Shown: positions 1 through 64,000 of the stretch, piece by piece
How the letters are laid out: each line of letters starts with the position of its first letter
Position numbering within the stretch: position 1 is the stretch's first letter
From: a virus
Length of the DNA stretch: 64,000 nt
Strand: one strand, 5' to 3'
Virus record (IMG/VR): IMGVR_UViG_3300033233_000027
Location: 13,685 to 77,684 of that record
Translations under genes and position numbers: made by a program
The notes under the pieces: model-generated
Told to the model about the DNA's origin: nothing
Databases searched by the model: none
What the model saw: only the letters and a program-made list of their open reading frames with translations

Positions 1-206
1 ACCGTCTTTCGCCTTCTTGATTCGAACGTAACTGGGCGGAATCTTCCTTGCAAGAGAGCGCAATGGCTGCCCTAATTTTAGAACAGCGATGGCGTTTGCA
101 AGTCCGTAGGATGCGAGAACGAACCAAAGCGCAGCGATCCAATACACTCAGCACCCCCCTCGGCAATGTGCCGTCGCCGGCAGCATCCATTTCCCTGTCC
201 ACACCA

Positions 207-563
207 TCACGCACCTCCCGTTTTCGGTTCCCGCTTCAACAGATCGAATGTGCCTTTGTCACTCTTCGGAATGATCGCCACTGGAAGCCTGATGCCTTTG
301 GATACTTCCGAGACAGCTGGCGCAATCTGAGCCATTAGTAGCCATGGCGATGCCCCGCAGATCCTTGAGCCATCCTCTCCGAACAACTCAAACGCCGAAG
401 TTGCGCCATTGGACATCGCGACCATTCCAAGGAGGCTGATTGCGGCCGACAGGTCATTATCGAACTGAAGATTGACTTGGACAGACTCCTTTCCGCATTG
501 AAGTACGGCCCTGTACTTCTTTAGGTTCGTCGCCGCTGCGATAGGCAATAGTGCTTCAATCAC
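207..563 (-). CDS. hypothetical protein
   Basis: 118-aa ORF translationally coupled to 560..1057 (4-nt overlap). Confidence 0.55.
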   Translation of the reverse strand: MIEALLPIAAATNLKKYRAVLQCGKESVQVNLQFDNDLSAAISLLGMVAMSNGATSAFELFGEDGSRICGASPWLLMAQIAPAVSEVSKGIRLPVAIIPKSDKGTFDLLKREPKTGGA

Positions 564-1057
564 AGTAGGCCTCCATCCCTGAGTAGCCTGCCCAATCCTT
601 TGGCCAACTCACCGCGGACGACCATTCCGTTCGTACCAGGCATCTTGAGAATGAGGGATGGTTTTTCTCCGTTACCTTCCTCGTAGTAGGAGATATTTAC
701 GATGTCTCCAAGAGGTGTGCTGATGCTGGTCTGTCGGCGGGCCTCAGGCTCTACGCCATCGTCCTGGACGCGTTCAAAAAATTCTACCGGATGGCCAGCA
801 CAGAGATATTGGCCAGTCGCAGGATTCTTCATGTGCCAGCAACATTCCCAGAGAACCAGTGTTTCCACGAGTTCACCCGATATGGCGTCCTTGCCTTCAG
901 ATCGTTCGATGACATGATATTCGTTCGGCCACCCGACTCGCTTCAAAGTGAATGGGGTGAAGTCTCCCTCTGGCTTTGCGTTCTTCTTGACTCGCACGAC
1001 ATCGCCAGGATTGATTACCATCTGCTCCGCATCAGCGGCGTTCGGCTGATTTTCCAC
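560..1057 (-). CDS. hypothetical protein
   Basis: 165-aa ORF with GGAGGGAAG RBS-like sequence upstream. Confidence 0.65.
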   Translation of the reverse strand: MENQPNAADAEQMVINPGDVVRVKKNAKPEGDFTPFTLKRVGWPNEYHVIERSEGKDAISGELVETLVLWECCWHMKNPATGQYLCAGHPVEFFERVQDDGVEPEARRQTSISTPLGDIVNISYYEEGNGEKPSLILKMPGTNGMVVRGELAKGLGRLLRDGGLL

Positions 1058-1202
1058 GCTTCCCTCCGTTCACTCTTAGGAGTCGGCACAGCAACTCATC
1101 CATCGTCTCTGCAACCTGAATTCTTTCTGCCAGCCAGGAATGGAGTTCTGGCGACACCATGACGGTTTTCTTTCCCTTGCTCTCGCTCTTGATGTACGGC
1201 AT
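1032..1202 (-). CDS. small DNA-binding regulator (ribbon-helix-helix/CopG-like)
   Basis: MPYIKSESKGKKTVMVSPELHSWLAERI...TMDELLCRLL: strand plus two helices pattern; divergent from the replication block. Confidence 0.45.
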   Translation of the reverse strand: MPYIKSESKGKKTVMVSPELHSWLAERIQVAETMDELLCRLLRVNGGKRGKSAERR

Positions 1203-1281
1203 ACGGGGAGTTTTTACGCGCAATACGCACATCAGTCAAGAGGAACTTGCGCGAGGAAAATACAGTTGGTATCGTCTCGCG

Positions 1282-1533
1282 ATGGAATATACTTCAGGCG
1301 AACTGAGACCGTCTCCAGGTGAAGTGCGCTGGTCGAAGAAAACTTCTGGAGATTGGGGATACGTTGACGGCGCAGCAAAGGTCACGACCAAGATCGGGCC
1401 GTTCTCCACGGAACTTGACTTCTGGATTGAACCGAATGAGATAAAGTTCCTGAGAGAGTTCGCGAATAAGGCTGAGGCGTGGCTGGCTCTTTCGGAAGAG
1501 GAGCGAAAGCTACGAGGAAAGAAGAGAAAGTGA
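1282..1533 (+). CDS. hypothetical protein
   Basis: ORF 1159..1533; start trimmed to ATG 1282 to avoid overlapping the divergent gene. Confidence 0.5.
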   Translation: MEYTSGELRPSPGEVRWSKKTSGDWGYVDGAAKVTTKIGPFSTELDFWIEPNEIKFLREFANKAEAWLALSEEERKLRGKKRK

Positions 1534-1561
1534 TTTATGAGTTCGCAGAATATTTTTGTGC

Positions 1562-1591
1562 TTGACATCGCGTAGCGAGTTAAGATAAAGT
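1562..1591 (+). promoter_or_regulatory. sigma70-type promoter of the replication operon
   Basis: TTGACA(1562-1567)-18 nt-TAAAGT(1586-1591). Confidence 0.6.
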
Positions 1592-1598
1592 TCCGACC

Positions 1599-1714
1599 GT
1601 GCAGCTAAGGAAAATGAATCCGACCACTAGAGCCCGGCGCCTGCCCATCAGCCCGCACTCCTTGCTGCACACAAGATCGCGAGCGGGATGACAGGCGCCG
1701 TCCTCAGGTGGTCG
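1599..1714 (+). ncRNA. structured leader RNA (c4/CI-like architecture)
   Basis: Long hairpin CGACCAC...GTGGTCG with inner GGCGCCTG/CAGGCGCC; apical TCCTTGCTGCAC (1659-1670) is complementary to GTGCAGCTAAGGA (1599-1611). Confidence 0.55.
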
Positions 1715-1733
1715 TTGGTAAGAGGGGTTAACC

Positions 1734-2042
1734 ATGCCGTACAACTGGGGATTCATAAAGGCGTATCCACCACCAGACGACTCTCCACATAGATACCGTT
1801 ACGACTGGACGGACCCTAAGGACTCAGATGCCTGGCCGTGCGCCTACTGTGGAGAACTACAAGGCTCTGGTTGGCCAAGTTTCGATATCGGCTCAGAACG
1901 GATTTGTCGTAACTGTCCATTTCGGATGCTTTTCGAACTGCAAAAAGCAAGCCCGCCTGGATGTGGTCTGGTAGTTCCTAGAGAATTCTCAAGTATCCTC
2001 CGCTCCATTCACCGAGGTACGGCTCGTACGAAGAGGGGCTAG
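1734..2042 (+). CDS. hypothetical Zn-finger protein
   Basis: CxxC...CxxC; AGAGGGG RBS. Confidence 0.5.
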   Translation: MPYNWGFIKAYPPPDDSPHRYRYDWTDPKDSDAWPCAYCGELQGSGWPSFDIGSERICRNCPFRMLFELQKASPPGCGLVVPREFSSILRSIHRGTARTKRG

Positions 2043-2075
2043 TAACGTAAGCGTAAGGCGAGAGAGGGGTCGGTC

Positions 2076-2885
2076 GTGGAGGGATGGATAAAGCTCTGGC
2101 GCAAAATAAGAGAGAACGAGATCTGGGCGTTCAAGCCATGGTCATTTGGGCAGGCTTGGGCAGAGATGGTTATGTGCGCCAAGTTTTCTGATTGCGCTAT
2201 CACGTTCCAAGGCAACGTGTTCGATATAAAAAGAGGTCAACTGGTAACTACACTTCGCCAGCTTTCTAGGGACTTTGGGTGGGGGGATCACAGGGTAAAG
2301 AGGTACATCGAACTACTCAAAAAACGACGCATGATCGACGCACATAACGACGCAGGCTGTATAATTGTAACTATATGCAGATACGATACTTACCAAGGCT
2401 CAGACTCAGACTCGACGCACCAGTATGTTCAAAGTCGACGCACTGACGACGCACTGACGACGCACGACATAAGAAGGGAAGAAGGAGAAGAAGAGAAGAA
2501 GGGAGAAGAGGCGCACGAAACACGTATAGGCGCCAGTGAGTCAAACCCGCCGAACGGAGCTCATCCTACCTCCCCAGATTTTATCGACTCTCTAAAGAAG
2601 GCAATCCCTGGGTCATCGCCTGAAGAAGAGGTCGAACGGCAGCTATTCCAGTTGGCTAAGCGGACGTGCGTTTGCCCAGCCAAGGACGATACCATTCGGA
2701 GAACGATCCGTGCCCTACGGAAACGTGAGGATGTTGGTACTGCTAGACTGCAACAGTATCTGATGTCTAGGGAATCGGTCGGTCGTCATACGAATGACTG
2801 GTTAGACCACTTCAAGCCACAGAAGAATTTAAGCAACGGAGATATCCAGCATGAGCGAGCGCCAAAGATTGACAAGCGTTACTGA
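2076..2885 (+). CDS. phage replication initiator (replisome organiser, lambda O/DnaD-like N-terminus)
   Basis: N-terminal GWIKLWRKI...IKRGQLVTTLRQLSRDFGW...IVTICRYDTYQ winged-helix pattern; internal iterons; directly upstream of DnaB. Confidence 0.8.
   Translation: MEGWIKLWRKIRENEIWAFKPWSFGQAWAEMVMCAKFSDCAITFQGNVFDIKRGQLVTTLRQLSRDFGWGDHRVKRYIELLKKRRMIDAHNDAGCIIVTICRYDTYQGSDSDSTHQYVQSRRTDDALTTHDIRREEGEEEKKGEEAHETRIGASESNPPNGAHPTSPDFIDSLKKAIPGSSPEEEVERQLFQLAKRTCVCPAKDDTIRRTIRALRKREDVGTARLQQYLMSRESVGRHTNDWLDHFKPQKNLSNGDIQHERAPKIDKRY
2325..2511. repeat. iteron array / probable replication origin within the initiator gene
   Basis: CGACGCA x7 at 2325, 2336, 2348, 2413, 2436, 2447, 2458 (mostly 11-12 nt spacing), followed by a purine-only tract ~2471-2511. 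Confidence 0.65.
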
Positions 2886-4173
2886 TTCTCCTTGGATCGA
2901 CGCAGAGCTTGGTGTCATTGGAAGCCTTCTGGTCTGGCCAGAAAACCTAGCTGAAGTTGCTGTAATCCTACGGCCAGATGATTTCCTGCATCCACAGTGC
3001 AAGGCATTATTCGAAGCGATGTTGGATACGGATCTAGTTGTTAAGAACGGAAATAAAGAAGAAATCTACGCAACCCGAGTGTGGAATAGGCTATTCGAAA
3101 AAGGTAGAGGAGATTTTGTTGCTAAAGCGTTCATCGCACAATTGATGCAAGACTCCGTACACTCCACCACCGCAGTAGATTATTGTCAGGTCATAATCCG
3201 ATGGGGAAGAGCCAGAGCTATGCGCGAGGTGTTTCAGAAAGCCTCTTCTGAAATCGAGATGGCGGCAGAACTTTCTGACGAGTCTCTGGCGGCTTGGGAA
3301 TCAAAGATACACGAATACGCCGCCAACCGACTCTCACGTACCCCACTTGAGGCTAACGCACTCATGAGGAAGTTGGGTGAGATCCTTGACTCCCCTGCTC
3401 CGGAGGCTTCCATCACTACTGGACTATTGGACTTAGACCGTGACAGTGATCTGTTTGAGCCAGGCGCGTTCACGGTCATTGCTGGGCGTCCGTCCATGGG
3501 GAAGTCAACGCTCATGCGGAATCTGGTTCACCACATTTCTCCGAACTACAGCACATTGGTCTTCAGCCTAGAAGAATCCAAGGAGATGTTTAGTACGAAG
3601 CTCGCCTGTTCCCTTGCGAAGCTTCCGTACAAAAAAGTTTCAAGGCGGGAACTGTCTGAGATCGATAGGCAGCGGGTTCTCCTTGCGATGGGCATGGTCA
3701 GTGAATACAAGCTTCGAACATCGGACGACTGCCTTTCAACCCGAGAGATCATTGGTGCCATCAAGATGCTCCGCGCAAAGAGCCAGCCTCCTCGAGTAGT
3801 CTTAATCGATCATTTCCAGGCAATGCATCACGAGCGCACCAAGGGCGAAAACGATGTTTCAATGTATACCAGGACGGTTCATAAACTGGCTAGGGCTGCG
3901 GTCGAAAATAACTGCGCTATAGTTCTATTCTGCCAGCTGAATCGTAACTGCGAATACCGGACGGAGCCGCGCCCATATCTCAGCGACCTCCGTGATACGG
4001 GTGCGCTTGAGCAGGCTGCGTGGAATGCCTTATTCATCTGGGCTGAGGATAGGAAAGAGCCGCACCGTTACATCTACGTGGCGAAGCAGCGCAACGGTCC
4101 TACGTTTGAGGTAAAACTATACTTCGATGGAGAGTACGGGTTATTTGGAAATTCTGTTAAGGAGGGGTTATGA
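2851..4173 (+). CDS. dnaB: replicative DNA helicase, DnaB family
   Basis: Walker A IAGRPSMGKS, FSLEES, VLIDHFQ, QLNR...RPYLSDLRDTGALEQAA, VAKQRNGP. Confidence 0.95.
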   Translation: MSERQRLTSVTDSPWIDAELGVIGSLLVWPENLAEVAVILRPDDFLHPQCKALFEAMLDTDLVVKNGNKEEIYATRVWNRLFEKGRGDFVAKAFIAQLMQDSVHSTTAVDYCQVIIRWGRARAMREVFQKASSEIEMAAELSDESLAAWESKIHEYAANRLSRTPLEANALMRKLGEILDSPAPEASITTGLLDLDRDSDLFEPGAFTVIAGRPSMGKSTLMRNLVHHISPNYSTLVFSLEESKEMFSTKLACSLAKLPYKKVSRRELSEIDRQRVLLAMGMVSEYKLRTSDDCLSTREIIGAIKMLRAKSQPPRVVLIDHFQAMHHERTKGENDVSMYTRTVHKLARAAVENNCAIVLFCQLNRNCEYRTEPRPYLSDLRDTGALEQAAWNALFIWAEDRKEPHRYIYVAKQRNGPTFEVKLYFDGEYGLFGNSVKEGL

Positions 4174-4385
4174 CCAAGGAACATCACTTGAAAGTCCTGC
4201 GCTCCATTCTGAAAGAAACAACCGACATGGAGAAAAGGCGTTCCTTGAACACCGCTCTGCTCGCGGTGGATATTTACTATCTTGTTCAAGCAGCACGTAT
4301 GCAGGAAAAACTGGATGCTTCACAAAAAAAGGATGGACAATGTCACGCGCAAAAGATGAAAAAGAATTCGGTGGATCTGAATTGA
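4170..4385 (+). CDS. hypothetical protein
   Basis: ATGA-coupled to dnaB; AAGGAGG RBS. Confidence 0.5.
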   Translation: MTKEHHLKVLRSILKETTDMEKRRSLNTALLAVDIYYLVQAARMQEKLDASQKKDGQCHAQKMKKNSVDLN

Positions 4386-4873
4386 AAAATGAGTTGGATG
4401 CCACACTGGATAGGGCGACGGCACTTGCGAAGCAACTGGAGGATGCGAAGCGGACTCTTGAGATTGAGAGATCAAGGGCCCATGGGATGATTACGGCGAT
4501 GAACAAGGAGGTTCAGAGATGGAAATCCAGAAAGAGCAGCTCAGGTGAGGAGTGGCGTTCCGCTCACGGATCCGTAAAGCTTGAGAACGGAACCCTGCGT
4601 GATGCGCTTGCGAATGCTGAGGCCCAGTTGGCTGCGGCAAAGTCTGAACTGGCGCAAACCAAGGACGCCCTGTCCAAGGCCTCGCACACGGAGAACGCAA
4701 TGCGGTCGACGCTTGATATCCTTGAGAGAAGATCGAAGAGCGCAGAGACAGAAGCTGCGAAGGTTAGGCAACAGGAAGAGGCTAGGAAGGCTAGAGCGAC
4801 GGAAAAGCTGGAGCGCAAGGCTGATCCAGTTGGCGATGCGAGGCCGGTTACGAAAGATGTTGCGCGAAATTAG
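4340..4873 (+). CDS. coiled-coil hypothetical protein
   Basis: A/E/K-rich heptads; start set at MSRAKDEKE with AAGGA RBS. Confidence 0.6.
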   Translation: MSRAKDEKEFGGSELKNELDATLDRATALAKQLEDAKRTLEIERSRAHGMITAMNKEVQRWKSRKSSSGEEWRSAHGSVKLENGTLRDALANAEAQLAAAKSELAQTKDALSKASHTENAMRSTLDILERRSKSAETEAAKVRQQEEARKARATEKLERKADPVGDARPVTKDVARN

Positions 4874-5148
4874 GATTAAACGCAGTGCTAAAGAAAACGA
4901 GACCGAAGCGTGCTGTGTCCAAGGCAAAGCGGATCGCCCCAGACATAAATGCTTTTGTTGGGAAGCTAAATCTTGAACAGCGCATGGTTCTGATATCTGG
5001 CATACTTACCGTATTCAAGATACTCACTGGGCCCGCACTCATTTCTGAATGGCTGAATGGGGCACCCACGATCAACACGAAAGTCGCTGGGCCGTGGAGA
5101 GGGAAGGGATCTTTCGGAAAAGGTTTTGGGCCTCAAGGGAGAAGGTAG

Positions 5149-5697
5149 ATGGCATCACTGCATGGTGGTTCCGTATGGTGGTATGCGTTCTGGACGGTAG
5201 CTGCATTCGTTGGATCAATTCCGTGGCTTTCCTGTGCGGAATATCTGGTTCACCGTTTCCTGATGCACAGGAAGTTTGTTCCAAAGTTCGCGTGGGAACT
5301 CCACAGCCAACACCACAAGATTTTCGGATCCGACTATACGTATCACGCACTCGACGATGAGATGGCGCGGCACATCACGTTCGATCCTCGGGACTACATC
5401 CTCCTGACCCTAGCGAATCTTCCGATATATTGTGCCGTTGAATTCCTGATCCATCGGCCCATTGTGGTCGGGTGCGTTCTGGCCACACTCGCCTATCTGC
5501 ACAGTTTCCAAGTCTTGCATCTAGCCTGGCATAGCCCCGCAGATCGTTTCTACGAAGAGCATCGGTGGTTTCTCTGGATGAAGGAGCGCCATCGTCTTCA
5601 TCACGCAGATACGTCGAGCCGGTACAACCTGATCGTTCCGATTGTGGACGGTACGCTGATTGCTATCAAGGCACTTCGCAGCAAGAAGTCTGCGTAG
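5149..5697 (+). CDS. fatty acid hydroxylase / sterol desaturase family membrane protein
   Basis: Four His boxes HRFLMH, HSQHH, HLAWH, HRLHH and hydrophobic segments. Confidence 0.85.
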   Translation: MASLHGGSVWWYAFWTVAAFVGSIPWLSCAEYLVHRFLMHRKFVPKFAWELHSQHHKIFGSDYTYHALDDEMARHITFDPRDYILLTLANLPIYCAVEFLIHRPIVVGCVLATLAYLHSFQVLHLAWHSPADRFYEEHRWFLWMKERHRLHHADTSSRYNLIVPIVDGTLIAIKALRSKKSA

Positions 5698-6072
5698 AAC
5701 AGATCGTAGGATATCTCAGAGGCATGATGAAGACAGCGCGAGAAAATGAATGCCCGAATTGCGTCCCGCATAGGATGCACTATGATGGATGTATGGGGGC
5801 CGTGTTTGAAAATGGAGAGATCACCGTCTGCGCATGTAAGCGACCTGAATGCGTGAAGCAACAGAGGGCGTCGGTTAGAGGGATTAAAATCTCCGTAGGT
5901 AAATCAAAACAGCGTACTTCAAACCAATCATGAACCACAAATTCAAGCGTCCGAGGACGCAACGTGCAGGCTGTAAAATGTGCAAGGCTTGGAAGTCTAG
6001 TCGTCAGGCTGCGCATCGGTTACGCGACAAGAGGCAGGACGAACCGAGAGATGAACACCTTTCATACAAATC

Positions 6073-6261
6073 GTGAATGACCAAGAGGGGAACTTTCCAC
6101 TCATCTGGTTCTGGAATCCTCAGCCATTCCCAGGTAGAACCGTGAACCGGAAAGGACAGAGATGTAGAGTGCTGGCGAGAGGAGCGAAGAACAATGTGCT
6201 GGTGGAGTTTGTTGACGGTTTTAGAGTATGCGCAAGTAGATATGCCGTAAGAAAAGCGTGA
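6073..6261 (+). CDS. small hypothetical phage protein
   Basis: RKGQRCRVLARGAKNNVLVEFVDG, SH3-like beta pattern. Confidence 0.5.
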   Translation: MNDQEGNFPLIWFWNPQPFPGRTVNRKGQRCRVLARGAKNNVLVEFVDGFRVCASRYAVRKA

Positions 6262-6457
6262 AGCAGATGAAGAAAGATCAGATATGGATTAGAATTCCTC
6301 TGAGAGAACGCCGCGAGCGGATCATGTGGATGAAGGCGTGCCTCAGGGTATGGCGGGGGGCGACCAAGAAGAGAGATCATGGACTTGCCCATTTCGCATC
6401 GAACGTAGCCTTTGGTTGCGGTTTGCTCAAGGTCAGTTGAGGGAGGATAAGCCGCGC

Positions 6458-6703
6458 ATGATAAAGACTGTTTTCTTGTTCGCAAACGGAAACGTAGCCT
6501 GCTGCGATGAACATGGCCAGCAAGTTCCAGAAGAGAACAACTCTGCGTGGTTTCATGTACTCCAGGATAAGCTGGATCGAGGGGTGATTTCTGAGGATAC
6601 AGAACTGTATATGGCTGGCTGGGAATCCAGAGATGGGAAGAAGTCCATGACCGTCTTTGATCTTATGGTGCGAGGAAATCTTGAGAAAAAGGAGAATGGA
6701 TGA
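6458..6703 (+). CDS. hypothetical protein
   Basis: GGGAGG RBS before ATG 6458; coupled to 6700..6945. Confidence 0.55.
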   Translation: MIKTVFLFANGNVACCDEHGQQVPEENNSAWFHVLQDKLDRGVISEDTELYMAGWESRDGKKSMTVFDLMVRGNLEKKENG

Positions 6704-6945
6704 ATCCGCTCGCGCAATCTAGGGGCAACGAAAAGAAGATGGGAGCAGAGGAGTTCATGGGGAAAAGGCTGGCTAGGCTAGTGGTCCACTCTTCCATCGA
6801 TGATGATGGCTACCCCACGTCCAACATCGTTGGTGGAATATGCTGGAACTGCTGGAAGACGGCACGAGAAATTATGGATTGCAAGATGGGAGATGTCTGC
6901 AACGAGTCCAATAAGAAGTGGGCAGCTATGGGGAATACCCAGTAG
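6700..6945 (+). CDS. hypothetical protein
   Basis: AAGGAG RBS, ATGA overlap. Confidence 0.5.
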   Translation: MNPLAQSRGNEKKMGAEEFMGKRLARLVVHSSIDDDGYPTSNIVGGICWNCWKTAREIMDCKMGDVCNESNKKWAAMGNTQ

Positions 6946-7263
6946 CCTCTAGGCAAGCATTCCCTTGCGTCAACCCCGTGGTACTGGTGTACGATGCGTT
7001 GCCACTGCACATTTCTAATGAATTGTGCAGTGACTGCATAGAAGAACTGAAATGTGCAGTGTACTTGCCTGTGGCCTAGCCTATACCCCGGTGCCACGCA
7101 TCGGACGCGGAGCTCGCCAGTTTGAATCTGTCTATGCCAACTCCTTTCTCAGTTTCCAGTCTGGACAGGACCGTCCGTTCTCGGTATAACTTCCGAAAAT
7201 CTGGTAGATCAGGAGTCAGCCACCTGCAATAGGAACAGCTTCTCTTTTGAAGAACTGAATTTT

Positions 7264-7518
7264 ATGCCAAGCCGAACATTTGAAATCGTAGTCGAGGCCG
7301 TGTACCCAGGGATGTCTTCCATCATCATTTCTGTGAACGGAAGAAGGCATCTCATGCCATCCGCGCTCTTGCCGGCCACGCAGGAATGGTTCAACGAGAT
7401 GACTGGCCGACCACTGGTCTTCTCCATTTCTGCGGAGGAACAGCGTAGCACGACCGAGAGAACCATTGAGGGTGCTGGATCCTCTTCATCCAACGAAGTC
7501 ACCGTGAGCGCAACATGA
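7264..7518 (+). CDS. hypothetical protein
   Basis: 84-aa ORF in the operon direction. Confidence 0.45.
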   Translation: MPSRTFEIVVEAVYPGMSSIIISVNGRRHLMPSALLPATQEWFNEMTGRPLVFSISAEEQRSTTERTIEGAGSSSSNEVTVSAT

Positions 7519-7697
7519 AGACTGCGAAATGCGAGAAAACTGGCGACAGGGAATACTGGTCAAGTATAGCCGTAGGTGCGGCAGAAGTACGATCTCAGGC
7601 TTTTGCGAACTCCGTGAAATTTTCTTTGTGGCTGAACAAGTCGAGGGAGAGACGTAAGCCAACGAAGAAATAGCTTTGGCGAATCGGAGCGGGAGGG

Positions 7698-8399
7698 GTG
7701 GTGGATCAGCTCGTACTAATCATGGCTCAAGGCAAACAGGAAAGGCTTCCGATCTCCACCTACGGATACAAACAACTCCTCCGCATCGGAAACGAAAGCA
7801 TCATCGTAAGGCAGATTAGGCTTCTACGGGAAGCGGGCGCGTCGGACATTCGCATCGTGGCTGAGGAGACGCGCCCATGGCGTGAAGTGTCCAAATTGCT
7901 GTGCGTTCAGTTGTATCCGCTGCGCATACCAGGCGACTGCATTCTCAGCGGAGTGAGCGCGTGTCTGGATAGGCTGGCACCATCTGAACGTCGCCCAATT
8001 CTTTTCATGCTTGGCGATGTCATATTCTCTCGGGCTTTGATGCATTCCGTGTTGAGTGATCGCGGTGAGATCAGGATCTTTGCCAGAAAGGGCCCGAATC
8101 CCGCGACGGACAAATTGGATGGAGAAGCGTTTGCATTGCGTGTATCTGATGCGGCAAAGAAACCAGTGGCCGCATTGTCTCAGTCTCGCTCACACGCCTC
8201 TGGTTCCAACGGAAAACTATTTGATCTCGCAGCAGCACTGGTCATCTCCAGATTGTTCGGTGGAGAACCGATTCATCCGACGCAGCCAACAGACTGGAGC
8301 GATGACGTGGATTGCGTTGAAGACCTTGCGCGGCTTCCGGTTTTGGAGAAATTAGCAGTAGAAGATGACGCAGCATTCATCAATGCGCGAATCGCTTGA
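7698..8399 (+). CDS. NTP-transferase family (sugar-/choline-phosphate nucleotidyltransferase-like)
   Basis: LIMAQGKQERL...KQLLRIG, LGDVIFS, DDVD motifs. Confidence 0.75.
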   Translation: MVDQLVLIMAQGKQERLPISTYGYKQLLRIGNESIIVRQIRLLREAGASDIRIVAEETRPWREVSKLLCVQLYPLRIPGDCILSGVSACLDRLAPSERRPILFMLGDVIFSRALMHSVLSDRGEIRIFARKGPNPATDKLDGEAFALRVSDAAKKPVAALSQSRSHASGSNGKLFDLAAALVISRLFGGEPIHPTQPTDWSDDVDCVEDLARLPVLEKLAVEDDAAFINARIA

Positions 8400-8431
8400 T
8401 TCTCGCCTACTATTGTGTGTCCGTTTTTATA

Positions 8432-8461
8432 TTGACAATACCTCTCCATGGGCGTAGAAAT
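8432..8461 (+). promoter_or_regulatory. candidate promoter of the virion operon
   Basis: TTGACA(8432-8437)-17 nt-TAGAAA (imperfect -10), AT-rich upstream. Confidence 0.4.
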
Positions 8462-8551
8462 GACACATCGGAACCACTGGCTCCTCCCCGGGCCGACCGA
8501 TCTAGTCCGACCTGCGAGCCAGCCCTTGCGAGAGAGAAACGAGAGGGCTGG

Positions 8552-10654
8552 ATGAGACGGCGAAAGTACGAGCGGTTCTCTGAAGACGACAAGGCAGCGA
8601 TGCTATCGCTGTCGAAAGAAGGTCTGCGGTCAAAGGAGATCCAGACTCATCTTCCACATCTGCCAACCCAGCGAATCAGCGGATTCCTTCGAATGCACAA
8701 GGCCCCAGGAGCGAATCCAAATCCTCGATCGACCGTTCTAGTACGAACGACGGCTGAGGCCGCACCGCAAGTCAGGGCCGCTGCTGCCGCAGCCGCTTCT
8801 GGTAATGTGCAGGCTTCATCCAACCCACTTCCGTTTGCTGCTCAACCTACAACCGCAGCGCACCATCAATCGCAGCCATCTGCGGAATATGACTTCCGGC
8901 CGACGCAGACCCCGATGGTGACGAGCGGAGGAATTCCGGTATCATCTGGTCAGGGTCAGAGACTGGAAGTCGAACGAATCATTCCGCAAGATGGGCTTCT
9001 TGGCGTTCACCCGATGTCGTTCTTGAAAGATGATATCGGTCGTGTTTATGGTTCTGGAACATACAGAATCACGACGCGCTCAAATAGTGGACAAATAATG
9101 ACCGCAGAAGTTCCTATTGCGGCCACCTATGGTCCTCCGCTTTCACCGAAGCGTTATTCTGGGCGAGAAGGACAGCCTGATCGGTCACAACCGAAGCTAT
9201 GGAACGATCCACAAGATCAGCAGTATCGCTTTGAACGCGCAGAGGCGCTTCGCGCTTCTCATAGTCCAGCTGAAGATCTCAAGAACACCGTCCAAGCTAC
9301 GAAGGAACTCATGACGCTTGCGAAGGAAAACGGCCAGGACAGTTCTGGCGGTTACGCTAGAGCCATGGAGACGCTGGCTGCCGCCGCATCGCAGCCGAAG
9401 TCTCAGGAATCTGGGGTGCTTGAGAAATGGTTCATTGCGGACGCAGAACGCCGTTCGATAGAGCGCAAAGAATCTGAGGAACGTCGGGAACGCGAACGTC
9501 GTGAGGACATGGAGCGCCGAGATCGTGATCGGAAGGACGACCAGACGCGTTTCGATCAGATAATGGAACTTGATCGCCAGCGGGCTGTGAGTTCCAACAA
9601 AGAAAAAGATGACGCACACAAGCGAGAAATGGAAAGGCTGAAGGAAGAGAACTCCGCTCGAGTTGCTTGGGAAGCAGAACAGAGAAAAACGCTCCTAGAA
9701 CTCGAGGCGAAGAAGATCGAACTCGTGACCAAGGCGCAAGAGGCTAGGGAGAAGGAACTTGATCGCCGTATTGAAGAAGTAAAAGCTGAGGCAGAGTCTG
9801 GCAGGGATTCGATCCAGGGAGAGCTAGAAAAAGAGCGCGATCACCAGACGGCAATGTTCGATCTTCGGTCAAAGCAACTCGACATACAGGAAAAGTTCCA
9901 GAATGAAAAGCTGGATATGCAGCGCCAGCAGATCACTTCCTCTAGTGCGGATAGCGTCCTCTGGGGGACGGTAAAGGATCTGGTAGACAAGGGCTCTAAG
10001 GCATTTGAGAGATACACGGAGACTGAACAGCTCAAGATGGTTGTCGAAGAGGCTAAAAAGAACGGCGTTAGTCCTGGAACTGTAGCAGACCTCGGGCGGG
10101 CAGCCATGGCTGGGAATATGCAGCCTGAGGCAAAACACACTTCCACGGGCCAAGCCTCCAATACAAACGGAAATGGGAATGGAAAGGGGGCGGAAGTGGG
10201 CCTACTCGACCGATTCTTCAAGGATCCGATCTTTGCTGAAGTCGTGGAGGAGTGGGGCCTTGCGGTCTCTGTCAAGGCAAAGCCGAGTACATTCGCCAAC
10301 ACTTTCCTAGTCTGGATGAACGATCCAGAAAACACGACATACAAGAAGGCGACATCGACCTTTGCTCTGTTCCTTGAGAACAGAGACTGGCCATCGATGT
10401 TTGAAGCCATGCAGAGAAATCTTTCTGCCAAGATCACGGAGCCATTCAAGTCTCCGTATGCGGCTGAATTCTATGAGGCATTCCGCGTCATCGTCGTGGA
10501 GAGTACGCGTTATCTCTACGCGGAGTTCATGCAACAGCGGGCTGACCAAGAGGCTCGTGTTGCGCAAGAAGCGGCAGCGAACAACGGATCTTCTGAACCT
10601 GTAGCGGAAGAGTCGTCTCAGCCCCTGAAGGAAACGGAGCGCATCAGGGCATGA
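8552..10654 (+). CDS. large coiled-coil protein with N-terminal HTH-like segment (possible scaffold/assembly factor)
   Basis: Start set at MRRRKYERFS (GAGAGGG RBS); long E/R/K coiled coil; ATGA-coupled to the transglutaminase-like gene. Confidence 0.7.
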   Translation: MRRRKYERFSEDDKAAMLSLSKEGLRSKEIQTHLPHLPTQRISGFLRMHKAPGANPNPRSTVLVRTTAEAAPQVRAAAAAAASGNVQASSNPLPFAAQPTTAAHHQSQPSAEYDFRPTQTPMVTSGGIPVSSGQGQRLEVERIIPQDGLLGVHPMSFLKDDIGRVYGSGTYRITTRSNSGQIMTAEVPIAATYGPPLSPKRYSGREGQPDRSQPKLWNDPQDQQYRFERAEALRASHSPAEDLKNTVQATKELMTLAKENGQDSSGGYARAMETLAAAASQPKSQESGVLEKWFIADAERRSIERKESEERRERERREDMERRDRDRKDDQTRFDQIMELDRQRAVSSNKEKDDAHKREMERLKEENSARVAWEAEQRKTLLELEAKKIELVTKAQEAREKELDRRIEEVKAEAESGRDSIQGELEKERDHQTAMFDLRSKQLDIQEKFQNEKLDMQRQQITSSSADSVLWGTVKDLVDKGSKAFERYTETEQLKMVVEEAKKNGVSPGTVADLGRAAMAGNMQPEAKHTSTGQASNTNGNGNGKGAEVGLLDRFFKDPIFAEVVEEWGLAVSVKAKPSTFANTFLVWMNDPENTTYKKATSTFALFLENRDWPSMFEAMQRNLSAKITEPFKSPYAAEFYEAFRVIVVESTRYLYAEFMQQRADQEARVAQEAAANNGSSEPVAEESSQPLKETERIRA

Positions 10655-11352
10655 CCGAACACAAAAGGCTGCGGAGGCTTGGCATCGCGATTGATGCCGC
10701 CCCACCAGCCTATGGTGAAGTATTACGGACTCCTCTGGAGGACGACTTCGGGGGCATCCGGTTTGAAGTCGGTCGTGCTGTCCAATACGTAAAGGAAGGT
10801 GGCGCAGATCCGCTTGTGGTTGACACGGCGAGATATTGCGCGATGCTCGCGAGAGATACGGCAGAACAGCTTGGTTTTCCCGTAACTCCTGAGAACGCAA
10901 AGTTGATTGACCTGGAGGGGGTATTCCTTTGGGTCCAGGCCAACTTCGTTTACGTTGATGATCCAACTGGAGTGGAAGTGATGCAGACAGCACCTCGTAT
11001 GCTCCGTCAGAAGATGACGCCGCATGAAGTGCTGGAATGGATGTGGGCTCCGATTCGAGATGGAATGGCTCTTGCCCGCGGTATTGATCCATCGGAATTA
11101 AGCTGTCCTGAAGGAAAAGTGATCGGAGATTGCGAAGAGGCTGCCTGTCTTCTGTTGGCCATGGCTGCCGCTCTTGATATCGGTCCTCTGAAGTTCCGCT
11201 TCGGCGGGAATGATGGCCAACTCCACCATGTTTGGGCTTCTGCTATGGCTGGTGGAGAGTGGCGCGACATGGATGCTACTCAGCGCCAGTTAGGGTTCGA
11301 TCAGTTTCTGCCATTCGACCACTTCGATGAACTGGAGGTCGAACTTCCGTGA
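10651..11352 (+). CDS. transglutaminase-like cysteine protease (Cys-His-Asp triad)
   Basis: GDCEEAACLLLAMAAAL...HHVW...WRDMDAT; upstream YVDDP. Confidence 0.8.
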   Translation: MTEHKRLRRLGIAIDAAPPAYGEVLRTPLEDDFGGIRFEVGRAVQYVKEGGADPLVVDTARYCAMLARDTAEQLGFPVTPENAKLIDLEGVFLWVQANFVYVDDPTGVEVMQTAPRMLRQKMTPHEVLEWMWAPIRDGMALARGIDPSELSCPEGKVIGDCEEAACLLLAMAAALDIGPLKFRFGGNDGQLHHVWASAMAGGEWRDMDATQRQLGFDQFLPFDHFDELEVELP

Positions 11353-11969
11353 TCCTAGGAAAATGGTCTGATGGGCCACGCCTCGGCGCGGTTGAGCTGG
11401 TTGAGCTAGGCTCAATTCGTCGTCACGCCTCCATGGGTGGCTTCCTAGACTTCTTAGGTGGGTTCGCTGGAGAGGTTGCTGGATTCTTCGGGAGTGCTGT
11501 TGGCGCTGGGTTGGGATTCCTTAAGGATGCGCTGAATGTCGGGCTGAAGCCGCTGATGGATGGGGTTGCGTCTGCCTTCACTGGGCTGGCAGATATCCTT
11601 CGGGAGATCCCGCTCATCGGGGAAATCGTTGGTGGCCTCATCCTAGTTATCAACGCGGCCATTCAGACGCTGCTCTCTCTTCCGGGGCTCTTGATTGACG
11701 CGCTTCCGAAGATTCTTAAAGGACTGACCAGTTCGTTCTTTGGGGCGTACGGTAAGGATGAGCAGAGTTCAATCCTAAGCACGGTTCTGCCGAAAGTGGC
11801 CGCCAGAGCTCCAGAGCCGATTCGGAATGTCGTCAAGACCACGCTGGCTGAAACTAGGCCAGCGATTGACGGTTCGGTACAGCCACCCGAATCTGCGGGT
11901 GGAATTGATCCGCTTGTAATCGCCGGGGTCTCTGCCGCGGTTGTTGCCGCAGCTCTGATCGCGGCTTGA
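11349..11969 (+). CDS. putative virion membrane protein
   Basis: RLGAVELVELG leader, Gly-rich amphipathic/hydrophobic helices, C-terminal TM. Confidence 0.65.
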   Translation: MILGKWSDGPRLGAVELVELGSIRRHASMGGFLDFLGGFAGEVAGFFGSAVGAGLGFLKDALNVGLKPLMDGVASAFTGLADILREIPLIGEIVGGLILVINAAIQTLLSLPGLLIDALPKILKGLTSSFFGAYGKDEQSSILSTVLPKVAARAPEPIRNVVKTTLAETRPAIDGSVQPPESAGGIDPLVIAGVSAAVVAAALIAA

Positions 11970-12004
11970 CCTATCCAAGGCCTATTTTTTTTGGAGAAGA
12001 CACG

Positions 12005-12709
12005 ATGGCGGAGAAGAAGGGGGCGGGCACCAAGCCTGCCGGTTCCCGCCGCGGCGGGAACGTCGTGGTGGATCTCGGCGAGACGATTGACGACGTGATC
12101 GACGCCGCAGTCGAAGCTGGCTACAAACCAAAGCAGGGTTTGGGAGCGGCTGGTAACACGAAGCCAGGTGGGTATCGCCCTGGTTTCCTCGGTTCGAATT
12201 TCCGACCTGGTATCGGATTCCGTCCGAGCGGTATTCATCCATCCAAGCTGGGTATGGCCCTCAATATCCAGAGGACCGTGGACACGATGAAGGTTTTGGG
12301 TGGGTCCATTGCGGGCATGGCGTTCAACCGTGTTCTGTATCGAGCCATCCCGAAGGTGTCCACGTCCGTCACGTCGGAGCTGCTGGTCAATGGAGCGGCT
12401 GCCGTTCTTGGAGTCGCGCCCTACTTCCTTTTCAAGAAGGAAGGTCATGGAAGCGATTTCCTCGTCGGATTCGCGATCCCAGGCGTCGTGACATTCGCTG
12501 GATCGCTCTTCGACAAGCTCCTTGGCGCGGTCGCCTCCAGCGTCCTTCCGAAGCCGATGCTGTCTGGCCCGGATGCGTCCCGGCCAGCGACGGACGCGCA
12601 TCGTGCTTTGGCGGAAGCCAACCGTACGCTTGACGCGCTCAAGGGCCGGATGGGCCTACAGCGTCAGACGGTTGTGTCTCTGCCACGGGTTCAGGGGGTG
12701 GCTTCTTAA
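12005..12709 (+). CDS. putative virion membrane protein
   Basis: GGAGAAG RBS; RPG repeats, about three hydrophobic helices; upstream of the candidate capsid gene. Confidence 0.65.
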   Translation: MAEKKGAGTKPAGSRRGGNVVVDLGETIDDVIDAAVEAGYKPKQGLGAAGNTKPGGYRPGFLGSNFRPGIGFRPSGIHPSKLGMALNIQRTVDTMKVLGGSIAGMAFNRVLYRAIPKVSTSVTSELLVNGAAAVLGVAPYFLFKKEGHGSDFLVGFAIPGVVTFAGSLFDKLLGAVASSVLPKPMLSGPDASRPATDAHRALAEANRTLDALKGRMGLQRQTVVSLPRVQGVAS

Positions 12710-12713
12710 TAAA

Positions 12714-12810
12714 CATCCGCAGAGGGGGAAGGCGCCAACCCGTCCCCCGGGGAGGGGGCGCAGGGCGCCCCAAGGGTCGGACGCGGGTGGCGCCTACCCC
12801 GTGCGCGGTG
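12714..12810 (+). ncRNA. GC-rich long stem-loop in the 5' leader of the candidate capsid gene
   Basis: Nested pairs CCGC/GCGG, GGGG/CCCC, AGGCGCCA/TGGCGCCT, ACCCG/CGGGT, GGGGCGC/GCGCCCC. Confidence 0.5.
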
Positions 12811-12869
12811 AAGTGTGTTTGTGAACGAACTGTAACTGTGAATAACTGAAACGAACGAAAGGGAAGACA

Positions 12870-13628
12870 ATGGGCGAAACGATGCGCGATTACATTCCGC
12901 AACGTCCTCAACGTATCGGCATTTACGACAACAGCACCGGAAAGGTGACTGAGGCCGTCTATTCCGAGTGCGCTGACCAGACGCAGAGTGTTACTATCGC
13001 TTCTGGTACTGGCACGTACGATGTTACTCTCGAATTTCCCCAGACGCAAAACTCGGACTGCGATGCGACTCTTGGTCATGGAGTGGAGATCTCGTATCTC
13101 TCCGGTGGTGGTGCGACCGGCATGACGATTGGAGATCTCGCCAAAGTCCTTACTTCGGGCACGATTGAAATCACTCGTGCTGGCCAGAAGTGCGTCGATC
13201 AGCGCGAGATGGCTCAGGCGAATTTCCTTGTTCAGTTCCAGGCTGAAGCTGCGTTGGCTGCTGGCCGCGTGGCTGCTGGATGGAATAATGAGCAGATTTA
13301 TCGTGCTGGCCAGTGCACGCCTATCATGCTCTATACGAATAGGGATGTGATTCTGGTCAGGCTCCGTGGAGCTCAGCCAGATGAAACCCAGGTTGTTGTC
13401 GTGAAGCTCATCTTTACCCGCTACACGACGCAGCCAACGACTCCTTCCTGCGCACTCCTGCCGCTCGCTATCTTCCAGGGCTCTGCTTTCCCTGTGAAGT
13501 TCTACGAGAGTCTCCCAACCAGGGAAGCGCAGCCTTGGGATGTCGCTGATCTTTCTGGGGCTAACCAGGTGGCTACGCTTACGCATGGGGTTCAGCAGGG
13601 TCTTAGCGCGGAGCGTGGAATCGCGTAA
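12870..13628 (+). CDS. candidate major capsid protein (single jelly-roll-like)
   Basis: Beta-strand-rich, no TM; DLAKVLTSGTIEITRAGQK...PIMLYTNRDVILVRL...VVVKLIF pattern; strong RBS (GAAAGGGAAG); flanked by a structured leader and a terminator. Confidence 0.55.
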   Translation: MGETMRDYIPQRPQRIGIYDNSTGKVTEAVYSECADQTQSVTIASGTGTYDVTLEFPQTQNSDCDATLGHGVEISYLSGGGATGMTIGDLAKVLTSGTIEITRAGQKCVDQREMAQANFLVQFQAEAALAAGRVAAGWNNEQIYRAGQCTPIMLYTNRDVILVRLRGAQPDETQVVVVKLIFTRYTTQPTTPSCALLPLAIFQGSAFPVKFYESLPTREAQPWDVADLSGANQVATLTHGVQQGLSAERGIA

Positions 13629-13660
13629 CGTCTTCAGGGCGACCAGAAGGAACGTATTAC

Positions 13661-13694
13661 CCGGCGTGCGCCGATTGTCGGCGTACGCCGGTTT
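13661..13694 (+). terminator. intrinsic terminator / stabilising hairpin after the candidate capsid gene
   Basis: CCGGCGTGCGCCGA-TTG-TCGGCGTACGCCGG followed by TTT. Confidence 0.65.
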
Positions 13695-13720
13695 CCATCA
13701 CCTTCTGACGGTGTTGCTAG

Positions 13721-14329
13721 ATGACCGAACAACTAAATACAGATATTCCGTTCCTGCGACTAAAGGGGCAGCATGAAGTGCAAGGAGATTGCTTCATACG
13801 CCCATCGGACTTCTTTTTTGCAGAGAGATTCCAAAAGAAGGTAGAGGCACTAAAGAAATCGTCTCCACTCCTTGCTGAGGCGATCTGTTTTGCCCAGGCC
13901 TTGGGCCTGATGGAGCCTGCGGAAGCTCGTAGACCAGGGGCTGGCAATGCAGTAACCAGAACAAGGGTTGGAGTTACGGTTCCTCGAGCGACAGTAAATC
14001 CAGCTCAGCCTAATATAATCATACCTGGGGTATTTGAAGCGTTCTCTACCTGTCCACCAATGGGCACGTTAGGAATCGCCGGTAAGATTGATGTTATTCC
14101 GGCGAATACGACTGCGATCAGCTTCGGGCGTGTCTTCTATCAGCATATGATCGTTGGCGTAGGTAAAGATCTCTGTGTGGATTGGAATTTCCCAGACTGC
14201 CCAGGTTTTGTCACGACGGCAGAAAACTTCTTCATATCCCCTACGGGGATCAGGGTTTTCCTTCAGAATAGGTCTAGGACAGGAGAGGCGCTGTTCTCCG
14301 TTGAGGCAGAAATATGGCCAGTGCTGTGA
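13721..14329 (+). CDS. putative structural protein (beta-rich C-terminal half)
   Basis: 202 aa; alternating hydrophobic strands in the C-terminal half. Confidence 0.55.
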   Translation: MTEQLNTDIPFLRLKGQHEVQGDCFIRPSDFFFAERFQKKVEALKKSSPLLAEAICFAQALGLMEPAEARRPGAGNAVTRTRVGVTVPRATVNPAQPNIIIPGVFEAFSTCPPMGTLGIAGKIDVIPANTTAISFGRVFYQHMIVGVGKDLCVDWNFPDCPGFVTTAENFFISPTGIRVFLQNRSRTGEALFSVEAEIWPVL

Positions 14330-14366
14330 TCTTGTTCCGTCGCGCCGATATGAATAAGGTGAGAAA

Positions 14367-14762
14367 ATGGGGGTCGTAAGCGGAGGACCGATACCGTACA
14401 TGATTCCCACCAGCCAGGACACGCTGAAGGTGGTTGAGTCGGATGTACCGCTCGCATTTGGCGGCGTGTTTAGTTCTGAGATAACCATCTTCCGTGGGTA
14501 TTCGGTCTTATGTGCATTGGTCATCACCGATCAGTCAACTTTGTTAGAAGTTACTGAACGGTGCGACTCAGACGCAGCAGATTTGAAAGATGGGGTAGTA
14601 ACTGAGTCTGCATTGACCGCAGTGGATCCAGTCACGGGGAAGAATTTCCTCTGCAAGCGATTTGAGCCATGCGGCAAATTCGGGAGTATCACGATCACAA
14701 ACAAAGGCCTCATCGCTCAAACTTTCCTGCGACTGTGCGTCTACTTACTCCCTATCCGATAG
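14367..14762 (+). CDS. putative small beta-sandwich structural protein (penton/spike-like)
   Basis: 131 aa, all-beta pattern; AAGGTGAG RBS. Confidence 0.55.
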   Translation: MGVVSGGPIPYMIPTSQDTLKVVESDVPLAFGGVFSSEITIFRGYSVLCALVITDQSTLLEVTERCDSDAADLKDGVVTESALTAVDPVTGKNFLCKRFEPCGKFGSITITNKGLIAQTFLRLCVYLLPIR

Positions 14763-14775
14763 TGCGGAGTCGATC

Positions 14776-15057
14776 ATGGCGTCCTTGGCGGCAAGAATCG
14801 CGACTCTGGTAACGGAGCAGCAGAACGTCAAGCACGCCATCGAGAAAGAGGTTGAGGAGCGCCGTCGCGATCACGATGAACTCACGAAAGTAATAGGATC
14901 CGTGAGCAATCTGAAGGAAAAGATCGATACGTTGGATGGAGAGAAGAAGGAGAGGGACAAGGAGTCCCGCTCAAGAAACTGGCAGGCATGGTTCGCGATA
15001 GCTACGGCCCTTCTCGGGATTGTATTGACGCTCCTGAAAATCAAAGGGGCAGTCTGA
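14776..15057 (+). CDS. coiled-coil protein with C-terminal TM (holin/XhlA-like architecture)
   Basis: Coiled coil then WQAWFAIATALLGIVLTLL. Confidence 0.6.
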   Translation: MASLAARIATLVTEQQNVKHAIEKEVEERRRDHDELTKVIGSVSNLKEKIDTLDGEKKERDKESRSRNWQAWFAIATALLGIVLTLLKIKGAV

Positions 15058-15064
15058 GGTAGTC

Positions 15065-15556
15065 ATGAGTAAGAACATTCTCGTGGTTGAAGACGACGCG
15101 AAGCAGGCGCGGGAAATGACTACCCTTCTCAGAAAATGCGGGTACAAGGCTTCCTATGTCTTGTCGTCTGAAGAGGCGATCTGTGTCTGCGGAGCAGAGA
15201 AATTCGACTGCCTCGTAGTGGATTACTGCATGCCGCAGATTGATGGCGTGAAGTTTGTTCGTACCCTACGCCAGTCTGGGGCGCATACTCCAGTAGTCAT
15301 ACTTACAGCCTCAGATAAGGTAAAGGTGGAGGCGGCAGTTGACGACCTTGAGGTGTGGAACGTACTGGAAAAGCCTACGGGCATGAAAGAGCTCGGAGAG
15401 AGCATCGAAGAGGCGTGCGAGTGGTTTGAGATGCCTCCAGAGGTCGTAAACGAGCTTGAGAAGCAACTAGAAGAAGAAACGAAGCACATAGGCGAAATGC
15501 GTCGTGATCTGGACGATGAAACGAAAATCCTTCCTCCTTTTGGGAGAGTTCTATGA
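15065..15556 (+). CDS. response regulator receiver (CheY-like) protein
   Basis: ILVVEDD, phosphoacceptor VVDYCMPQIDG, ILTAS, LEKP. Confidence 0.9.
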   Translation: MSKNILVVEDDAKQAREMTTLLRKCGYKASYVLSSEEAICVCGAEKFDCLVVDYCMPQIDGVKFVRTLRQSGAHTPVVILTASDKVKVEAAVDDLEVWNVLEKPTGMKELGESIEEACEWFEMPPEVVNELEKQLEEETKHIGEMRRDLDDETKILPPFGRVL

Positions 15557-15864
15557 TCGGACAGTGGGATCTCGTGTCGTATCCTGGCCTGATCGCTGCG
15601 GTGGTCGCATTGATCGGAGTCACGAAGAAGCTGTGGAAGCCATGGGTCAAGGGGAAGGAACCGATGCTTGCGGTTGCTCTCTCTTATGTTCTCGGCATAT
15701 CCTCCAAGCTGACGATCCCCAAGGCGTTCCAAGGAATCTACTGGGTTCCATTCCTAGTTACGCTCGTGTTCGTGGCGATGGCGGCGATGTCAGCGCATGA
15801 CCGCATCGTGAATCAAGTTCTGGCTGGCAAGCCAGCGCCAGATTCGTCAAAACGAACCCCCTGA
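15553..15864 (+). CDS. holin-like membrane protein
   Basis: 103 aa, three TM helices, charged C-terminal tail. Confidence 0.55.
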   Translation: MIGQWDLVSYPGLIAAVVALIGVTKKLWKPWVKGKEPMLAVALSYVLGISSKLTIPKAFQGIYWVPFLVTLVFVAMAAMSAHDRIVNQVLAGKPAPDSSKRTP

Positions 15865-15882
15865 TCGTGTACTTTTTTTGAA

Positions 15883-16146
15883 ATGCGGAATAGGATGTCG
15901 CAGATGAGAAGAATTGTGACTGCGCTGGCGATCTGTGCAGTGCTTTCCTTCGCGGGCTGCTCCACGGTGGATCGTAACGCCGTGAACCAGATTGAAGTCA
16001 CCCACGCCCAGATCCTACCGAAGTACCTTGAGTACGTATCCAAAGATGCCACGCTCTCTGATCCTCAAAAAGAGGATCGCAAGAAGCTGGTAGAAAGCCT
16101 CCAGCGAATCGTGGCAGCACTCAAGAAGTCAGCGGGAGGGGAGTAA
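15883..16146 (+). CDS. lipoprotein
   Basis: Signal peptide with lipobox LSFAG-C. Confidence 0.7.
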   Translation: MRNRMSQMRRIVTALAICAVLSFAGCSTVDRNAVNQIEVTHAQILPKYLEYVSKDATLSDPQKEDRKKLVESLQRIVAALKKSAGGE

Positions 16147-16147
16147 C

Positions 16148-16480
16148 GTGGATTGGGTAGCGATCAAGGATGCCGTAGTCGCCACCGCAAAATCCAGACT
16201 CGGTAAGTTTCTGGATCAGAACAAAGATGCGGCCGACTTCCTTCGCGAACGTGCGGAGAGATTCGCGAAGCTGACCGTGGCGTGGGGGGGTGCCTCGACT
16301 GAGGAAGAGCGATCTTCCTTCGCAAATGATATGTCGATCGTGAGGATATCCATCGACAATGAGATCGCCTCCGTAGCGGTTGCGGCTGCGGCAGAGACGC
16401 GAGCTTTGTTCAAGAGCATCCTTTCTACGGCTCTGGAGACTCTGGCGCGTTCTCTTCCTGGGCTTCTAGGGGCCCTGTGA
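16148..16480 (+). CDS. hypothetical helical protein
   Basis: GGGAGGGGAG RBS, GTG start. Confidence 0.6.
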   Translation: MDWVAIKDAVVATAKSRLGKFLDQNKDAADFLRERAERFAKLTVAWGGASTEEERSSFANDMSIVRISIDNEIASVAVAAAAETRALFKSILSTALETLARSLPGLLGAL

Positions 16481-17058
16481 TTGGTGGGGGGAAAATGGGA
16501 GTCCTGACTATCGTGGACGGAGAAGGTATCTCGAAGAGGGCTCTCCGGTTCATGATCTCCATGTTCGGTGTCGGGATCATCCTAGGCCTGATTGCCTCCT
16601 TCTGTTATTCGGCCTATCTGATGTCTGTCGGCGGATGGGACAAATCGACGAGCCTATTCCATGCAGTCGTGCTTCTTTTCGGACTAGGCGTGACTGTGCC
16701 GGCGCTTTCCACAAGCCTGCGGATGCTTTATCATGGCCTGGTCCTGAGCGAGAGGGGATTGCAGAACGCTGAGAAGCTGTCGAACGCCGTTGACCGCGCT
16801 GAGGAGAAGGCGGGGCCAATGGTCGACAGGTTCGAGCGGATGGTGGGCAGATTCGAGCGGTTACTGGACATCGCAGAATCTGAACGAGCTAAGGCGATGT
16901 TGGCTAGGGTGGAGAAGGCACTGGAGTCTGGGCTTCTTGAGAATCTGGCTGATGAGTTTGAGCCCCGTGGAACACCTCCATCAATCCGTGCTGCGCTGCC
17001 AACTCTTGTAGCACGCGGGAACGGTGGAGTGAAGAGTCTTCCTCGCAAGGAAGAGTGA
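16477..17058 (+). CDS. membrane protein (2 TM plus coiled coil)
   Basis: Two hydrophobic helices then heptads. Confidence 0.6.
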   Translation: MIGGGKMGVLTIVDGEGISKRALRFMISMFGVGIILGLIASFCYSAYLMSVGGWDKSTSLFHAVVLLFGLGVTVPALSTSLRMLYHGLVLSERGLQNAEKLSNAVDRAEEKAGPMVDRFERMVGRFERLLDIAESERAKAMLARVEKALESGLLENLADEFEPRGTPPSIRAALPTLVARGNGGVKSLPRKEE

Positions 17059-17852
17059 AGATGCAGAAACACAGATTGCTGTTTCCTGCGGGTAGGCTTC
17101 TTGGTCCAATTCCAGTGTCCCGACCACATAGCGTTCTAGTCAAGTATCAGATGGGACAGGTGGATTACGGAGATGAATCTCCACCTCCAGATCAGCCCGC
17201 AGAACCTACTCCACCAGTAGAGACGCCCCCTGACTACAGCTGGGATGTTCCACCTGGCCAAGAGATATCTCCATACTATCCACCAGAAGGGGCACCTCCC
17301 GACTACAGTTGGGATGTTCCACCTGGCCAAGAGGTATCGCCATACTATCCACCAGAAGAGCCCCCTAAAGATTACTGGAGTGATCCATGGGCTGAGGAGC
17401 CGCCTACATCTCCATACGAGCCGATAGGTGTAGAGCCAGTTACAAGCGAACAAAAAAAAGCAGATGAGCAAATAAAAGCTGAGAAGACTACTGGAAAAAA
17501 GACGGCGTTGGTTATCAAGGATCTCCTTGCTGGGGTTCCGGCTGGGTCGTCTGCCTGGGCTTCCTATGCAACCCAGTTAGACAAATGTATGACGATGCTC
17601 AATTCCAGCGATGCCATCAAAGTGATTGGTGGAGGGGCGTGTCTCTACTCGCTCTATCAAAGCGTCCATGACTATGTGAACAAGAGGGATGACGACGAAG
17701 CTGCGGCTAGGAAAGCTAAAGAAGACATTGAACGCGCTGCGGCAGCGGCCAGAGCTGCCGGCAATGCGGCAGCTGATCGGGCGAATCCTAGCGAATGGAT
17801 GTGGATCTTGGCGGGAGGGGCCGTGGCTGCTGCTATAGTGGCCATCGCGTAA
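17055..17852 (+). CDS. tail-anchored putative virion protein, paralogue of 17859..18359
   Basis: Leader ...YQMGQ, Pro-rich repeat, shared QLDxC...GGxCLYSLYQSV domain, C-terminal TM. Confidence 0.7.
   Translation: MKMQKHRLLFPAGRLLGPIPVSRPHSVLVKYQMGQVDYGDESPPPDQPAEPTPPVETPPDYSWDVPPGQEISPYYPPEGAPPDYSWDVPPGQEVSPYYPPEEPPKDYWSDPWAEEPPTSPYEPIGVEPVTSEQKKADEQIKAEKTTGKKTALVIKDLLAGVPAGSSAWASYATQLDKCMTMLNSSDAIKVIGGGACLYSLYQSVHDYVNKRDDDEAAARKAKEDIERAAAAARAAGNAAADRANPSEWMWILAGGAVAAAIVAIA
17226..17363 (+). repeat. 69-bp tandem duplication (PPDYSWDVPPGQExSPYYPPE x2)
   Basis: Near-identical units offset by 69 nt (17229 and 17298). Confidence 0.85.
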
Positions 17853-17858
17853 GGAGGA

Positions 17859-18359
17859 ATGAAGATGCAGAGATCAAGAATGCTGTCTCAAGCGGGTAGG
17901 TTTCTTGGATCCATTCCTATTGCCAGCAAACGCATCCTTCCAATCCACTATCGGCTTGGACAATTGGATTACGGAACGGATGAACAGTCCGCTGGTGCTC
18001 AAACTGCTTCTGCGGTCAGGCAACTCCTCAGTGCGCTACCGCAGGGTTCGGCGGCCTGGATTTCGTATACGAATCAATTAGACAACTGCCTGTCGATGCT
18101 AAACTCAAACACACTGACTGGGGTGGTCGCTGGAGGTACGTGCCTTTACTCGCTATATCAGAGCGTACGTGACTACCTTGACAGGAAGAACGAAGAAGAA
18201 GCTGCCGCACAGAGAGCTAAAGATGCAGAACGTATTGCCGCAGAAGCAAAAGCTAAAGCAGACGCCGCAGCCGCAGCAGCTCGGGCGAGTGCCAGTAGCG
18301 ACTGGCCTTGGATCTTGGCTGGAGGAGCTGTGGTTGCCGCAGTAGTTGCCTTTACGTAA
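17859..18359 (+). CDS. tail-anchored putative virion protein
   Basis: AAGGAGG RBS; leader ...HYRLGQ; C-terminal WPWILAGGAVVAAVVAF. Confidence 0.7.
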   Translation: MKMQRSRMLSQAGRFLGSIPIASKRILPIHYRLGQLDYGTDEQSAGAQTASAVRQLLSALPQGSAAWISYTNQLDNCLSMLNSNTLTGVVAGGTCLYSLYQSVRDYLDRKNEEEAAAQRAKDAERIAAEAKAKADAAAAAARASASSDWPWILAGGAVVAAVVAFT

Positions 18360-18404
18360 CTTTCAGGTGGAATATTATTCCACCATTTCTTACTGGAGGA
18401 TGCC

Positions 18405-18545
18405 ATGGCGAAGGTTGTAGCGACTGGTTCGAAGCTGGGGAAGTTTGTCAAGGCTGGTCACAAGTGCGCCAAAGGCTGGAAGAAGAAAGTCGTACGCGTC
18501 AAGGGACATGGCAAGCGTACGATGTGCGTACGCAGGAAGAAGTAG
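18405..18545 (+). CDS. 46-aa very basic protein (not in ORF track)
   Basis: MAKVVATGSKLGKFVKAGHKCAKGWKKKVVRVKGHGKRTMCVRRKK; GGAGG RBS; flanked by hairpins at 18366-18384 and ~18563-18595. Confidence 0.7.
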   Translation: MAKVVATGSKLGKFVKAGHKCAKGWKKKVVRVKGHGKRTMCVRRKK

Positions 18546-18604
18546 AGTAAGGAACAGAGGGGGAACGGGGCGTATCCATGCGCCCCGCCCCGTTCTAATT
18601 TCAT

Positions 18605-20362
18605 ATGCCTTACCAGACTCCCTATTCACAGCCACCGCCTCAGCAGCCTGGATCTGTTGGGGTTCCGCTTCCTGGGCTAGTTCCGATTGGAACACTAGCA
18701 AATGTCCCTACCTATTTTGTCGGAGTCTCTAAGGCGATGGCCAATGTGGACGCGCTTGTGGCAACACCAGATGGGCAATACAGACGCCCTATTGCTGGAG
18801 AACTTGCTGCGGCAGTCTTCTTATCTAAACCAGGCCAGTCGATGGAGCCAGATGGGTCTGATCTGATTCCCCAGGCCGTTGCGGCAGTTGCTGGAATGAA
18901 GCCTCCAGCAACTGCTGAATCTGCCTCTTGGGCACCTCCATCCTCTCCTAGTTGGTCGTGCGGCTCAGCTTTGTATCCGATCATAGGAGCAGGAGCATCG
19001 TTCTCTGTAGCGGATGGAACTCCAGCGACATGCCCAGATGGATCCGTTGCGGATCGATGTGTGGTTGCTTTCATATCAGGGGATGGTCTTGAGGTATTTC
19101 CTAAGGGCTTTTCTTTCACGCTCATGGCCCCGGTGCAGTGGAATATACAGCAATTCGACTTCATGGCCGCCCAATCCGTTGCCGTACTGTTCCCATCCAA
19201 TGTCAGTCAGATCGTAAAAGATGTGCTCTCTACCCGAGGTATGAAGGAGGCGTTCAGAACGAGAGCCCCATCTCCGCTTGGAACAACACCGCCATTTGCT
19301 CAATCAATCTACGCAATATCAGTTCCTCCAACTCCAGCATTCCACCGCGGGGACAACATAGATGAGATCCCTGTATTGGATATGGAGGAGGTAGAATCGA
19401 GATGGAATCAACTTCACTCAGTTCTGGATGAAGTTCCGTGGTTCAAGATCGGTTCCTACGACTTGATTTTCGACTGTTCAGGGAATGTGCCTATCGGGAC
19501 GCTCCGTGATGGGCGGAAGGTCGTATGGGATGAGCCGAGACTCTACGCTCCAAGCCTGAGCGATTACTTCCCGAAGTCAAAGGCAGAAATACACGCTTCG
19601 CTCGCTACGGCGATCGGTGCTTCCCTTGAAAGCATCTTCGGGTGCGTAGCTTCTAGCCTGAAAGTGAAAGCGGAGCGTGCGGAAAAACAGGGGAAAATGA
19701 TCGGTACGATTGAAGTAATCGTCGGTGGTACACTAATGATCTTCGGGGCGATCCCACCAAACTTCACCATGCTCGGGCATGGGGCTGGTCTAGTATTTCC
19801 TCAATACGCAAACTGGATTGGGATCGTCTCAAAAGCAATGGATACTGCCATCGGATTCGCTTTAGCTGGATTGGGAACAGCTGTCACGTCACTGGTCGAG
19901 CAGGTGAATTCTGGAATGGTGAAGGATCTGATGGGTCAATTGTCTAAATTGATAGACTCCGGTGTTGGAGATAGCGCAAAGAAACTAATGGAAGCGGCGC
20001 TAAGCATCCAATCCATTGAGGGAATTTCTGCTCCGTTTCTTTTGTGGACCATCATGGCCCCAAAGCTCGGTCCTGTCCTTGCCATGGGTTCTTCCCTGCT
20101 CGGCATAGACGTGGATCTGAAGAAGGACGTGATCGATCCGCTCATTGCCAAGGCAGAGGCAAGCGGGATGAGCGTTCCAGACTATCTCAGATCGATGGCG
20201 GCTGAGAACGCAGCTGGTGCGGAGCGGGCCAAGCAAGTTGCCAAGGGTGAAGCCTCTCTGGAAGAATCGGATCTTGGAACTGGGGAAGGACTCGGAACAT
20301 TCGGAACCGCAGCTCTTGTCGGTGGAGGATTGGCTGCGGTCTATTTCTCTGGATTGCTGTGA
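18605..20362 (+). CDS. large tail-anchored membrane protein (candidate spike/entry protein)
   Basis: 585 aa, Cys-containing beta region, internal hydrophobic helices, C-terminal TM. Confidence 0.65.
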   Translation: MPYQTPYSQPPPQQPGSVGVPLPGLVPIGTLANVPTYFVGVSKAMANVDALVATPDGQYRRPIAGELAAAVFLSKPGQSMEPDGSDLIPQAVAAVAGMKPPATAESASWAPPSSPSWSCGSALYPIIGAGASFSVADGTPATCPDGSVADRCVVAFISGDGLEVFPKGFSFTLMAPVQWNIQQFDFMAAQSVAVLFPSNVSQIVKDVLSTRGMKEAFRTRAPSPLGTTPPFAQSIYAISVPPTPAFHRGDNIDEIPVLDMEEVESRWNQLHSVLDEVPWFKIGSYDLIFDCSGNVPIGTLRDGRKVVWDEPRLYAPSLSDYFPKSKAEIHASLATAIGASLESIFGCVASSLKVKAERAEKQGKMIGTIEVIVGGTLMIFGAIPPNFTMLGHGAGLVFPQYANWIGIVSKAMDTAIGFALAGLGTAVTSLVEQVNSGMVKDLMGQLSKLIDSGVGDSAKKLMEAALSIQSIEGISAPFLLWTIMAPKLGPVLAMGSSLLGIDVDLKKDVIDPLIAKAEASGMSVPDYLRSMAAENAAGAERAKQVAKGEASLEESDLGTGEGLGTFGTAALVGGGLAAVYFSGLL

Positions 20363-20375
20363 ACGGAACTTCCAT

Positions 20376-20933
20376 ATGAAACTCGGGGCTGCGGTCGATC
20401 CATCCTTCATTGCTGGACTGGACGATCTAGCTGACGCCGCTCTCTATGAGGGTGCGCAGGCCTCAATGGTGTACGCAAAGCAAGTGGAGGCTTATCTCTC
20501 CAATCAATCTTCTACGGTAGCTGTCCCAGGAGTAACGCCGCCACTCTATTACCTAGAGGCTCGGCCTCATCTGAACGAAGTTCGGATGATCCTGGTGGAA
20601 TGGATGTCACGTTTAGCGGAAACGGCGAAGTCCTACGGATCGCAACGTCGTGCTTTCGAGGCCATCACCCTGGCTTCGTCGCTACCTAGCATTCCGCAGC
20701 CAAAAGATACCATCGGACAACTAGCGTCCGTCATCACTCCTGAGCATGCGGCGATCAGTGCCCAGTTAGTCGCATCAGAGACAGGGGCGCTCCGTGATGC
20801 GGTGGCGGGGCTTCAGGCGCGACTCGCATCTGCACAAGGAGCTATTGCAGCTCCGATTGAAGAACCGATTAGCACGGCGACAATTGGCCTGGCCGCAGGA
20901 CTTGTCGCCATAGTCCTTTGGGCGATATCATAA
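20376..20933 (+). CDS. tail-anchored putative virion protein
   Basis: Start MKLGAAV; C-terminal TM. Confidence 0.6.
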   Translation: MKLGAAVDPSFIAGLDDLADAALYEGAQASMVYAKQVEAYLSNQSSTVAVPGVTPPLYYLEARPHLNEVRMILVEWMSRLAETAKSYGSQRRAFEAITLASSLPSIPQPKDTIGQLASVITPEHAAISAQLVASETGALRDAVAGLQARLASAQGAIAAPIEEPISTATIGLAAGLVAIVLWAIS

Positions 20934-20947
20934 GCGAGGAGGAAAAT

Positions 20948-21319
20948 ATGGCAGCAGGAGCCAGTTCGATTTCATGGGGAAAGAAGATACCACTTGGGGC
21001 GGCAAACCAGAAGAAGGCTGGAGAGCCTTTACGGGTCGTCCCGCCCGCGCCTAGTGTTGCACTGATCCCTATGGTTTCACTTGGAACAACAACGCATCCG
21101 CTGACTCTTGGCAAAGCGGAGACTCCGATTCAGGCAGCGCAGATATCGGCTCCTCCCGTTGAGATGGGGGCGGCTCACGGGGAAGCTGTTGTCCTAGAAT
21201 CTGTCTGGACTGTGTCCATCGTTGCTGTTGATCCAAGCGGCAAAAAGTACGTTGCTGAATTCGATGCAGTCTTTCCAGAGGGCTCCTGCTTGACTGCATT
21301 GACTACCAAGAAACAGTAG
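20948..21319 (+). CDS. putative virion protein with repeated LG/MG motifs
   Basis: GAGGAGG RBS; IPLGA, SLGT, TLGK, EMGA. Confidence 0.6.
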   Translation: MAAGASSISWGKKIPLGAANQKKAGEPLRVVPPAPSVALIPMVSLGTTTHPLTLGKAETPIQAAQISAPPVEMGAAHGEAVVLESVWTVSIVAVDPSGKKYVAEFDAVFPEGSCLTALTTKKQ

Positions 21320-21330
21320 AGATTACCGAC

Positions 21331-21633
21331 GTGAATGCGATACTTGGAGCTGATGCCGTGATAGGATTCGCCCAATCCTGGCCTGGATGGGCTGAAAAGG
21401 CCGGCATCTACTCCTTGGCGCATGAGTTGCAATCGGAAATCGATAGGGGCGCGTGGGGGAGGGATGGAGAAAGATCGGCGCGGATAGGGAGGATCCTCGG
21501 GCTCGCAGAAGCGAGGCTTGAGGCGGCAGTTGCGAAAGAAAGTTCGGCTGGTACAGAGCCCTCAATGGAGGGCATGGCAACCATGATGTCAATGCTCAGC
21601 AGCGCAGTCTGGATCTGCGTTCTCGTGCTCTGA
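21331..21633 (+). CDS. tail-anchored protein
   Basis: MNAILGA...; C-terminal hydrophobic helix. Confidence 0.55.
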   Translation: MNAILGADAVIGFAQSWPGWAEKAGIYSLAHELQSEIDRGAWGRDGERSARIGRILGLAEARLEAAVAKESSAGTEPSMEGMATMMSMLSSAVWICVLVL

Positions 21634-21653
21634 TTCGTCTCTGGGGAGGATAC

Positions 21654-21758
21654 ATGAGTAATATGCCTGACGGAGGGATCCCGCTCAAAGAGGGAGCCAC
21701 GCTCGGCTCCTGTTCTACGAAGCGCAAAGATGGGATGAAAGTCTCATCGATGGGCTGA
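21654..21758 (+). CDS. 34-aa peptide (not in ORF track)
   Basis: MSNMPDGGIPLKEGATLGSCSTKRKDGMKVSSMG; GGGGAGG RBS; fills the operon gap. Confidence 0.5.
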   Translation: MSNMPDGGIPLKEGATLGSCSTKRKDGMKVSSMG

Positions 21759-21761
21759 GGG

Positions 21762-22475
21762 ATGGCTATGGCAAGTATCCCCTCCGGTGGAGGTGGACTA
21801 AGGCTTGAGTCGTATGCGGCTCCAAAACAGAGCGTCCAGATTCAGCAGAGGTCGATGGCTAAAAACTCTTCTGAGGACTCGTGCCCAGAATGCGGAATCG
21901 GTAATGGTTGCGGGTGCTTGGCCAAGGTAACTATGGGCAAGGCGAAGTGTGACGGAAAATGGGGGGAGGGCGGGGCAGTACCGGAGATCAGTAGAAAAGT
22001 GCCGATTATAGTTCGAGCCAAGCCGATGCCTGGAACCGAACGGAGCGGAATCAACTACCCTCCGATGGGTCAGCCATCGAAGAAAGGTATCGCGCTAGGA
22101 CAGAATGCTTACGGCTTCAGTCATGCGGCCACAACGGAAGAAGTTACATCGCTCCTGCGGTCCCTAGAAAAGGCACTCGCAGATGTGGCCGCTGCGGCTG
22201 ACGGACAGAACGCCCCAGCTTGTGTCCGCGACATCATGGCGGGATCGTATCTGCTGGCTAAGAAGACCGCAGAAAAGATGCGCAACTTCATCATGGCAAA
22301 TGTGCCAAAAGTAGAGTGGCTATTGACTGATGGTGAGGCGGCAGTTGCTGGTGAAGTCCTGAAATGTGCAGCAACCTTGCAGTCATCCAGCACTAAGATG
22401 GAATCGGATGACACTGGGATGGCTGCTGCCATCGCTCTTGGGCTTGGGGCCCTCGTTCTTTTCTTCGTCGTGTGA
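21762..22475 (+). CDS. tail-anchored putative virion protein
   Basis: TMGK, PMGQ, ALGQ motifs; C-terminal TM. Confidence 0.65.
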   Translation: MAMASIPSGGGGLRLESYAAPKQSVQIQQRSMAKNSSEDSCPECGIGNGCGCLAKVTMGKAKCDGKWGEGGAVPEISRKVPIIVRAKPMPGTERSGINYPPMGQPSKKGIALGQNAYGFSHAATTEEVTSLLRSLEKALADVAAAADGQNAPACVRDIMAGSYLLAKKTAEKMRNFIMANVPKVEWLLTDGEAAVAGEVLKCAATLQSSSTKMESDDTGMAAAIALGLGALVLFFVV

Positions 22476-22789
22476 TGGGAGAAAGTTCCATGGGTCAACA
22501 ACTGCGTCTCATGAATAATAGGATACTTGGACAGGAAGCCCTACGGATCGGTCCTATTCAGATCAAGACGCCAAGCCCAGCCATCTCCGAACTTCAGAAA
22601 GCAGCTGTTCAGGAGTCTACGGACAAAGTAGAGATGGTGACTAGGGTAACATCAGCATTGACGAACCATTTTGAGGAATTGTCTGCGTTCTTGCTCGGAA
22701 CGGACACGACCGCTGAGGTGGTGAAACAGGCGACTCAGAGCCTGACCTCTGCCGTTGACAAGAGAGACGCTGTGATCGGATCTGTCTGA
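22472..22789 (+). CDS. hypothetical protein
   Basis: SMGQ...RILGQ leader; coupled to the previous gene. Confidence 0.55.
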   Translation: MMGESSMGQQLRLMNNRILGQEALRIGPIQIKTPSPAISELQKAAVQESTDKVEMVTRVTSALTNHFEELSAFLLGTDTTAEVVKQATQSLTSAVDKRDAVIGSV

Positions 22790-22824
22790 TGAAAAAAAGC
22801 CTACCGCCCTGACAGCTTGGAGCG

Positions 22825-23091
22825 ATGAAACGTCCAACGGGTTCCGTTGGAGTATCCAAGACTTTCAAGGTGTCCAAGAAGATCAGAGGAGCAGAGGTGT
22901 CCGCTCCTGGCTTGGGAAGGGCCCTAGTTGCGGTAGTGAAGGTATCGAAATATAGATATGTGGTGGCGGCTCCGAAGGAGCTCGGAGGAGCGAAGTCCGT
23001 TCCTGCTGACTCTTTCACGGATGCGCTGCACTGGACCGTGTCGCAAATGAACACAAAGGCGAAGAGAGAGGCGAAGGGGAAAAAACGATGA
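22825..23091 (+). CDS. small basic protein
   Basis: K/R-rich, 88 aa. Confidence 0.55.
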   Translation: MKRPTGSVGVSKTFKVSKKIRGAEVSAPGLGRALVAVVKVSKYRYVVAAPKELGGAKSVPADSFTDALHWTVSQMNTKAKREAKGKKR

Positions 23092-23561
23092 ATCAACCAA
23101 TGCCAATCATGCTCCGTCCGTCCGGTATACGACTTCCAGTCATGCTTCCATCTACGGTAAGGTCCTCAGCTAACCCGATTATCAGGTCCGCAGCGCGGCC
23201 ACCAGCTCTGGCTGGTGTCAAGCTCGGACAGGCATGGAAAGAAGCAGGCCTCCTTGACTTTCCTATATTTGCCATTGCCCGAGATGGCGGTGCCACCATG
23301 TTGGGTCTCTTGGTGGCCATGCAGCATCGGGGTATCAATACAGTCATGGGCGTAATCGGCCTTGTGACTGGAGCTCTCGGTGGGATTGGATTGGCGAATG
23401 ACTTGTGGAAAGTAGCATTTGATAAGCCGCTCATCGGAATGGAATCAAAAGATTTTGGAGCCCTCTTCATCACCGCGGGCGTTGTAGGAGCCCTCGGCTA
23501 TCTCATGTTCGGAAACCCAGGATCGACAGCCTCAAGGGCCCTCAAGAAGGTGACTGCGTGA
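23088..23561 (+). CDS. multi-TM putative virion membrane protein
   Basis: Pro/Arg leader ending VKLGQ, three hydrophobic helices. Confidence 0.65.
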   Translation: MNQPMPIMLRPSGIRLPVMLPSTVRSSANPIIRSAARPPALAGVKLGQAWKEAGLLDFPIFAIARDGGATMLGLLVAMQHRGINTVMGVIGLVTGALGGIGLANDLWKVAFDKPLIGMESKDFGALFITAGVVGALGYLMFGNPGSTASRALKKVTA

Positions 23562-24310
23562 TCCAAAGAACCACCCTGCCGATCCGTCTGGCCAGACCGA
23601 AGATGGCGATGCCGGCTTTGCTTGGGTTCGTTCCCCCGAAATCACATCCACAGTTAGGTGCCGGACTCATCTCTGACCTACTTGGGGTGGATGTCCCAAA
23701 AATAGGAGTAGCGGCGATCTTGGCTGCTGGAGGCGTAGGAGCCTTGTTCGCTACTAAGATACTTCCTGAACCATTCAATACAGTAGCCGCTATCGGTGGC
23801 GTTGGCTTACTGGGTATTTCAATATACGAGTTGATCGATTCCTTTGGTGGTCCATCGGAAGCATCAAAAATACAAAGCGGTGAGACCGTGGATCTCACCA
23901 CGCATCCGAGGGTAACTCCGCAGGAGGTTCAGGATAAAAAGGTAGACGCTCGCTTCATTGAGCCACTTGAGAATGCGAATGTCTTGAAAAATCCGTTCAG
24001 ATCTGGCGCATACGTACCAACGAAGCTGATCGTAACAAATGATACAGGCAGATTGGTCACGGTTCGCCTTCTGTTCCAGGTAGTTGAGGGTGATGGATCT
24101 GTAAACTCCTATCACGAAGACAGGATGGCCGATCAAGGAACAAACACAAGAACATTTGATGCCCCGATAACTTCATACAGTGCTTTCTCGTGGCCACCCT
24201 GGCAACCAACAAGTGCGTGTGTCCAGGTTCGTGCAACGACGATAGAAAATGGGGTGGAGATTAAATATCCAGGTGGATGGGACGATCAGCGGTGCTTCAA
24301 TGTCATATAG
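23558..24310 (+). CDS. membrane protein with C-terminal beta-sandwich
   Basis: PIRLARP...PQLGA leader, two TM helices, Ig-like C-terminus. Confidence 0.65.
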   Translation: MIQRTTLPIRLARPKMAMPALLGFVPPKSHPQLGAGLISDLLGVDVPKIGVAAILAAGGVGALFATKILPEPFNTVAAIGGVGLLGISIYELIDSFGGPSEASKIQSGETVDLTTHPRVTPQEVQDKKVDARFIEPLENANVLKNPFRSGAYVPTKLIVTNDTGRLVTVRLLFQVVEGDGSVNSYHEDRMADQGTNTRTFDAPITSYSAFSWPPWQPTSACVQVRATTIENGVEIKYPGGWDDQRCFNVI

Positions 24311-24343
24311 ACCTAGAGCAGAGCCAATGTTTAGGGTAAACAG

Positions 24344-24616
24344 GTGAAGTTGAAGTTCGTGGATGTCCCTGAAGGCGGCTGCTTCGCATCAGGCAGCGGA
24401 CGGCCATCAAAGAAGTTGGTCGACGGTCGCTGTGCCTCCATCACCAAGAAGGGGAAGCAGCGCATCGTGCGATGCCCGAAGCAGGAGAGGGACGTGCAGA
24501 CAACGACGTGCCCGCTCTCTCTCCTTGGGGCTGGCCTGTCTGGTCCAAAGCGCGGCCTCGTGGAAATCGGACGCGCATTGCCGCATGAGCCTGAAAAGCG
24601 AAAAGGACGGCGATGA
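24344..24616 (+). CDS. small basic Cys-rich protein
   Basis: 90 aa, four Cys, K/R-rich. Confidence 0.55.
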   Translation: MKLKFVDVPEGGCFASGSGRPSKKLVDGRCASITKKGKQRIVRCPKQERDVQTTTCPLSLLGAGLSGPKRGLVEIGRALPHEPEKRKGRR

Positions 24617-25536
24617 GCGATTTCCTGAGAGATCCAGAAGGCCTGATCGATGCCTTGCGGGACTACTCGCCAGATGGCGTTCATGTCCTATCCCCGCTAG
24701 GTGGAGGAACGATCCGCCATCAGATCTATGGTAGGGAATTGGATATCAGCAAAACGCTTCCTGTCGCTTCGTTCCGAGTGGATCTGGACGATCCAATTCC
24801 GTTTGAAGAACACGCCGCAAAACTGAGGCTCTCTCCAGAAAAGATGACCGAGAAAGAACTACGAAAACTCTGGCGGGGCCATGAGCCTCCATTTCCAAGC
24901 GAAGTTCTGGAGCGCGGACTGAGCATGATGGACATCGAAGAGATGTCTTTCAGGAACATGGAATGTCTGGATGACGAAAGACGGATCGTCTGCTATGTCT
25001 TCGGCTGGAGAGACCTTGTCGTGGATCCTCTATTCCCTGGGGCCATGGTGGAATACGAAGAGGGCCGCAGTGGTGTTGCCTCCAAAGGAATATTGCCTGG
25101 AAGAGTCGCTGGAGGTGACAAGTCAATCGTCTTCCTGGAACTGTTCGAGCCGATGACTGCATCGGAAGCTAACCAACTCAATACCGCGCCATCAGCTATT
25201 CAATCTGGATTCTACAGTAAAAAAACTGTAGCGATCGGCGGAAATACATGGGATGCATGGACGGTTTCAGATCCAGATTCCCTCCCAAAGGGAGATAGAG
25301 TTGAGATCGGTGGAGGAGAATACGAGGTCAGGCTGGACGAGCCTCTTGATCTATCCAAGATTGCTGAATTCTGCTCCAAGCACTACCCAGATGAGCCTGC
25401 CTGTGTCTGGCAGTCGCTCCTCTTCTTCGTACTTCCGCTCAACGCCAACAAAGGGGGAAGATTCCATCCGCTTCGTGCTGGTCAGGAAGGTACGTACATG
25501 GATGCGCTGGAATGGGAGATCGGGCACGGATTATGA
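24613..25536 (+). CDS. hypothetical acidic protein
   Basis: 307-aa ORF, ATGA-coupled. Confidence 0.65.
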   Translation: MSDFLRDPEGLIDALRDYSPDGVHVLSPLGGGTIRHQIYGRELDISKTLPVASFRVDLDDPIPFEEHAAKLRLSPEKMTEKELRKLWRGHEPPFPSEVLERGLSMMDIEEMSFRNMECLDDERRIVCYVFGWRDLVVDPLFPGAMVEYEEGRSGVASKGILPGRVAGGDKSIVFLELFEPMTASEANQLNTAPSAIQSGFYSKKTVAIGGNTWDAWTVSDPDSLPKGDRVEIGGGEYEVRLDEPLDLSKIAEFCSKHYPDEPACVWQSLLFFVLPLNANKGGRFHPLRAGQEGTYMDALEWEIGHGL

Positions 25537-25594
25537 GAGAGGAATTCTTTGAGCGAGCGGGGGTGCGTGGTATCATCCCCGCTGGGAGAGACGC

Positions 25595-25966
25595 ATGAAG
25601 GTATCGGCTAGGCTTGGCACAGGTGGATGCCCCTCTGGGAAGATTCGCAGGAAGGCCTACACGACGCGTAAGGGCGTTCATGTCAAGTCATCATGCGTTC
25701 CTGACAAGGGAACGAAAGGAAAGGGTCCAAAAACTCTTCCAACACCGAGGCCTGGCTCGCTCGAGGGCTGGAAGAAGGATCTCCCATCAACGGAGCGCCA
25801 CGCCATCCTGCACGATATCACCAAGCGCGAAGGGTGCGGCGTAGCCATAAAAAAGCTGACGCTTCTCCAGAACATCACGGCTGATGCGGCAACGAAGCGC
25901 ACAGCCAAGACAGACAAGAAGTGGCTGAGAGGCCAGGGATTCTGCGAGCTTGCGAGGGGAAAATGA
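25595..25966 (+). CDS. small basic protein (possible nucleoid/core protein)
   Basis: ARLGT then CPSGKIRRKAYTTRKG...SCVPDKG...RHAIL...KKL...DKKWLR. Confidence 0.6.
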   Translation: MKVSARLGTGGCPSGKIRRKAYTTRKGVHVKSSCVPDKGTKGKGPKTLPTPRPGSLEGWKKDLPSTERHAILHDITKREGCGVAIKKLTLLQNITADAATKRTAKTDKKWLRGQGFCELARGK

Positions 25967-26220
25967 AAACGAAGCTCGGGGCCATAGAACTGGTGGAACT
26001 CGGTCGCGCCTCAAAGCGCGTCTGCGCTAGGGCAGTCAAGAGCGGTAAGCGGTGGGTCGTGCGCACCTCAGATGCGGGTTCCGGTGCCGGCAGGAACTGG
26101 ATTGAGGCTCCGTGCCTTCGCAGCAAGAAGAAGTCGAAGGCGCGTACGTTCCTGACTCGCTCCATCGCAGAAGCCCATGCGCGAAAGTGCGGAATCATGC
26201 TGTGCCGAAAAGGAAAATGA
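25963..26220 (+). CDS. small basic protein
   Basis: MKTKLGAIELVELGR; ATGA-coupled. Confidence 0.6.
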   Translation: MKTKLGAIELVELGRASKRVCARAVKSGKRWVVRTSDAGSGAGRNWIEAPCLRSKKKSKARTFLTRSIAEAHARKCGIMLCRKGK

Positions 26221-26262
26221 GTCGGTAATATACTTTTGACTAGGACGAAAGGGGGGATAGGA

Positions 26263-27042
26263 ATGCAAGCGAGACCACTGGGGTATTATGGGCGTATCAA
26301 GCCTTCACCAATCAGGATCCCGCAAGGTGCCCGCTCAGCGGCACTTGGAGCTGCGATCATTCTGGATCAGCAACTTGCCGCAAGCGTAATCCAGCGATGG
26401 AATGGGGCGAATCAGGGAAAGAACGAAGCCCTAGCTGTACTCACTAACTTCCCGTACGATACAGCTCCAGTAGGTTCATATTCGCAACTGGATGGGGCCG
26501 TTACCAACTTTGAGACGCTCAACGGATCGGCTGGAATCGTAAGCCTTGTAGGAAAAGCTACCCTAGTTCTTCAAAACAACGCACCCTCCTTCACGTCACA
26601 GGAAGAACTACAGGCTCTTAATGCGCTGGAGAACATGGGGCATCTGCTACAGAAAGCAGCTCAGGCGCTGATGAGTATTCCTCCTCCGACCCCAGCCCAA
26701 CCGCCACAAGGCATTCTCCTGTCGGCCGCAGAGGCTAATGGATACAACGCTGCCGTGCAGTCGCTTCTCGAGGCTATCGGACTGCTTGGAACCCCAGCCA
26801 TCTTGGTGCCGCATAAGGCTGCATTGCAGGCGCTTTCTGGCAACTTGCAGACATCCCCAGTCTATGTGCCACCCAACTTTGCCTCCACAATCCAGGCGGC
26901 TTCTGATGCGGTTACGACTGAGAGGAATAGACAGGCTGCGTTGGCCCAAACAGGACAGACTCCAGTTGCTGGAGATCAGACCGCGCTCTACGTTGGCGGT
27001 GGCGTTGCGCTTACTGCCTTGCTCCTTATTGCGTTTGCCTAA
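26263..27042 (+). CDS. tail-anchored putative virion protein
   Basis: PIRIP...AALGA leader; domain shared with 27070; C-terminal TM. Confidence 0.7.
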   Translation: MQARPLGYYGRIKPSPIRIPQGARSAALGAAIILDQQLAASVIQRWNGANQGKNEALAVLTNFPYDTAPVGSYSQLDGAVTNFETLNGSAGIVSLVGKATLVLQNNAPSFTSQEELQALNALENMGHLLQKAAQALMSIPPPTPAQPPQGILLSAAEANGYNAAVQSLLEAIGLLGTPAILVPHKAALQALSGNLQTSPVYVPPNFASTIQAASDAVTTERNRQAALAQTGQTPVAGDQTALYVGGGVALTALLLIAFA

Positions 27043-27069
27043 ACCTATGATGCGGGCTATGCCCGCAAT

Positions 27070-27744
27070 ATGAATTGGAGAATAGCGATGAATCAGCCGA
27101 TCAGACTCGCACGACAATTTTCTCCCATCGGAAAGTCGATCCGCCTTGCTGGTGCCCGTCTTGGGAATCCAGATACATTCCTGTCGGATTCTCAGGCATC
27201 TGCGGTCAGGCAGGGCGCACAGACGCTTCTGCAAGCGATCGGGGCGTTGGGAAATCCAGCTAGTCTTTCTTCCTGGAAAAACTGGCTTGAGACCTTCTCG
27301 TACAGGCTTCAGCAGCCACCAGTTTATGTGGCAGATGACTACACCTCCACTCTCCAGGGGGCGTCCGATGCAATTGCGGCAGAGAACGCTAAGCAGGGTG
27401 GCCAGGTCCCGACGATGTTCCTCTACGCCGAAGAGGCGGCTCCATGGTCTGAGGCAGCTAAAGCGATTCTAGCTGAGATGGGAAATATCGGTAATCCAGC
27501 ATCCTTGGCCCAGCATAGGAGTAATCTGGAATCCCTAGTCTCGCAGTTCTCAGATGTCAAGCAGGATACCACGGGTCGAAATTATGTCGTGGTTCGATCT
27601 GATTATGGCCAGAGGATTGAAAACGCCAGAGCTGCTACGCAGCAGGCAAAGGCTTCTCCAACCGCCTCAACTGGTCCATCTACGGTCGAAGTGGCTGGTG
27701 TAATTGGAGTGATCGGCCTCGGCCTCTGGCTCGCGTTGGGTTAA
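27070..27744 (+). CDS. tail-anchored putative virion protein with internal duplication
   Basis: PIRLARQ...ARLGN leader; two GNPASL repeats; C-terminal TM. Confidence 0.7.
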   Translation: MNWRIAMNQPIRLARQFSPIGKSIRLAGARLGNPDTFLSDSQASAVRQGAQTLLQAIGALGNPASLSSWKNWLETFSYRLQQPPVYVADDYTSTLQGASDAIAAENAKQGGQVPTMFLYAEEAAPWSEAAKAILAEMGNIGNPASLAQHRSNLESLVSQFSDVKQDTTGRNYVVVRSDYGQRIENARAATQQAKASPTASTGPSTVEVAGVIGVIGLGLWLALG

Positions 27745-27796
27745 AAACTGCGGCACACCAATGGTAGGCAGCGTCTGAATAGCGAGGAGAGTAAAG

Positions 27797-28234
27797 TTGC
27801 CTGATACGGCCCCGCATCCAGCAAGATATCTGGATGCTACTAAGGAGGAGGCCCAGGCCTTCACTACTGCCGCCAAGCATGTGCTGGACTATGTGGCGCA
27901 GCATCTGGACAGTTCCCACGTCGCCTGCGACCCAGGAATTGCCGTATGGGCCAATAGGCTCTCTGCCGCTGTGGCACGCCTAGACCAGGATAAATCTGGC
28001 TTCTACAAGATCCCGTCAGAGGCTATTGAGGCCATTGCCAGAATATCAGAATGCGCCACAGCCATCTCCAGACACGTCGATCTGGTACGTCTGATTGCCT
28101 TCGTGGGCAGTTCTGCCGGCACATTCGGGCTTTTGGCCCTGAAACTGCCCATTCTGGCCTGGGTTGGCTACGGGGCCGCAGTGGCAGCCACGGTAATCGG
28201 CCCTTCCGTACGCATACCGCTCCTAGAGGATTGA
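27797..28234 (+). CDS. membrane protein
   Basis: GAGGAG RBS; two C-terminal hydrophobic helices. Confidence 0.6.
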   Translation: MPDTAPHPARYLDATKEEAQAFTTAAKHVLDYVAQHLDSSHVACDPGIAVWANRLSAAVARLDQDKSGFYKIPSEAIEAIARISECATAISRHVDLVRLIAFVGSSAGTFGLLALKLPILAWVGYGAAVAATVIGPSVRIPLLED

Positions 28235-28237
28235 GCC

Positions 28238-28702
28238 GTGATGTCGAAGAAGCGGATCCTCTACATCGTGCTCCCTGATCCGACCTTGGCGGGAGAAAGA
28301 CACCTCTGGGGCTGGACCATCCTGACTGGGAGAGGTGGCCCAGATGTCCATGTGGTCGACGGAAATGAGATGGCTAAGATCGTTGGGGGAGGGGTTGTGG
28401 TTCCAGCGGTCGGCTGGAAGAGAAAGGCTCGAGTGTCTTTCCAGGAAGAACTGACCATACCAGTCGGACCTGAACGTGCCTGGAATGAACTGGCCAAAAC
28501 ACTCAACCCTCAACCCAGCGAAGGTTCCGTCTCGGCAAAATACTCTGGTCCTTGGACTGGTGGTCGCTGGAGGATCGCTGGTCCATTCTGTTGTCCAGCA
28601 GATGCGTCTGGATTTGCGGCCGACGATGCGGGCCATACAGGGGCCAGCATCGCCGTGGAGCTCTGGACGATGACTTCAGGGAAGTGGAAGAGAACGGGTT
28701 GA
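28238..28702 (+). CDS. hypothetical protein (last gene of the + block)
   Basis: 154 aa, Trp-rich. Confidence 0.55.
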   Translation: MMSKKRILYIVLPDPTLAGERHLWGWTILTGRGGPDVHVVDGNEMAKIVGGGVVVPAVGWKRKARVSFQEELTIPVGPERAWNELAKTLNPQPSEGSVSAKYSGPWTGGRWRIAGPFCCPADASGFAADDAGHTGASIAVELWTMTSGKWKRTG

Positions 28703-28729
28703 GCCGCAGCTGGAATTGCCAGCTGCGGC
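28703..28729. terminator. hairpin at the convergence of the two transcription blocks
   Basis: Perfect 11-bp stem GCCGCAGCTGG-AATTG-CCAGCTGCGGC. Confidence 0.65.
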
Positions 28730-28749
28730 CACAATCTGAAGCGCAGCGG

Positions 28750-29028
28750 CTAGATCACGACCCCAGCCACGATTTCAGGAAAGACCACAAGATGATCTCC
28801 ATCGGCCACCCCAGCCTGCGGCAAAGTCTGCGTTTCAAGCAGACGTCGCCCCTTTTCCTTGTGGTCTAGGCTGTAGACCATCGGGGAGCCATCTGGAGAA
28901 ACGGCTGGGAGCAACATCTTCGTGATGATGTTCGGGAGGATCTTGGACACGGGGACGGAATCCGAGATCCTCGCTTTGACGCTCTTAGCACCCGTCTGAT
29001 CCAGAAAAATAACCATTCGGTCTGCCAT
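28750..29028 (-). CDS. ubiquitin-like beta-grasp protein (EsaB/YukD-like)
   Basis: ...ISDSVPVSKILPNIITKM.LP...YSLDHK..GRRL...QTL.QAGVADGDHL..FPEIVAG-VVI; AAGGAGG RBS. Confidence 0.75.
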   Translation of the reverse strand: MADRMVIFLDQTGAKSVKARISDSVPVSKILPNIITKMLLPAVSPDGSPMVYSLDHKEKGRRLLETQTLPQAGVADGDHLVVFPEIVAGVVI

Positions 29029-29076
29029 GGCATCCTCCTTCTGTTGCACAGAATGCGTACTGTGCGTACAACCGAA

Positions 29077-29532
29077 CTAAACCCTTCCTAATTGCTGCAA
29101 GAAATCGAACGCCTCTTTTGTAAAACATTCCCAGAACAGCTTGGCTGCGGCTGGAACCTCATTCGGATCGTGAACTTCGACACGGGCCGTAGGAAGGTGA
29201 ATCGCCACCTTGGCTACGTCCCATGTTTTACCTCCGACGCAGAACCACCCATCTATAGTTACTCGAGCCAGTTCAACTCCGCGGAGTGCGTAAATTAGTT
29301 TTGCGCCATCTCCCCGATATCTGAACCAGCCTTCGGGAATCATGTCCCCGTACTGGATTTCCGTAACCGACATCTGCCCGTCCCTTCTAATCAGCGTGCG
29401 GTATTTATCTATCGCCTCAGCAGTGGCGGCAGCAGCCCCGATCTTCTCTTCACGGTGCCCGCCATCGCCATGGATAACGGCTAGTACGCATCCTAGGAGT
29501 TCCCGGTACTCGTTCATCGATTCACGTCTCAT
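29077..29532 (-). CDS. hypothetical protein
   Basis: LAVIHGDGGH motif; 151 aa. Confidence 0.55.
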   Translation of the reverse strand: MRRESMNEYRELLGCVLAVIHGDGGHREEKIGAAAATAEAIDKYRTLIRRDGQMSVTEIQYGDMIPEGWFRYRGDGAKLIYALRGVELARVTIDGWFCVGGKTWDVAKVAIHLPTARVEVHDPNEVPAAAKLFWECFTKEAFDFLQQLGRV

Positions 29533-29809
29533 ATTTCATAGCCACGCTTGGCTTGTTCAATCCGCTCCCTTGGCACCAAGGACACTTTCCATCAACGGCT
29601 CGGAATACGGTTTCATCCTTCGTACTCTCCCAGGAGAAATTGCAGTCTGGTCCGTGGCAGTGACGTATCAGCTTAACCGAATCCCCTTCCAGAACTGATC
29701 CGAAGTTCGGGGATCCGCAGGTCGGACACTTGAACGCGTGATGCTTGCCAGTTCCAAAGCAGGCAGGACATTCTTTCGGAACTTTCGGTTTGCTCTTTGC
29801 GTCTGTCAC
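29522..29809 (-). CDS. Zn-finger protein (DnaJ-type CxxCxGxG)
   Basis: CPACFGTG, CPTCG, CPWCQGSG. Confidence 0.55.
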   Translation of the reverse strand: MTDAKSKPKVPKECPACFGTGKHHAFKCPTCGSPNFGSVLEGDSVKLIRHCHGPDCNFSWESTKDETVFRAVDGKCPWCQGSGLNKPSVAMKYET

Positions 29810-30028
29810 GAATAACCCTTTCCTGAATCACCCCCACTTTGTACCAAAATACCCAACTACGGTGGCCTCGTTTCGCACACTTACCCATGGGTACGTGGGC
29901 AATCTATGGCTTTGTTTTACATCGAACATCGACCGGCCGTACCTGTGTCCAGAATCCGTATATGGCCATCAGGAAAAAGGCTGAAGAAAGTATCGTGATG
30001 AATACCCAGTAGGCAGACATGGCTCACC

Positions 30029-30385
30029 TTACGTTTTCGGACGTGTCTTTATCTTCTCGCGCATTCTATCTGCGTCTTCTTGCACATCAGCGTTGAAGCT
30101 GGACCAATCAGATAGGTGCCCAAAAATAATATGGCAATCGTGCGAATTCTCATCACAGAGAGAGATGAGGTTCGTTTGATCGAGTTCCAGCGCAGGATTC
30201 AAATGAAACGGCTTCTTATGGTGGACCTGGACATCCTTCGTAACGCCGCAGACAGCACACATCGGGTTCTTCTCGAGATGCTTCTTGCGAACTGTCGGCC
30301 ATTGTGGACTTCTTTTCAAGCCAGCAGCCTTGATCGGTTTGTCCTGTGGGCGACCTAGGATGGCATTCCGAATTGCGTTTAGCAT
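30029..30385 (-). CDS. small HNH endonuclease
   Basis: CAVCG...VHHKKP...NLISLC...CH. Confidence 0.8.
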   Translation of the reverse strand: MLNAIRNAILGRPQDKPIKAAGLKRSPQWPTVRKKHLEKNPMCAVCGVTKDVQVHHKKPFHLNPALELDQTNLISLCDENSHDCHIIFGHLSDWSSFNADVQEDADRMREKIKTRPKT

Positions 30386-30581
30386 TGCGTCTCTTTCTTA
30401 TTGGAGGAACTCGCTCTCAGTTCATCAACCAAGATCTCAAGTTCAATGAACTCGTCCTCATACTGAGGCAGGATCGGAGTCTCAAGGCCCCCCATCTTTC
30501 CTAGCAACGCTTCTGCTGCCTTGAGAAGCCGGTTCAGGTTATCATTGCCCATCTGGCTTCACCATTTATCTCTTTTACGCA

Positions 30582-30653
30582 CTGCCCCGTCACGATTCGA
30601 ACGTGAACCTTCCGCATCCAAAGTGCGGCGAGCTACCGTTACTCCACGGGGCA
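30582..30653 (-). tRNA. tRNA-Gln (UUG)
   Basis: Cloverleaf with TGCCCCG/CGGGGCA acceptor, CCGCA-CTTTGGA-TGCGG anticodon arm, TTCGAAT T-loop; no encoded CCA. Confidence 0.9.
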
Positions 30654-30655
30654 TA

Positions 30656-30812
30656 GAGGACGGCAGGGGATCATCCCTGTCCCCCTGCCGTCTCTGGAAA
30701 GATCGGGGACACACCAACCCTAGGTATGTCCGGTTGAAAGAGCGATCCGCAGTGCGCACAAGTGGCGCTGCGGTAGCCGAACCGTGGAGCTCGCGCCCCA
30801 CGAGGACGGCTA
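30656..30812 (-). ncRNA. four-hairpin structured segment directly 5' of tRNA-Gln
   Basis: Stems TAGCCG/CGGCTA, CCGCAG/CTGCGG, GGACATACC/GGTGTGTCC, GACGGCAGGGG/CCCCTGCCGTC. Confidence 0.4.
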
Positions 30813-30825
30813 AGATTTCGTATAT

Positions 30826-31002
30826 CTACTTTTTCACGACTGGCCTGCATCTACGATGCCGGCGAGCGAACCCATTCAGGAGATCGTTGAACTGGTGTAC
30901 TAGGAGAGGAAGACCGACTGGCTCCTGGGATCCACACCGCTCGCATAGCATCGACGGAGGTTGCTGGTCGTATTTCAGGACGGCCCACCAAATGCTGTTC
31001 AT
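30826..31002 (-). CDS. 58-aa Zn-binding-like protein (not in ORF track)
   Basis: MNSIWWAVLKY...CERCG...RHRRC. Confidence 0.5.
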   Translation of the reverse strand: MNSIWWAVLKYDQQPPSMLCERCGSQEPVGLPLLVHQFNDLLNGFARRHRRCRPVVKK

Positions 31003-31014
31003 CGTTCTATCGTT

Positions 31015-31677
31015 TCACGCCATCAGCGGTAGTTCGTACTCGTCATAATTCTCGAAGGGATGATGTTCCCCGAATTTTGGATGGAGAATGTCGCAATCCA
31101 CGAACCGTCGTTGGCAGCCAATCGAAGCCCAGACGTAGTGCAGGCTTCCTCCAGTTCCTCCAAGCCTCATCTTGAGCGGGCTTAGGCCAATGGCCGCAGC
31201 AAGCGTCAGTACGAGAATTGTCGCATCGTCTGAGTCGCCGGACATCTTCGGACTCGGACACTGGAGCGGTCCAAGATCATTCAATTTGCTTTGAGCAAAT
31301 GCCGCTTGGATCGGATTCCAGAAGATATCCAGCACTTCCTTTGGCGTACGAAGTCGGCGCAGATTGTTTGCAGCAGTACGAATACATTCCGAGCCGATAG
31401 GATCCTGTACGTACACAAATCTGTCATGGCACCACGCGTACAGTCCCTGAAGCTGAACGAGATCGCGATTGTCTTCTGAGAGTACCACACCATTTTTACT
31501 AGCTGCCTCTGCTGAGAATGTGGCAATGAGATGCGCTGTATCTATTACCAGCGGATCGGTGTGGCCTTCACAGATGAAGTCTGCCATCCGACCAAGAGTG
31601 AATTGGACCGCATCAAACTCTGGCAATCTCCTAATTCTTGATTCACCTAGCCCTGGGATGTTGTCCTTACTCTTCAT
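31015..31677 (-). CDS. transglutaminase-like paralogue with substituted catalytic residues
   Basis: Colinear with 10651..11352 (DPLVIDTA, YVQDP) but has GDSDD and HYVW in place of GDCEE and HHVW; AAGGAG RBS. Confidence 0.75.
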   Translation of the reverse strand: MKSKDNIPGLGESRIRRLPEFDAVQFTLGRMADFICEGHTDPLVIDTAHLIATFSAEAASKNGVVLSEDNRDLVQLQGLYAWCHDRFVYVQDPIGSECIRTAANNLRRLRTPKEVLDIFWNPIQAAFAQSKLNDLGPLQCPSPKMSGDSDDATILVLTLAAAIGLSPLKMRLGGTGGSLHYVWASIGCQRRFVDCDILHPKFGEHHPFENYDEYELPLMA

Positions 31678-31706
31678 GCCTTGGCTCCTTCTAGGATTCC
31701 AGAATC

Positions 31707-31952
31707 CTATCGTTCTACGACCCCTGCTCCACAACACGTTGGGCAAGTCTTCTGCTTCGTACCACGAATCTCTCTGGCGAATACCACCGGGCTTCCCCAG
31801 TCAGCTTTTGTGAGGATGGCAACGGCCTCTTGAAATGTCTTTGCGGCAAGAACGGCTCGCATATCCTTAAAGCAGGAAGGCCAGTCATCGCATGGACTCG
31901 GTTCAATGTTCAGATACATCCGCTGTAGCTGTTTATCGGTATAGGTCTTCAT
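31707..31952 (-). CDS. hypothetical protein
   Basis: GAGGA RBS; C-terminal CPTCCG. Confidence 0.5.
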   Translation of the reverse strand: MKTYTDKQLQRMYLNIEPSPCDDWPSCFKDMRAVLAAKTFQEAVAILTKADWGSPVVFAREIRGTKQKTCPTCCGAGVVER

Positions 31953-31964
31953 GATTCCTCAATA

Positions 31965-32246
31965 TCACGCAGGCTCGTACGTCATCTCGAAAATGTCAGG
32001 CTTGCACGGGTACTTCTCGCCCTTGACCCCGGTGATGATCCAGTCGCCAACCCTGACCTCCATCACACCTTCCAAGGTGTCGATGAAGAATCCGTAGATT
32101 GGGCCGTACTTCCGGTTCAGGTCAATCTGGTACGCATCGCCCCCGCCCCACTTCTTCTCTCCACGGCGCATCCCATCGGGCAGTGGCCCATCTGGATTCG
32201 TGAACTGCACGGCCTCAATCACTACTGGTTTCTTGCGGAATCTCAT
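31965..32246 (-). CDS. conserved phage protein of the KKPVVIEA...TLEG...GDWII...YPCKPDIF family
   Basis: Family motif clearly present; GGAGG RBS. Confidence 0.8.
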   Translation of the reverse strand: MRFRKKPVVIEAVQFTNPDGPLPDGMRRGEKKWGGGDAYQIDLNRKYGPIYGFFIDTLEGVMEVRVGDWIITGVKGEKYPCKPDIFEMTYEPA

Positions 32247-32719
32247 TTCGCCTCCCCTCCAGTTACGCGCCCTTTATTGGAAAGCATTCCGCGATCTCAC
32301 GAACAAGTTTGAATCCAGCGCAGAGTCCATACCAAATGACGCCAGCGATGTAACCGAAAAGTAAACCAACTACGTAGAATGGCAACCAGATAAATGCAGT
32401 GGCGCATCCAGCCGCCCGACCACTCCTACGTAGTTCTTCTTTCGCATCCATGCTTCACCCTCCAGTATCACGACTTCGGCGCACTCTTTCGCGCCTGCTG
32501 AAATTCCGAACACGAGCCGCACTGGCAGCGTCGTCCATGGTTCAGGTACTTTCTGACTATCTTTCCGCACTCATAGCAGTGAATGCGTCGGAGTCCAACG
32601 AAGACCCTTCCAACCGAGGCCGCGCAGCACAAACAGTAGCCCGACCTCGCCTTTGCTACATTTGTGTGCCTTATGCTGTGCGAGCCCATGCGCGTTCCTC
32701 CGGGATTGTGTAGGGAGAA

Positions 32720-33127
32720 TTACATTCCTTGGTCTATCTGTTGGCGCAGGATTTCTACCAGCCGATGGATAATCTCTGAGAATTCTTCTGTGTAAGACGG
32801 GTCCCACCGCGCATCTTCCAATTCTATATGCTTAACCTTCCTTGCGGTCTTCCACCTCTTCAGAAGCTGCCTTGCCGTCGAGGCTCCATCGGCGTCCAGA
32901 TAACATTCATCGATTCTGACGACGGTGTGCATGTATCCGTTTTCGCTTACAAGAAAGACTGGCGTGACTTCACCCAGCCATGCCTTGAGAGATTTAGCCA
33001 GGATTTGACAACCACCAGTCGTCCAATCCTTGGCACCAAAATCATAAAGGATTTGATATGCCTCATCTGACTTTATCACCTCTCGTATCCTCCGACCAAG
33101 TTCTTTAAGAACAGGCGAGCAAGCCAT
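32720..33127 (-). CDS. hypothetical protein (possible papain-like fold)
   Basis: GGCQILA...HTVV...YLDADG Cys-His-Asp-like pattern. Confidence 0.5.
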   Translation of the reverse strand: MACSPVLKELGRRIREVIKSDEAYQILYDFGAKDWTTGGCQILAKSLKAWLGEVTPVFLVSENGYMHTVVRIDECYLDADGASTARQLLKRWKTARKVKHIELEDARWDPSYTEEFSEIIHRLVEILRQQIDQGM

Positions 33128-33145
33128 ATAATCCTTCCTCCGGAA

Positions 33146-33541
33146 TTACGAATTAGGTTCGATCTCCATCGCCTTCGCGACCCGCGCCAGACACGACCCG
33201 CAAGTCTTGCAATCTTCCGGATTCGGACGATCGGTGTACCACCTACTCGGCCCTCGGTATTTCGCCGGCGCGTCTTCCCCTTCCCAAGTAACGCACGGCA
33301 TCCCTGCGGCCTCGTCGACAACATCCCGCCTCGCTTCAGCAAGCTTTGCGGCCGGATGAATCTCAAGCGCCATCACGCGTTCAGCTTGGCGCACGGCGTT
33401 TCCCCATGAATCGTCTCGCACATCCGATCCCTCTATCAATACAGCTACCGTAGCCTGGAGTGCCTGCATGAGAGCGTTGCACCGAAGAGCGATTAGCTCC
33501 AAGTCTTGGCTGAGAATGGCGATGCGTTCTTCTGGAGTCAT
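33146..33541 (-). CDS. hypothetical protein
   Basis: 131-aa ORF in the block direction. Confidence 0.55.
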   Translation of the reverse strand: MTPEERIAILSQDLELIALRCNALMQALQATVAVLIEGSDVRDDSWGNAVRQAERVMALEIHPAAKLAEARRDVVDEAAGMPCVTWEGEDAPAKYRGPSRWYTDRPNPEDCKTCGSCLARVAKAMEIEPNS

Positions 33542-33568
33542 GCTTCACTAGATTCGCGCTTATGGGTC

Positions 33569-33901
33569 CTATTCGACCCTAAGAAACACAGGCACCGTCT
33601 TATAGCCAAGATTGCTTGCCGCAAAAGCTCTATGATGTCCCTCCATCCACACGTTGTCTTCATCTAGGGTATCCATCAGCATTGGCCTCAGGGTTCCTCC
33701 AGCTTCCAGCCCCATCATTACGTTGCGCACGCGACTATCAGATATCATGACGCATGAATCCCAAGCGACCTGAACCGCTTCCTCAGTTGGGAATTTGCGC
33801 TCAAATTTCCATGCTGTTTTCACAGCAGATCCGCCAAGGTGGCCCACGATCTCATGCTGATGTTCTGTGGGTAGCTCCGAAAATTTGTAGTATTTCTTCA
33901 C
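33569..33901 (-). CDS. ParB/Srx-like small protein
   Basis: PMLM...MEGHHRAFAASNLG...VPV motif. Confidence 0.6.
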   Translation of the reverse strand: MKKYYKFSELPTEHQHEIVGHLGGSAVKTAWKFERKFPTEEAVQVAWDSCVMISDSRVRNVMMGLEAGGTLRPMLMDTLDEDNVWMEGHHRAFAASNLGYKTVPVFLRVE

Positions 33902-34185
33902 TGGGTTTCTCCAGTCATCATTCAGTCGAATTACGCCCTCGGTACGAACAATGGCCCGGCGAGCAGGCGATACATCCGTCGTACACTTCCGCACACATCG
34001 CAGATCCTTCCCTCAAACTCATTGCCGTGAGCCTGGTCAAGGAAATACTCCGGGGCTCTATAGGACGACTTGTCCTTGCTCTCCGCAAGTCGATCACGGG
34101 CGTTCGCATAGACGATGCCGCAGTCAGCGCAGGCGCATGGGATGTCGGTGTAGCCCATCAGTCATCTCCTCACTTTCGCTCTGAA

Positions 34186-34452
34186 TCACGCCCTCGGAGG
34201 CCAATTCCAATGACCACGCTCCGGTTTCTCGCTCCACGAAACGGATGGCATATCGAACTGGCCGGTTGCGTAGAAAATGTGCAACGAGACTCGGTACTTG
34301 TTTTCCTCGATGTCGGGCATCGCCATGCCGGGGCCGAACTGATTGTGAAGTTGAACGGCGGTGATGATCGCCGCCTGTGTTTCAGGCGGATATTTACCGT
34401 CCTTGTCCCCGAGGTTCGTGTAGTGGACGATGCGCCCAATGGTCGGAATCAT
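34186..34452 (-). CDS. conserved hypothetical phage protein
   Basis: MIPTIGRIVHY...AAIITAV...W.WPPR motif. Confidence 0.7.
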   Translation of the reverse strand: MIPTIGRIVHYTNLGDKDGKYPPETQAAIITAVQLHNQFGPGMAMPDIEENKYRVSLHIFYATGQFDMPSVSWSEKPERGHWNWPPRA

Positions 34453-35504
34453 TTCGTCTCCTTTCGTGATTCGCTGGACTTGCGCTTCGCATTCCCCCAT
34501 CTGAGAATCGGGTGCGCGCCAGCGCCGTATCCGCACGCAGCATGAGTCCCCCCATGCCCCTCCTTACGGGTGCATCCGTACGTCTGCCGCGATGCACCGC
34601 ACTGACCATCAGTACAGCACAGTTTGCAATTCTTCATGGATGTCATGATCCGCCCTTTCCGCTGTAAAAACGCATCGTATTCGTCATGTAGCACGACGAG
34701 GTTGCAGGATCGGCAAGCTCCGCGCCAGGAGATCCGCAACGCACTCGGTGCAGAACGTACGCCGCTGCCCCTCTCCACCGCCGCTTGGCGTGAAATGCAG
34801 GGCATGGCAATCGCCGTGCTTCTCGCATTCATATTTCTTTGGAGGAGACATGTAGAAATACTCGCCCGTCTCACCCATCTCCATTACTACTCCCTCTCTC
34901 TAGTAGCACTCGTATCGTACGGTGTCGTTGGAAGGGGGGCCTGCCTACCCGATGGCTGGTCAGCGTGCGCTCGCACAACACGCGACTCCTCGCCCGTCTT
35001 AGGCCCCCAGATGATCCCCTGCCCACAACAGGATCGACAAGGTTCTGGCGCGGTTGACGAACTCGATCCCGTCCAGAGATAGAAACTGTTCGGCACGGTC
35101 CCGCGCCCGAGACATACCGGACATTGGAATGGCTGCATGTTTCCTCCTGTCACTTTTGGTTCGAATTACGCTTTCGAAGCGGCCACCTGCAAACACCCTG
35201 CGGGGGACGTCGAGTCCTTCCACAGACAAGGCACGGGCCTCTACCTGCCATCGTGTTCGCCAGTCCAGCAGACCACCGATGAATCTTCATGGACGGCCCG
35301 AATTCCGCTGCGTGCTCTTGCTTATCTTCATTGGGCTACACGCAGAATATTTCCACCATCGCATGATCCTGCACGTCGTATACGCCGCGCCAGTCGGCTC
35401 ATGTTCTCTGCGAGGATGGCACGGTCTAGCTAGGCTATGCGGATCATGCACTATCAATCCGCAGCACGAGGTTTCGGCAACGTAGACTACCGCTTTCGGC
35501 TTCT

Positions 35505-35963
35505 TCATATTCGCCCCGAACCCTGCTTCGTGATTTGTTTTCGAACCCAATGGAGCACCTCTTCGTACCGCTCCTCCGGGGTCGCGCACGAATCTACGCG
35601 CTCATCGTTCGTATAGGCGATCTCTGCCGCCAACGAACCGACAATCTTTAATTCGTGCTCAGCAAAAGACACGGATGTAGAGGCAGTTGCTCCACGACAT
35701 TCAAGTTCATCGATGGCGTCCGAACGAGAAACGCCCTTGGCGATTTTGCGATGCACAGCGAGCGCACCCAATGCGCAGACATCCCCCTCAAAGGCAAGGA
35801 ACGAAGTTGTCAGCCGTTTCACCGGCATTGCCAGCAGAGCGGCTTCCAGCTCTCGAAGGACCGCTTGGCCCTTCTTCCCATTCACGGCATTCTTAGTCGC
35901 CTGCGCGTACAGCTCTCCCTGATTCGGGAAGTCTTCCTCGTCTGAATCGTCGAATCTACTCAT
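35505..35963 (-). CDS. hypothetical phage protein, paralogue of 41027..41479
   Basis: NGKKGQAVLRELEAALLAMPVKRL...VCALGA...PEERY. Confidence 0.7.
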   Translation of the reverse strand: MSRFDDSDEEDFPNQGELYAQATKNAVNGKKGQAVLRELEAALLAMPVKRLTTSFLAFEGDVCALGALAVHRKIAKGVSRSDAIDELECRGATASTSVSFAEHELKIVGSLAAEIAYTNDERVDSCATPEERYEEVLHWVRKQITKQGSGRI

Positions 35964-36074
35964 CGGTCCTCCTCACTGCGCAAAAGGGTAGGTCTCTGGG
36001 TCACAAAACCCGCCGCCCCGTCCGCGTCCTACTCTCAGCATCCGCTAAAAGCGCGGCGGGGCGACGGCGTAAAT

Positions 36075-36614
36075 CTATCGAAGAGCGGGGTCCAGTAAAA
36101 CACGAAACGTAAGCCCCTTCTTCGCTCTGTAGATAGTCGCGATAGACACCCCGTACCGCTTCGCGAGAGCCGCGTCAGACTCCGAACTCCTGCGGATCTT
36201 CTTGACGTCATCCACCTTCAGCTTCGCCGTGAAATACCCGTGCCATCGAATCGAATCGTGCAGATTGTCCCTTTGCCGCTGCACTTGCAGGTGATCCGGG
36301 TTCACGCAGAGCGGCACATCGCAGCGATGCGCCAAGACCATGCTCTTTCCTTTCGGCAACTCTCGGCCAGCGATGATCCAACTGACCTGAGAGGCGTAGA
36401 GCGGTTTGTGACCAGGCCAAGAAGCCTGAGCGCGTTTCGTTACCGGATTCACGAACCCGACCCACATCCAACAGCCGTCAGGACGCTTCTTGACGTACTT
36501 GAAAAAGTTGTAGATCCACCTATCCTTGGTCCCCTGTTTCGGGATGGCACACAGCGAGCATTTGCCGTTCGCCCACTCGTGTTTTTGGCGCCTGACTTCT
36601 CCACACTGAACCAT
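36075..36614 (-). CDS. HNH homing endonuclease with C-terminal HTH
   Basis: CWMW, HRCDVPLCVNPDHL, LAKRYGVSIATI. Confidence 0.85.
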   Translation of the reverse strand: MVQCGEVRRQKHEWANGKCSLCAIPKQGTKDRWIYNFFKYVKKRPDGCWMWVGFVNPVTKRAQASWPGHKPLYASQVSWIIAGRELPKGKSMVLAHRCDVPLCVNPDHLQVQRQRDNLHDSIRWHGYFTAKLKVDDVKKIRRSSESDAALAKRYGVSIATIYRAKKGLTFRVLLDPALR

Positions 36615-37170
36615 GAACAGATCCCTTCATCCACGCTGGACAAATCTAATCAATTACGACCGTCACATCGGACACGTCAGTCGCCCCATCTGGAAGCCCG
36701 AGCTTCTTCGCTTCCCGTGCGGCACGTTCCACTTCGCGCCGGGTGTAATACACCTTGGCGTACTGCTCTTGGGTCCAATCCTGCTGACCATCCCAGTACG
36801 CAGGACTGGGCGCGATCCATCCCCCGTTGATCGCCACCACGACATAGGCATCACGCATTACTGCACCTTTTATTCCAAAAGTGCTGATGCGGCGGGATCT
36901 TTCAATCCCATCCCTCCGAAGAGGGAAGTTATCAGCACCGCATCAGCAGGTTTTGAATCAATCACGCCTTCCTTTGACGCTTTTCATCTATGAGGTAAGT
37001 GGCTCGAAGAACGATCCCGAGCGCGTATCCCCACTTCCTGAAGTGTGGGAACTTCTTCTCCATCTTTGCGATGAACGGTTCCCCGGCATCCCAACCGCCC
37101 CGCTTTATGAGTTGGCCGTACTTCGTCAGCGCGTCTTGCATCTTCTTTTCCATGTCGCCCTCTTCATCTT

Positions 37171-37599
37171 TCACGACTTGTGAAACATCCTGCACCGATC
37201 CGCTTCTGCGATTAGCCTTGGAATCTCCTTCTCCAGCACGGACAAGTAGGTCCACGTCCAAGCAAGCGACTCCCGGCTCTGGAAGTTCTTGGCACGCTTC
37301 TTCCAGTGAGGAGCCCCGCCCGCCTCAATCCACACCAACCCGAACGGGTCGCTAACCTCATCTGGCTGGATCAGCCCATCCGGACAGGCGATTGCCAAGG
37401 AGGAACAGAACCGAGAATAGAGTTGCCACTTCTTGTCCTTCAGAAAATCGCCTCGATCAACCTTGATCTCGAAACCCCTGACCCACCTTTGCGTGATGTC
37501 GATCAGAACGGCATCAACCCGTAACTCGCCATAGGTGAACTCTGGGATGAAGAGGCCACCAAAGCCTCGAATCACGCGCTTGATGTCTTCCGCAGTCAT
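37171..37599 (-). CDS. PD-(D/E)XK nuclease, MmcB-like
   Basis: PE...RVD...GFEIKVDRGDFLKDKKWQLY. Confidence 0.7.
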   Translation of the reverse strand: MTAEDIKRVIRGFGGLFIPEFTYGELRVDAVLIDITQRWVRGFEIKVDRGDFLKDKKWQLYSRFCSSLAIACPDGLIQPDEVSDPFGLVWIEAGGAPHWKKRAKNFQSRESLAWTWTYLSVLEKEIPRLIAEADRCRMFHKS

Positions 37600-38954
37600 C
37601 GTCTTACTCCTGCATGGCCCACGTTTTCACGATTTCCCGCTGCGGATATCCTTCACGATTCCCCGTACGACACCATTGACTACGGTATGCCCATGAATCG
37701 CGTAGGACTCCGCGATCTTCGCGTCCAGCTCGCGCTGCTCGGCCCGCGCCAGTTCGGCGCAGACATCGCAGAAATGGCCTAGGTGGGATATCTCGAGGCT
37801 CTTCGGTGCGTTCATGTTTTCCTCAGAGAGTGCATGTCTCAGGATCGCTACTGACCTTCCAGCAGTCATCCGTCTTCCCACACTTCGGGCACGGCTTCTC
37901 CGTTACCGAGCATCTCCGGTCCATGTCTAGCTGGGCGCGGGATCGAAACTCGTTTCCGCACCAGCAAAAGCAGGTAGATTCGCCGATCTTCTCCCAAGGC
38001 TTCATACCCACCCATCACCTTCCGTTCAGTCTGCGACCCCAAGGGCCTTCTTCGCAATTCCATCGATCCGTGCGACATCCACCTTCTTTATTAGCCAGTA
38101 TTTGCTGGAGAGCCGGATCTTCTTCAATGCAGAACGAAGCATCCGCACTTCGTTGACGAGACCTGGAACAAAATCAGCGATCCTGTCGGGTGGCATATAT
38201 CGGTTGAATGCCGCCAGCATGGATTCAAGAGTCTTCTCGTCAATCATCTCTACACGACCTGCGTATTCACGTACTTTTCGAGGGTTGCCGAAGCCTTACG
38301 CTTTACCATCTCTATCTGAGCTGCGAACCCTATACTGTGGCCTGGATCAGCAACGACGACATCGGAAGCCTCGACGAGAGTGGCTAATGTTGCATTGAGG
38401 CCAGCCCAGAGGTTCCTCTTCGCCTCTTCCAATTCGAGATACGAACCAGAACTCCCGACCATAGGCTTGATCGGCCCACGAAGCCTACGGACCTCTTCGA
38501 TCAACTCCAGAATTAGAACTCGATTCCCAACATGACCGTATTGCGCCTTGACCTTCTTCTCAATCTCAACCAATCGTTTGTCGTCGATCATCTCTTCACC
38601 TTCTGCTCAATTAGCGCATCACAACGGACAGAAATAGCCCAGCCAAACAGTCCTTACAGAGCGTACAGCCACGAAGCCATCCACTAATCACCTTTGAACC
38701 GCAACGGCATCGGCGTATCTTCTTGAGCTTTTTCATCAGTCACCTTCTATTCATTACACGTCTTCTTGCACTTCGTACGATCGCGGCTCTATCTGCACTC
38801 GGATATCTTCAAACGCATCGACCCAAGGGCCACCCCTGGTGACTTGGTACTCTTTTACGAACGAGTCGCCTTCATTCTTCACGACTACTAGAGTACGATC
38901 TGGAAGAACAAGTAACCTACGAGCAAGTTCGTGTGATGTCATCGAAGCATCCAA

Positions 38955-39572
38955 TTACGACTCTAACTTCCGCAACTCTGCCAGCGCGTTGTATACAGCA
39001 TCCACCGCCCCGTCTCCTGCCCACCACCGAATACCAGCAGCGCAGACCGCTCGCCGTGCCTCCGCGAGCTTGGTTGCGCGGGGAATATCTATGGCTATGG
39101 CTCGTTTCAGGCCATCATGCTCAGCGTCTGGACAGCTTCGCCAATCGCAAACGGTTACTGGAGCCTTGCTGATTTCTCTCCGCAGTTCGGAGATTATCTC
39201 GCCTAGGGCTTCTCGCTCATCGATGCAACGCATAAGGCTGTCGCAGTTAGTATCACGCATTTGTCCAGCTTCTTCAGCTCGCCGCTTCCATTCGTCTCGT
39301 TCCTTCCTCGCCTCATCCACGGCATCCCCAGCCTTCTTCGCCTGCTCCTGCATCTCCTGTGCGTGGGCCTTCCACTCGTCTCGTTCCCTCGCCACGCGAT
39401 CATAGTCCTGCACGGCCTTTGCCCACTGCTCCGAGGAGAGTTTGGCGAAGGACTGACCTTGAGTGCTAAGGATCTTCATATCAGCGCGTGGTTCTTCCTT
39501 CATCGTTCTTTCCTTCTCCGCTTGCGGCACAGTGGACATCTTGGCTTTAGCCTTACGTATACCCCGATCCAT
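38955..39572 (-). CDS. coiled-coil hypothetical protein
   Basis: Repeated ARxERDEWK. Confidence 0.55.
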   Translation of the reverse strand: MDRGIRKAKAKMSTVPQAEKERTMKEEPRADMKILSTQGQSFAKLSSEQWAKAVQDYDRVARERDEWKAHAQEMQEQAKKAGDAVDEARKERDEWKRRAEEAGQMRDTNCDSLMRCIDEREALGEIISELRREISKAPVTVCDWRSCPDAEHDGLKRAIAIDIPRATKLAEARRAVCAAGIRWWAGDGAVDAVYNALAELRKLES

Positions 39573-39608
39573 TCGTGTTTCACGCAGGAGGTTCTCATCG
39601 AATCCTCT

Positions 39609-39848
39609 CTACGGGTGTCTCGCGTGAACCATCGCATTCGCCATCTCAAAGGCATCATGCGCCAGCTTTTCATATCGCACATCTTTGGCTGCTGGATTTG
39701 CCAAAATCCCAACCAACGACAGCCCTGCGTAAAAGTCACGAATCGTCAGCCCCTTGTCGGAGAGCATTTCACGCCACCCAGCCTCAGCTTTGTCTCTGAT
39801 GGCATCCAGATCCGCCCCTACGGCCCGGCGCGATTCTTCAACATCCAT
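39609..39848 (-). CDS. conserved small phage protein
   Basis: GLTIRDFYAG...AFEMANAM motif. Confidence 0.65.
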   Translation of the reverse strand: MDVEESRRAVGADLDAIRDKAEAGWREMLSDKGLTIRDFYAGLSLVGILANPAAKDVRYEKLAHDAFEMANAMVHARHP

Positions 39849-39873
39849 CTCTTCACCCTTTGGCTAAAATGCG

Positions 39874-40158
39874 TTATCGCTTAATGGAAGTCAGCGTAGG
39901 ATGCTTCTTCAGGAACTTTTTTGCCCAAGGCGGGGTGCCTTCATAGTACAGAAGATCTGGGCAGATGTCGGCACCGTTCGGCCAAGCCAAACACCCCCCT
40001 TCCCCAACACGCACTTTTGAGAATCTCCTGTGATCCTTGAGCGGTTCGAAGATTATTCCACTTAGATACGGTTCGAGGTTCATCTCTTTCGTGCTGCCAT
40101 CCCTGAACGTGATCGCTACATCGAATCCAGACTTGACAACAACTTTAGTAATTCTCAT
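39874..40158 (-). CDS. DUF2442-like putative antitoxin
   Basis: ITFRDG...IFEPLKD...F...WPNGADICPDLLY. Confidence 0.8.
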   Translation of the reverse strand: MRITKVVVKSGFDVAITFRDGSTKEMNLEPYLSGIIFEPLKDHRRFSKVRVGEGGCLAWPNGADICPDLLYYEGTPPWAKKFLKKHPTLTSIKR

Positions 40159-40168
40159 CTTGTTACTC

Positions 40169-40432
40169 CTACTTTCTCAGCGGATCTATTCCACCTGGAT
40201 TCTGTCCGCTCATCACTAGATTCCACGCTCGAATGAGTTCAGCGCGATGAAGTTCTGCCCAAGCAAGGACAAGCCGCTCGTCCCTTATTTTCAATTCACC
40301 AGCCAGAAGCTCTAGCGTTTCGAGCGAGTATTTTGCCTCATACTCTCCGTGCTCTGCATGAAAATGAGGAGGAAGATGGTCGTTCCAGTTCATCCTGATA
40401 ATGATTCCGAAGAAGCGGCTTAGGGTCGGCAT
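40169..40432 (-). CDS. DUF4160-like putative toxin
   Basis: MPTLSRFFGIIIRM...DHLPPHFHAEHG...WAELH. Confidence 0.85.
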   Translation of the reverse strand: MPTLSRFFGIIIRMNWNDHLPPHFHAEHGEYEAKYSLETLELLAGELKIRDERLVLAWAELHRAELIRAWNLVMSGQNPGGIDPLRK

Positions 40433-40444
40433 AGGGCCTCGCAC

Positions 40445-40564
40445 AAAAAAGGAGCCCCCTGGCTTACCCACGGTTTTGACATGGCAGGGGGCCCCGCCGA
40501 AGATTTCGTAGAACGTACCGGGAGTAAGCATCCGAAGACTACCCTAGAACTGAGCTAAGGTCAA
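40445..40564 (-). promoter_or_regulatory. promoter plus attenuator-like leader of the TA pair
   Basis: TTGACC(40564-40559)-17-TAGTCT(40541-40536); hairpin GGGGCCCCT...AGGGGGCTCC then TTTTTT; 5' end complementary to the hairpin. Confidence 0.6.
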
Positions 40565-41026
40565 GTACGATCACCACTCTTGTCTATATTTCGCCCGCTG
40601 TTTTGCCGCCCTTCTATACGCCTGGTCATCCGTGTGTGGCATATTCTCTGCTGGCGCAGGGCCTCTGAGGATCAGGGTGGCTAGGCAACTGCGGCAAAGT
40701 GGTCGCAATGCTGCGGCGCACGAACTGTCCTTGCCGTACTCGCATCCCATCTCAGAGATCTTCTCAAGTGCCAGCTTGTAGTTTGGGTTTCCCATTCAGT
40801 CCTTTTTCGCCGGCATTGGCCTGAGTTTCATTCGGATTGCAACGCAGGAACAGCATCGCTCCGTCACAGCTTCCGTAGGCCTCTTGTCAGTATCGAGTTC
40901 ATCCCGCCCGATCTCCACCCAGCTTGAGTGCGGACATTGTGTCGCCTTGGATACATCCGAATCGCTTCCAAGATATACTGGGGTAGTTATCTCCCACTCC
41001 CCTTCCTGATAGCTTCTCATCGCATT

Positions 41027-41479
41027 TCAATCCTTCTGTGAAGCCCCTTTGAGCGCGTTCTCTACCCAACCAAGCATTGCCATGTACCGCTCTTCTGGAT
41101 TTCGGTATCCGAATCTGTATTCTCCATCGTTCAGGTACATGATTTCCCAGACGATGTTGAAGGAGGCCCCGAGTCTGTCGGCAACGTAGCCATCCTCCTG
41201 TTCATTGAATTCGCGGGCCACTTCGTCTAAGGCTTCATCTAGCGTCTTACCTTCTTTGAGTCTTCGCTGGAGGGCTAGGGCACCCAGAGCGCATACCTCT
41301 CCCTCTTCAGAGAAGGATCCTCCGATCAGGCGCTTCTGAGGGAGGGCAAGAAGCGCATCGCGAAGTTCACATAGGAATGATTGTCCACGCTTACCGTTGA
41401 TCGCTCGTTCGGTGTTCGCCCGATAGAGCTCAAGCTGGTTTGGGAACTGATCCATGCATCCAGGCTCACCTCGGCTCAT
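41027..41479 (-). CDS. hypothetical phage protein, paralogue of 35505..35963
   Basis: FPNQLELY...NGKRGQSFL.EL.DALLALPQKRL. Confidence 0.7.
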   Translation of the reverse strand: MSRGEPGCMDQFPNQLELYRANTERAINGKRGQSFLCELRDALLALPQKRLIGGSFSEEGEVCALGALALQRRLKEGKTLDEALDEVAREFNEQEDGYVADRLGASFNIVWEIMYLNDGEYRFGYRNPEERYMAMLGWVENALKGASQKD

Positions 41480-41568
41480 TTCTAATCCTTTCGCTGTTTT
41501 CTGATGCGCTAGTTTTGTCGTTTACCCATGGGTACGGAGCAAATCTAAGGGCTTGTTTTCAGGCCTTT

Positions 41569-41970
41569 TCAGCAATCAACGCCATCGGCGTACTTTTCAA
41601 CAGCTTTTGCAAGAGTCAGGTTTCCTTTGCCGTACCAGTAGACGAGTTCGTCTGGCCTCCACCGTTGGAGTGCATCTTTCTTGTGTACTGGCCGAATCTC
41701 GACATGAGTTTCCAGTTCGTTAGGCTCTGCACGCCTAGCCAGCCTACTGGCCTCAGCCTCGCTATCGGCCGCAACGTACATAGTCCGAACCACGCGCACC
41801 CAATACAGTTTCATTTCATCGGCTCCACGGTATTCCTCTCCAAGAGTGTTGAGGATCTCGATTGCTTTCAAGACGCATCGTGGACTGATTGGCTTACCAT
41901 CGTACGAGTCCCAGCCATACTGATACGACGCGAAGCTCTTCAGCTTTTCAATTGCCTCTGCGCGTTCCAT
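41569..41970 (-). CDS. hypothetical protein
   Basis: GWDSYDGKPIS motif. Confidence 0.55.
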   Translation of the reverse strand: MERAEAIEKLKSFASYQYGWDSYDGKPISPRCVLKAIEILNTLGEEYRGADEMKLYWVRVVRTMYVAADSEAEASRLARRAEPNELETHVEIRPVHKKDALQRWRPDELVYWYGKGNLTLAKAVEKYADGVDC

Positions 41971-42918
41971 CCATTCACCCTTAGCTACAGTCTCACGAAT
42001 ACTTCACTTTTGCTTGAGCTCGGATCAGGGCATCCATCTCCACGACAACATCCACGCAGCGGTGTAGATGCCTGAGTAGATCATTCCTACATGAGAGAAA
42101 CGGGCCTTTCTCTTTGTACTCCGATAGGATTCCCTCAAGTGGTTTCCCACCGAAAACGCTTCCACCGTAGAGATGCGCATGCACATTAGCGATGGATTCT
42201 CGTACCATCTTCGCTATTTTCGCCCTATCGCTTATTTTCCTCTTCATGTCACTTCCCTAAACGCGAATTGTGTCAAACCCTTGCTCCCTAGCGAATTTTG
42301 CGCAATCGGCACAGGTGTAATCCATGTAGTGCCAGATCGTTTTGTGCTCTCCGACTCCAGGGCCCGCAGTCGTGCATGGGGTCTCGCAACGATATCGAAC
42401 GCGATGCGTAGCTCGAATCCGTTTGTATTTTGGTTCAGAAGAACATTGATCGCAGGTACGCATGTTTCCTCCCATTCACGACTACAGGTTGTCTTGCACT
42501 ACTGCGCCAAAGTCGGCCATGTGGACAAAAGACTTCTCAACGGCTTCCCGATTCGGGAACGTACTCGGGAAGCAATCGAAGATATGTGAGGCCCACCGCT
42601 GAACAAACTCGGTACGTCCGATTTTTACGATGCGGCGCGGTGTCACTAGGTTGATGCGTCCGCACCACGGGCATTTCGGATGCTGTTTCCGGCCCCTGTG
42701 TCCGCGCTTCTCAAAATGCGCTACGCCGCTCATCGCTTTCCCCCGATCTGCCTGAACGTGTACCCGTAAAGCACGGCATCTCTGAGTGCGCGTTTGATCT
42801 GATTCTGCGGAATCGCTCTTCCGAATTTCTGCGGGTCGGCTCGCTTTATCAGGTCGGCCAGCGCCGCCTTCGCGAAGGCTTCAGCGTGAATCGTGACTTT
42901 GTTCACAGTCTCTCCCAG

Positions 42919-43386
42919 TTACGTAGTCACTTTCGGCATTCTCATGCACGGTTTGCAACGCGAATAGCTCGTCGAAGGAGCGGTATATCGATTCTCCAGT
43001 GTCTGCCTGTGCCCGCGCTTGCAATACGGCCTCTTCAGCGAGCGACCGATGTTCTCTTTGTGAGTCACCACCTCCAAGTGCGCCGGGTTCACGCAAGAAT
43101 GCACGCGGCATAGATGGTCAATCTCTTTATCATGCGGGATGTTCTTTCCAGTCGAGAGAGCCCATGAGATTCGATGCGCTCTCCGCTCTCCATTCGTACC
43201 GAATTGACCGTAGCCATTTCTGTAAATCGTCCCGGCCCACAACCAACAAGTGTCGGTCTTGTTGACCTTGCGCCAGAAATTGTATAGGTATCTCGCCTTT
43301 GTTCCGAGCTTAGGAATCTGGCAGACAACGCAACGGCCATGCCTCCACTGGTGATATCTATTTACCTGATGCTTTTGCGCAGCCAC
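42919..43386 (-). CDS. HNH homing endonuclease
   Basis: CWLW...GYG...AHRISW...IDHLCRVHSCVNPAHL...CKRGH. Confidence 0.9.
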   Translation of the reverse strand: MAAQKHQVNRYHQWRHGRCVVCQIPKLGTKARYLYNFWRKVNKTDTCWLWAGTIYRNGYGQFGTNGERRAHRISWALSTGKNIPHDKEIDHLCRVHSCVNPAHLEVVTHKENIGRSLKRPYCKRGHRQTLENRYTAPSTSYSRCKPCMRMPKVTT

Positions 43387-43405
43387 CTATCCTCCATTCA
43401 CGTAG

Positions 43406-43476
43406 TAGGCCGTAGAGGAGTCGAACCTCTATCAAGCCCTTATAAAGAGCCCGCTCTACCGTTGAGCTAACAGCCT
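43406..43476 (-). tRNA. tRNA-Ile (UAU)
   Basis: AGGCTGT/ACGGCCT acceptor, GCTC/GAGC D-stem, GGCTC-TTTATAA-GGGCT anticodon arm, TTCGACT T-loop. Confidence 0.85.
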
Positions 43477-43661
43477 GCTCGCTTCCAGTCCATCCCGACA
43501 CTGAATCTGGCTGGAGATCCACCGCGCCTTGCTATGGAGTTCTCCTTTTTTGCTGCCCGCTCTGCGGCAGTAAGGCACTCGTGGCGGGTGAATACCTTCC
43601 CCACCCTACCGGGCTGTTGAATCACCCAGACAATCCACACTTTCTTCATAGTCTGCTCCTT

Positions 43662-43958
43662 CTATGACCTTCGGCCTTTGCGGTGCTCAGTGCGATCAAA
43701 TCCTTCTGCGATCTCAGCCGCTACGATTAACGCCTTCGATAATGTCCGCATATAAACGGGCGACTGGCCTCCTGTCGCGCAACAGTTTATTTCTGCCACT
43801 AATGGCCTGTCGATTAGGTCGACGTAAGTACGGCGCTGGACTCGTACTGTCGGAAGGGCTCCGTCGCTTGGAAGAAACACCTCAACGTATCCACTGCCAT
43901 CTTTTTCCAGACGCCATTCTGTCTTGAACCCACAGATATTTTTTCGCACTAGGGACAT
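43662..43958 (-). CDS. hypothetical protein
   Basis: GAAGGTGAAG RBS. Confidence 0.5.
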   Translation of the reverse strand: MSLVRKNICGFKTEWRLEKDGSGYVEVFLPSDGALPTVRVQRRTYVDLIDRPLVAEINCCATGGQSPVYMRTLSKALIVAAEIAEGFDRTEHRKGRRS

Positions 43959-43970
43959 CTCTTCACCTTC

Positions 43971-44282
43971 CTAGTCTTTGATGTATGGGTTGTAGACGCA
44001 CTGACACTTCGGCCATTCCTCTGTGGTCCAAACCTTCGCGTTGTAGCTAACGCGAGCGATGACCTTGCCTTCTCCGTCACGTACAACGCCATCAGATAGC
44101 TGCGAACCGCCTAATCCAGAACGGTCACGGATCACCTCGTACTTCTTGGATGCGTCGACCATGTTCTCGACTGGGAATCGACGCCCATTCACTTCCATCA
44201 GGTACTGGGATGCGCCACTCACCTTCATTGCAGCAGCCATGTCGCTTCCCTCCGTTCCGTTCCTTCCGTTCATTCTCTTCAC
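43971..44282 (-). CDS. hypothetical phage protein
   Basis: IARVSYNAKVW motif; directly downstream of a consensus promoter. Confidence 0.6.
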   Translation of the reverse strand: MKRMNGRNGTEGSDMAAAMKVSGASQYLMEVNGRRFPVENMVDASKKYEVIRDRSGLGGSQLSDGVVRDGEGKVIARVSYNAKVWTTEEWPKCQCVYNPYIKD

Positions 44283-44288
44283 ACTAAT

Positions 44289-44336
44289 AGTATACGATTA
44301 ACAGGCCGCAGTGTCAACCGAAATCGTATACGATTT
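44289..44336 (-). promoter_or_regulatory. near-consensus sigma70 promoter with adjacent palindromic operator
   Basis: TTGACA(44317-44312)-17-TATACT(44294-44289); perfect palindrome AAATCGTATACGATTT at 44321-44336. Confidence 0.8.
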
Positions 44337-44351
44337 GTCAGATTGTTTCCG

Positions 44352-44528
44352 CTACTGGCCAGAATGTCCAGCGCGTCCCATCAGACTAACGATCTGTCTG
44401 CACCCAGTAGAGCAATAGACGCGTGGGCGCCGCTCGTGCCAATGCCGCTGGAATGTGGCACCGCATCCTGGGCGAGCGCACTGTCCCACGCGAGCGTTGT
44501 CGTCTTTCTCCGAATCTCGCTTCTTCAT
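44352..44528 (-). CDS. 58-aa Zn-finger protein (not in ORF track)
   Basis: CARPGCG...YCSTGCR; TATACT 8 nt upstream of the ATG. Confidence 0.5.
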   Translation of the reverse strand: MKKRDSEKDDNARVGQCARPGCGATFQRHWHERRPRVYCSTGCRQIVSLMGRAGHSGQ

Positions 44529-44826
44529 CTCTTAATAGTATACGTTTCTATCGGTCACTTGCACCAAAAAAATCGATGAGCATCATCGCTTCCTGTGGAT
44601 CCGCTCAAATCGCTCAAGATCACGCCCCGAGGCCGTGCGGGCCGTGGATCGGCATGGGCCTATTTCACAGTAGGCGCAGCGTTTTGGAGCCCCATAGGAG
44701 CAGCAATCGCATCTCTTGTAGCCGCAGGGGCCCCGGCCGCAGAGGTGCTTCAGTCGACCGTGACCGCACTTCCTACAAGAATCCGTAGTCTTGGCCACTG
44801 ACTTCACCTTTCAACCATTCTGCGAA

Positions 44827-45138
44827 TCATCCCTTCGGTGCCTTGCCTTTTTTGTTCTTACGCACGAAACGGATTCCCCAGGCCGTCAACTGGTACTTTT
44901 TCGCTGGCCGACCTCCAGTGCTCTTTAGTTCGCCGGCCAGCTTGAGATATCCCCATCTCCGAAACGTAGAGATCCACCCAGCCGCAATAGCAGTCGCGCC
45001 GCTCTTTTCCGTCCGTTCAATCCCAAGAGTATCCGTGAGATCCCTAGCAGTGAACGGAACAGGCTCGTTCTGTACGCCATTGGCACCGACTCTGAGCCAA
45101 TTGGTCCGAATCAGGCCTAGGATCTCGTACCAGTCCAT
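44827..45138 (-). CDS. winged-helix DNA-binding protein
   Basis: FTARDL...WISTFRRWGYL...GGRPAKKYQLT. Confidence 0.7.
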   Translation of the reverse strand: MDWYEILGLIRTNWLRVGANGVQNEPVPFTARDLTDTLGIERTEKSGATAIAAGWISTFRRWGYLKLAGELKSTGGRPAKKYQLTAWGIRFVRKNKKGKAPKG

Positions 45139-45146
45139 ATAACCCC

Positions 45147-45175
45147 ATTATAGCCGCAAAACAGCCTACTATCAA
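45147..45175 (-). promoter_or_regulatory. sigma70 promoter (near-leaderless transcript)
   Basis: TTGATA-17-TATAAT, ending 8 nt before the ATG. Confidence 0.7.
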
Positions 45176-45305
45176 GTATTATACTTAAAAGTATACTCCT
45201 GCACAGAATTGGAATTCTGTGCCGAGATCCTCCCCATGGGCGTCCTTTGGGCTCCGGGGGTGGGGTTTGGGGCCAATGGGGCCTTCCTAGGTAGCCAGAC
45301 CATGG

Positions 45306-46748
45306 CTAGGACTTCCTCAGCTGTTCTGCTTGCGTCGGGATCGCGCTTACCGATTCGATTCTCTGACCAATCCAACCCATCACTGGAACGGCCATTGAGT
45401 TTCCAAGTGCCTTGTATCGCGGTCCATCGGAGGCTGGTTTCTTTCGATAAGGAACATCCGTGTAGTTATCAGGGAATCCCTGGAGTCGTTCGCACTCACG
45501 CGGCGTCAGACGGCGTACGCTCATTCCAGCTCGCACTCTCGTACCTACTGGGTCATGGCCTGGTCCGTTTGCTCTAAGAGTTCCAGCCGTGCCATATTCT
45601 CGGCATCCACTCTGCCCTTCCTGCATCGCAACTGCTGGTGCATGGGCTCCCGCCGCGAGCGGATGGCATGGACCGCCAACCTTTGGATCTGATCGATTCG
45701 CCTTGCTCGTCACTTGCGTTGTATCAAAAGCCAGAACTCCATTTCCATTATCCTTAGCCCCTAAAGGTTGCGCTAAGTCATGCGAGTCAAGCGAGTGGAC
45801 GATTATAGGTGTTCCTCTTCCTGTGCCATCCTCGCTTCCATCGTATCCATCCCCTTTGAGTGCGTGGGTTACATCAGGCACATCTCCAGTCAAAATAGCT
45901 CCTGGCCCTTCAGAGGTTAGCGCATCCGTCACCTGGGCATACGGTTTGATTCCTACTTGGTTGCTGGATTGGCTGTTTCTTATTTGTCTAGGATGGATAT
46001 AACCAGGTTCTGGAGTCACCAGTAGCGGCGCCCCGTCCCCGTCCCCGTCCGATGATGGGCCCTTGAAGTCTCTCGACTTGATAGCAGGACTTACTTCTGG
46101 GATGTAGGTTGCGCTATCTTCTCTGTGACTGTCATTGCTGCGGCCTCTAAGGCTGTGCGCAATGCCATCGGGAGTTCCTTTCCTCGCTTCGCGGCTCGGC
46201 GGAGGATTCCCTTGCAGGCTGTCGCGCTCAAAAAGAACCGCTGCGGCACATCGCCAATCTCCAAGATGTCCGACAACGAACACGCGGCGCCTTCGCTGGG
46301 GAACTCCGAAGAATTGAGCGTCCAGTATTCGGTAGGCCCACCCATACCCGAGTTGCCCCAACCCTCCGACAAAGGAACCAAAGTCCCGTCCTCCCTCGCT
46401 TGACAGTACGCCAGGCACGTTCTCCCAGACCACCCAGTTGGGGCGTAGGCGGTCAACAATTGCAAGAAAGACGAGGGCCAGGTTGCCACGCGGATCAGCC
46501 AGCCCTTTTCTAAGTCCTGCGACTGAGAAACTTTGACAGGGGGTTCCTCCCACGAGAAGGTCAATTGACTCATGTGGCCACTCCTTGAACTTCGTCATGT
46601 CCCCATAGTTCGGCACATTCGGATAGTGACGCTTCAGGACTGCGTTCGGGAAGGCATCAATCTCAGAGAAAAACACTGGAGTCCAGCCTAACGGATGCCA
46701 AGCGGAACTCGCCGCCTCAATGCCAGAGCATACGCTTCCGTATCTCAT
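45306..46748 (-). CDS. DNA (cytosine-5) methyltransferase
   Basis: SVCSGIEA, GGTPCQSFS, WENVPG, QRRRRVF, RLQGFPD, ALGNSM. Confidence 0.95.
   Translation of the reverse strand: MRYGSVCSGIEAASSAWHPLGWTPVFFSEIDAFPNAVLKRHYPNVPNYGDMTKFKEWPHESIDLLVGGTPCQSFSVAGLRKGLADPRGNLALVFLAIVDRLRPNWVVWENVPGVLSSEGGRDFGSFVGGLGQLGYGWAYRILDAQFFGVPQRRRRVFVVGHLGDWRCAAAVLFERDSLQGNPPPSREARKGTPDGIAHSLRGRSNDSHREDSATYIPEVSPAIKSRDFKGPSSDGDGDGAPLLVTPEPGYIHPRQIRNSQSSNQVGIKPYAQVTDALTSEGPGAILTGDVPDVTHALKGDGYDGSEDGTGRGTPIIVHSLDSHDLAQPLGAKDNGNGVLAFDTTQVTSKANRSDPKVGGPCHPLAAGAHAPAVAMQEGQSGCREYGTAGTLRANGPGHDPVGTRVRAGMSVRRLTPRECERLQGFPDNYTDVPYRKKPASDGPRYKALGNSMAVPVMGWIGQRIESVSAIPTQAEQLRKS
46091..46573 (-). CDS. nested alternative-frame ORF (probable methylase beta-polypeptide)
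   Basis: Own AAGGAG RBS; SLSDILE...PQRFFLSATACKGILRRA..RGKELP motif. Confidence 0.6.
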   Translation of the reverse strand: MSQLTFSWEEPPVKVSQSQDLEKGWLIRVATWPSSFLQLLTAYAPTGWSGRTCLAYCQAREDGTLVPLSEGWGNSGMGGPTEYWTLNSSEFPSEGAACSLSDILEIGDVPQRFFLSATACKGILRRAAKRGKELPMALRTALEAAAMTVTEKIAQPTSQK

Positions 46749-46752
46749 CTGA

Positions 46753-47541
46753 CTAATCCGGCATTTCGCCAAGTACCTGGTCGACTCTTCCCTTGTTTGT
46801 ATGCGTATACACCTTCGCCATCTCAAGACTAGACCAGCCAAGCCTCGCACGAACGTAATTCCAGTCTGCCCCATGAGCAATCAGTTGGCTCGCGTGGGTA
46901 TGCCTCAGAATGTGAACGAGAGAAGCCCGATCAGGCTTTACTTTGTCCAGGATGGCCTCGAGCTTAGATTGGATCGTCCGCGGAGCCGCCTTGAATATCA
47001 TCTCTTGCGGATTGAGCCTAAGACAAATATGGATGAGTTCTATCATCGCAGCAGACTTGTTCCGAAGGTCTACCCGACGCTTTGGCCTCCCTGCCCTCTT
47101 GAGCGTAGGGATCCTCACGATGGAAAGAGTACCCTTCGTGATGCTAACATCCTCGCGTCTCAGTAGAAGTGCCTCCCGCAGCCGGCATCCCGTAGCCGCG
47201 ATGAACCGAATCGTCGAGCCGATTATTTTGCTGAGGGAGTGCGTCTCACGAAGAACGATCTTGAACTCCTGATCCGTCAGCACTTTTCTAGGATCAATGC
47301 TTCCATCTAGGAACTGTGCCGAAGCACCCTGCTTCCATTGGGACTTGCAGCACTTTTCTGAGCACGGAATCTTGTGCCCGTTATTAGACTCTGGCACACA
47401 TCGATGCGAATGCGGGGTGCAAACCCTAGCTCTGTCGCCCACATTGAATCTGGCCATGTATTCGGAGCCACAGACATGGCATGTCGACACTTGGTTGTAG
47501 TCTGGATCTGTCCCTGCTGGGAGTCGAGACTTACGGCTCAT
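46753..47541 (-). CDS. tyrosine recombinase/integrase with N-terminal Cys-rich domain
   Basis: TGCRLREAL, HILRHTHAS, LGWSS, VYTH. Confidence 0.9.
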   Translation of the reverse strand: MSRKSRLPAGTDPDYNQVSTCHVCGSEYMARFNVGDRARVCTPHSHRCVPESNNGHKIPCSEKCCKSQWKQGASAQFLDGSIDPRKVLTDQEFKIVLRETHSLSKIIGSTIRFIAATGCRLREALLLRREDVSITKGTLSIVRIPTLKRAGRPKRRVDLRNKSAAMIELIHICLRLNPQEMIFKAAPRTIQSKLEAILDKVKPDRASLVHILRHTHASQLIAHGADWNYVRARLGWSSLEMAKVYTHTNKGRVDQVLGEMPD

Positions 47542-47852
47542 TGCTTCCTACCCGGCTCCCACATTATCGAACGGCTTGCGGCTATGATCCTGATGGCGAG
47601 CCACTCTGGATCCGTATGACCATCTTCGGCCGCAATCGTCTCGACCATGTTCTCTGCCTCGTCTTGCTCGATCGCGTACTGGCGAGTCTGCGAGTAGATC
47701 CGAAGGATCTTGTCGAACGCCTCTCTCGAAACGACGCCATGAAGATTGATCGCCCTTCCCCGTTCCCCATTGGGATCCTTGATCTCGCCCTGCCATTGTC
47801 GGGTGATGCGGTAGTGAGCCAGCACCGTTGGACGCTGGCAGGACGAGGCCAA
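47538..47852 (-). CDS. hypothetical protein
   Basis: Coupled to the integrase start. Confidence 0.45.
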   Translation of the reverse strand: MASSCQRPTVLAHYRITRQWQGEIKDPNGERGRAINLHGVVSREAFDKILRIYSQTRQYAIEQDEAENMVETIAAEDGHTDPEWLAIRIIAASRSIMWEPGRKQ

Positions 47853-48190
47853 GAATCCCGTGGTCTGGCTGGCTCACTGCGGGGGAGTGTATCTGGATGT
47901 GCCTGAGCCGTCAAGTGGGCTGCACAGAATGGCCCAAACGTGAACTTCAGAAGGCTCGCCCTCTAGCCACTCTTTTTAGCCCATTCCATCGGAAATGGCC
48001 GCACTCTCCAGCTCGAGCGGAGCGGGCATCATCCCACCGTCTAGCGAGCTCTAGGTCGGCTGGACGCTCCCAGGAACGCCAGCAGGGAATGCAGTACCAC
48101 ACATTCGACTCCTGCGGCCTCCTGAGGCCTTCCCAGCCACAGCAAGGGCACAACACCTCTCCTCCGTGTCGCTAATCTCACCTTTCATGA

Positions 48191-48604
48191 CTACGGCTCA
48201 TTGCTCATCAGGTAACTATTGTAGGAATCGTTGATGTCTTCAGTCCCGCCACATTGTTCCCGCAGTAGAAAGTACGTATCAGTCCACTCCTTTGATGCGC
48301 TTGCGGTCAGCCTCAATGGACCAGCAGCGTTGATGTCGCAATGGTGAATCGCACAGATAGGCCTTAGATGCGCTGGGGCGGTGCATCGGTTATCTGGACC
48401 CATGAGAGGAAACTCTGGATGCCCCGTGGTTGGAAGAGTTACGCCACGCTTCTTTGCGAACGCCAATGCCATCTTGCAGTATTGGCGCTCGCAGCATCTG
48501 TACGTACTTGGGTGCTTACACAGTTGGTCGCAGGCCGACCGTGTATGTTCCGCAATCCTCTCGTAGGCTTCGGCCTTTCCTCCAAATTCCTCTGAGTTTT
48601 TCAT
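48191..48604 (-). CDS. Cys-rich hypothetical protein
   Basis: CC...C...CTAPAHLRPICAIHHC. Confidence 0.55.
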   Translation of the reverse strand: MKNSEEFGGKAEAYERIAEHTRSACDQLCKHPSTYRCCERQYCKMALAFAKKRGVTLPTTGHPEFPLMGPDNRCTAPAHLRPICAIHHCDINAAGPLRLTASASKEWTDTYFLLREQCGGTEDINDSYNSYLMSNEP

Positions 48605-48620
48605 CGCATCGCATCACAAA

Positions 48621-49493
48621 CTAGATGAAGTCGTGGGTAAGGACAGCCGTAAGGTTGGAATCAACCAGGGACGAACTTTCAAGGAACATACTCACCAGAT
48701 CAGTGTCAACAACTGGAACGATATCAGCAAACGAAAATACCCCCGTGGTTGCGGCTGGAATTGCCAGGCTAGCTTGAGTAACGCCATTAACCCTAACACG
48801 AATTGTCCCAGAGACTGTCGCCGTGTTTATTGCTACGAAGGCACGGAAGTTTTTCAGGTTTCCAGCCCGATTGGTAGGCCATTGGAACTTGGATTCAACC
48901 AGATCTCCGCTGGCGCCGGTTACTCCAGTGACCGTAGTTAAGTAGCTGTTTGTCGTGGTCACAGGGAATGGAGGCTTCGTGCCGATATTGACCGTGGTGG
49001 CCCCGCTATAGATGACAGGACCGTCGCCACCGCCTGTAGTTCCAGGTCCCTGTACGCCCTGAATTCCCTGCGCTCCTTGGGATCCCTGTGTGCCTTGGGC
49101 ACCTTGGCTTCCTTGGGCTCCTTGTGGACCAAGATCACCCTGGGCACCTTGCGGGCCAAGATCCCCCTGAGCGCCCTGAGATCCTTCTGGCCCTTGCGTT
49201 CCCTGTGGCCCAAGATCGCCTTGTGCGCCTTGCGGACCAAGATCTCCCTGATTGCCTTGTGATCCTTCGGGTCCTTGTATCCCCTGCGGTCCAAAATCGC
49301 CTTGTGCGCCTTGCGGACCAAGATCTCCCTGATTGCCTTGTGATCCTTCGGGTCCTTGTACTCCTTGTGGACCTCCAGACGGGCCTTGGTTGCCTTGATT
49401 GCCTGAAATACCTGGAGTACCTTGCGCACCGCGGCCACCACCGCCGATCCTGAAGCCGCCACCGCCTACAGGAATTGGAAAACCAGGGCCCAT
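48621..49493 (-). CDS. collagen-like fibre protein A
   Basis: About 40 G-X-Y (mostly G-X-Q) triplets plus C-terminal beta head. Confidence 0.9.
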
Positions 49494-49597
49494 AAATCCT
49501 CCCCGCCTCTCTTAATAACCAGGCTAAAATTCTAAATTATTTCTGCCGAACTCCAACTAGGTCACCTCTCTCGCCTTTCGTTATCTACCTAAAGTGC

Positions 49598-50458
49598 TCA
49601 ACTCGGAATGAACCTAGAAGACATCTGAATACTTGTCACGCTCCCCGCCCCAGCAGCCGTCGCATCCATGACAAAGCTGAATTTGTCGTTAGCCGAGACA
49701 GCAATATCCGTGGTGATAGACAGGTCGCCGTCTGTCCCTGCGGGATACGTCACGGTCAAGGCCGTCGCCACGCCGTTCAAGAAGACAGTAACGACAAAAT
49801 CGCCGCTTAACGTGTTGTCGCCAGCTACGATAGAGACAAGGAGATCCTTGAGCGTGCCCATTGGGAGAGGGATTCGGTAACGTGAATATGGAAAGGTTTG
49901 GAGACCAAAACCGCCATCAAAAAGTGTCCCCTCTACTACTGAACCTGAACTGATAGTTGATACTACGGCAAGAAGCGGAATGATCCCGCCGCCACCGCCT
50001 GTAGTGCCAGGTCCCTGTACGCCCTGAATTCCCTGCGCTCCTTGGGATCCCTGTGCGCCTTGGGCACCTTGGCTCCCTTGGGCTCCTTGCGGACCAAGAT
50101 CACCCTGAGCACCTTGCGGGCCAAGATCCCCCTGAGCGCCCTGAGATCCTTCTGGCCCTTGCGTTCCCTGTGGCCCAAGATCGCCTTGTGCGCCTTGCGG
50201 ACCAAGATCTCCCTGATTGCCTTGTGACCCTTCCGGTCCTTGTATCCCCTGCGGTCCAAGATCGCCTTGTGCGCCTTGTGGACCAAGATCTCCCTGATTG
50301 CCTTGTGATCCTTCGGGTCCTTGTACTCCTTGTGGACCTCCAGACGGGCCTTGGTTGCCTTGATTGCCTGAAATACCTGGAGTACCTTGCGCCCCGCGGC
50401 CACCACCGCCGATCCTGAAGCCGCCACCGCCTACAGGAATTGGAAAACCAGGTCGCAT
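49598..50458 (-). CDS. collagen-like fibre protein B
   Basis: N-terminus and collagen nearly identical to protein A; different head. Confidence 0.9.
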
Positions 50459-50964
50459 AAATCCTCCCCTTCTCCCTTAATGCTCTATTTCAGATGCCAA
50501 GGTCGTATGGTAGTCTAGGATTCTCTTTCTCTTTGAACAGATTGTACTGCCATAACCAGAACAGATATAGCTAATCCGATAGGCCAGAGAATCACCCCAA
50601 TGGCCACAGCCACTGTCCACCAGCTTTCCATTCCAGCGCGTTCTAGTTTATCAGATGTATGCTGGGCAAAGTGGGAGCGTATATTGTGCGCGATCCAAAG
50701 GAACCCCGCCATCAGGTAGATTGATCCGCAGAATATCCAGCTGACCGATTCCTGAATAGACTTCACTCCCATTGCTCAACAATCCTATGCTGGACTACTC
50801 GAGGCAGTTCCATCCATTGACTCTTCTCAAGTGGCCACTCCATTTGTACTCCAGAGAGCGCGATAAGATTGGTTCTCTGCGTCTCAGTGAGTCTCGGCCA
50901 TGCATTCGCGCATTCCTTCTCGCGGGCCCGGAATTCGTCGAACTCCATCAATGTCGTCTTTCTG

Positions 50965-51372
50965 TCATTGCGCGATATTCGGATCCGATAGTTTGGACTC
51001 ATCCACCTTCTTGGCAGTTCCGAGCAGCTTGAGCCCAGGATGGGCCATTACGAACGCGAACGGGACAGTGGCATCCATCCGCTCTACCCTAGCATCTGGA
51101 AGATGATATGGGAGGCGTACCGTATTGGCTAGTCTCTCTGCCTCTTCTTTTGTTCCGAACGTGTAGAGCGTTGATTCAAGGATGACGAAGCAGTTTCTGG
51201 ACATGACCACGAATACTTCTGCTCCAGCTGGCGGCAACGCATAGACACGGTTGGCACTCTTGGGTCCATTCTTGACCACTTCCTCAAAGCAAAGGAGGCA
51301 CATCCACCCGAGATTGGTGACGGCGCATTGCCCGAACAGTCCGCACTCTCCGCAGAGCCCATCATCAGCCAT
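50965..51372 (-). CDS. hypothetical protein
   Basis: CxxC...CxxC N-terminus. Confidence 0.5.
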   Translation of the reverse strand: MADDGLCGECGLFGQCAVTNLGWMCLLCFEEVVKNGPKSANRVYALPPAGAEVFVVMSRNCFVILESTLYTFGTKEEAERLANTVRLPYHLPDARVERMDATVPFAFVMAHPGLKLLGTAKKVDESKLSDPNIAQ

Positions 51373-51397
51373 GATCTACCTTTCATGCCTTTCAGGA

Positions 51398-51772
51398 TCA
51401 ATCGAAGATATGCGATTCGTTCCAGCCGTTGCGCCAGCAGATCTCTTTGTAGGTCTTCAAGGATAGCGGGAAGCTGGAAATTCCAACGCCCATGAATATC
51501 CGTATCATGGCTTTGAAGGTTCCGTCGACAGACTCTTTAGGGGTATCCGCTTTCCCGAATTCTTCGAAGACCAGAGACATCGCCCAGTCTGCGTATCTCT
51601 TTCCGCATTCATCGCATTTCTCTCTTCCAAATATCCCCTTGAGCGAGTCGACCTTGTCCTGGAATTCCTTGAATACAAGCCCGAACTCCCTGATACCAGA
51701 AGCCATGGCTTCTTTACAGTTTGAGCAGTGTCCATCTTCATCTTGGTCGCAGTGGCACGGACCAGAACCCAT
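51398..51772 (-). CDS. hypothetical protein
   Basis: 124-aa ORF with RBS. Confidence 0.5.
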   Translation of the reverse strand: MGSGPCHCDQDEDGHCSNCKEAMASGIREFGLVFKEFQDKVDSLKGIFGREKCDECGKRYADWAMSLVFEEFGKADTPKESVDGTFKAMIRIFMGVGISSFPLSLKTYKEICWRNGWNESHIFD

Positions 51773-51815
51773 TGATTTCCCCTTTCCCTAAATCACGAAT
51801 CACTTCAAAGGCTTG

Positions 51816-52511
51816 TTAATCTCCACTCGGCCACTTCCGGTTGTATATATCCATGGATGCGCGGGAAAGCGCCGCTATGTCAGGTCTGGTTCGGTAAGTG
51901 GATGTGCAGTTTCTCTCATGCCGAACAACGCAGGTCTCATCTATCCAGAGATCCCACCCTTGCAGCGTTGCTCGCCGGCACCAATCTGAATCATCATAGC
52001 CATATCCAGTAAAGCGTTCATCCAGTAGACCGATCGAAGAAATAGCTCTACGTGGGAGATAGACGCAGACGAAGCAGAGCATTCCGAATTCTTGCCTCAA
52101 CGCATTTGGGGAGTGGAGTCTCTGGTTCGGATTCCCGACTATGCCATCTATTACTGGAGATATCGCAGCTATGTTCGGTCGTTGAGACCACCGTTCATGG
52201 AGTTTGCTGAATCCGCCTATAGTTGCGAGTTCTGCATCGTCGTTCATGAGTACGACATCGTCTTTTCCGCATGCGGCGATACCGAGGTTCGCGTTGCGGG
52301 CAAAGATGAATGGTTTCTTGCCCTCGACCCAGCGAACTGGAAGATCACCACAACTGGCTCGCGCTCCGTCATCTACTACTACGATACGATCCGGTGTCAG
52401 ACCTGGTTCGTTGGCGATTAGAGACCGAATGCATCCACGTAGATTCGTTGTCTTGGCAGATAAGATGACGACACTCCAACGAGTCACGCCTTCATCTCCA
52501 CCGATCTGCAT
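51816..52511 (-). CDS. glycosyltransferase family 2
   Basis: VVVDDG, FARNANLG, MNDD, LDERFTGYGYDDSDWC. Confidence 0.9.
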   Translation of the reverse strand: MQIGGDEGVTRWSVVILSAKTTNLRGCIRSLIANEPGLTPDRIVVVDDGARASCGDLPVRWVEGKKPFIFARNANLGIAACGKDDVVLMNDDAELATIGGFSKLHERWSQRPNIAAISPVIDGIVGNPNQRLHSPNALRQEFGMLCFVCVYLPRRAISSIGLLDERFTGYGYDDSDWCRRATLQGWDLWIDETCVVRHERNCTSTYRTRPDIAALSRASMDIYNRKWPSGD

Positions 52512-52792
52512 CAGCGGTCTTTCGTTTCCATCTGGCCTTCCGTACTGCGTTCCAAACTATTCCGATCAATACCCCAGCAACCATACCAACGGATGGTGCC
52601 CACCAAAGTTCTCTCACTGCCTGCGCTGGAAGGCAGCCGATGACGGCAAAGAGGATGCCGCAGATAATTGGTCTGGTTGGATCGCAAATGTCGACTGATC
52701 CGCACTTTGGACAATCTCCCATTCTCCCCATAACACTTCCCAACATGAAGTCTACATCTTCAGATGCGAATGGAGCAAGTGTCGCGGAGGGG

Positions 52793-53056
52793 CTATCCGA
52801 TGACGATTGGGGGTTTCTGTGGAGGAGCAGACTTCAGCCAGTACCTGAACCTACCCTTTCCCTCTCGCCGGCATTCTATATCGTATCCAGAGGCCCTGAG
52901 TTCCGATACCACAGTGCTGGCAGAGCAGATCCTAGCCTTCTCCATCAGTTCCCAGGTAGTGGCCCCAGACAAGCCAGCCTCGTATAAGGCGTAGAGCAGC
53001 CTCTTCAGCCTATCAGAAGTGTCGGGGTTCGCCTTGTGCATTCCATTCTTGGCCAT
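52793..53056 (-). CDS. winged-HTH protein
   Basis: ATTWEL...STVVSELRASGYDI...YWL; GGAGG RBS. Confidence 0.7.
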   Translation of the reverse strand: MAKNGMHKANPDTSDRLKRLLYALYEAGLSGATTWELMEKARICSASTVVSELRASGYDIECRREGKGRFRYWLKSAPPQKPPIVIG

Positions 53057-53072
53057 CCATCCTCCGTTTACA

Positions 53073-53231
53073 CCCTAGGCGCAATGGACCGATCGAATCC
53101 CGACCGCCGCACCTGGCTTGAGAGATGAGGCCCACAGCGGGCGCGGAATATACGGTCGGGATTGAATCGGTCGGAAAGTACCTAGGGGCCTCATCTGCGG
53201 AAAGTATGCTGTGGAGGAGATGCGCTGTCAA
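53073..53231 (-). promoter_or_regulatory. promoter plus long-hairpin leader RNA
   Basis: TTGACA-17-CATACT; 5' AGATGAGGCCC complementary to apical GGGCCTCATCT; stem AATCCCGACCG/CGGTCGGGATT. Confidence 0.65.
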
Positions 53232-53293
53232 GTACGAAGCGGATTACATTTGCATGAATGCCTTGTTTCACGCCTACGTAATCCAACAAGTCC

Positions 53294-53382
53294 CGTGAGC
53301 CGTGGCGACACTGGAGGGATATGTCCCGCGCTGGTGAGGCGCGGTAGTCGGATGCGTGTCGCCACGGGTCAAGAAACTCACG
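53294..53382 (-). ncRNA. structured RNA motif, copy A
   Basis: CCGTGGCGACA/TGTCGCCACGG stem with inner CCGCGC/GCGCGG hairpin; homologous to 54305-54392. Confidence 0.55.
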
Positions 53383-53392
53383 TAGATCTTAA

Positions 53393-53466
53393 TCAGCCCG
53401 GCCAGATTCGAACTGGCGACCTTCTCGTCCCAAGCGAGACGCTCTACCTAGCTGAGCCACGGGCTG
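53393..53466 (-). tRNA. tRNA-Pro (UGG)
   Basis: CAGCCCG/CGGGCTG acceptor, TCTCG-CTTGGGA-CGAGA anticodon arm, TTCGAAT T-loop; no CCA. Confidence 0.92.
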
Positions 53467-53700
53467 GCATCAATCCAAGCTCCTACGACTGCGGGAAGTC
53501 CCGAAGGAATATCCCGCGTTCGTATTTACAGTAAACGAAAACGATCTCTGCCATTTTCTTCCTAGAGAGCGCCCAGATGGGCAGAAATCCCTCGTCTTTC
53601 AGCCAACTCTCAATGTGCGCCTTCTCGCGGAGCTCGCTATCTGATGGAGGGGGAGCGGGAATGTGTCCAGTCATCTTTCCTCTATTTTGCGACAGTACGA

Positions 53701-54294
53701 CTACGGATAACTGGATGAGTCTCGGTTCTCGCTGGACCGTTCCCTCTCGTAGTCGGTTCGGTCCATGAGGTTCATGAAGTCATCCAAGGCGTACTTGCCG
53801 CCAAGGAATCGATAGACAAGGTTCTGTGCCTTCTTCCGATCTACAAGCCTCGGTTGATTCAGCAGCCATTGCAGATCAAGAATATGCTTCGGTTCGCGAG
53901 CAGCCAGTTTCATCGTAGCTAGGTGCTCGGGGCTTACGATCTGGATTCCATCGGAGGTCGTTGACGTATTCTCCAGAGCATGATCGTACAAGTCCTTGTA
54001 CTCATCATTCCGAACGATAAAGTCCACCTTGGCTCCATCGGCTGCTATGAAGGCTTCACCCCCGAAATTGATCGGTCCAAGTCTGGTGAGTCCTAGTTCT
54101 GGTACGCCCGCAACTACGAAGTCTACATCCTTCGTCAATCTGGGCGAACCGAATGCCTGCATAGCAACCCCGCCAGCAAGTGCCGCAACTGATCCTGTTG
54201 ATTCTGACCATTCACGGACTGTACGGAGTATAGAGTTGATCTGCTCTGTCGTGATGAATCTCTCTTTTGGAACCATTGCGTATACTCCGTTCAT
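53701..54294 (-). CDS. Pol-beta-superfamily nucleotidyltransferase (AbiEii/MenT-like)
   Basis: LAGGVAM...PRLTKDVDF...KVDF...LATMKL.A.EPKH..DL; AAGGAG RBS. Confidence 0.8.
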   Translation of the reverse strand: MNGVYAMVPKERFITTEQINSILRTVREWSESTGSVAALAGGVAMQAFGSPRLTKDVDFVVAGVPELGLTRLGPINFGGEAFIAADGAKVDFIVRNDEYKDLYDHALENTSTTSDGIQIVSPEHLATMKLAAREPKHILDLQWLLNQPRLVDRKKAQNLVYRFLGGKYALDDFMNLMDRTDYERERSSENRDSSSYP

Positions 54295-54304
54295 ACGGGC
54301 TCCT

Positions 54305-54445
54305 TGATCCATGGCGACATCATGGTGACATGGTCTGCGTTGCTGAGGCGCAGCAGTCGGTGAGATGTCGCCACGGGTCGAGAAACTCATCAGTTCACTA
54401 CGCCTCAGCTACTGGAGCCTACCCCGTTTGCGATACTCAGGTCAA
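54305..54445 (-). ncRNA. promoter plus structured RNA motif, copy B (leader of the nucleotidyltransferase)
   Basis: TTGACC-18-TAGGCT; 5' GCTGAGGCGTAG complementary to apical CTGCGCCTCAGC. Confidence 0.6.
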
Positions 54446-54458
54446 GCGGTATTCGAGC

Positions 54459-54536
54459 TCAGTAGCTACTGCCCGTGAACCAGCCCATGGGCTCCAACGT
54501 ACAGGTAAAATGACTCCACGACATCTCTCCAGCCAT
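54459..54536 (-). CDS. 25-aa MAGEMSW peptide (not in ORF track)
   Basis: MAGEMSWSHFTCTLEPMGWFTGSSY; AGGAG RBS. Confidence 0.5.
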   Translation of the reverse strand: MAGEMSWSHFTCTLEPMGWFTGSSY

Positions 54537-54578
54537 GGATCAGACTCCTAGGTCACGAATGTTCTATTCTACGACGGA

Positions 54579-55061
54579 TCAGTCTCCAACCGACTCAACC
54601 CACTCCTCATCGCCACCATAGTAGGCCAGCCAAGAGATGGCGGCATTCACGATAGCTTCCTGCTGCGCATCTGGATTCATTCGAGCTACATCTATCGCAC
54701 CCACCCTACTATCATCTCTGGAATAGGATCCGCGCTGTCGATTAGTTGGGTTTAGCAGAACTACAAGATCTACAGACGCGCTGCGTTTTGATACCGGCCA
54801 AGTTCTATAGCTCTCTCGGTGCGCTTCGTCATCTGGTTCATCTGCAACCATCCATTCGTGGATTGTCGCGCTGCCTCCTCCAACTTCTACCTCAAGCCCA
54901 CTATTTGGATTCTCTTCACTGGATTGCGCGTAGTAGCGAAAGCTGATATCAGCCAACGCGTCTTCTGTCCATTCCTCAAGTTGTTCTGGCTGAGGACGCG
55001 CTGGGTATGGATCAGTACGCTTTTCCCTGCGACGTGGATCCCAACTCATCTCTCGGGCCAT
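54579..55061 (-). CDS. MAxEMxW-family acidic protein
   Basis: Starts MAREMSWDP. Confidence 0.7.
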   Translation of the reverse strand: MAREMSWDPRRREKRTDPYPARPQPEQLEEWTEDALADISFRYYAQSSEENPNSGLEVEVGGGSATIHEWMVADEPDDEAHRESYRTWPVSKRSASVDLVVLLNPTNRQRGSYSRDDSRVGAIDVARMNPDAQQEAIVNAAISWLAYYGGDEEWVESVGD

Positions 55062-55102
55062 GCGTCAAAGCCCCCTATTCACGAATGATTGCTTCTATGA
55101 CT

Positions 55103-55471
55103 TTACCCCGTCATCGTACCAGAGTTCCAGAGCCAAAGTGCATGATCGACACTCGCCGCATCCGTCCACTCCTCTTCTCCATCACCGAAAATAACTCCAG
55201 CTCTTTTTGCTCTAGGAAAGAATGCTAGGGTAGCTTGGAACTCTGGCATATCTCTTGGGTGTTTCGGAGTAATCCGATAAATCACGGCTTCATATCCGCG
55301 CTTGATTGACTCAGATATGTTGAAGCCAAAATCGTCCGTCATGTACGTTTCGCCTATCTCAGAGTGTGCCAGACTCGGATCAACGCTCGTTTCTTTCAGA
55401 GTGAATGGGGTAGTGAATTCTGGATTTCGATCCCGATATCGACCTTGGCCCCAATTCATCTCCCCCGCCAT
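55103..55471 (-). CDS. MAxEMxW-family protein
   Basis: Starts MAGEMNWGQ. Confidence 0.7.
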   Translation of the reverse strand: MAGEMNWGQGRYRDRNPEFTTPFTLKETSVDPSLAHSEIGETYMTDDFGFNISESIKRGYEAVIYRITPKHPRDMPEFQATLAFFPRAKRAGVIFGDGEEEWTDAASVDHALWLWNSGTMTG

Positions 55472-55504
55472 CCGTCACCTTTCTGTTCTTCTGTGAATCC
55501 ATTT

Positions 55505-55807
55505 CTAAAATGGAACCACGGTAAAAGTGTAGTCTTCTCCAAAGAGACTAATCTTGAACGACTCCATGTGTCTGGAATGAACAACGTTGTCGCGCATAAG
55601 GTCTGCCCTCAAACTATACATGGCTTGCCAGAGGCCCTCTGCCTCTTGGTGATCTTGAGGACCACCGTGAGCTGGATCAACTTGGACAAGTATTGCGATC
55701 GCGTTCAACGCGACGATCCGTTCATCAACTCTTCCCTCTTCAGTACGTCCATGGATCGGGCTGTGTGCCCGATACTTCCTTGACTGCCAAGCCATCTCAC
55801 CCGCCAT
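55505..55807 (-). CDS. MAxEMxW-family protein
   Basis: Starts MAGEMAWQS. Confidence 0.7.
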   Translation of the reverse strand: MAGEMAWQSRKYRAHSPIHGRTEEGRVDERIVALNAIAILVQVDPAHGGPQDHQEAEGLWQAMYSLRADLMRDNVVHSRHMESFKISLFGEDYTFTVVPF

Positions 55808-55832
55808 CCATCACCTTTCCGTTCTTATGTGA

Positions 55833-56177
55833 TTAATTACGCCCAACTTTGGCAATGATTCTTATTGCTTCGTCGAGTTTCTCAGCCATTGGCGTACCCG
55901 GTTCTACAGGCCAATGCTCCTCCAATTCGTACACTATGGAGGCAAGAGAATCTAATAGATCTGGTGAGGCCGCGATGAGGCGAGCGTTGGCACGAGCCCG
56001 CTCCCTGTCACTTGCCCAGGCTTCTGCGGCGATTTTGTCGCCAGAATCTGCGTTATCTGCCCAGATTGCGATACGCCATGTGTCGCCATCACGGAATTCG
56101 TGTACTGAGTTACCGAGATGCCACGGCTTAGGGGTGATGTTATACCTTGTAGGATCCCAACTCATCTCTTCTGCCAT
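55833..56177 (-). CDS. MAxEMxW-family protein
   Basis: Starts MAEEMSWDP; body has the TPKPW...ANARLIAASPDLL phage motif. Confidence 0.7.
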   Translation of the reverse strand: MAEEMSWDPTRYNITPKPWHLGNSVHEFRDGDTWRIAIWADNADSGDKIAAEAWASDRERARANARLIAASPDLLDSLASIVYELEEHWPVEPGTPMAEKLDEAIRIIAKVGRN

Positions 56178-56212
56178 CGCATCTCCCTATTCGTATTTCC
56201 GCTCTTTAGCGA

Positions 56213-56497
56213 CTAGTTGGTCTGTTCCATGTACGTCTTTACCAAGGAATCCATCGCCTTCCTAGCACTGGGGAATGGTATTACGAACTGGTCGCTCTTG
56301 TCCTCGCTGTAGATGACGATGTCGCTCGGCTCATTCAATTCGTCTGGTGTTTCAGCTATGCCATGGGAGATTAGATACGCCTCCCAGCCATCGCGTAGTT
56401 TCTTATAGACGAAGTCATTGTTTCCTCCAGTCCCAATCCAGCCAAGCCCAACCTTGTGCGCATAGTTCAGGATCTCTTCAGTGATATTCGGCTCCAT
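56213..56497 (-). CDS. hypothetical protein
   Basis: GAGGAGG RBS; TGGNND motif. Confidence 0.6.
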   Translation of the reverse strand: MEPNITEEILNYAHKVGLGWIGTGGNNDFVYKKLRDGWEAYLISHGIAETPDELNEPSDIVIYSEDKSDQFVIPFPSARKAMDSLVKTYMEQTN

Positions 56498-56535
56498 TGC
56501 ATCCCTCCTCTTCTGTGCTTCGGATTTCCACGATT

Positions 56536-59500
56536 CTACGCCTTCGCTGTCGTAGCTAGAAACTCTCTCTGCCCGCTCGTCTCCGCATTGTACTGTAGCG
56601 TTGGCTTCCTAGTGCAGACCCACCGCTCTCCTCCCTTGACCCACCGATTGAAGAATTCCCAATCGTGACTATAGCCTGCCTCCTGGCGATCCTTCCACCA
56701 GCCGTACTTCAAGATGAGATCCTTCTGGTGAAGAATGCATGAGGTGTCGATCCCCTGATGCTTCGGCTCAGTAAACTTCATGTCTACCTCTCCGACCAGC
56801 ATAGAGGAGAATCCGAATGTCGCCCCATTACGCCGCATTGCGTCATAGATGCTTGAGATGTGGTCTGGCGTGATGGCGTTATCGTCGTCACAATAGGCGA
56901 TGAACTCTCCAGCAGCCATCATGATGCCGAAGTTTCTCGGCACAGCTCCGCCTGCTCCATGATTCTTCGGAAGATTTAATGCTCGTACCCGTGGAGACTC
57001 TGGCGAATCGAGCGTTGGGTCTCTATCTCCTACAACGACGATCTCAAGGTTCGCGTAGTCCTGGGCTAGAGCGGAACTCACGGCCCGCTTCAGAAGCTCT
57101 GGGCGCTTGTAGGTAGGAATCACAACGGAAACCAGGGGCCCTAGTGTAAGTTTCTCAATCCTTGGATCGTCCATTCTATCGTAGTCAAGGATCGGCCACT
57201 CCTTGCTGATCTCTTTCCTATACTGTGCATCTGTAAAGTACGGTTCTTCCACCGCCAGAGTATCGTATAGGGTTGAGGCTCCCTGTCGGCGACCATCTTC
57301 GTGAAGCGCAAGGATGTGATTGATCTTTGCGTTCACAATGATCGCCTGCTCCTGTGAGCCGACAAGTTTTTCGTGAACCTTGAAGATCCACTGGATCTGT
57401 GCGCGATTACGCCAGAGGAATGGCTTTGGGACGAAGTCACGCACCGATCCATCTCCATAGGTAGCCTGGAGAGGAGCAAGGAAGATGTCTTTCTCAGTAC
57501 GGAATACCATCTCCTTCATGTGCTGGACGGTATTGCTATCCAGTCTCTCGTCAGGATCGAGCATGATGATCCAGTCCGCTCCTTGTCCGAACTGTGTGAT
57601 GGCCAGATTTCTTGCCTGAGCGAAGTTCGCGAATGCTCCACGCTCAACTCGCACACCGATGGATGTTGCGATCTCCACCGTTCTGTCCTTGGAGCCAGTG
57701 TCGAATAGGCACCAATCTCGCGTGACGGTTGAGAACTGCTCAAAGTAGCCCCTGATCCCCGCCTCTTCGTTCTTGGAGATCGCGATGACTCGGATCTTCG
57801 GGTGCTTCTGTCGGAAGATCTCTCCATTCCGACTCATGACAGTCTGCACATCCTCCCTGAGTGCCTTGAATGTCGCATGGCGTTCGTGCTCGACGTACGT
57901 TCCTCCGACGACTGTGCATCCGTAGCCAAGAGAACTGGCTCGAGCACAGATGTCATCATCCTCGTAGGTATCAAGCCTAGGATCAAACCCCCTAAGCGTC
58001 CGATACAGATCAGTAGGAAGCATCACGCATACCCCGACGACCATCTCAGGATGCAGACTCTCGTTCGGAACCTGTGACCGTTCACGGTCCCCCTGGGGTG
58101 GTTTTGCCCTATTGCAATATGGCGCCACCAATGGATACTTTTCACTTATCGCTGCGAATAGCTTCTTTGGCGTGTCGTCTACAAAGCAACTGTCGTCATT
58201 CATGATGCAGATGACTTTGCGTGTAGCCTCCATGGCTCCGCGGTTACAACCAGCCGCAAACCGGAGATTCATCTCAAGCCGTACAACCTTGTCCGCTAGT
58301 TTCATGGCTTCAGGCAGTGGCTCGCACCCGTTGGCAACGAGAATGATCTCCGACCTAGGAGAGAATTCCCTGATGGACTTCAGGCAGCGGATGGCGAGCT
58401 CGCTTGGAACTGCCGTTGGTACGACATAGCTGATCTGAGCCGTATCCTCTGGAATCCTGATAACTCCGAGGCCATTGCAGTTCTTGCGAAGTTCTATTTG
58501 AAGGCCTCTGGCTGAGGTGAACTCAATAGCAGCCTTCTTCACGTCTGGGAAACTCTCCGTGTCGTGCATAAGGATCAATCCGCCTGGTCGAACGCGTGGA
58601 GCCCAGGTTGCCAATTCCTTCTTCACCCTTGCGTACGTATGCTCAGAGTCGATGAAGAGGACATCAAGCTGTTCCGGTAGACCAGCCTTCTGAAGGCTGT
58701 CCACATCAGCGGAATCGCATGCCACGAACTGCCAGAGAGGATGGCCTCGCCACGCGTCAGCGTAGGATGGATCCACGTCGACGCTCCAGACTTTTCCTCC
58801 ACGCCTCTCCACGCCTTTCAGGAGAGCTTCTGTGCTTGAGCCTTCTCGAGATCCAAGTTCCAGCACAATACCTTTTGCGGAAGCCTCAATCTCTGGGAGA
58901 TGTTCGTGGATGTTTGGGTAATCCCTCCGCTCAGGACCAGTACGGGTCAGCGTTCGGAGCAGACGCATCGTATCCAGAAGCCCATCCATGCGACCGAAGC
59001 CCTCATGGGCGAGGAGTGGAGCATCCTGTGGCAGCGTGAAGCATTTCCCACCAGATGCCTTTGTCTTCTTGCAGGCCAGCCAATCGTATCCATGCCATAC
59101 GAACGGTTTTCCAGGCACATCCCAAGACCACGCCTGATCCACGGCGACAAGGCAGAAGCCATCAAGCCAAGATACTTCCTTGGCCTCCTTGGAGAGTTCC
59201 ACTGTCTTGGAAGCGGTTCCGTCCTTGAAGGACTGGATATATCTGCCGGCGTGCGGTTTCGATTCCCACCATGGGCCATTGTCCAGAGCGTCAGGAGCCG
59301 CACTACCACACGGGCCGTGTAGGCCAGGCTGTAGCTTGGCGACCACACTGACGAACGCAGGAAAATCGTTGAATAGTACGTCATCGTGGACGTAGACGAT
59401 CCTGCGCCTATCCTTCCAGAACAGACGGCCTTCTTCGTAGGCTTCAAGGATTCCCTTTGCGCCTACCTTGACGAAGACATCCTGGTTAGGAAGTCTGCCC

Positions 59501-60696
59501 TTGATCCTTTCAGCATCCTTCTCGCTTCTGGATGCGATCACGAAGCATGGCTTATCTGAGGTGGCTTCAGCCACAGGGACTTGCCCCTGTGTCCCAATTC
59601 TCTTGTCATGATGCTTCTTGAACTCTGCCGCACGATAGTTCTGGCCTAGGGCTAAATGGTCTTGGATCGACTTGTTGCGCGTGAAGGTGGTATTTTGGTA
59701 GCCATCTCTAAAACGGTATGCGTACAAAAATTTGTCGATATGATGGCATTTGGAGTAGAGGTAAAATCTTGAGTAGACGTCCCAATCATCTGCCACGGGT
59801 AAGGATGGGTTATAGCCGCCAAGTTCAAACAGTGTCTTGGCCCGGTAGGCCCTTACATGGTTGGGCCCAACAGTTAGGGTAAAGGCGTTCTGCTCATTCC
59901 AGTTCTGTCCCCAACTGCCGTAAATGTCGTGATTGATGCATTCGAGCCACCTCTTCCCCCGGTACTCTATCTCTCGATACTTGTCCTGGAAATGCTCAAA
60001 TGGAAACCGATGGGCACTGCCATCCTCAAAGAAGTTTGCGCAATTGGAGTAGACCATGCCTATTTCAGGGTCGGAGTCGAACGCCTTTCGTATTTCTTCC
60101 AGGGCGAAATCAGTCAGAAAATCGTCATGGTCTAATTCAACTAGGTAGGCACCCTTTGACAGCCTTGTCGCGAGATCCTTTACGCCCCCGATTTTACCGA
60201 TGCTTTTCCCACTACGGAATGGCCGTACCCGAATGTCTTCCTTGGCGAACGCTTCTAATCGCTCCCAAGTTCCATCCGTGGAGTGATCGTCGACGCAAAC
60301 CCATTCCCAATTCTTGTAGGTCTGTTCGATCAACGATTGGTATGCCTCCCGCAGATAGTCTCCGGTGTTATATGTACCCGTGTAAACGGAGATCAATGGA
60401 TTCTGCTTCTGGAACTGATGCTCTCCCCAGAGATTGGAGGAATAGCAGCTCTCAATGGCTTGTATGACCGCATCAACCTTCGCATTCGGATCAACATGAA
60501 TCCATTTCTTGCGGATATCGAATGCGCACCCCATCAGGACTCCTGGGGTGAACGTAGAAGTCACCAAAACGTCTGGCTGAAAAGTGGCTATCGTTGAGAA
60601 GATGGAACTCGTCTTGTCCAGATGTCTTGCTTCATAGTCCTTGGGAAGCTGAAACGCTTTCCCAATAGTCAACACCTTCACGCCAGCAGTGGTCAC
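56536..60696 (-). CDS. multidomain glycosyltransferase (about five GT2/GT-A domains plus class I SAM methyltransferase)
   Basis: DDHSTD/LDHDD; HDDV; ELGSREGSS...FIDSEH; MNDD; KNEE...LDPDE; VVIPTYKRP...CDDD. Confidence 0.9.
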   Translation of the reverse strand: MTTAGVKVLTIGKAFQLPKDYEARHLDKTSSIFSTIATFQPDVLVTSTFTPGVLMGCAFDIRKKWIHVDPNAKVDAVIQAIESCYSSNLWGEHQFQKQNPLISVYTGTYNTGDYLREAYQSLIEQTYKNWEWVCVDDHSTDGTWERLEAFAKEDIRVRPFRSGKSIGKIGGVKDLATRLSKGAYLVELDHDDFLTDFALEEIRKAFDSDPEIGMVYSNCANFFEDGSAHRFPFEHFQDKYREIEYRGKRWLECINHDIYGSWGQNWNEQNAFTLTVGPNHVRAYRAKTLFELGGYNPSLPVADDWDVYSRFYLYSKCHHIDKFLYAYRFRDGYQNTTFTRNKSIQDHLALGQNYRAAEFKKHHDKRIGTQGQVPVAEATSDKPCFVIASRSEKDAERIKGRLPNQDVFVKVGAKGILEAYEEGRLFWKDRRRIVYVHDDVLFNDFPAFVSVVAKLQPGLHGPCGSAAPDALDNGPWWESKPHAGRYIQSFKDGTASKTVELSKEAKEVSWLDGFCLVAVDQAWSWDVPGKPFVWHGYDWLACKKTKASGGKCFTLPQDAPLLAHEGFGRMDGLLDTMRLLRTLTRTGPERRDYPNIHEHLPEIEASAKGIVLELGSREGSSTEALLKGVERRGGKVWSVDVDPSYADAWRGHPLWQFVACDSADVDSLQKAGLPEQLDVLFIDSEHTYARVKKELATWAPRVRPGGLILMHDTESFPDVKKAAIEFTSARGLQIELRKNCNGLGVIRIPEDTAQISYVVPTAVPSELAIRCLKSIREFSPRSEIILVANGCEPLPEAMKLADKVVRLEMNLRFAAGCNRGAMEATRKVICIMNDDSCFVDDTPKKLFAAISEKYPLVAPYCNRAKPPQGDRERSQVPNESLHPEMVVGVCVMLPTDLYRTLRGFDPRLDTYEDDDICARASSLGYGCTVVGGTYVEHERHATFKALREDVQTVMSRNGEIFRQKHPKIRVIAISKNEEAGIRGYFEQFSTVTRDWCLFDTGSKDRTVEIATSIGVRVERGAFANFAQARNLAITQFGQGADWIIMLDPDERLDSNTVQHMKEMVFRTEKDIFLAPLQATYGDGSVRDFVPKPFLWRNRAQIQWIFKVHEKLVGSQEQAIIVNAKINHILALHEDGRRQGASTLYDTLAVEEPYFTDAQYRKEISKEWPILDYDRMDDPRIEKLTLGPLVSVVIPTYKRPELLKRAVSSALAQDYANLEIVVVGDRDPTLDSPESPRVRALNLPKNHGAGGAVPRNFGIMMAAGEFIAYCDDDNAITPDHISSIYDAMRRNGATFGFSSMLVGEVDMKFTEPKHQGIDTSCILHQKDLILKYGWWKDRQEAGYSHDWEFFNRWVKGGERWVCTRKPTLQYNAETSGQREFLATTAKA

Positions 60697-60706
60697 GTTT
60701 TGATTC

Positions 60707-61015
60707 CTATTTGAACATGGGAGGCATCAGGCCTATCCCAATCAGGTAAGAAGCCAGTTCGTCCTCTCCATCAGGCAGATCTGCACGTCCCGTTGGAGTA
60801 TCTACGTCTACGTTTTCAGTGACGATAAACTGATCTCCTGCGTTTGGAATCGTCTGTAGACCTACAGACATTCCATTTCTTACCGTTACGTAGGTGTTGT
60901 ACTGCACGGTGCAGTTAATGTCCATAACGGCTACAGCTACAACGGACTCATCTGGCCCATCGACCGAATGCCAGCACTGGATGAACCGATCTATCAGGAA
61001 TAGGTAGATTGTCAT
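60707..61015 (-). CDS. hypothetical protein (possible fibre-associated)
   Basis: Coupled to the 694-aa gene. Confidence 0.55.
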   Translation of the reverse strand: MTIYLFLIDRFIQCWHSVDGPDESVVAVAVMDINCTVQYNTYVTVRNGMSVGLQTIPNAGDQFIVTENVDVDTPTGRADLPDGEDELASYLIGIGLMPPMFK

Positions 61016-63096
61016 GCCAAACCATTCGCAAGAACTGCCAAGATCTCAGATCCAAACTGGATGAAGCCGAGGGTGCCAGAAACTCTAAGGATTCTTCCAA
61101 GTCTCAGCTTTTGGTTTACCCCAACGATGGCTGGAATCGTGTCCTGCGCATTTCCCGCTGTGGCCGTAGAGAGGTAGGCAATGTTTCCTGCTGTTGGTCC
61201 AGCATCAAACTGTACCCACGTTCCAGCACCATTGACCAGCATGGTTTGCTGGGCGGTTGCGGCTGTCGACGCTGATTGCGTCACCCCGCAAGCGATTGCC
61301 GTAGCGGCAGCACTTGCAATGGCCGCTCGCACTACTCCGCTCGCAGTAGGACGAACGATCTTGTATTGCCCTATGTCGGCGTTTCCGTCATTAGATGCGA
61401 TGGTCGTAGGTCCGACAATAGAACCTGCGGTTCCTTGGATGTGGTTTCCGCCTCCATCCCTAAGATCCGTCCTTGCGTAGTCTGCGTGTACATACGTTGG
61501 TCCAGTCGCGCCGCCTGGGAAGGCTAGGATGTCGCTTCCTGCGGCTCCTGCGAACGTATTGGTTGCCAGTACCCCCATGGCAATGTGGGCATCTCTAGCT
61601 AATGACAGATCCAAACCTGCGCCAGTATTCCCTGTAGTTCCAACTACGTCATCGATCCTGATTCTCGATCCCGTCCCACGGATCGCCATGCACGGACTGG
61701 CACCCATTCCTGTGATGTCTACTCCGTAGATGTGTCCATCCGTGAAGGACATGCTGATCCCAGTAGTGGTAGAGCCAGTTGGAGCTAGAATTCGTAGGCG
61801 CTGGGCTGTGGTCGAGTTTAATCTGCCGATTGTGTTCGTGCCGAACACATTCCCCTCACCGGACGCTCCAGTTCCACTCGCCTGAATCAGAACTCCAGAG
61901 AAGCAATAAGAGCCAGCCCCTAGAGTGCTGGCAAGAGTAGTAGTAACTTGAATTCTACCTAGCGTTGCACCTGGCCCGACAAACGCTGAGGTGTTTATCA
62001 GCAGGAAGTGACCGCGGTTCGCGTTTACCCCACCGATGGCCCTAGCGCCGACTCCACTAGTAATGGTCGTTCCCGTTTCATCAACGTACGTCGGGACGAT
62101 TCGTACATCACCAAAATCATTGATGCTGTATGCCGTGAACGCATTCGACGCTCCATCGACGAAGTTCAGCATACATATCGATGGGCCTTGGATGGATCCT
62201 GCGGCTCCTCCACCTGTATTGGTTGTTCGTATTCCTGCGATCTGAATTCCTTGCAGATTGAATCCAGTCGGAGCTTGCTGATCGTTCGGCATCGTAGACT
62301 TGACAGAGATGTTGTCTACGGATACCCCAGGCTCTTCGATATAGAAGACATCTGTTCCGACTGGGACTGCTGGCAGGGCGTTCGCAACGGTGATGTTGGA
62401 TGCCGTGTTGGCCCATATCATGGAGGTAGCGTTTCTCAGAGCTACCGTAGTGGTCGTAGAGTTGAAGCGAACTCGCTTCCCAACCAAGGCAGGCTCCGCA
62501 GCAAGCCCTGGAGCGCCGCCTCCGCTTAGGACCAGATCAAACTGTGACGCAGAGATGACTCCCGATGGGTTGTACCCAGCAACATTTGTTCCAGCCACCA
62601 GTTGTGCGCCAAGATAAATCTTGTCCGCAGTATCGTTTGCAAACGCTACACTACTAGCAGTGGCCGCAGTTTCGGTTCCGCGAATCAGCAGATGAAAGTA
62701 CCCGTAGAAGCCATGCACTGGAATCGAATCAGCAGTAACTCCATCTTTCTTTAGGTATCCTGCCCCGGCAGCACGTCTCTTGATCGCCACTACTCCGATT
62801 TGCCCCTGACCCAATGCTGGAAGTCTAGTGAAAAGTTCCTCAAGTGTTTTTAGGGCTTTCGTTCCTGAGTCAGGCATTGAGGTGTCTGAAAAACCTATAT
62901 TTTCATCCGATCCACCATCGTAGTCGACCGCATAGTACCTAGTGCCAATCCAGTCAGCTGCGATTGTGTTCCGGGCATGAACAAGCTCTCCCTCAAGTCC
63001 GTTGCTCTCTCCAGGAGTAGTTACGGATGAGCCGAGTCCAGCTACGATCTGGACACCTTCAGCCACTATTGGCTTATTGAGATTTCTTTGGGACAT
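61012..63096 (-). CDS. G/T/A-rich fibre/spike protein (beta-helix-like centre, capsid-decoration-like C-terminus)
   Basis: Repetitive beta pattern; C-terminal GVTQSAS...TAGNIAYLSTATAG. Confidence 0.65.
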   Translation of the reverse strand: MSQRNLNKPIVAEGVQIVAGLGSSVTTPGESNGLEGELVHARNTIAADWIGTRYYAVDYDGGSDENIGFSDTSMPDSGTKALKTLEELFTRLPALGQGQIGVVAIKRRAAGAGYLKKDGVTADSIPVHGFYGYFHLLIRGTETAATASSVAFANDTADKIYLGAQLVAGTNVAGYNPSGVISASQFDLVLSGGGAPGLAAEPALVGKRVRFNSTTTTVALRNATSMIWANTASNITVANALPAVPVGTDVFYIEEPGVSVDNISVKSTMPNDQQAPTGFNLQGIQIAGIRTTNTGGGAAGSIQGPSICMLNFVDGASNAFTAYSINDFGDVRIVPTYVDETGTTITSGVGARAIGGVNANRGHFLLINTSAFVGPGATLGRIQVTTTLASTLGAGSYCFSGVLIQASGTGASGEGNVFGTNTIGRLNSTTAQRLRILAPTGSTTTGISMSFTDGHIYGVDITGMGASPCMAIRGTGSRIRIDDVVGTTGNTGAGLDLSLARDAHIAMGVLATNTFAGAAGSDILAFPGGATGPTYVHADYARTDLRDGGGNHIQGTAGSIVGPTTIASNDGNADIGQYKIVRPTASGVVRAAIASAAATAIACGVTQSASTAATAQQTMLVNGAGTWVQFDAGPTAGNIAYLSTATAGNAQDTIPAIVGVNQKLRLGRILRVSGTLGFIQFGSEILAVLANGLA

Positions 63097-64000
63097 TAGC
63101 CTATCGTCACTTGGTAGTTCTGAATGTAGGTTGTGTTTGGTGCCCCACTGTTTGATGCCGTTATCTTGACAAAGGTAACACCCGCACCTGGGTTTGCAAA
63201 GGCTGCTCCGAGAACATTTTGAGCATCTCCAGCAGCAGCTGTAACGGCTGAAGACAAAGTAGCTTGAACTGTTCCATCCGCAGTATTGCTCGTTCCTCCT
63301 GTGCGCACATTATATGTACCTGTTCCACCAGATACTCTCAACAAGGCTGAGAAACGAACGGCGATTGTGGCTGGAAGTGCAGAAAACTCTGCGATGTACT
63401 GGTCTATTACGCTCTCAGTTGTTCCATGGGTACTACCGAGAGCTTCTTGACTTACTTGGAAATCAGAATTATTGGGGCCTTGGCGCCCTTGATTTCCTTG
63501 CGGACCCTGCGGGCCTTGAGGCCCTTGGAATCCTTGTCTGCCTTGATTTCCCTGATTTCCTTGCGGACCTTGAACTCCTTGGAATCCCTGGTTGCCTTGG
63601 TTCCCCTGATTTCCCTGCGGCCCTTGAACGCCTTGGAAGCCTTGGTTCCCTTGCGGTCCCTGAACTCCCTGTGATCCCTGGAAGCCCTGATTGCCTTGGT
63701 TCCCCTGATTTCCCTGCGGCCCTTGAACTCCTTGGAAGCCTTGGTTCCCTTGCGGTCCCTGAACTCCCTGTGATCCCTGGAAGCCCTGATTGCCTTGGTT
63801 CCCCTGATTTCCCTGCGGACCTTGAACTCCTTGGAAACCTTGGTTGCCTTGGTTGCCTTGGTTCCCTTGCGGTCCCTGAACGCCTTGTGATCCTTGGAAG
63901 CCCTGGTTTCCTTGGTTTCCCTGGTTCCCTTGCGGCCCTTGCTCTCCTTGTGGCCCCTGTTCGCCTTGTGGCCCCTGTTCGCCTTGTGGTCCCTGGAAGC
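63096..64000 (-). CDS. collagen-like fibre protein (5'-truncated by the window)
   Basis: Frame stays open through GNQ/GPQ/GFQ/GVQ triplets to the window end; C-terminal beta head. Confidence 0.85.

Follow-up and report, generated by a model that had tools for sequence, protein, structure and literature searches.

Five separate promoters of this phage, which is temperate, uncultured and from sediment, share an unusual layout, in which the first dozen bases of each predicted transcript are complementary to the tip of a long downstream hairpin. In our reading, this repeated layout looks like a real, new form of leader RNA switch, and it matches no known RNA family. That the five leaders act in cis as two-state RNA switches is a tentative interpretation, to which we give slightly less than an even chance.

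Architecture of the five leaders

The order of elements is interleaved at all five leaders. Segment A, the 5' end of the predicted transcript (11-15 nt), is followed by B, by A' at the apex, and by B'. The complement A' lies approximately 55-63 nt after A, at the tip of the B:B' hairpin, which ends at, or shortly upstream of, the ribosome-binding site. The promoters are of the TTGAC-N17/18 type (-35/-10), and the layout was found at five of the six strongest TTGAC promoters.

The original prediction had described four seed and target pairs, with differing seed sequences in a repeated geometry. All four pairs are present where it had placed them, the geometry holds at sites 1-4, and a fifth site adds to these. 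As had also been claimed, the seeds of sites 1-4 start 7-8 nt past the -10 box, at the predicted transcript starts. Their targets are found near the tips of long hairpins at sites 1, 3 and 4 (arms of 36, 20 and 19 nt) and in the loop of a terminator-like hairpin at site 2. Judging from the promoter prediction, transcription probably starts at segment A. We take the sense RNA to be the active molecule; this is an inference, as is every regulatory output of the five leaders. The promoters below were assigned from the sequence, and segment A of each site from the sequence together with apex-pairing statistics.

1562..1591, + strand: site 1 promoter, TTGACA-18-TAAAGT
1599..1611, + strand: site 1 segment A, 5' seed GTGCAGCTAAGGA (p = 0.0007 against random 16-mers)
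1621..1714, + strand: site 1 long hairpin (B 1621-1656, B' 1679-1714, apex target A' 1659-1670)
40536..40564, - strand: site 2 promoter, TTGACC-17-TAGTCT
40517..40529, - strand: site 2 segment A, 5' seed GCTTACTCCCGGT
40445..40495, - strand: site 2 terminator-like hairpin (B 40495-40485, A' 40474-40462, B' 40461-40451, U6 tract 40450-40445)
53203..53231, - strand: site 3 promoter, TTGACA-17-CATACT
53186..53196, - strand: site 3 segment A, 5' seed AGATGAGGCCC
53087..53172, - strand: site 3 long hairpin (B 53172-53153, B' 53106-53087, A' 53133-53123, loop CCUCAUCU)
54416..54445, - strand: site 4 promoter, TTGACC-18-TAGGCT
54398..54412, - strand: site 4 segment A, 5' seed GTAGCTGAGGCGTAG
54303..54382, - strand: site 4 long hairpin (B 54382-54364, B' 54321-54303, A' 54353-54339, loop CCUCAGCAA)
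47886..47914, - strand: site 5 promoter, TTGACG-17-TACACT
47866..47880, - strand: site 5 segment A, 5' seed (core AGTGAGCCAGC at 47878-47868)
47772..47859, - strand: site 5 long hairpin (B 47859-47836, B' 47795-47772, A' 47825-47811, loop CUCACUA)
53293..53380, - strand: orphan paralogue of the site 4 hairpin, 74% identical to it
44283..44338, - strand: contrast consensus promoter TTGACA-17-TATACT (44317-44289) with two flanking ATCGTATAC(G/T)AT palindromes

At site 1, the seed (1599-1611) forms 12 pairs and one bulged A with TCCTTGCTGCAC (1659-1670), and 19 nt separate the end of the hairpin from the ATG (1734) of an operon encoding a 102-aa protein, a DnaD-like protein and DnaB. The site 2 seed (40529-40517) forms 11 Watson-Crick pairs, one G-U pair and one mismatch with 40474-40462, ahead of a DhiT/DhiA-like (DUF4160/DUF2442) pair starting at 40432. 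Pairing is perfect (11 of 11) at site 3, between 53196-53186 and 53133-53123, and the hairpin precedes a winged-HTH gene starting at 53056. At site 4, 54409-54398 pairs with 54353-54342 through 11 Watson-Crick pairs and one G-U pair, and this can be extended to 15 nt. Here, the AAGGAG Shine-Dalgarno of an AbiEii-like nucleotidyltransferase gene (start 54294) is paired within the base of the stem.

Site 5 (47914-47772, minus strand) is a new case, absent from the original prediction, and was detected by testing the remaining consensus promoters. Its promoter was the only other untested consensus promoter, and the layout was found by prediction. The hairpin (minimum free energy -55.1 kcal/mol, z -5.76) lies ahead of, or overlaps, a xis-like ORF, with an integrase (46753-47541) downstream. 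In contrast, the consensus promoter at 44317-44289 has neither seed nor hairpin, and the palindromes around it look like operators.

The orphan paralogue starts about 10 nt past tRNA-Pro (53466-53393). It lacks its own seed, yet is able to form eight pairs with the seed of site 4. The two hairpin copies differ by two compensatory double changes in stem pairs and by one G-C to G-U change. We count the compensatory differences toward selection on the hairpin, as suggested by the comparison of the two sequences. Together, the two copies form direct repeats flanking the nucleotidyltransferase / tRNA-Pro module, like a cassette scar.

Pairing at the five leaders exceeds chance. For the seed against the apex alone, p was at most 0.002 at each of the five sites (Fisher combined 1e-11), and the seed-to-downstream duplex energies of the four originally predicted sites rank in the top 0.03-2.6% among genome positions. 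The joint score for seed:target and arm:arm pairing was reached by none of 6000 random positions for sites 1, 3 and 4, and by a fraction of 0.007 for site 2. Only the five sites passed among 142 promoter-like sites tested in the 77.7-kb genome, compared with three of 466 in other phage and metagenome DNA (160 loci; subsets 2/179, 1/272 and 0/15). The hairpins are also more stable than their shuffles (z -2.2 to -5.8).

These statistics bear on the idea that the interleaved inverted repeats are a coincidence, or serve at the DNA level as protein sites, cruciforms or recombination scars with no role for RNA. Coincidence is ruled out by the numbers. The DNA-level variants draw on the G-U counts, which show no preference for the sense strand, on the hairpins of sites 1 and 4, whose antisense folds are more stable than the sense folds, and on the direct repeats mentioned above. 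However, one DNA-binding protein cannot read five unrelated sequences, and the fixed spacing to the +1 and to the ribosome-binding site implicates the transcript. We therefore regard this whole group of explanations as extremely improbable.

Predicted folding and candidate outputs

Folding predictions followed the growing transcript. When the RNA was truncated just past A', the minimum-energy fold was A:A' at all five sites, and 11-13 A:A' pairs were present in the ensemble at 70-95 nt. Once B' emerges, B:B' replaces A:A' at sites 1, 3 and 5, and alternates with it at sites 2 and 4, which are thus bistable. At sites 1, 3 and 5 the hairpin state is favoured by 12-21 kcal/mol, and A:A' may therefore have a lifetime of less than a second there. 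The linkers L1/L2/L3 measure 9/2/8, 21/10/0, 13/19/16, 15/10/17 and 6/10/14 nt at sites 1-5, and L1 (6-21 nt) has to be set against B stems of 11-36 bp. By this geometric argument, a full H-type pseudoknot is unlikely at sites 1, 2 and 5. Nested-fold programs do not score pseudoknots, and the mutual exclusion of the helices is predicted from linker length.

A cis-acting switch would work as follows. Transcription reaches A' ahead of B', and a 5'-terminal A:A' stem-loop would therefore form first in the nascent RNA, with which the longer B:B' hairpin would compete as soon as B' emerges. Since the helices are interleaved and the linkers short, the two would be largely exclusive, and segment A would therefore serve as an anti-hairpin: an antiterminator against an intrinsic terminator in the case of the DhiTA-like operon, and an element that delays or blocks the long hairpin at the other four sites. 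At these four, the switch could change the stability of the mRNA, by pairing its 5' end or by providing RNase III with a substrate; further candidate outputs are the accessibility of a 5' start codon and the exposure of the apical loop. The predicted accessibility of Shine-Dalgarno and start codon is equal in both states at sites 1-4, and the output is therefore clear at site 2 only.

B:B' of site 2 forms an 11-bp G+C stem (GGGGCCCCCUG / CAGGGGGCUCC) directly followed by U6 and located 19 nt upstream of the ATG, the arrangement of an intrinsic terminator ahead of a gene. A simple scanner missed it because its loop is 23 nt long. The minimum-energy fold of the full leader (-38.3 kcal/mol) uses A:A' and dissolves the terminator. 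With an L3 of 0 nt the two helices are not expected to coexist, and the ensemble alternates with transcript length between these folds, which are predicted to be mutually exclusive. In the predicted folds, B:B' is thus an intrinsic terminator and A:A' its antiterminator, which makes this the sole site with a readable output. No sensor was identified at site 2 among ligand aptamers, leader peptides, and tRNA or protein sites, and no Rfam cis-regulatory family reached threshold; the one weak hit was PhotoRC-I (19.9 bits; gathering score 45).

The hairpins could also be static elements for stability or processing, without any switching. The hairpin would then be cut by RNase III or hold back 5' exonucleases, and pairing of the 5' end would shield its triphosphate, as in 5'-terminal stem-loops of the ompA type. 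Elements of this kind (T7 R, lambda N leader, SP82 5' stabilisers, ompA type) stabilise mRNA. The stems of 19-36 bp with internal mismatches, located 0-20 nt upstream of the start codon, would fit, as would a pairing that starts 0-3 nt from the predicted +1, and the unchanged accessibility of the ribosome-binding site. Yet a 5' stem meant to persist, with its partner inside a far more stable competing hairpin, is implausible, and the site 2 terminator and the constant partner in the apex are left unexplained. Overall, static elements appear distinctly unlikely.

Another explanation couples the switch to translation from a 5' start codon. Segment A includes a start codon at or close to +1 at site 1 (GUG), site 2 (AUG), site 3 (AUG, +3) and site 5 (GUG, +2). 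A:A' would hide this codon, and a ribosome loaded at the 5' end would open B:B' or, in the case of site 2, keep the terminator from forming. An RTG is found 5-9 nt past the -10 box at six of seven strong promoters, against an expectation of approximately 16% per promoter, and one case in this set is a 103-aa gene (45138) that is clearly leaderless. In addition, the AUG of site 2 is in frame with DhiT, in a frame open through the terminator. However, the pattern was spotted post hoc, site 4 has no such codon, and the short ORFs of sites 1, 3 and 5, which are Arg-rich and have no homologues, do not look like coding sequences. Coupling to translation is thus, in our view, very unlikely.

Possible action in trans

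The same layout would also suit RNAs that act on other transcripts, the idea behind the original prediction, similar to P4 CI, P1 c4 or IS10 RNA-OUT. Stable B:B' hairpins, perhaps cut from the leader by RNase III, E or P, would accumulate, and their apical loops would bind the 5' ends of freshly initiated transcripts of their own promoter. This would block the cis A:A' pairing, leading to termination or decay and forming five orthogonal negative-feedback loops. In the hairpin state the target centres lie in apical loops of 7-9 nt, and four of six apical loops start with CUCA, a YUNR-type motif. YUNR motifs are linked to fast antisense pairing. According to the linker geometry, cis pairing is sterically hindered in the stable hairpin state, and both trans partners would therefore stay free. 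The seedless orphan hairpin after tRNA-Pro, with its eight possible pairs to the site 4 seed, points in the same direction, and replication, xis/int, toxin-antitoxin and nucleotidyltransferase genes are of the kind that need tight dosage control. There is also a precedent in P4, whose CI RNA pairs with seqA, an element of the same leader that precedes the CI gene (PMC4825925).

Several searches argue against such trans action. The C4 families, to which the original prediction had pointed, were not recovered: no C4 RNA (P1 c4 / P4 CI; RF01695) matched in the leader regions, even at E <= 10. A second seed copy of at least 9 nt downstream, the counterpart of P4 seqC or P1 a2/b2, was not found near any site, and additional genome-wide matches to the hairpin apices were at chance level. 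Furthermore, because the cis partner follows only about 55 nt after the seed, it would outcompete a trans partner unless the latter was very abundant. Trans action thus seems a possible but rather unlikely explanation. Nothing speaks for the suggestion that the RNA acts at the open promoter, on its non-template strand.

Cis switching and trans action could also be joined. The apical loop of a leader-derived hairpin would capture later transcripts of its own promoter by their 5' ends, flip them from A:A' to the hairpin, and thereby terminate or destabilise them, giving five orthogonal, RNA-only feedback regulators. This joint reading is speculative and we consider it unlikely. If true, the orphan hairpin beside tRNA-Pro would add a sixth regulator, directed at the nucleotidyltransferase operon, the set would be a natural counterpart of synthetic orthogonal riboregulators, and the RNA immunity of P4 and P1 would be generalised to replication, integration and toxin genes.

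Relation to known RNA systems

A search of the whole window, the stretch of 64,000 nucleotides analysed here, against Rfam at the gathering score returned three tRNAs and nothing else. The five leaders matched no known Rfam RNA family, and the HDV-like, twister and pistol ribozymes, self-cleaving RNAs whose helices also interleave, gave no hit in the leader regions searched at E <= 10. No homologous leader was found elsewhere.

A likeness in layout is shared with P4 CI and P1/P7 c4, and their relatives N15 CA and Gifsy-1 IsrK, in which a hairpin RNA of a promoter-proximal leader exposes a segment complementary to an upstream sequence of the same transcript (PMC4825925). The temperate phage context is shared as well, and one of our sites precedes replication genes. 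In contrast to P4 CI and P1 c4, the complement here is the extreme 5' end of the transcript, and exists as an upstream copy only. In the C4 systems, a stable RNA of approximately 70-80 nt is processed out of the leader to work in trans, and its complementary targets flank the RNA gene on both sides (seqA and seqC; a1b1 and a2b2). The C4 systems have one immunity locus, whereas this genome carries five unrelated copies, none matching a covariance model.

Like the T7 R sites, the lambda N leader and SP82, the leaders have a long imperfect hairpin that separates an early promoter from the first ribosome-binding site; those elements, however, are not known to carry a 5'-terminal segment complementary to the hairpin apex. 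In hok mRNA (tac/fbi, metastable 5' hairpins), the 5' end pairs with a distant element and the transient fold formed during transcription differs from the final one, similar to the folds predicted here, and two of our sites precede toxin-like genes. The hok partner is located at the mRNA 3' end, and 3' trimming together with the antisense Sok RNA sets off the switch, while no 3' partner, 3' trimming or Sok-like antisense RNA was seen at these leaders. The pairing of a 5' terminus with a hairpin apical loop recalls IS10, in which the 5' terminus of the RNA-IN mRNA pairs with the apical loop of the stable hairpin RNA-OUT. RNA-OUT is made from the opposite strand of the same DNA, whereas here both partners are on the same strand and the same transcript.

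Finally, as in terminator/antiterminator attenuators and riboswitch platforms, alternative helices would be decided during transcription, and at site 2 a 5' segment would block a G+C stem with its U tract. Unlike attenuators, the leaders showed no recognisable aptamer, T-box, protein-binding motif or leader-peptide logic, and four of the five sites have no terminator. Moreover, the competitor here pairs with the loop of the hairpin and not with an arm, and the competition is therefore topological rather than over the same bases.

Layout of the five leaders

The four pairings of the original prediction, each between a 5' seed (A) of a predicted transcript and a complementary target (A') further downstream, are all present. 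As had been claimed, every seed is preceded by a TTGAC-type promoter and starts 7-8 nt past the -10 box. Besides these, a fifth unit, located through its promoter sequence, lies ahead of an xis-like ORF and the integrase gene, and was absent from the earlier list. In window coordinates, the five sites are:

Site 1: 1599-1611 (+), seed; 1659-1670 (+), target; imperfect hairpin arms of 36 nt; downstream, a 102-aa ORF with DnaD-like and DnaB genes
Site 2: 40529-40517 (-), seed; 40474-40462 (-), target; downstream, a DUF4160/DUF2442 pair resembling the DhiT/DhiA toxin-antitoxin
Site 3: 53196-53186 (-), seed; 53133-53123 (-), target; imperfect arms of 20 nt; downstream, a winged-HTH protein gene
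Site 4: 54409-54398 (-), seed; 54353-54342 (-), target; imperfect arms of 19 nt; downstream, a weakly AbiEii-like nucleotidyltransferase gene
Site 5: 47772-47914 (-), promoter, seed and hairpin unit; seed core AGTGAGCCAGC (47878-47868), pairing perfectly with 47823-47813; hairpin 47859-47772 with 24-bp arms and the target at its tip (MFE -55.1 kcal/mol, z -5.76)

All five sites have the order A (at the 5' end), B, A' (at the apex), B', where B and B' are the hairpin arms. The starts of A and A' are 55-63 nt apart throughout, and wherever the start codon is clear, a gap of 0-20 nt separates the end of B:B' from the ribosome-binding site. The target had been placed in the apex or arm of a long hairpin. 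At sites 1, 3 and 4 it is in the apical part; at site 2 it occupies a large loop, closed by a G+C stem that runs into U6. The predicted combination of differing seeds and conserved geometry extends to the fifth site as far as the order is concerned, with a partial exception for the seeds. In those of sites 3, 4 and 5, UGAG(G/C)C recurs at +3/+4, and the loops of these sites have G(C/G)CUCA in common. Apart from these motifs and a paralogue of the site 4 hairpin, the leaders are unrelated in sequence. The candidate starts of the xis-like ORF lie inside the B arm of site 5 or adjoin its A'; they are TTG at 47852 and a GTG in the same frame, at the 5' edge of A' or a few nt 5' of it.

Several statistics bear on whether this layout could arise by chance. 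By the energy of the duplex between seed and downstream sequence, the sites belong to the top 0.03-2.6% of all positions in the genome, and a test of the seed against only the apex yields p <= 0.002 per site (Fisher combined ~1e-11, a value bounded by the permutation number). The joint score of seed:target and flanking arm:arm pairing at sites 1, 3, 4 and 5 was reached by none of 6000 random positions, and at site 2 by a fraction of 0.007. The genome has 142 relaxed promoter-like sites, of which five passed on the sense strand, exactly sites 1-5. Elsewhere, the same test let through 2 of 179 sites from 80 unrelated IMG/VR loci, 1 of 272 from 72 metagenome loci and 0 of 15 from eight distant relatives. 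A scan for interleaved helices that ignored promoters was over-permissive (360 matches on one strand) and was discarded. We find a DNA-level or chance origin of the leaders hardly credible. G-U pair counts, used as a strand test, did not indicate the active strand, and it is the promoter orientation, together with a constant placement with respect to +1 and to the ribosome-binding site, that points to the sense RNA as the active molecule.

Predicted folding of the nascent transcripts and possible modes of action

For nascent RNA ending just past A', the predicted fold is an A:A' stem-loop at all five sites, and in partition functions computed along the lengthening transcript, 11-13 A:A' pairs form at 70-95 nt. 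With roughly half of B' transcribed, A:A' gives way abruptly to B:B' at sites 1, 3 and 5; sites 2 and 4 go back and forth between the states as the transcript grows, and the states are thus near-isoenergetic there. Enforcing A:A' on the full leaders costs 12-21 kcal/mol at sites 1, 3 and 5 and ~2-5 kcal/mol at site 4, and at site 2 either state can be favored by up to ~2 kcal/mol, according to how long the transcript is, with the mutual exclusion of A:A' and B:B' being partly built into folding programs that forbid crossing helices. A complete pseudoknot of both helices seems unlikely on geometric grounds, most clearly at sites 1, 2 and 5, because the linkers are short: that between A and B (L1) is 6-21 nt long for B stems of 11-36 bp, and that between A' and B' (L3) is 0 nt at site 2.

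From these models, we tentatively read the five leaders as cis-acting, co-transcriptional two-state switches, in which segment A would serve as an anti-hairpin, counteracting formation of B:B' during transcription. Site 2 is the sole site with a readable output, B:B' being a predicted intrinsic terminator and A:A' the corresponding antiterminator. Shine-Dalgarno sequestration was rejected as a common output, since predicted accessibility at sites 1-4 is equal in both states. Hairpins that act as static stability or RNase III elements would be an improbable alternative to such switching.

The original prediction had the leader hairpin RNAs acting in trans, which seems to us rather unlikely. In its favour, the hairpin state is predicted to show every target in a 7-9-nt apical loop while hindering pairing in cis, and the orphan hairpin, a seedless paralogue of the site 4 hairpin, could be freed by processing of the neighboring tRNA and is complementary enough to the site 4 seed for 8 pairs. 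However, the proposed Rfam search for C4 families returned no match at gathering score or at E <= 10, a second target downstream is absent, and targets of the apices elsewhere in the genome are at chance level. One candidate set of targets was dismissed. The site 3 apex CUCAUCUCUC (53112-53146, -) is complementary to GAGAGAUGAG, codons 3-6 of several genes with a common N-terminal MAxEMxW tag (matches at 54536, 55061, 55471, 55807 and 56177, plus four sites before the window), but although these matches are 10 nt long, their duplex energies are unexceptional (p 0.05-0.34), so that the complementarity is probably a by-product of the common AGATGAG.

A switch using a start codon at the 5' end, instead of the cis-acting hairpin switch, is highly improbable in our estimation. 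Six of the seven strong promoters have an ATG or GTG 5-9 nt past the -10 box (1599, 40531, 53194, 47877, 44282 and 45138), where ~16% would be expected per promoter, a comparison made post hoc. At sites 1-3 this codon is in frame with the downstream gene, and at sites 1 and 3 a stop intervenes.

Folded as its reverse complement (1620-1716), the site 1 hairpin is more stable than on the sense strand (-62 versus -50 kcal/mol, 5 G-U pairs), and AUUCAUUUU comes after it in this minus-strand reading. An antisense promoter for it was not found, so that a replication-leader countertranscript is only a possibility.

The putative central switch region and the hairpin copy beside tRNA-Pro

The whole genome has just five occurrences of the strict promoter pattern TTGACN-N16-18-TANNNT. 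Of these, three belong to the originally predicted sites (the -10 box of site 3, CATACT, lies outside TANNNT), and one, 47914-47886 (-), has the same layout and heads site 5. The remaining one lies in what looks like a central switch region:

44283-44338 and 45139-45215 (-), putative central switch region
44317-44289 (-), strict-pattern promoter between two copies of the palindrome ATCGTATAC(G/T)AT
45175-45147 (-), near-consensus promoter TTGATA-17-TATAAT, overlapping the AGTATACTT/AAGTATAAT inverted repeat

With palindromes on both sides and no leader structure, the promoter at 44317-44289 looks like an operator-controlled switch promoter; apparent operators were seen in the genome only at the central switch promoters. 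The promoter at 45175-45147 drives a 103-aa ORF, whose mRNA is effectively leaderless, its ATG (45138) being 9 nt past the -10 box. Effectively leaderless mRNAs are a feature of many phage repressor genes.

The orphan hairpin lies directly 3' of tRNA-Pro and is 74% identical to the site 4 hairpin. In an alignment of these two copies, the sole source of covariation available, the stems show two double changes that are compensatory and one G-C pair replaced by G-U, evidence in favor of selection acting on the hairpin and, within it, on the small apical stem. As 88-nt direct repeats (53293-53380 and 54302-54389, -) around a module of nucleotidyltransferase, small ORF and tRNA-Pro, they could also mark a cassette boundary or a duplication scar, as well as being an RNA element.

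The virus, its relatives and comparable systems

The window covers bases 13685-77684 of the IMG/VR virus record, which is 77,684 bp long, with terminal repeats of 120 bp and a G+C content of ~53%. The virus encodes an integrase, a C5 methylase, a DnaD-like loader, a DnaB helicase, three tRNAs, and large glycosyltransferase and collagen-repeat genes. The accessory region contains two HNH homing-endonuclease-like genes (42919-43386 and 36075-36614 (-)), of which one follows tRNA-Ile directly; Pfam revealed no RNA-binding or RNase gene in this region. The single sequencing run containing the virus is a sediment metagenome, and the listing gave no RNA run for it. That one DNA run is probably the source of the record, and its contigs are identical across the leaders.

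No close relative was found in INPHARED, IMG/VR, GTDB genomes or JGI metagenomes. Homologous leaders were likewise absent from INPHARED (megablast, tblastn), from IMG/VR (via helicase, DNA pattern and helicase alignment; best match 32% identical) and from GTDB genomes (via helicase and hairpin pattern), where three hairpin-pattern matches, all within coding regions, were attributed to chance. The DnaD-like protein has one relative (72%), on a 1.3-kb Logan contig, and no helicase relative exceeded 41% identity among 1.84 billion representatives. A 1386-aa protein (56536-60696, -) combines a methyltransferase domain with four stretches of GT2 glycosyltransferase. Its relatives, at 43-61% aa identity, are encoded on metagenome contigs from sediment and other sources (L084-L091), in some cases with similar collagen-like repeat genes adjoining; these contigs contained no leader homologue and no A-B-A'-B' architecture.

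If the fold is functional, this one small phage genome would hold five independent solutions to one RNA design problem in one topology, close to a natural mutational series for a 5'-terminal segment gating a downstream hairpin during transcription. Genes whose dosage must be tightly controlled (replication initiation, xis/int, the DhiTA-like toxin pair and the nucleotidyltransferase) would then be controllable at leader RNAs, not at operators, and the five non-cross-reacting seed/apex pairs could be orthogonal regulatory parts as they stand.

We found nothing specific in the literature that describes an equivalent. Among the systems nearest in logic are the fold-back control of hok mRNA and IS10 RNA-IN/RNA-OUT. 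Terminator/antiterminator attenuators are similarly near, as are P4 CI/seqA and P1 c4 (PMC4825925). The leaders differ from the Rfam C4 family in two tested defining features, the model match and the downstream copy of the target, and Rfam at gathering score and E <= 10 returned only tRNAs and sub-threshold noise, with no cis-regulatory or ribozyme family. On these grounds we class the five leaders, by sequence and modeling, as a putative variant of the leader RNA switch, notable for its five sequence-unrelated copies in one genome.

What the first reader, a model, noticed from the sequence alone, without database searches (positions are those of the whole stretch)
8552..28702. 20-kb morphogenesis operon of an apparently non-tailed, membrane-containing virus
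Seen: about 35 co-oriented, often ATGA-coupled genes. About a dozen end in a single TM helix without a signal peptide. There are several very basic small proteins and a beta-rich 252-aa gene flanked by a structured leader and a terminator. I recognise no terminase, portal, HK97 capsid, tape-measure or tail gene in the window. Known: viruses with vertical single jelly-roll capsids and inner membranes (Thermus phage P23-77, haloarchaeal SH1) have this kind of gene content but much smaller genomes. Inference: a large, possibly undescribed lineage of lipid-containing virus, with 12870..13628 as the capsid protein and 13721/14367 as minor jelly-roll proteins.
Basis: partly seen in the sequence, partly recalled or inferred. 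Interest (0 to 1): 0.85.

Follow-up and report, generated by a model that had tools for sequence, protein, structure and literature searches.

The report
Large tailless jelly-roll bacterial virus module
This 20-kb gene block is most likely the particle-building module of a complete, uncultured 77.5-kb bacterial virus that has no head, portal, tail or DNA-packaging-motor genes of ordinary phages. It seems instead to build a jelly-roll protein shell over a membrane, a design described so far only in viruses several times smaller, and a relative closes into a 349-kb circle.

Summary
There are 34 co-oriented genes (11 with 4-base start/stop overlaps), strongly enriched in tail-anchored membrane proteins, with several very basic small proteins. 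Gene 12870 sits between a structured leader and a strong hairpin.

The contig is a complete 77.5-kb virus record with end repeats. No ORF of 60 aa or more anywhere on it matched a terminase, portal, HK97-capsid or FtsK/A32 ATPase model. DnaB is its only credible P-loop protein.

The block 752-aa protein / Cys-His-Asp protease / two membrane proteins / 12870 family / 13721 family / 14367 family recurs in 32 metagenome loci. It also recurs in two IMG/VR contigs that join into a 349,408-bp circle, which lacks the same hallmarks.

In relatives the 14367 domain is fused to collagen and beta-helix fibres, as in PRD1 penton and spike. The folds of 13721 and 14367, the lipid content and the host remain untested.

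The scan has reported similar large tailless jelly-roll viruses on other DNA. None shares sequence with this one.

The parts
8396..10654 (+). First conserved gene of the module: 752 aa, with an HTH-like N-terminal part, a long Glu/Arg-rich coiled coil and a C-terminal globular part. Proposed as scaffold, size-determining or DNA-binding protein (inferred).
   Evidence: Homologues sit directly upstream of the protease gene in 25 related loci and in the 349-kb relative. No Pfam/PHROG/PDB family; only coiled-coil (SMC-type) noise.
10651..11352 (+). Transglutaminase-like Cys-His-Asp protease candidate; proposed maturation protease.
   Evidence: 16 database homologues and 32 loci. GDC[DE]E, LHHVW and D208 are invariant or nearly so. 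Sub-threshold Transglut_core match over the catalytic stretch, window 11113-11277, 16.3 bits.
11349..11969 (+). Gly-rich hydrophobic protein with a C-terminal anchor; proposed membrane component.
   Evidence: Homologues in 20 loci in the same position; TM segments; only a weak compositional tape-measure hit, E 0.009.
11966..12709 (+). Basic (pI 10) protein with a hydrophobic segment, always directly upstream of the capsid-candidate gene.
   Evidence: Homologues in 18 loci and the 349-kb relative; pI and TM.
12710..12869 (+). Structured G+C-rich 5' leader of the capsid-candidate gene.
   Evidence: -70.4 kcal/mol, z -3.5. A long structured intergenic leader lies at the same position in 6 related loci (z -2.7 to -5.2).
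12870..13628 (+). Major capsid protein candidate (252 aa), jelly-roll type.
   Evidence: One direct homologue, 34% identical, on an 86-kb contig. Collinear profile match to the positional counterparts in related loci: hhalign E 0.001-0.004 over about 193 columns, control families 12-28 columns. The family model is nearest to SPV1 and HHIV-2 capsid proteins. ESM Atlas nearest named clusters are jelly-roll capsid families.
13629..13720 (+). Perfect 14-bp G+C hairpin 3' of the capsid-candidate gene; proposed partial terminator or mRNA stabiliser.
   Evidence: z -5.9. An 11-14-bp hairpin lies at the same position in 6 related loci, with different sequences.
13721..14329 (+). Conserved 202-aa neighbour of the capsid candidate; proposed minor or second capsid protein, fold untested.
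   Evidence: Family of 10 loci, always directly after the capsid-candidate gene, including the 349-kb relative. No family or Atlas lead. No paralogy to 12870 by hhalign.
14367..14762 (+). 131-aa beta-rich domain protein; proposed vertex (penton or spike-anchor) protein.
   Evidence: jackhmmer family. It occurs as stand-alone 119-154-aa copies downstream of the capsid gene in 6 loci. It is also the N-terminal domain of a 445-aa collagen-repeat protein (L003:9672-11009) and a 975-aa beta-helix protein (L014:14862-17789).
15065..15556 (+). Response-regulator receiver-domain protein inside the operon.
   Evidence: Pfam Response_reg, 1e-21; homologue in the 349-kb relative.
15553..16480 (+). Three small conserved proteins: a 2-TM protein, a lipoprotein with lipobox LSFAG|C, and a soluble helical protein.
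   Evidence: 41-54% identical homologues in the same order in the 349-kb relative; sequences.
16477..28702 (+). Array of about 22 genes: tail-anchored or multi-TM proteins (16477, 17055, 17859, 18605, 20217, 21331, 21762, 23088, 23558, 26236, 27070, 27797). They include paralogue pairs 17055/17859 and 26236/27070, and small very basic proteins (22825, 25595, 25921). Proposed internal-membrane and DNA-condensing components.
   Evidence: 24344, 25595 and 28238 have homologues in the 349-kb relative. No family hits.
31015..31746 (-). Paralogue of the protease with Cys->Ser and His->Tyr at the catalytic motifs.
   Evidence: 37% identity over 227 aa; alignment columns.
48621..50458 (-). Two paralogous collagen-repeat proteins; proposed virion fibres.
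   Evidence: Pfam Collagen. 60% identical to each other, and their C-terminal domain is shared with the 350-aa protein at L001:1513-2565.
61012..64000 (-). 694-aa beta-helix-like protein followed upstream by a 443-aa collagen-repeat protein that runs over the contig junction; proposed fibre or spike proteins.
   Evidence: Sequences. No family except compositional collagen hits.

Best explanation
Window 8396..28702 is the virion module of a complete 77.5-kb virus of a bacterium that is not a tailed phage.

Proposed working, with each step marked. Shown: the first seven genes form a conserved core that recurs in relatives. Its order is coiled-coil protein, Cys-His-Asp protease, two membrane proteins, capsid candidate 12870, 13721, and vertex-domain protein 14367. 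Supported by models: the 12870 family has a jelly-roll-type beta-sandwich core of about 170-185 residues plus a flexible Pro/Gly tail, nearest to the capsid proteins of SPV1 and the sphaerolipoviruses.

Inferred: this protein forms the outer icosahedral shell. 14367 sits at the vertices and, in relatives, anchors collagen or beta-helix fibres. In this genome the collagen and beta-helix proteins on the other strand serve as fibres, perhaps glycosylated by the large glycosyltransferases. The dozen tail-anchored proteins populate an internal membrane. The small very basic proteins condense the DNA. The protease trims shared N-terminal leaders.

Because the genome has no P-loop protein other than DnaB, the DNA is most likely enclosed by co-assembly of a condensed nucleoprotein core, membrane and shell, as proposed for SPV1. 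It is probably not pumped into a preformed shell.
For: Completeness and viral nature:
- The contig has a 120-bp end repeat and is an IMG/VR record with CheckV completeness 100.
- An intact collagen-repeat ORF spans the junction.
- It carries three tRNAs, and HNH endonucleases, an integrase and a methylase.
- Identical fragments occur in a second sediment study.

No tailed-phage or packaging hallmarks:
- Every ORF of 60 aa or more on the contig was scanned against Pfam and PHROGs, and 37 unknowns against NCBIfam, without a hit to such a family.
- Six-frame searches for Terminase_6N (run on the two relatives only), TerL_ATPase, Terminase_3, Phage_capsid, Phage_portal, SPP1_portal, FtsK_SpoIIIE and Pox_A32 found nothing above cut-off in the records searched.
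- DnaB is the only credible Walker A in six frames.

Conserved module:
- 32 metagenome loci share the gene order.
- The 12870 positional counterparts are 52-98% identical to each other.
- They match the 12870 profile collinearly.

Fold:
- AlphaFold2 on 14 sequences gave pLDDT 63.9 and pTM 0.60, with the core at 80-90.
- The top Foldseek hit is SPV1 6oj0, probability 0.99, E 1.4e-3.
- ESM Atlas features place 12870 next to P3, Capsid_N and P2 capsid clusters at 0.93.
- SPV1 lacks a packaging ATPase (PMC8812541).

Vertex logic: the 14367 domain is fused to collagen or beta-helix fibres in relatives.

Expression architecture: leader and hairpin around the capsid gene are conserved in position in 7 loci.

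Membrane: TM enrichment p 4e-5.

Bacterial host: DnaB and a DnaD-like loader, a lipobox in 15883, and Shine-Dalgarno sites.
Against: - TM-scores are low (0.29/0.36).
- The good model is of a homologue only about 20% identical to 12870. The 12870 model itself failed (pLDDT 39.6).
- The link between the two subfamilies rests on synteny plus an hhalign E of 0.001-0.004.
- No particle, lipid or protein data exist.
- Motor-less enclosure of 77-349 kb of DNA has no precedent.
- The host is unknown.
- The 349-kb relative carries many cell-like genes (release factor, sugar-nucleotide enzymes), which would also suit a megaplasmid.
Confidence: 0.58

Rival explanations
1. Same kind of virus, but the shell protein is a compact double jelly roll (kingdom Bamfordvirae, like PM2 P2 of 269 aa or PRD1 P3) rather than a single one.
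For: ESM Atlas named neighbours are double-jelly-roll families (PRD1 P3, NCLDV Capsid_N, PM2 P2). ESMFold-model TM is 0.48-0.56 to NCLDV and PM2-type clusters and to GH172. At 252 aa, 12870 is close to the 264-aa PM2 P2-type coat-protein cluster that the Atlas lists. The penton-domain/spike fusion logic matches my recollection of PRD1 P31/P5. Odin-group and FLiP double-jelly-roll viruses also lack the ATPase (PMC5894146).
Against: The better model shows about 11 strands in one core of about 170-185 residues and a disordered tail, not 16 strands. Single-jelly-roll capsids outrank the double ones in both VIA lists. The Atlas model itself had pLDDT 0.49.
Confidence: 0.14
2. A tailed phage (Caudoviricetes) whose terminase, portal, HK97 capsid and tail proteins have diverged beyond profile detection. 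The membrane-protein operon would be accessory.
For: Most proteins are ORFans, so absence of hits is weak in itself. Collagen and beta-helix proteins are common phage fibres. The DnaB/DnaD-like replication genes are of phage type.
Against: No P-loop protein except DnaB in six frames. Eight hallmark families are absent from the complete records searched. The most conserved, best-expressed-looking gene models as a jelly roll. No long tape-measure-like or baseplate-like gene series was found.
Confidence: 0.08
3. Not a virion module: a plasmid-like or integrative element whose operon builds a cell-envelope or surface structure (anchored fibres, glycosylated collagen coat). 12870 would be an ordinary beta-sandwich surface protein.
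Against: No ParA, VirB4, VirD4 or relaxase-type P-loop protein is present either. The records are classed as viral, with end repeats in G000 and CheckV completeness of 90-100 in all three. It has three tRNAs and HNH endonucleases. The two top structural neighbours of 48,161 are capsid proteins of the virus type predicted beforehand from gene content. Most operon proteins lack signal peptides, so they are not exported surface proteins.
Confidence: 0.12
4. An enveloped pleomorphic or otherwise non-icosahedral virus (plasmavirus or pleolipovirus style). The membrane proteins would form the envelope, and 12870 would be a spike or nucleocapsid protein rather than a lattice-forming shell.
For: There is no packaging ATPase, there are many membrane proteins, and basic DNA-binding proteins are present.
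Against: From memory, known viruses of that build have genomes of about 7-17 kb. The jelly-roll neighbours of the 12870 family are lattice-forming capsid proteins. A small vertex-type domain fused to fibres suggests fivefold vertices.
Confidence: 0.08

Closest known systems
[quoted passage not shown]
   Same: It is the best structural neighbour of the 12870-family model by Foldseek and by both VIA searches. Neither encodes a genome-packaging ATPase (PMC8812541 for SPV1; here). From memory of the SPV1 literature, it is also circular dsDNA with an internal membrane and a protein-condensed DNA core, which is what the gene content here suggests.
Sphaerolipoviruses and relatives (kingdom Helvetiavirae: HHIV-2, HCIV-1, SH1, Thermus phage P23-77)
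   Different: They encode an FtsK-HerA packaging ATPase (PMC8812541); none is present here. Their two capsid proteins are paralogues, whereas 13721 shows no likeness to 12870. Their genomes are far smaller (from memory).
PRD1 / PM2-type double-jelly-roll phages (Tectiviridae, Corticoviridae) and the ATPase-less Odin group
   Same: Atlas features place 12870 beside their capsid families. The small vertex domain, both stand-alone and as the N-terminus of a collagen-shafted fibre, recalls PRD1 P31 and P5 (from memory). Odin-group and FLiP viruses also lack the ATPase (PMC5894146).
   Different: Prokaryotic double-jelly-roll viruses are reported at roughly 7-18 kb (PMC5894146). The model here shows one sandwich, not two. 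No Pfam capsid family matches.
Large tailless jelly-roll bacterial viruses reported earlier by this scan on other genomes (e1-6046413, e1-6046423, e1-6053426, e1-6066267, e1-5952945, e1-5978995)
   Same: The overall picture is the same: 76-135-kb genomes, no terminase or portal, jelly-roll shell candidates, SPV1 or sphaerolipoviruses as closest known. I reached SPV1 before reading these notes.
   Different: No short-word sequence likeness between this genome's module and any other window of the scan. Whether they are one deep lineage is untested. Here a relative reaches 349 kb.

Membership tests
Caudoviricetes (tailed phages) | Terminase large subunit (P-loop ATPase plus nuclease) | tested here: not met
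   No Pfam or PHROG terminase hit in any ORF of 60 aa or more. TerL_ATPase and Terminase_3 are absent in six frames of G000, G001 and G002, and Terminase_6N in G001 and G002. DnaB is the only credible Walker A.
Caudoviricetes (tailed phages) | HK97-fold major capsid protein and portal protein | tested here: not met
   Phage_capsid: no match. Phage_portal: only 13 bits, below the 39-bit cut-off, and in the relatives alone. SPP1_portal: none. Folds of the large ORFans were not predicted, so extreme divergence is not excluded.
Portogloboviridae (SPV1-like) | VP4-like single-jelly-roll major capsid protein | tested here: inconclusive
Portogloboviridae (SPV1-like) | No virus-encoded genome-packaging ATPase | tested here: met
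   The SPV1 property is taken from PMC8812541.
Portogloboviridae (SPV1-like) | Archaeal (Sulfolobales) host and a genome of about 20 kb | tested here: not met
   77.5 kb. Bacterial-type DnaB and DnaD-like loader, lipobox lipoprotein and Shine-Dalgarno sites. The source is a sediment metagenome.
Portogloboviridae / Helvetiavirae / Bamfordvirae prokaryotic members | Internal lipid membrane in the virion | not testable with these tools
   Only indirect: 18 of 33 operon proteins have hydrophobic segments and 9-11 are tail-anchored.
Helvetiavirae (Sphaerolipoviridae, P23-77 group) | Two adjacent paralogous single-jelly-roll capsid genes | tested here: inconclusive
   13721 always follows the capsid candidate (10 loci). 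The Atlas model had pLDDT 0.33.
Helvetiavirae and most Bamfordvirae | FtsK-HerA / A32-type packaging ATPase | tested here: not met
   FtsK_SpoIIIE and Pox_A32 are absent in G000, G001 and G002. No P-loop other than DnaB.
Bamfordvirae (PRD1, PM2, STIV type) | [quoted passage not shown] | tested here: inconclusive
Transglutaminase-like cysteine proteases (for gene 10651) | Cys-His-Asp triad in a Transglut_core-like domain | tested here: inconclusive
   Cys161 is conserved in all but the in-genome paralogue (nearly invariant), His192 and Asp208 are invariant and His193 nearly so across 18 sequences. The Pfam PF01841 match over that stretch is 16.3 bits, below the 23-bit cut-off. No PDB sequence hit.
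Salisaeta phage SSIP-1-like tailless phages (named in earlier notes of this scan) | Sequence similarity of virion proteins | tested here: inconclusive
   tblastn of 12870, its L018 homologue, the protease and the 585-aa protein against 50,697 GenBank phage records found nothing. I did not verify that SSIP-1 is in that collection.

The most novel reading that the evidence does not exclude
A lineage of bacterial viruses spanning 77 to about 350 kb builds an SPV1-like single-jelly-roll shell over an internal membrane and decorates it with glycosylated collagen and beta-helix fibres. It encloses its DNA without any packaging motor, by co-assembly with small protamine-like proteins. This would be a prokaryotic, tailless counterpart of giant viruses and the first case of motor-less encapsidation of hundreds of kilobases.
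Probability: 0.35. Interest if true: 0.95.

Novelty: new variant of a known kind. Interest (0 to 1): 0.8.

Why it matters
Described tailless, membrane-containing viruses of bacteria and archaea are small. Double-jelly-roll ones are reported at 7-18 kb (PMC5894146), and SPV1 and the sphaerolipoviruses lie in the tens of kilobases. Current schemes treat a packaging ATPase as needed for larger dsDNA genomes.

A 77.5-kb complete genome, and a 349-kb relative, with a jelly-roll shell candidate and no P-loop protein besides the replicative helicase would break both size and mechanism expectations. They would extend the SPV1-type 'ancestral' capsid state (PMC8812541) to bacteria. They would also show that soil and sediment viromes hold large viruses that marker-based tools built on terminase and HK97 genes cannot classify.

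The conserved seven-gene core defined here gives a practical probe for finding the rest of the lineage.

Tried and rejected
- **AlphaFold2 of 12870 with its single homologue:** pLDDT 39.6, unusable. Foldseek on that model gave no significant hit. The list was dominated by jelly-roll capsids, but I do not count it.
- **Sequence searches with 12870:** 5.8 billion clusters, self only. 1.84 billion representatives, one homologue. A profile of both, nothing more. PDB sequences, nothing. GenBank phages, nothing. IMG/VR, JGI metagenomes and GTDB genomes by pattern, nothing.
- **The look-up of encoding contigs was closed.** The 86-kb and 66-kb Logan contigs of the nearest relatives could not be fetched.
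- **The protease profile** found nothing in GTDB genomes or IMG/VR, so no provirus and no host were found. The genome search draws no relatives for a virus record.
- **ESM Atlas for 13721:** no lead.
- **Complex prediction** of the 12870-family core with the 13721 family: no verdict.
- **Sequencing runs:** no RNA holder listed. Contigs only, so no ends or expression could be read.
- **An apparent Walker A** in the 248-aa protein after DnaB lies upstream of the likely start, in a coiled-coil protein, and was rejected. The 'ALAPIGKT' in the 904-aa Pro-rich protein has no ATPase context.
- **PHROG 'tail fibre' hits** are collagen-repeat composition.
- **PDB sequence searches** of the protease profile, the 694-aa protein and the 752-aa protein gave nothing useful.
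- **The scanner's promoter and terminator counts** do not exceed shuffles.
- **The PHROG and Pfam tallies for the 349-kb relative** list only 25 families each, so weaker hits there went unseen.

Full report
**1. Observation**

Window 8396..28702 carries 34 genes, all on the + strand, and 11 junctions are 4-base start/stop overlaps. A hydropathy scan finds hydrophobic segments in 18 of 33 operon proteins, against 17 of 104 elsewhere on the contig (Fisher p 4e-5). Nine end in such a segment (p 4e-4), and two more have weaker C-terminal anchors.

Small very basic proteins are present: 22825, 25595 and 25921, with pI 10.5-11. Gene 12870..13628 encodes an acidic 252-aa protein with no TM segment. 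It follows a 160-nt G+C-rich leader (z -3.5) and precedes a perfect 14-bp hairpin (z -5.9).

**2. The whole genome**

The window is bases 13685-77684 of a single 77,684-bp contig whose first and last 120 bases are identical. IMG/VR lists it as a virus record with direct terminal repeats and CheckV completeness 100. A 443-aa collagen-repeat ORF reads in frame across the junction. This supports closure, but it also means the repeat lies in repetitive DNA.

Recognisable genes:
- A DnaD-like loader and DnaB.
- An integrase and a C5 methylase.
- Family-2 glycosyltransferases, including a 1386-aa one.
- Several collagen-repeat proteins and a 694-aa beta-helix-like protein.
- HNH endonucleases, and YukD-like and DUF4160/DUF2442 proteins.
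- Three tRNAs.

The source is a sediment metagenome, and identical low-coverage fragments occur in a second sediment study.

**3. No tailed-phage or packaging genes**

All ORFs of 60 aa or more on the whole contig were scanned against Pfam and PHROGs, and 37 unknowns against NCBIfam. None matched a terminase, portal, capsid, tail or packaging-ATPase family. The 'tail fibre' PHROG hits come from Gly-X-Y repeats.

Six-frame family searches found nothing above cut-off for TerL_ATPase, Terminase_3, Phage_capsid, Phage_portal, SPP1_portal, FtsK_SpoIIIE and Pox_A32. Control genomes gave matches in the same searches. A six-frame Walker-A scan leaves DnaB as the only credible P-loop protein.

**4. Relatives**

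The 12870 protein has a single homologue among 1.84 billion representatives: P0002, 34% identical, on an 86-kb Logan contig.

The neighbouring gene 10651 proved the better handle. It has 16 homologues with a conserved GDC[DE]E ... LHHVW ... D pattern. It also has a sub-threshold Transglut_core match exactly over that stretch. Its profile retrieved 32 loci from JGI metagenomes, on contigs of up to 242 kb.

These loci share the gene order:
- 752-aa protein (25 loci)
- protease (32 loci)
- 11349 (20 loci)
- 11966 (18 loci)
- a 239-260-aa ORF
- 13721 (10 loci)
- 14367-like domain

The 239-260-aa ORFs are 52-98% identical to each other. BLAST does not link them to 12870. However, the 12870/P0002 HMM ranks 13 of these 15 positional counterparts among its 22 weak hits out of 1,484 ORFs. 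hhalign aligns the two profiles collinearly over about 193 columns (E 0.001-0.004), while control families give 12-28 columns. Shared motifs line up: ADxxQ, S-x-C-D/E-A, Y-T-T and A-[FYW]-P-V. I take them as one family.

In seven loci the gene is bracketed by a long structured leader and a strong hairpin. Their sequences differ, which is the signature of a separately tuned, abundant product.

**5. A 349-kb relative**

Two IMG/VR records carry the family gene cut at a contig end: G001 (236,090 bp) and G002 (266,490 bp), with CheckV completeness 90 and 92. G001[1-153,090] equals G002[113,401-266,490] at 99.999% identity. The last 82 bases of G001 equal the first 82 of G002. Together they close a 349,408-bp circle.

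This circle carries the core module and homologues of 15065, 15553, 15883, 16148, 24344, 25595, 28238 and the giant glycosyltransferase. The same hallmark families are absent. Its large ORFs match sugar-nucleotide enzymes, methyltransferases, RNA ligases, UvrD helicases, ribonucleotide reductase, a release factor, ligase and integrase. Those two tallies list only 25 families each. The join comes from two samples and needs confirmation.

**6. Fold**

The model of 12870 itself, built with two sequences, failed (pLDDT 39.6).

A 14-sequence alignment headed by the L018 homologue gave pLDDT 63.9 and pTM 0.60. Residues 30-120 and 150-185 score 80-90. The model has about 11 strands in one core and a disordered Pro/Gly tail.

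- Foldseek's best PDB hit is the SPV1 capsid (6oj0, probability 0.99, E 1.4e-3, TM 0.29/0.36).
- ESM Atlas features for 12870 itself point to jelly-roll capsid clusters (P3, Capsid_N, P2) at 0.93.

**7. Vertex logic**

The 14367 domain (about 120 aa) occurs as stand-alone copies downstream of the capsid gene. It is also the N-terminal domain of a 445-aa protein with a long GxQ collagen shaft and a C-terminal beta domain, and of a 975-aa protein with a short collagen stretch and beta-helix repeats. From memory, this matches the PRD1 pattern of penton P31 and spike P5.

It ties the collagen and beta-helix proteins of this genome to the particle. These lie on the other strand, next to large glycosyltransferases.

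**8. Mechanism proposed**

The shell is built of the 12870 protein. 14367 sits at the vertices and fibres project from them. The tail-anchored proteins fill an internal membrane, and the small basic proteins condense the DNA. The Cys-His-Asp protease trims the recurrent N-terminal leaders that end near an (R/K/Q)-(L/M)-G motif (seen, and the subject of two other notes of this scan).

With no motor, genome enclosure would be by co-assembly, as proposed for SPV1, FLiP and the Odin group (PMC8812541, PMC5894146). Only the gene conservation and the model-based fold are shown. The rest is inference.

**9. Comparison and novelty**

The closest known are SPV1 (fold neighbour, no ATPase) and the sphaerolipoviruses (fold neighbours, but with an ATPase). 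PRD1/PM2-type phages share the vertex logic. Membership in any of these families is not supported:
- there is no sequence similarity;
- the host features are bacterial (DnaB, DnaD-like loader, lipobox, Shine-Dalgarno sites);
- the genome is 4 to 17 times larger.

Prokaryotic double-jelly-roll viruses are reported at 7-18 kb (PMC5894146). My literature searches found no description of such large tailless bacterial viruses, although the library is incomplete.

The scan itself has reported similar 'large tailless jelly-roll bacterial viruses' in at least eight other genomes. None shares short-word similarity with this one.

**10. Verdict**

- Observation confirmed.
- Interpretation partly supported: tailless virus and jelly-roll capsid candidate yes, at moderate confidence; lipid content and the folds of 13721 and 14367 untested.
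- Confidence in the best explanation: 0.58.
- Rivals: a double-jelly-roll variant (0.14), a non-virion surface operon of a plasmid-like element (0.12), a hyper-diverged tailed phage (0.08), and a pleomorphic enveloped virus (0.08).

Noticed in passing
L036-L061 (IMG/VR records G001 and G002): The two viral contigs of 236,090 and 266,490 bp overlap by 153,090 bp at 99.999% and by 82 bp at the other ends. They close a 349,408-bp circle, and the joint lies inside the capsid-family gene. The element encodes a peptide-chain release factor (PCRF/RF-1), a TROVE protein, two RNA ligases, a PolX-type thumb, an Ice-binding-like protein and GDP-mannose dehydratase.
   Followed up: partly
window 63096-64000 and L001:1-547 (contig junction): The 120-bp terminal repeat of the contig lies inside a 443-aa collagen-repeat gene (about 100 GxQ triplets). 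The genome length may therefore be off by some repeat units, although the ORF stays in frame across the junction.
   Followed up: partly
window 11349-11969 and 25921-26220: Two otherwise unrelated proteins share the N-proximal motif LGA(V/I)ELVELG. Many operon proteins carry Pro/Arg-rich leaders that end near (R/K/Q)-(L/M)-G, for example YRLGQLDYG and YQMGQVDYG in the paralogues 17859 and 17055.
   Followed up: no
L001:6523-9237 (- strand; outside the window): A 904-aa Pro-rich ORFan carries at least three copies of a motif like PxP(I/V)xxPIxLxxLP(L/I)V. The motif resembles the N-terminal leaders of the operon proteins. It might be a docking partner or a decoy for them.
   Followed up: no
window 15883-16146: An 87-aa protein with a classic lipoprotein signal and lipobox (AICAVLSFAG|C). 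This hints at a bacterial host. It is conserved (42% identity) in the 349-kb relative.
   Followed up: partly
window 15065-15556: A stand-alone response-regulator receiver domain (Pfam 1e-21) sits in the middle of the structural operon. It is conserved in the 349-kb relative, which is unusual for a virion module.
   Followed up: no
window 43405-43476: A tRNA-Ile with anticodon TAT, alongside tRNA-Gln(TTG) and tRNA-Pro(TGG). This anticodon is uncommon.
   Followed up: no
window 31015-31746: A second copy of the protease gene on the other strand has Ser for the catalytic Cys and Tyr for one His. It is probably inactive.
   Followed up: partly
window 53701-54390 and the small ORFs scanned in alignment A1: An AbiEii-like nucleotidyltransferase (weak match), and a DUF4160 and a DUF2442 protein, possibly a toxin-antitoxin-like pair. 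This suggests the virus carries defence or addiction genes. The scan output did not place the DUF4160 and DUF2442 proteins on the map.
   Followed up: no
L003:8926-11009: Three tandem copies of the 14367-like vertex domain, the third fused to a collagen fibre. L003 also carries a 55%-identical homologue of the giant glycosyltransferase directly downstream (13177-14805).
   Followed up: partly

Follow-up and report, generated by a model that had tools for sequence, protein, structure and literature searches.

Leu/Met-Gly leaders on late proteins of an uncultured bacterial virus and a transglutaminase-fold enzyme that may trim them

Why do otherwise unrelated late proteins of one virus begin with a basic leader closed by Leu-Gly or Met-Gly, and does the transglutaminase-fold enzyme encoded beside them act on it? 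An initial annotation raised the question for a stretch of 64,000 nucleotides (the window; positions 13,685 to 77,684 of IMG/VR record IMGVR_UViG_3300033233_000027). The record is circular, 77.7 kb long, and comes from an uncultured bacterial virus that is apparently tailless. Its late operon covers 20 kb of the plus strand (8552-28702), and the gene order is kept in 25 relatives from soil and peat metagenomes. [quoted passage not shown]

The enzyme and its neighbours

The genes around the enzyme are as follows.

8552-10654, plus strand: first operon gene, 700 aa, start chosen by its Shine-Dalgarno (SD) sequence
10651-11352, plus strand: second operon gene, 233 aa; transglutaminase-fold cysteine enzyme, candidate leader peptidase
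11131-11133, 11227-11229 and 11272-11274, plus strand: codons of the catalytic Cys161, His193 and Asp208
11349-11969, plus strand: gene after the enzyme, 206 aa; short leader, tag, Gly-rich hydrophobic body and C-terminal hydrophobic segment
11382-11411, plus strand: tag LGAVELVELG in the 11349 gene
31015-31746, minus strand: 37%-identical paralogue of the enzyme, inactive: Ser replaces Cys161 and Tyr replaces His193

The second gene had been described as transglutaminase-like with an intact Cys-His-Asp triad, and both fold and triad are confirmed. Its AF2 model (pLDDT 94) matched transglutaminase-fold proteases in Foldseek and VIA; the VIA matches (Z 9-11) are to the putative proteases 3kd4 and 3isr and to LapG, PNGase, TG2/3 and PeiP/PeiW. 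PF01841 is matched by 15 of 32 family members, while the window enzyme itself stays under the Pfam cut-off of 23 bits (E 0.019, 15.7 bits). The enzyme has 87 representative homologues, and the pattern GDC[DE]E..HHVW..D.D, triad columns included, is conserved in its family. Inteins typically occupy essential active-site motifs, and in six homologues they lie at or beside the catalytic Cys. No signal peptide was found in the window enzyme. Enzymes with this fold may also be amidases, cross-linkers or isopeptidases (PeiW/PeiP of archaeal viruses), which the fold by itself does not distinguish.

The enzyme also bears the motif on its own N-terminus, MTEHKRLRRLG/IAID (10651-10683; here and below the slash follows the motif Gly), and [LM]G lies within the N-terminal extension of 19 of 31 homologues (5.4 expected), mostly followed by Arg. 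In relatives, a similar dead paralogue with the same [LM]G start is placed directly 3' of the active gene. The 8552 protein, which matched nothing in Pfam or PHROG, consists of a helix-turn-helix-like N-terminal segment, a Pro-rich linker and a long Glu/Arg coiled coil. It has one homologue (P0002, 47% identical) and tblastn matches in 21 related loci, and its homologue stands immediately 5' of the enzyme in relatives wherever the locus includes the upstream gene.

Leaders and the [LM]G boundary

The sites in the other genes are listed below.

17061-17852, plus strand: 32-aa leader (17061-17156) ending KYQMG/QVDY; paralogue of 17865
17865-18359, plus strand: 32-aa leader (17865-17960) ending HYRLG/QLDY; AGGAGG SD 7 nt upstream
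20376-20933, plus strand: 4-aa leader (20376-20387), MKLG/AAVD
20948-21319, plus strand: 17-aa leader (20948-20998) ending KIPLG/AANQ; AGGAGG SD; more LG sites at residues 45 and 73
21331-21633, plus strand: 6-aa leader (21331-21348), (V)NAILG/ADAV; weak example
21768-22475, plus strand: internal sites PPMG/QPSKKGIALG/QN (22065-22100)
22490-22789, plus strand: 14-aa leader (22490-22531) ending NRILG/QEAL
23088-23561, plus strand: 47-aa Arg/Pro-rich leader without Asp or Glu (23088-23228) ending GVKLG/QAWK
23558-24310, plus strand: membrane protein; 34-aa leader (23558-23659) with PIRLARP, ending HPQLG/AGLI
25595-25966, plus strand: basic protein; 8-aa leader (25595-25618), MKVSARLG/TGGC
25963-26220, plus strand: very basic protein, 85 aa, beginning MKTKLG/AIELVELG; second tag copy at 25975-26004
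26263-27042, plus strand: 29-aa leader (26263-26349) with PIRIP, ending SAALG/AAII; strong SD AAAGGAGG upstream
27088-27744, plus strand: 26-aa leader (27088-27165), MNQPIRLAR to GARLG/NPDT; the database gene call (P0090) begins at the identical Met

All peptides quoted in the initial annotation are in the sequence, at or beside the positions it gave. Several gene starts were reassigned from SD support: those at 20376, 20948 and 25963 stand, whereas 17055, 17859 and 27070 give way to 17061, 17865 and 27088, and SD sequences further support 21768 and 22490 (formerly 21762 and 22472) and 26263 (as before). Some examples lose force. The supposed leader of 21768, PMGQ/ALGQ, lies about 100 residues in, past a Cys-rich segment; a relative (G001) has a Cys-rich leader with an SLLG/Q end. 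SKLGK (18405) is present in a very basic ORF of only 47 aa and is weak, as is the 21331 leader, because its LGA codons double as GGAG ahead of an alternative GTG start at 21358.

The claimed enrichment of the motif over background is borne out. When the first 50 residues of the 32 operon proteins were scanned without bias, LG was the top of all 400 dipeptides (31 observed vs 13.1 in shuffles, z 5.7), at 2.4 times its rate in the remainder of these proteins (p 3e-4). Moreover, of the 25 operon proteins called automatically, 9 have [LM]G[AQNT] in their N-terminal 50 residues, vs 6 of 103 elsewhere in the genome, and outside the operon LG is not enriched. In total, x-[LM]-G closes the leader on 14 proteins of about 12 families. 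The description of these proteins as otherwise unrelated holds generally, with two paralogue pairs (17061/17865 and 26263/27088) as the exceptions. The leaders (279 residues) contain 47 Lys/Arg (17%) and just two Asp/Glu (0.7%), and Asp/Glu rises to 10.5% downstream of the site (p 1.5e-10). PIR[LI] occurs in the leaders of 23558, 26263 and 27088 and PIPV in that of 17061; a six-frame scan found no further PIR[LI] at gene starts. The codons of the motif vary for Leu/Met (CTT, CTC, CTA, TTA, ATG) and also for Gly (GGA, GGC, GGG, GGT), which places the motif at the protein level and not at the DNA level.

The leader is also a real feature of distant relatives, where [LM]G is conserved at the leader/body boundary in at least three protein families. 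Their operon proteins contain [LM]G 31 times in the N-terminal 50 residues vs 16.4 expected (p 5e-4), and further late proteins carry Arg/Pro-rich [LM]G leaders. The G-Q boundary is invariant across the 17061 family; in the 17865 family the leader sequence drifts and the boundary stays, as YRLG/Q in P0094 and MG/Q in the L011 homologue. An upstream protein of the L011 type is looser, with LG, IG and LK at the site across three loci.

The tag LGAxELxExG was found in 19 of 24 related metagenome loci, always directly 3' of the enzyme gene(s). In 18 sequences with an overall identity of just 21-39%, its residues L12, G13, A14, E16, L17, E19 and G21 never vary. The tblastn alignments of the 11349 homologues start exactly at the RLG site, and the preceding residues vary, being 3 to 17 long; at the second site, two loci have LSG or LAG instead of LG. 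The 25963 protein shares the tag despite a body unrelated to that of 11349. LGAxELxELG, flanked by two [LM]G sites, may be either a prime substrate of the enzyme or a docking or regulatory peptide.

What the enzyme may do

We tentatively favor, with a little under even confidence, the explanation that the enzyme trims the [LM]G leaders in particle assembly; we found no report of such trimming for tailless bacterial viruses of this kind in the literature. We infer peptidase activity, cutting at the motif and a role for the leader. The late proteins concerned, about a dozen and mutually unrelated, would be made, like the enzyme, with a basic, Arg/Pro-rich N-terminal extension nearly free of Asp and Glu. 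The Cys161-His193-Asp208 enzyme, most likely a peptidase, would accept Leu/Met in the S2 pocket, with Gly occupying S1, and the cut would fall after Gly, which would free the leader and expose Ala, Gln, Asn or Thr as the new N-terminus. The basic leaders probably keep precursors on the acidic viral membrane or DNA until assembly. Several leaders of only 4-8 residues are hard to reconcile with targeting, and those of 4-6 residues (MKLG, MKTKLG) are too short to be targeting signals alone. The selectivity of papain-like enzymes comes mainly from a hydrophobic P2, and ATG4 and UfSP cut after hydrophobic-Gly; the hydrophobic P2 and small P1 at [LM]G fit papain-like proteases. Other peptidase families were not found in the genome.

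The enzyme family probably travels in virions, since gp34 of SSIP-1 carries the annotation "structural protein". Its role there may differ from leader cutting, because N-terminal [LM]G is not enriched in SSIP-1 late proteins (12 vs 11.1 expected). This suggests another possibility, which we consider unlikely but worth real attention: the leaders are assembly, membrane- or DNA-binding modules, and the enzyme is a virion-borne entry or lysis hydrolase, for example a peptidoglycan endopeptidase/isopeptidase like PeiW/PeiP. [LM]G would then be a hinge, stay uncut, or be the site of another protease, either from the host or viral and unrecognised. The gp34 protein has the same catalytic core yet serves a virus whose late proteins lack the enrichment, and the enzyme's fold recurs in PeiP and PeiW (Z 9.5), viral isopeptidases that act on cell walls. 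Membrane phages often carry virion-associated wall hydrolases (PRD1 P7, phi6 P5), and neither an endolysin nor an entry hydrolase could be recognised in any part of the 77.7-kb genome. However, such a hydrolase leaves unexplained the same [LM]G start on the enzyme and its dead paralogues, the LGAxELxELG gene 3' of the enzyme gene(s) in every tag-bearing locus, and the match of the motif to papain-like P2/P1 preferences.

The residue after the motif bears on whether the enzyme is instead a true transglutaminase/acyl-transferase, which would cross-link the late proteins mutually, to lysines or to amine lipids and harden the particle, reacting through Gln after Leu/Met-Gly or through an acyl-enzyme formed at Gly. 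The fold is common to TG2, TG3 and factor XIII (Z 9-10), and [LM]G-Q is present in 17061, 17865, 22490, 23088, 21768 and several relatives. However, Gln follows Gly in only 4 of 14 window sites, which weakens this alternative, and Ala in seven; the invariant tag has Ala rather than Gln, and Arg prevails in the enzyme homologues. Moreover, bacterial and viral superfamily members of known activity are mostly hydrolases, and we regard cross-linking as quite improbable.

Of similarly low probability is non-covalent docking, in which the leaders, above all LGAxELxELG, would not be cut and the enzyme or its dead paralogue would be an adaptor or chaperone that loads the particle. The gene after the enzyme may then be the split-off membrane-anchoring half of a gp34-like protein: the C-terminal extension of gp34 has a hydrophobic anchor missing from the window enzyme, and the next window gene encodes both a Gly-rich body and a hydrophobic segment at the C-terminus. 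The conservation of the tag far beyond the needs of a cleavage site and the retention of catalytically dead paralogues are also in its favor. On the other hand, the main copy retains the triad, which inteins target, and leaders that drift while only their x-[LM]-G end is kept show the pattern of a processing site.

Finally, that chance, paralogy and composition produced the pattern, LG being a common dipeptide and the examples picked post hoc, is very unlikely and already largely refuted: [LM]G[AQNT] as first noticed is only 3-fold enriched (p 0.002, post hoc) and 18405, 21331 and 21768 are weak or internal, but LG ranked first without bias, just two paralogue pairs are involved, the charge switch is sharp, and the motif recurs in independent loci, without any variation in one family.

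Comparison with known systems

Adenain, the adenovirus protease (MEROPS C5), cuts (M/I/L)XGG/X and (M/I/L)XGX/G sites in pIIIa, pVI, pVII, pVIII, pre-mu and pTP. Both systems have a virus-encoded cysteine enzyme with particle-borne homologues and a short motif of hydrophobic residue and Gly on numerous unrelated particle proteins, including several basic ones, and the small peptide encoded by the window enzyme's neighbour could be a cofactor like pVIc. However, adenain belongs to clan CE, a fold unrelated to the transglutaminase-like Cys-His-Asp order of the window enzyme; the window virus has a bacterial host, its hydrophobic residue would be P2 rather than P4, and its cutting is putative. 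Vaccinia I7L (Ala-Gly/Xaa) and ASFV pS273R (Gly-Gly/Xaa) process core proteins and likewise cut several structural precursors after Gly at a two-residue core motif, but they are clan CE enzymes of eukaryotic viruses with other motif residues.

Among phages, T4 prohead protease gp21 removes the capsid targeting sequence of internal proteins and phiKZ gp175 removes propeptides. There too, unrelated cargo proteins share a short N-terminal leader that a phage-encoded protease removes at a simple motif, but these are serine proteases of the herpesvirus-assemblin type from tailed phages, with motifs ending in Glu. C39 papain-like peptidase domains cut bacteriocin double-glycine leaders, and Prp cuts the N-terminal extension of ribosomal protein L27 and the capsid and scaffold proteins of phage 80-alpha. 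These cysteine peptidases also take off short N-terminal leaders with a small terminal residue, and the double-glycine core ELxxIxGG loosely resembles ELIELG, but they are of other families with other cellular roles; C39 and Prp domains are absent from the genome. LapG-type bacterial transglutaminase-like cysteine proteinases (BTLCPs) have the fold of the window enzyme (Z 9.3-10), and LapG recognises a short motif of small residues at which it takes an N-terminal module off its substrate. It works in the periplasm, depends on calcium and cuts at a di-alanine site in an adhesin, unlike the window enzyme with its candidate [LM]G site and no signal peptide.

SSIP-1 is a tailless, membrane-containing phage and the only cultured virus with a homologous enzyme. 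The best viral predicted-structure match, I1ZBG7 (304 aa, E 1.2e-7), is probably gp34, judging from the matching length. SSIP-1 differs in the C-terminal membrane anchor of gp34, in the absence of the window enzyme's helical insert and in having a Walker-A ATPase, gp40; the only such protein in the window genome is DnaB. On the other hand, gp34 (JN880423, 21296-22210) is a true homologue by the family profile (E 2.3e-16, 50.5 bits), with Cys, His and Asp motifs kept; its neighbours in a late module on the plus strand include small membrane proteins, a lipoprotein and a 47-aa basic ORF. We propose that the window operon is the late, particle-building module of a tailless virus distantly related to SSIP-1.

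Genome and late operon

The source virus is represented by a single record of 77,684 bp, of which the window covers bases 13685-77684. This record is probably a complete circle, because its termini overlap by 120 bp. About 32 plus-strand genes lie head to tail at 8552-28702, and their starts were set by Shine-Dalgarno (SD) spacing. The proteins of this late operon gave nearly no matches to Pfam and PHROGs, the exceptions being a stand-alone receiver domain and weak sub-threshold matches. Genes outside the operon include those for DnaB, a tyrosine integrase, a C5 methylase, glycosyltransferases, collagen-like proteins, a YukD-like ubiquitin fold and homing endonucleases. No terminase, portal, tail protein or lysin was recognised in the genome, and no Walker-A/P-loop ATPase, including the FtsK-type packaging ATPase, was found besides DnaB in the 77.7 kb (window 1-64000 plus L001, the other part of the record).

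Recognisable genes of the record (window coordinates unless L001 is named)
2851-4173, DnaB, the sole Walker A carrier
15065-15556 (+), stand-alone response-regulator receiver domain in the middle of the late operon (PF00072, E 1e-21)
28750-29049 (-), YukD-type ubiquitin-fold protein ending ...FPEIVAGVVI, just beyond the operon (PF08817, E 1.4e-13)
36075-36614 and probably 42922-43386, HNH-type homing endonuclease genes of the early region
40172-40531 and 39877-40158 (-), DUF4160/DUF2442 gene pair (E 2e-21 and 7e-13), located by their ORF sequences rather than by the Pfam table
48621-49493, 49598-50458 and 63096-63998 (-), and L001 1516-2565 (-), collagen-repeat proteins

No E1/E2-like genes were seen beside the YukD-type gene. 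The collagen-repeat proteins 48621 and 49598 have a common N-terminal start, beginning M(G/R), and long collagen-like arrays also occur in the related loci L020 and L016.

Leu-Gly leaders and the conserved tag

All the [LM]G peptides quoted in the initial annotation were found in the sequence, and after start correction a candidate N-terminal x-[LM]-G site was present on 14 proteins. For gene 21768, PMGQ and ALGQ do exist as two sites, but they lie about 100 residues inside the protein and are not N-terminal. The supposed enrichment was borne out by a pattern-independent test, in which LG ranked top of the 400 dipeptides within the first 50 residues of 32 operon proteins (31 occurrences vs 13.1 in shuffles, z 5.7), at 2.4 times its rate in the remainder of the same proteins. 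The next-ranked dipeptides were IR, RL, LR and PI, which fits a PIR[LI] element. The expected difference between operon and non-operon proteins was also seen: [LM]G[AQNT] occurs in 9 of 25 operon proteins versus 6 of 103 outside, where the N-termini show no LG excess.

The segments preceding the sites contain 47 Lys/Arg and only 2 Asp/Glu in 279 residues in total, whereas the parts following them contain 10.5% Asp/Glu (p 1.5e-10 vs leaders); operon proteins without a site have ordinary N-termini with 9.8% Asp/Glu. Because the Asp/Glu content switches at the site, the change from a basic, acid-free leader to the protein body occurs abruptly at [LM]G. Different codons are used for Leu and for Gly, which places the signal at the protein level. 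The idea that LGA is a mere translation of GGAG in a ribosome-binding site was rejected, since the codons vary, the upstream starts have SDs of their own and the leaders of paralogues differ at the protein level; only for gene 21331, unlike the other genes, is this reading ambiguous. The carriers had been called otherwise unrelated. This holds for about 12 bodies, because only two paralogue pairs (17061/17865 and 26263/27088) remain when leaders are removed before comparison, but not for those pairs. Homologues of 17865 keep the border while the leader drifts: it is Y-R-L-G↓Q (arrow, candidate cut) in one with 47% identity and M-G↓Q in one with 28% identity. No homologue of 27088 is on record.

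A metagenome scan yielded 24 related loci from soil, rhizosphere and peat, and an IMG/VR scan with a DNA pattern for the tag LGAxELxExG, carried by 11349 (the gene after the enzyme), yielded one true relative among 11 matches, on a 236-kb contig. Protein-pattern scans of viral contigs (752-aa, 585-aa and enzyme queries) and a scan of genome contigs found no relative. Contigs of the relatives reach 156 kb (L011), 236 kb (L033/G001; G001 about 90% complete by CheckV) and 242 kb (L020). These three, which share the late module, are 2-3 times the size of the window's genome, and such sizes would be very large for tailless bacterial viruses.

The relatives repeat the gene order of the window, which begins with a helix-turn-helix/coiled-coil protein and continues with the enzyme (in many cases with a dead paralogue behind it), the counterparts of 11349 and 12005, a predicted all-beta 240-aa protein and further genes. 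Homologues of 11349 open with 3-17 variable residues, after which comes [YFVH]-[RQS]-L-G-A-x-E-L-x-E-[LM]-G, and this tag-bearing gene follows the enzyme gene(s) in every locus that includes it (19 of the 24 metagenome loci and the IMG/VR relative). All 18 sequences compared share the tag residues L, G, A, E, L, E and G without exception, at 21-39% identity elsewhere. The window has a second copy at the start of 25963, a basic protein of 85 aa with an unrelated body. In two loci LGAEELIEMG occurs twice in one protein, with a basic RxPFLxxR stretch between the copies:

L014 11286-11948, protein with double LGAEELIEMG
L018 2784-3047, protein with double LGAEELIEMG

Behind the tag, most relatives have a basic Arg/Pro-rich segment and then a second site (..TLG↓QLDF..), for which two loci have LSG or LAG. 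Arg/Pro-rich leaders with an [LM]G end also occur on further late proteins of the relatives, such as GPALG↓QPSNEYE, VRVVMG↓QQPF, GPFMG↓LSLE, NRSLG↓QLPG and SWRPLALG↓ALQ. The first 50 residues in four representative loci contain 31 [LM]G, where 16.4 would be expected (p 5e-4).

Several unrelated small proteins outside the operon share another N-terminal tag, MA(G/R)E(M/L)xW:

L001 3640-4194, 5876-6109 and 11827-12327 (-), and window 54582-55061 (-) with neighbours, MA(G/R)E(M/L)xW-tagged proteins

The transglutaminase-fold enzyme and the link to SSIP-1

The second operon gene (10651-11352, +) had been credited with an intact Cys-His-Asp triad, and we located it at C161 (GDCEE), H193 (HHVW) and D208 (DMD). 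The columns GDC[DE]E, HHVW and D.D are conserved in an alignment of 32 homologues, among 87 representative homologues in public metagenomes. The order Cys..His..Asp, with Cys at a helix start and His and Asp on beta-strands, is that of the transglutaminase-like superfamily. The AF2 model (pLDDT 94) was aligned by VIA with Z 9-11 over 120-168 residues to 3kd4 and 3isr (putative cysteine proteases), PNGase, LapG, TG2/3, FXIII, PeiP/PeiW (pseudomurein isopeptidases) and CPR-C4; every clear structural match has the transglutaminase fold, and Foldseek gave the same set as its best matches. PF01841 scored 15.7 bits (E 0.019; gathering cut-off 23 bits) against the window enzyme and matched 15 of 32 family members (E up to 1), with a best E of 3.1e-8. 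From the predicted structure, a transglutaminase-fold core can be regarded as settled, for the fold only; its chemistry could be that of a peptidase, isopeptidase, amidase or cross-linker.

The genome also encodes an inactive relative of the enzyme, and a similar dead paralogue directly follows the active gene in relatives:

31015-31746 (-), enzyme paralogue with both Cys and His lost

Six enzyme homologues (P0015, P0018, P0019, P0027, P0031 and P0047) carry inteins (Intein_splicing plus LAGLIDADG), inserted at the catalytic Cys (GD/C...HN/CEE) or, in P0047, four residues past it. Inteins usually occupy indispensable active-site motifs, and their placement argues that the Cys is functionally essential. 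An intein in such a viral gene seems unusual in itself. The N-terminal extensions of the homologues are basic, with LG as their top dipeptide and [LM]G in 19 of 31 alignable sequences against 5.4 in shuffles. A complex prediction that paired the enzyme with 11349 residues 1-40, each given as an alignment, made no call for or against binding (score 0.05).

[quoted passage not shown] The profile of the enzyme family matched SSIP-1 gp34 by hmmsearch (E 2.3e-16, 50.5 bits) in two stretches spanning the DPxGxE and Cys..His..Asp regions, with the Cys, His and Asp motifs kept. The best viral match among predicted structures is a 304-aa protein equal in length to gp34. The virion placement of gp34 is that of its GenBank note, 'structural protein'. 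It has a C-terminal membrane anchor (...LLLGGGILLGGGYLIAQ), whereas the window enzyme ends at residue 233 without a hydrophobic tail; a C-terminal hydrophobic segment is present on the next gene, 11349. SSIP-1 also has a Walker-A ATPase (gp40), unlike the window genome, which has no such packaging ATPase. Its late proteins show no N-terminal [LM]G excess. A likeness between the leaders of SSIP-1 gp37 and 23558 was not significant in shuffles and was discarded. The homology to gp34 is the best evidence that the operon may build a particle of the general SSIP-1 kind, which agrees with the abundance of small membrane proteins and with the presence of a lipoprotein (15904) and a 47-aa basic ORF (18405).

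The last of these is comparable to the 47-aa basic ORF51 of SSIP-1, and its product is a candidate DNA-condensing protein. A GC-rich hairpin lies 3' of it at about 18551-18596, and L011 has a 43-aa basic ORF in the same place (17032-17163). No late protein is better conserved across the group than one of about 240 aa (MFRPPEYAALINPIACNAFAMRCEGR...), which is predicted to be all-beta and whose gene has a GC3 of 0.92-0.97 in the relatives. This is likely a major capsid protein. The AF2 model of the window copy is of low confidence (pLDDT 45.7, all-beta), sequence searches of PDB and Pfam gave no match, and an Atlas language-model lead to the PM2 P2 capsid domains is weak (score only 0.77).

12870-13628 (+) in the window, 6197-6913 in L016, 13044-13760 in L020, and others, conserved all-beta protein
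18405-18548 (+), 47-aa extremely basic ORF (MAKVVATGSKLGKFVK...RRKK) with a GGAGG SD

Proposed leader removal, its alternatives and known systems

The most likely reading, at a little under an even chance, is that the enzyme removes the leaders. It would be a papain-like peptidase that takes Leu/Met in S2 and Gly in S1 and cuts after Gly, and the basic leaders might, speculatively, park precursors on membrane or DNA. This proposed cleavage is favoured because the enzyme and the invariant tag are tightly linked as genes, because the site sits on the enzyme itself and its paralogues, because only the last two leader residues are conserved, at a compositional border, and because the motif matches the established papain-like specificity. 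The main rival, in which the enzyme would be a wall hydrolase carried in the virion, or would do some other job, and something else would deal with the leaders, is rather unlikely, though the lack of an [LM]G excess in SSIP-1 and of a recognised lysin in the genome speaks for it. Cross-linking by the enzyme, a chemistry that the fold would allow, is improbable, because Gln follows Gly in only 4 of the 14 window sites. We give equally little credit to the tag as a pure docking peptide, and chance is largely excluded.

Leader removal may be part of a wider reading, which we hold tentatively, as possible and somewhat doubtful: that a lineage of large tailless bacterial viruses, distantly related to SSIP-1 and known from 78-kb records and from relatives whose contigs reach 242 kb, arrived independently at an adenovirus-like ripening step with an unrelated enzyme, including the release of a peptide. 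Acid-free basic leaders would be cut off a dozen unrelated membrane and core proteins and the enzyme itself, and the invariant acidic octapeptide AxELxELG, which has such a site on either side in the gene next to the enzyme's, would be released as a cofactor or regulator like pVIc, the cofactor peptide of the adenovirus protease.

Serine maturation proteases of the assemblin type typify tailed phages and herpesviruses, and cysteine ones of clan CE typify the jelly-roll viruses of eukaryotes. The protease of the jelly-roll viruses was, by the standard evolutionary scenario, acquired in eukaryotes (PMC6260650). We found no report of a maturation protease in bacterial tailless membrane-containing viruses in the literature, and no paper tying SSIP-1-like viruses or transglutaminase-like enzymes to capsid maturation. 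If cutting takes place as proposed, virion ripening would have a third protease fold, recruited independently of the other two. Its simple, predictable site would allow mature N-termini and cargo sets to be predicted and would ease the interpretation of dark proteomes in a soil virus group that is widespread, and a compact Leu-Gly-specific peptidase might be obtained.

Several known systems differ from that of the window. Adenain and other clan CE enzymes have the order His..Asp/Glu..Cys, whereas that of the window enzyme is Cys..His..Asp, and no match to Peptidase_C5 or C57 was found in Pfam. LapG/BTLCP enzymes are periplasmic and have a signal peptide, which the N-terminus of the window enzyme, MTEHKRLRRLGIAID, lacks; LapG cuts a di-alanine TAAG-type site, not [LM]G, in a LapA-like adhesin, no such adhesin is present in the window virus, and the structural likeness is at the fold level only. 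No assemblin-like serine prohead protease family (S77/S78/S80, U9/U35) was found by Pfam or PHROG in the operon or elsewhere in the genome. Double-glycine leaders have the form LSxxELxxIxGG, whereas the window sites end in [LM]G, not GG, and no C39 domain or ABC transporter is present in the genome. Leader-tagged cargo is known from phage T4, and Gly-directed cysteine proteases ripen the virions of adenoviruses, poxviruses and ASFV. From the ripening of these eukaryotic viruses, the window system differs in enzyme fold, in motif (hydrophobic at P2) and in host domain.
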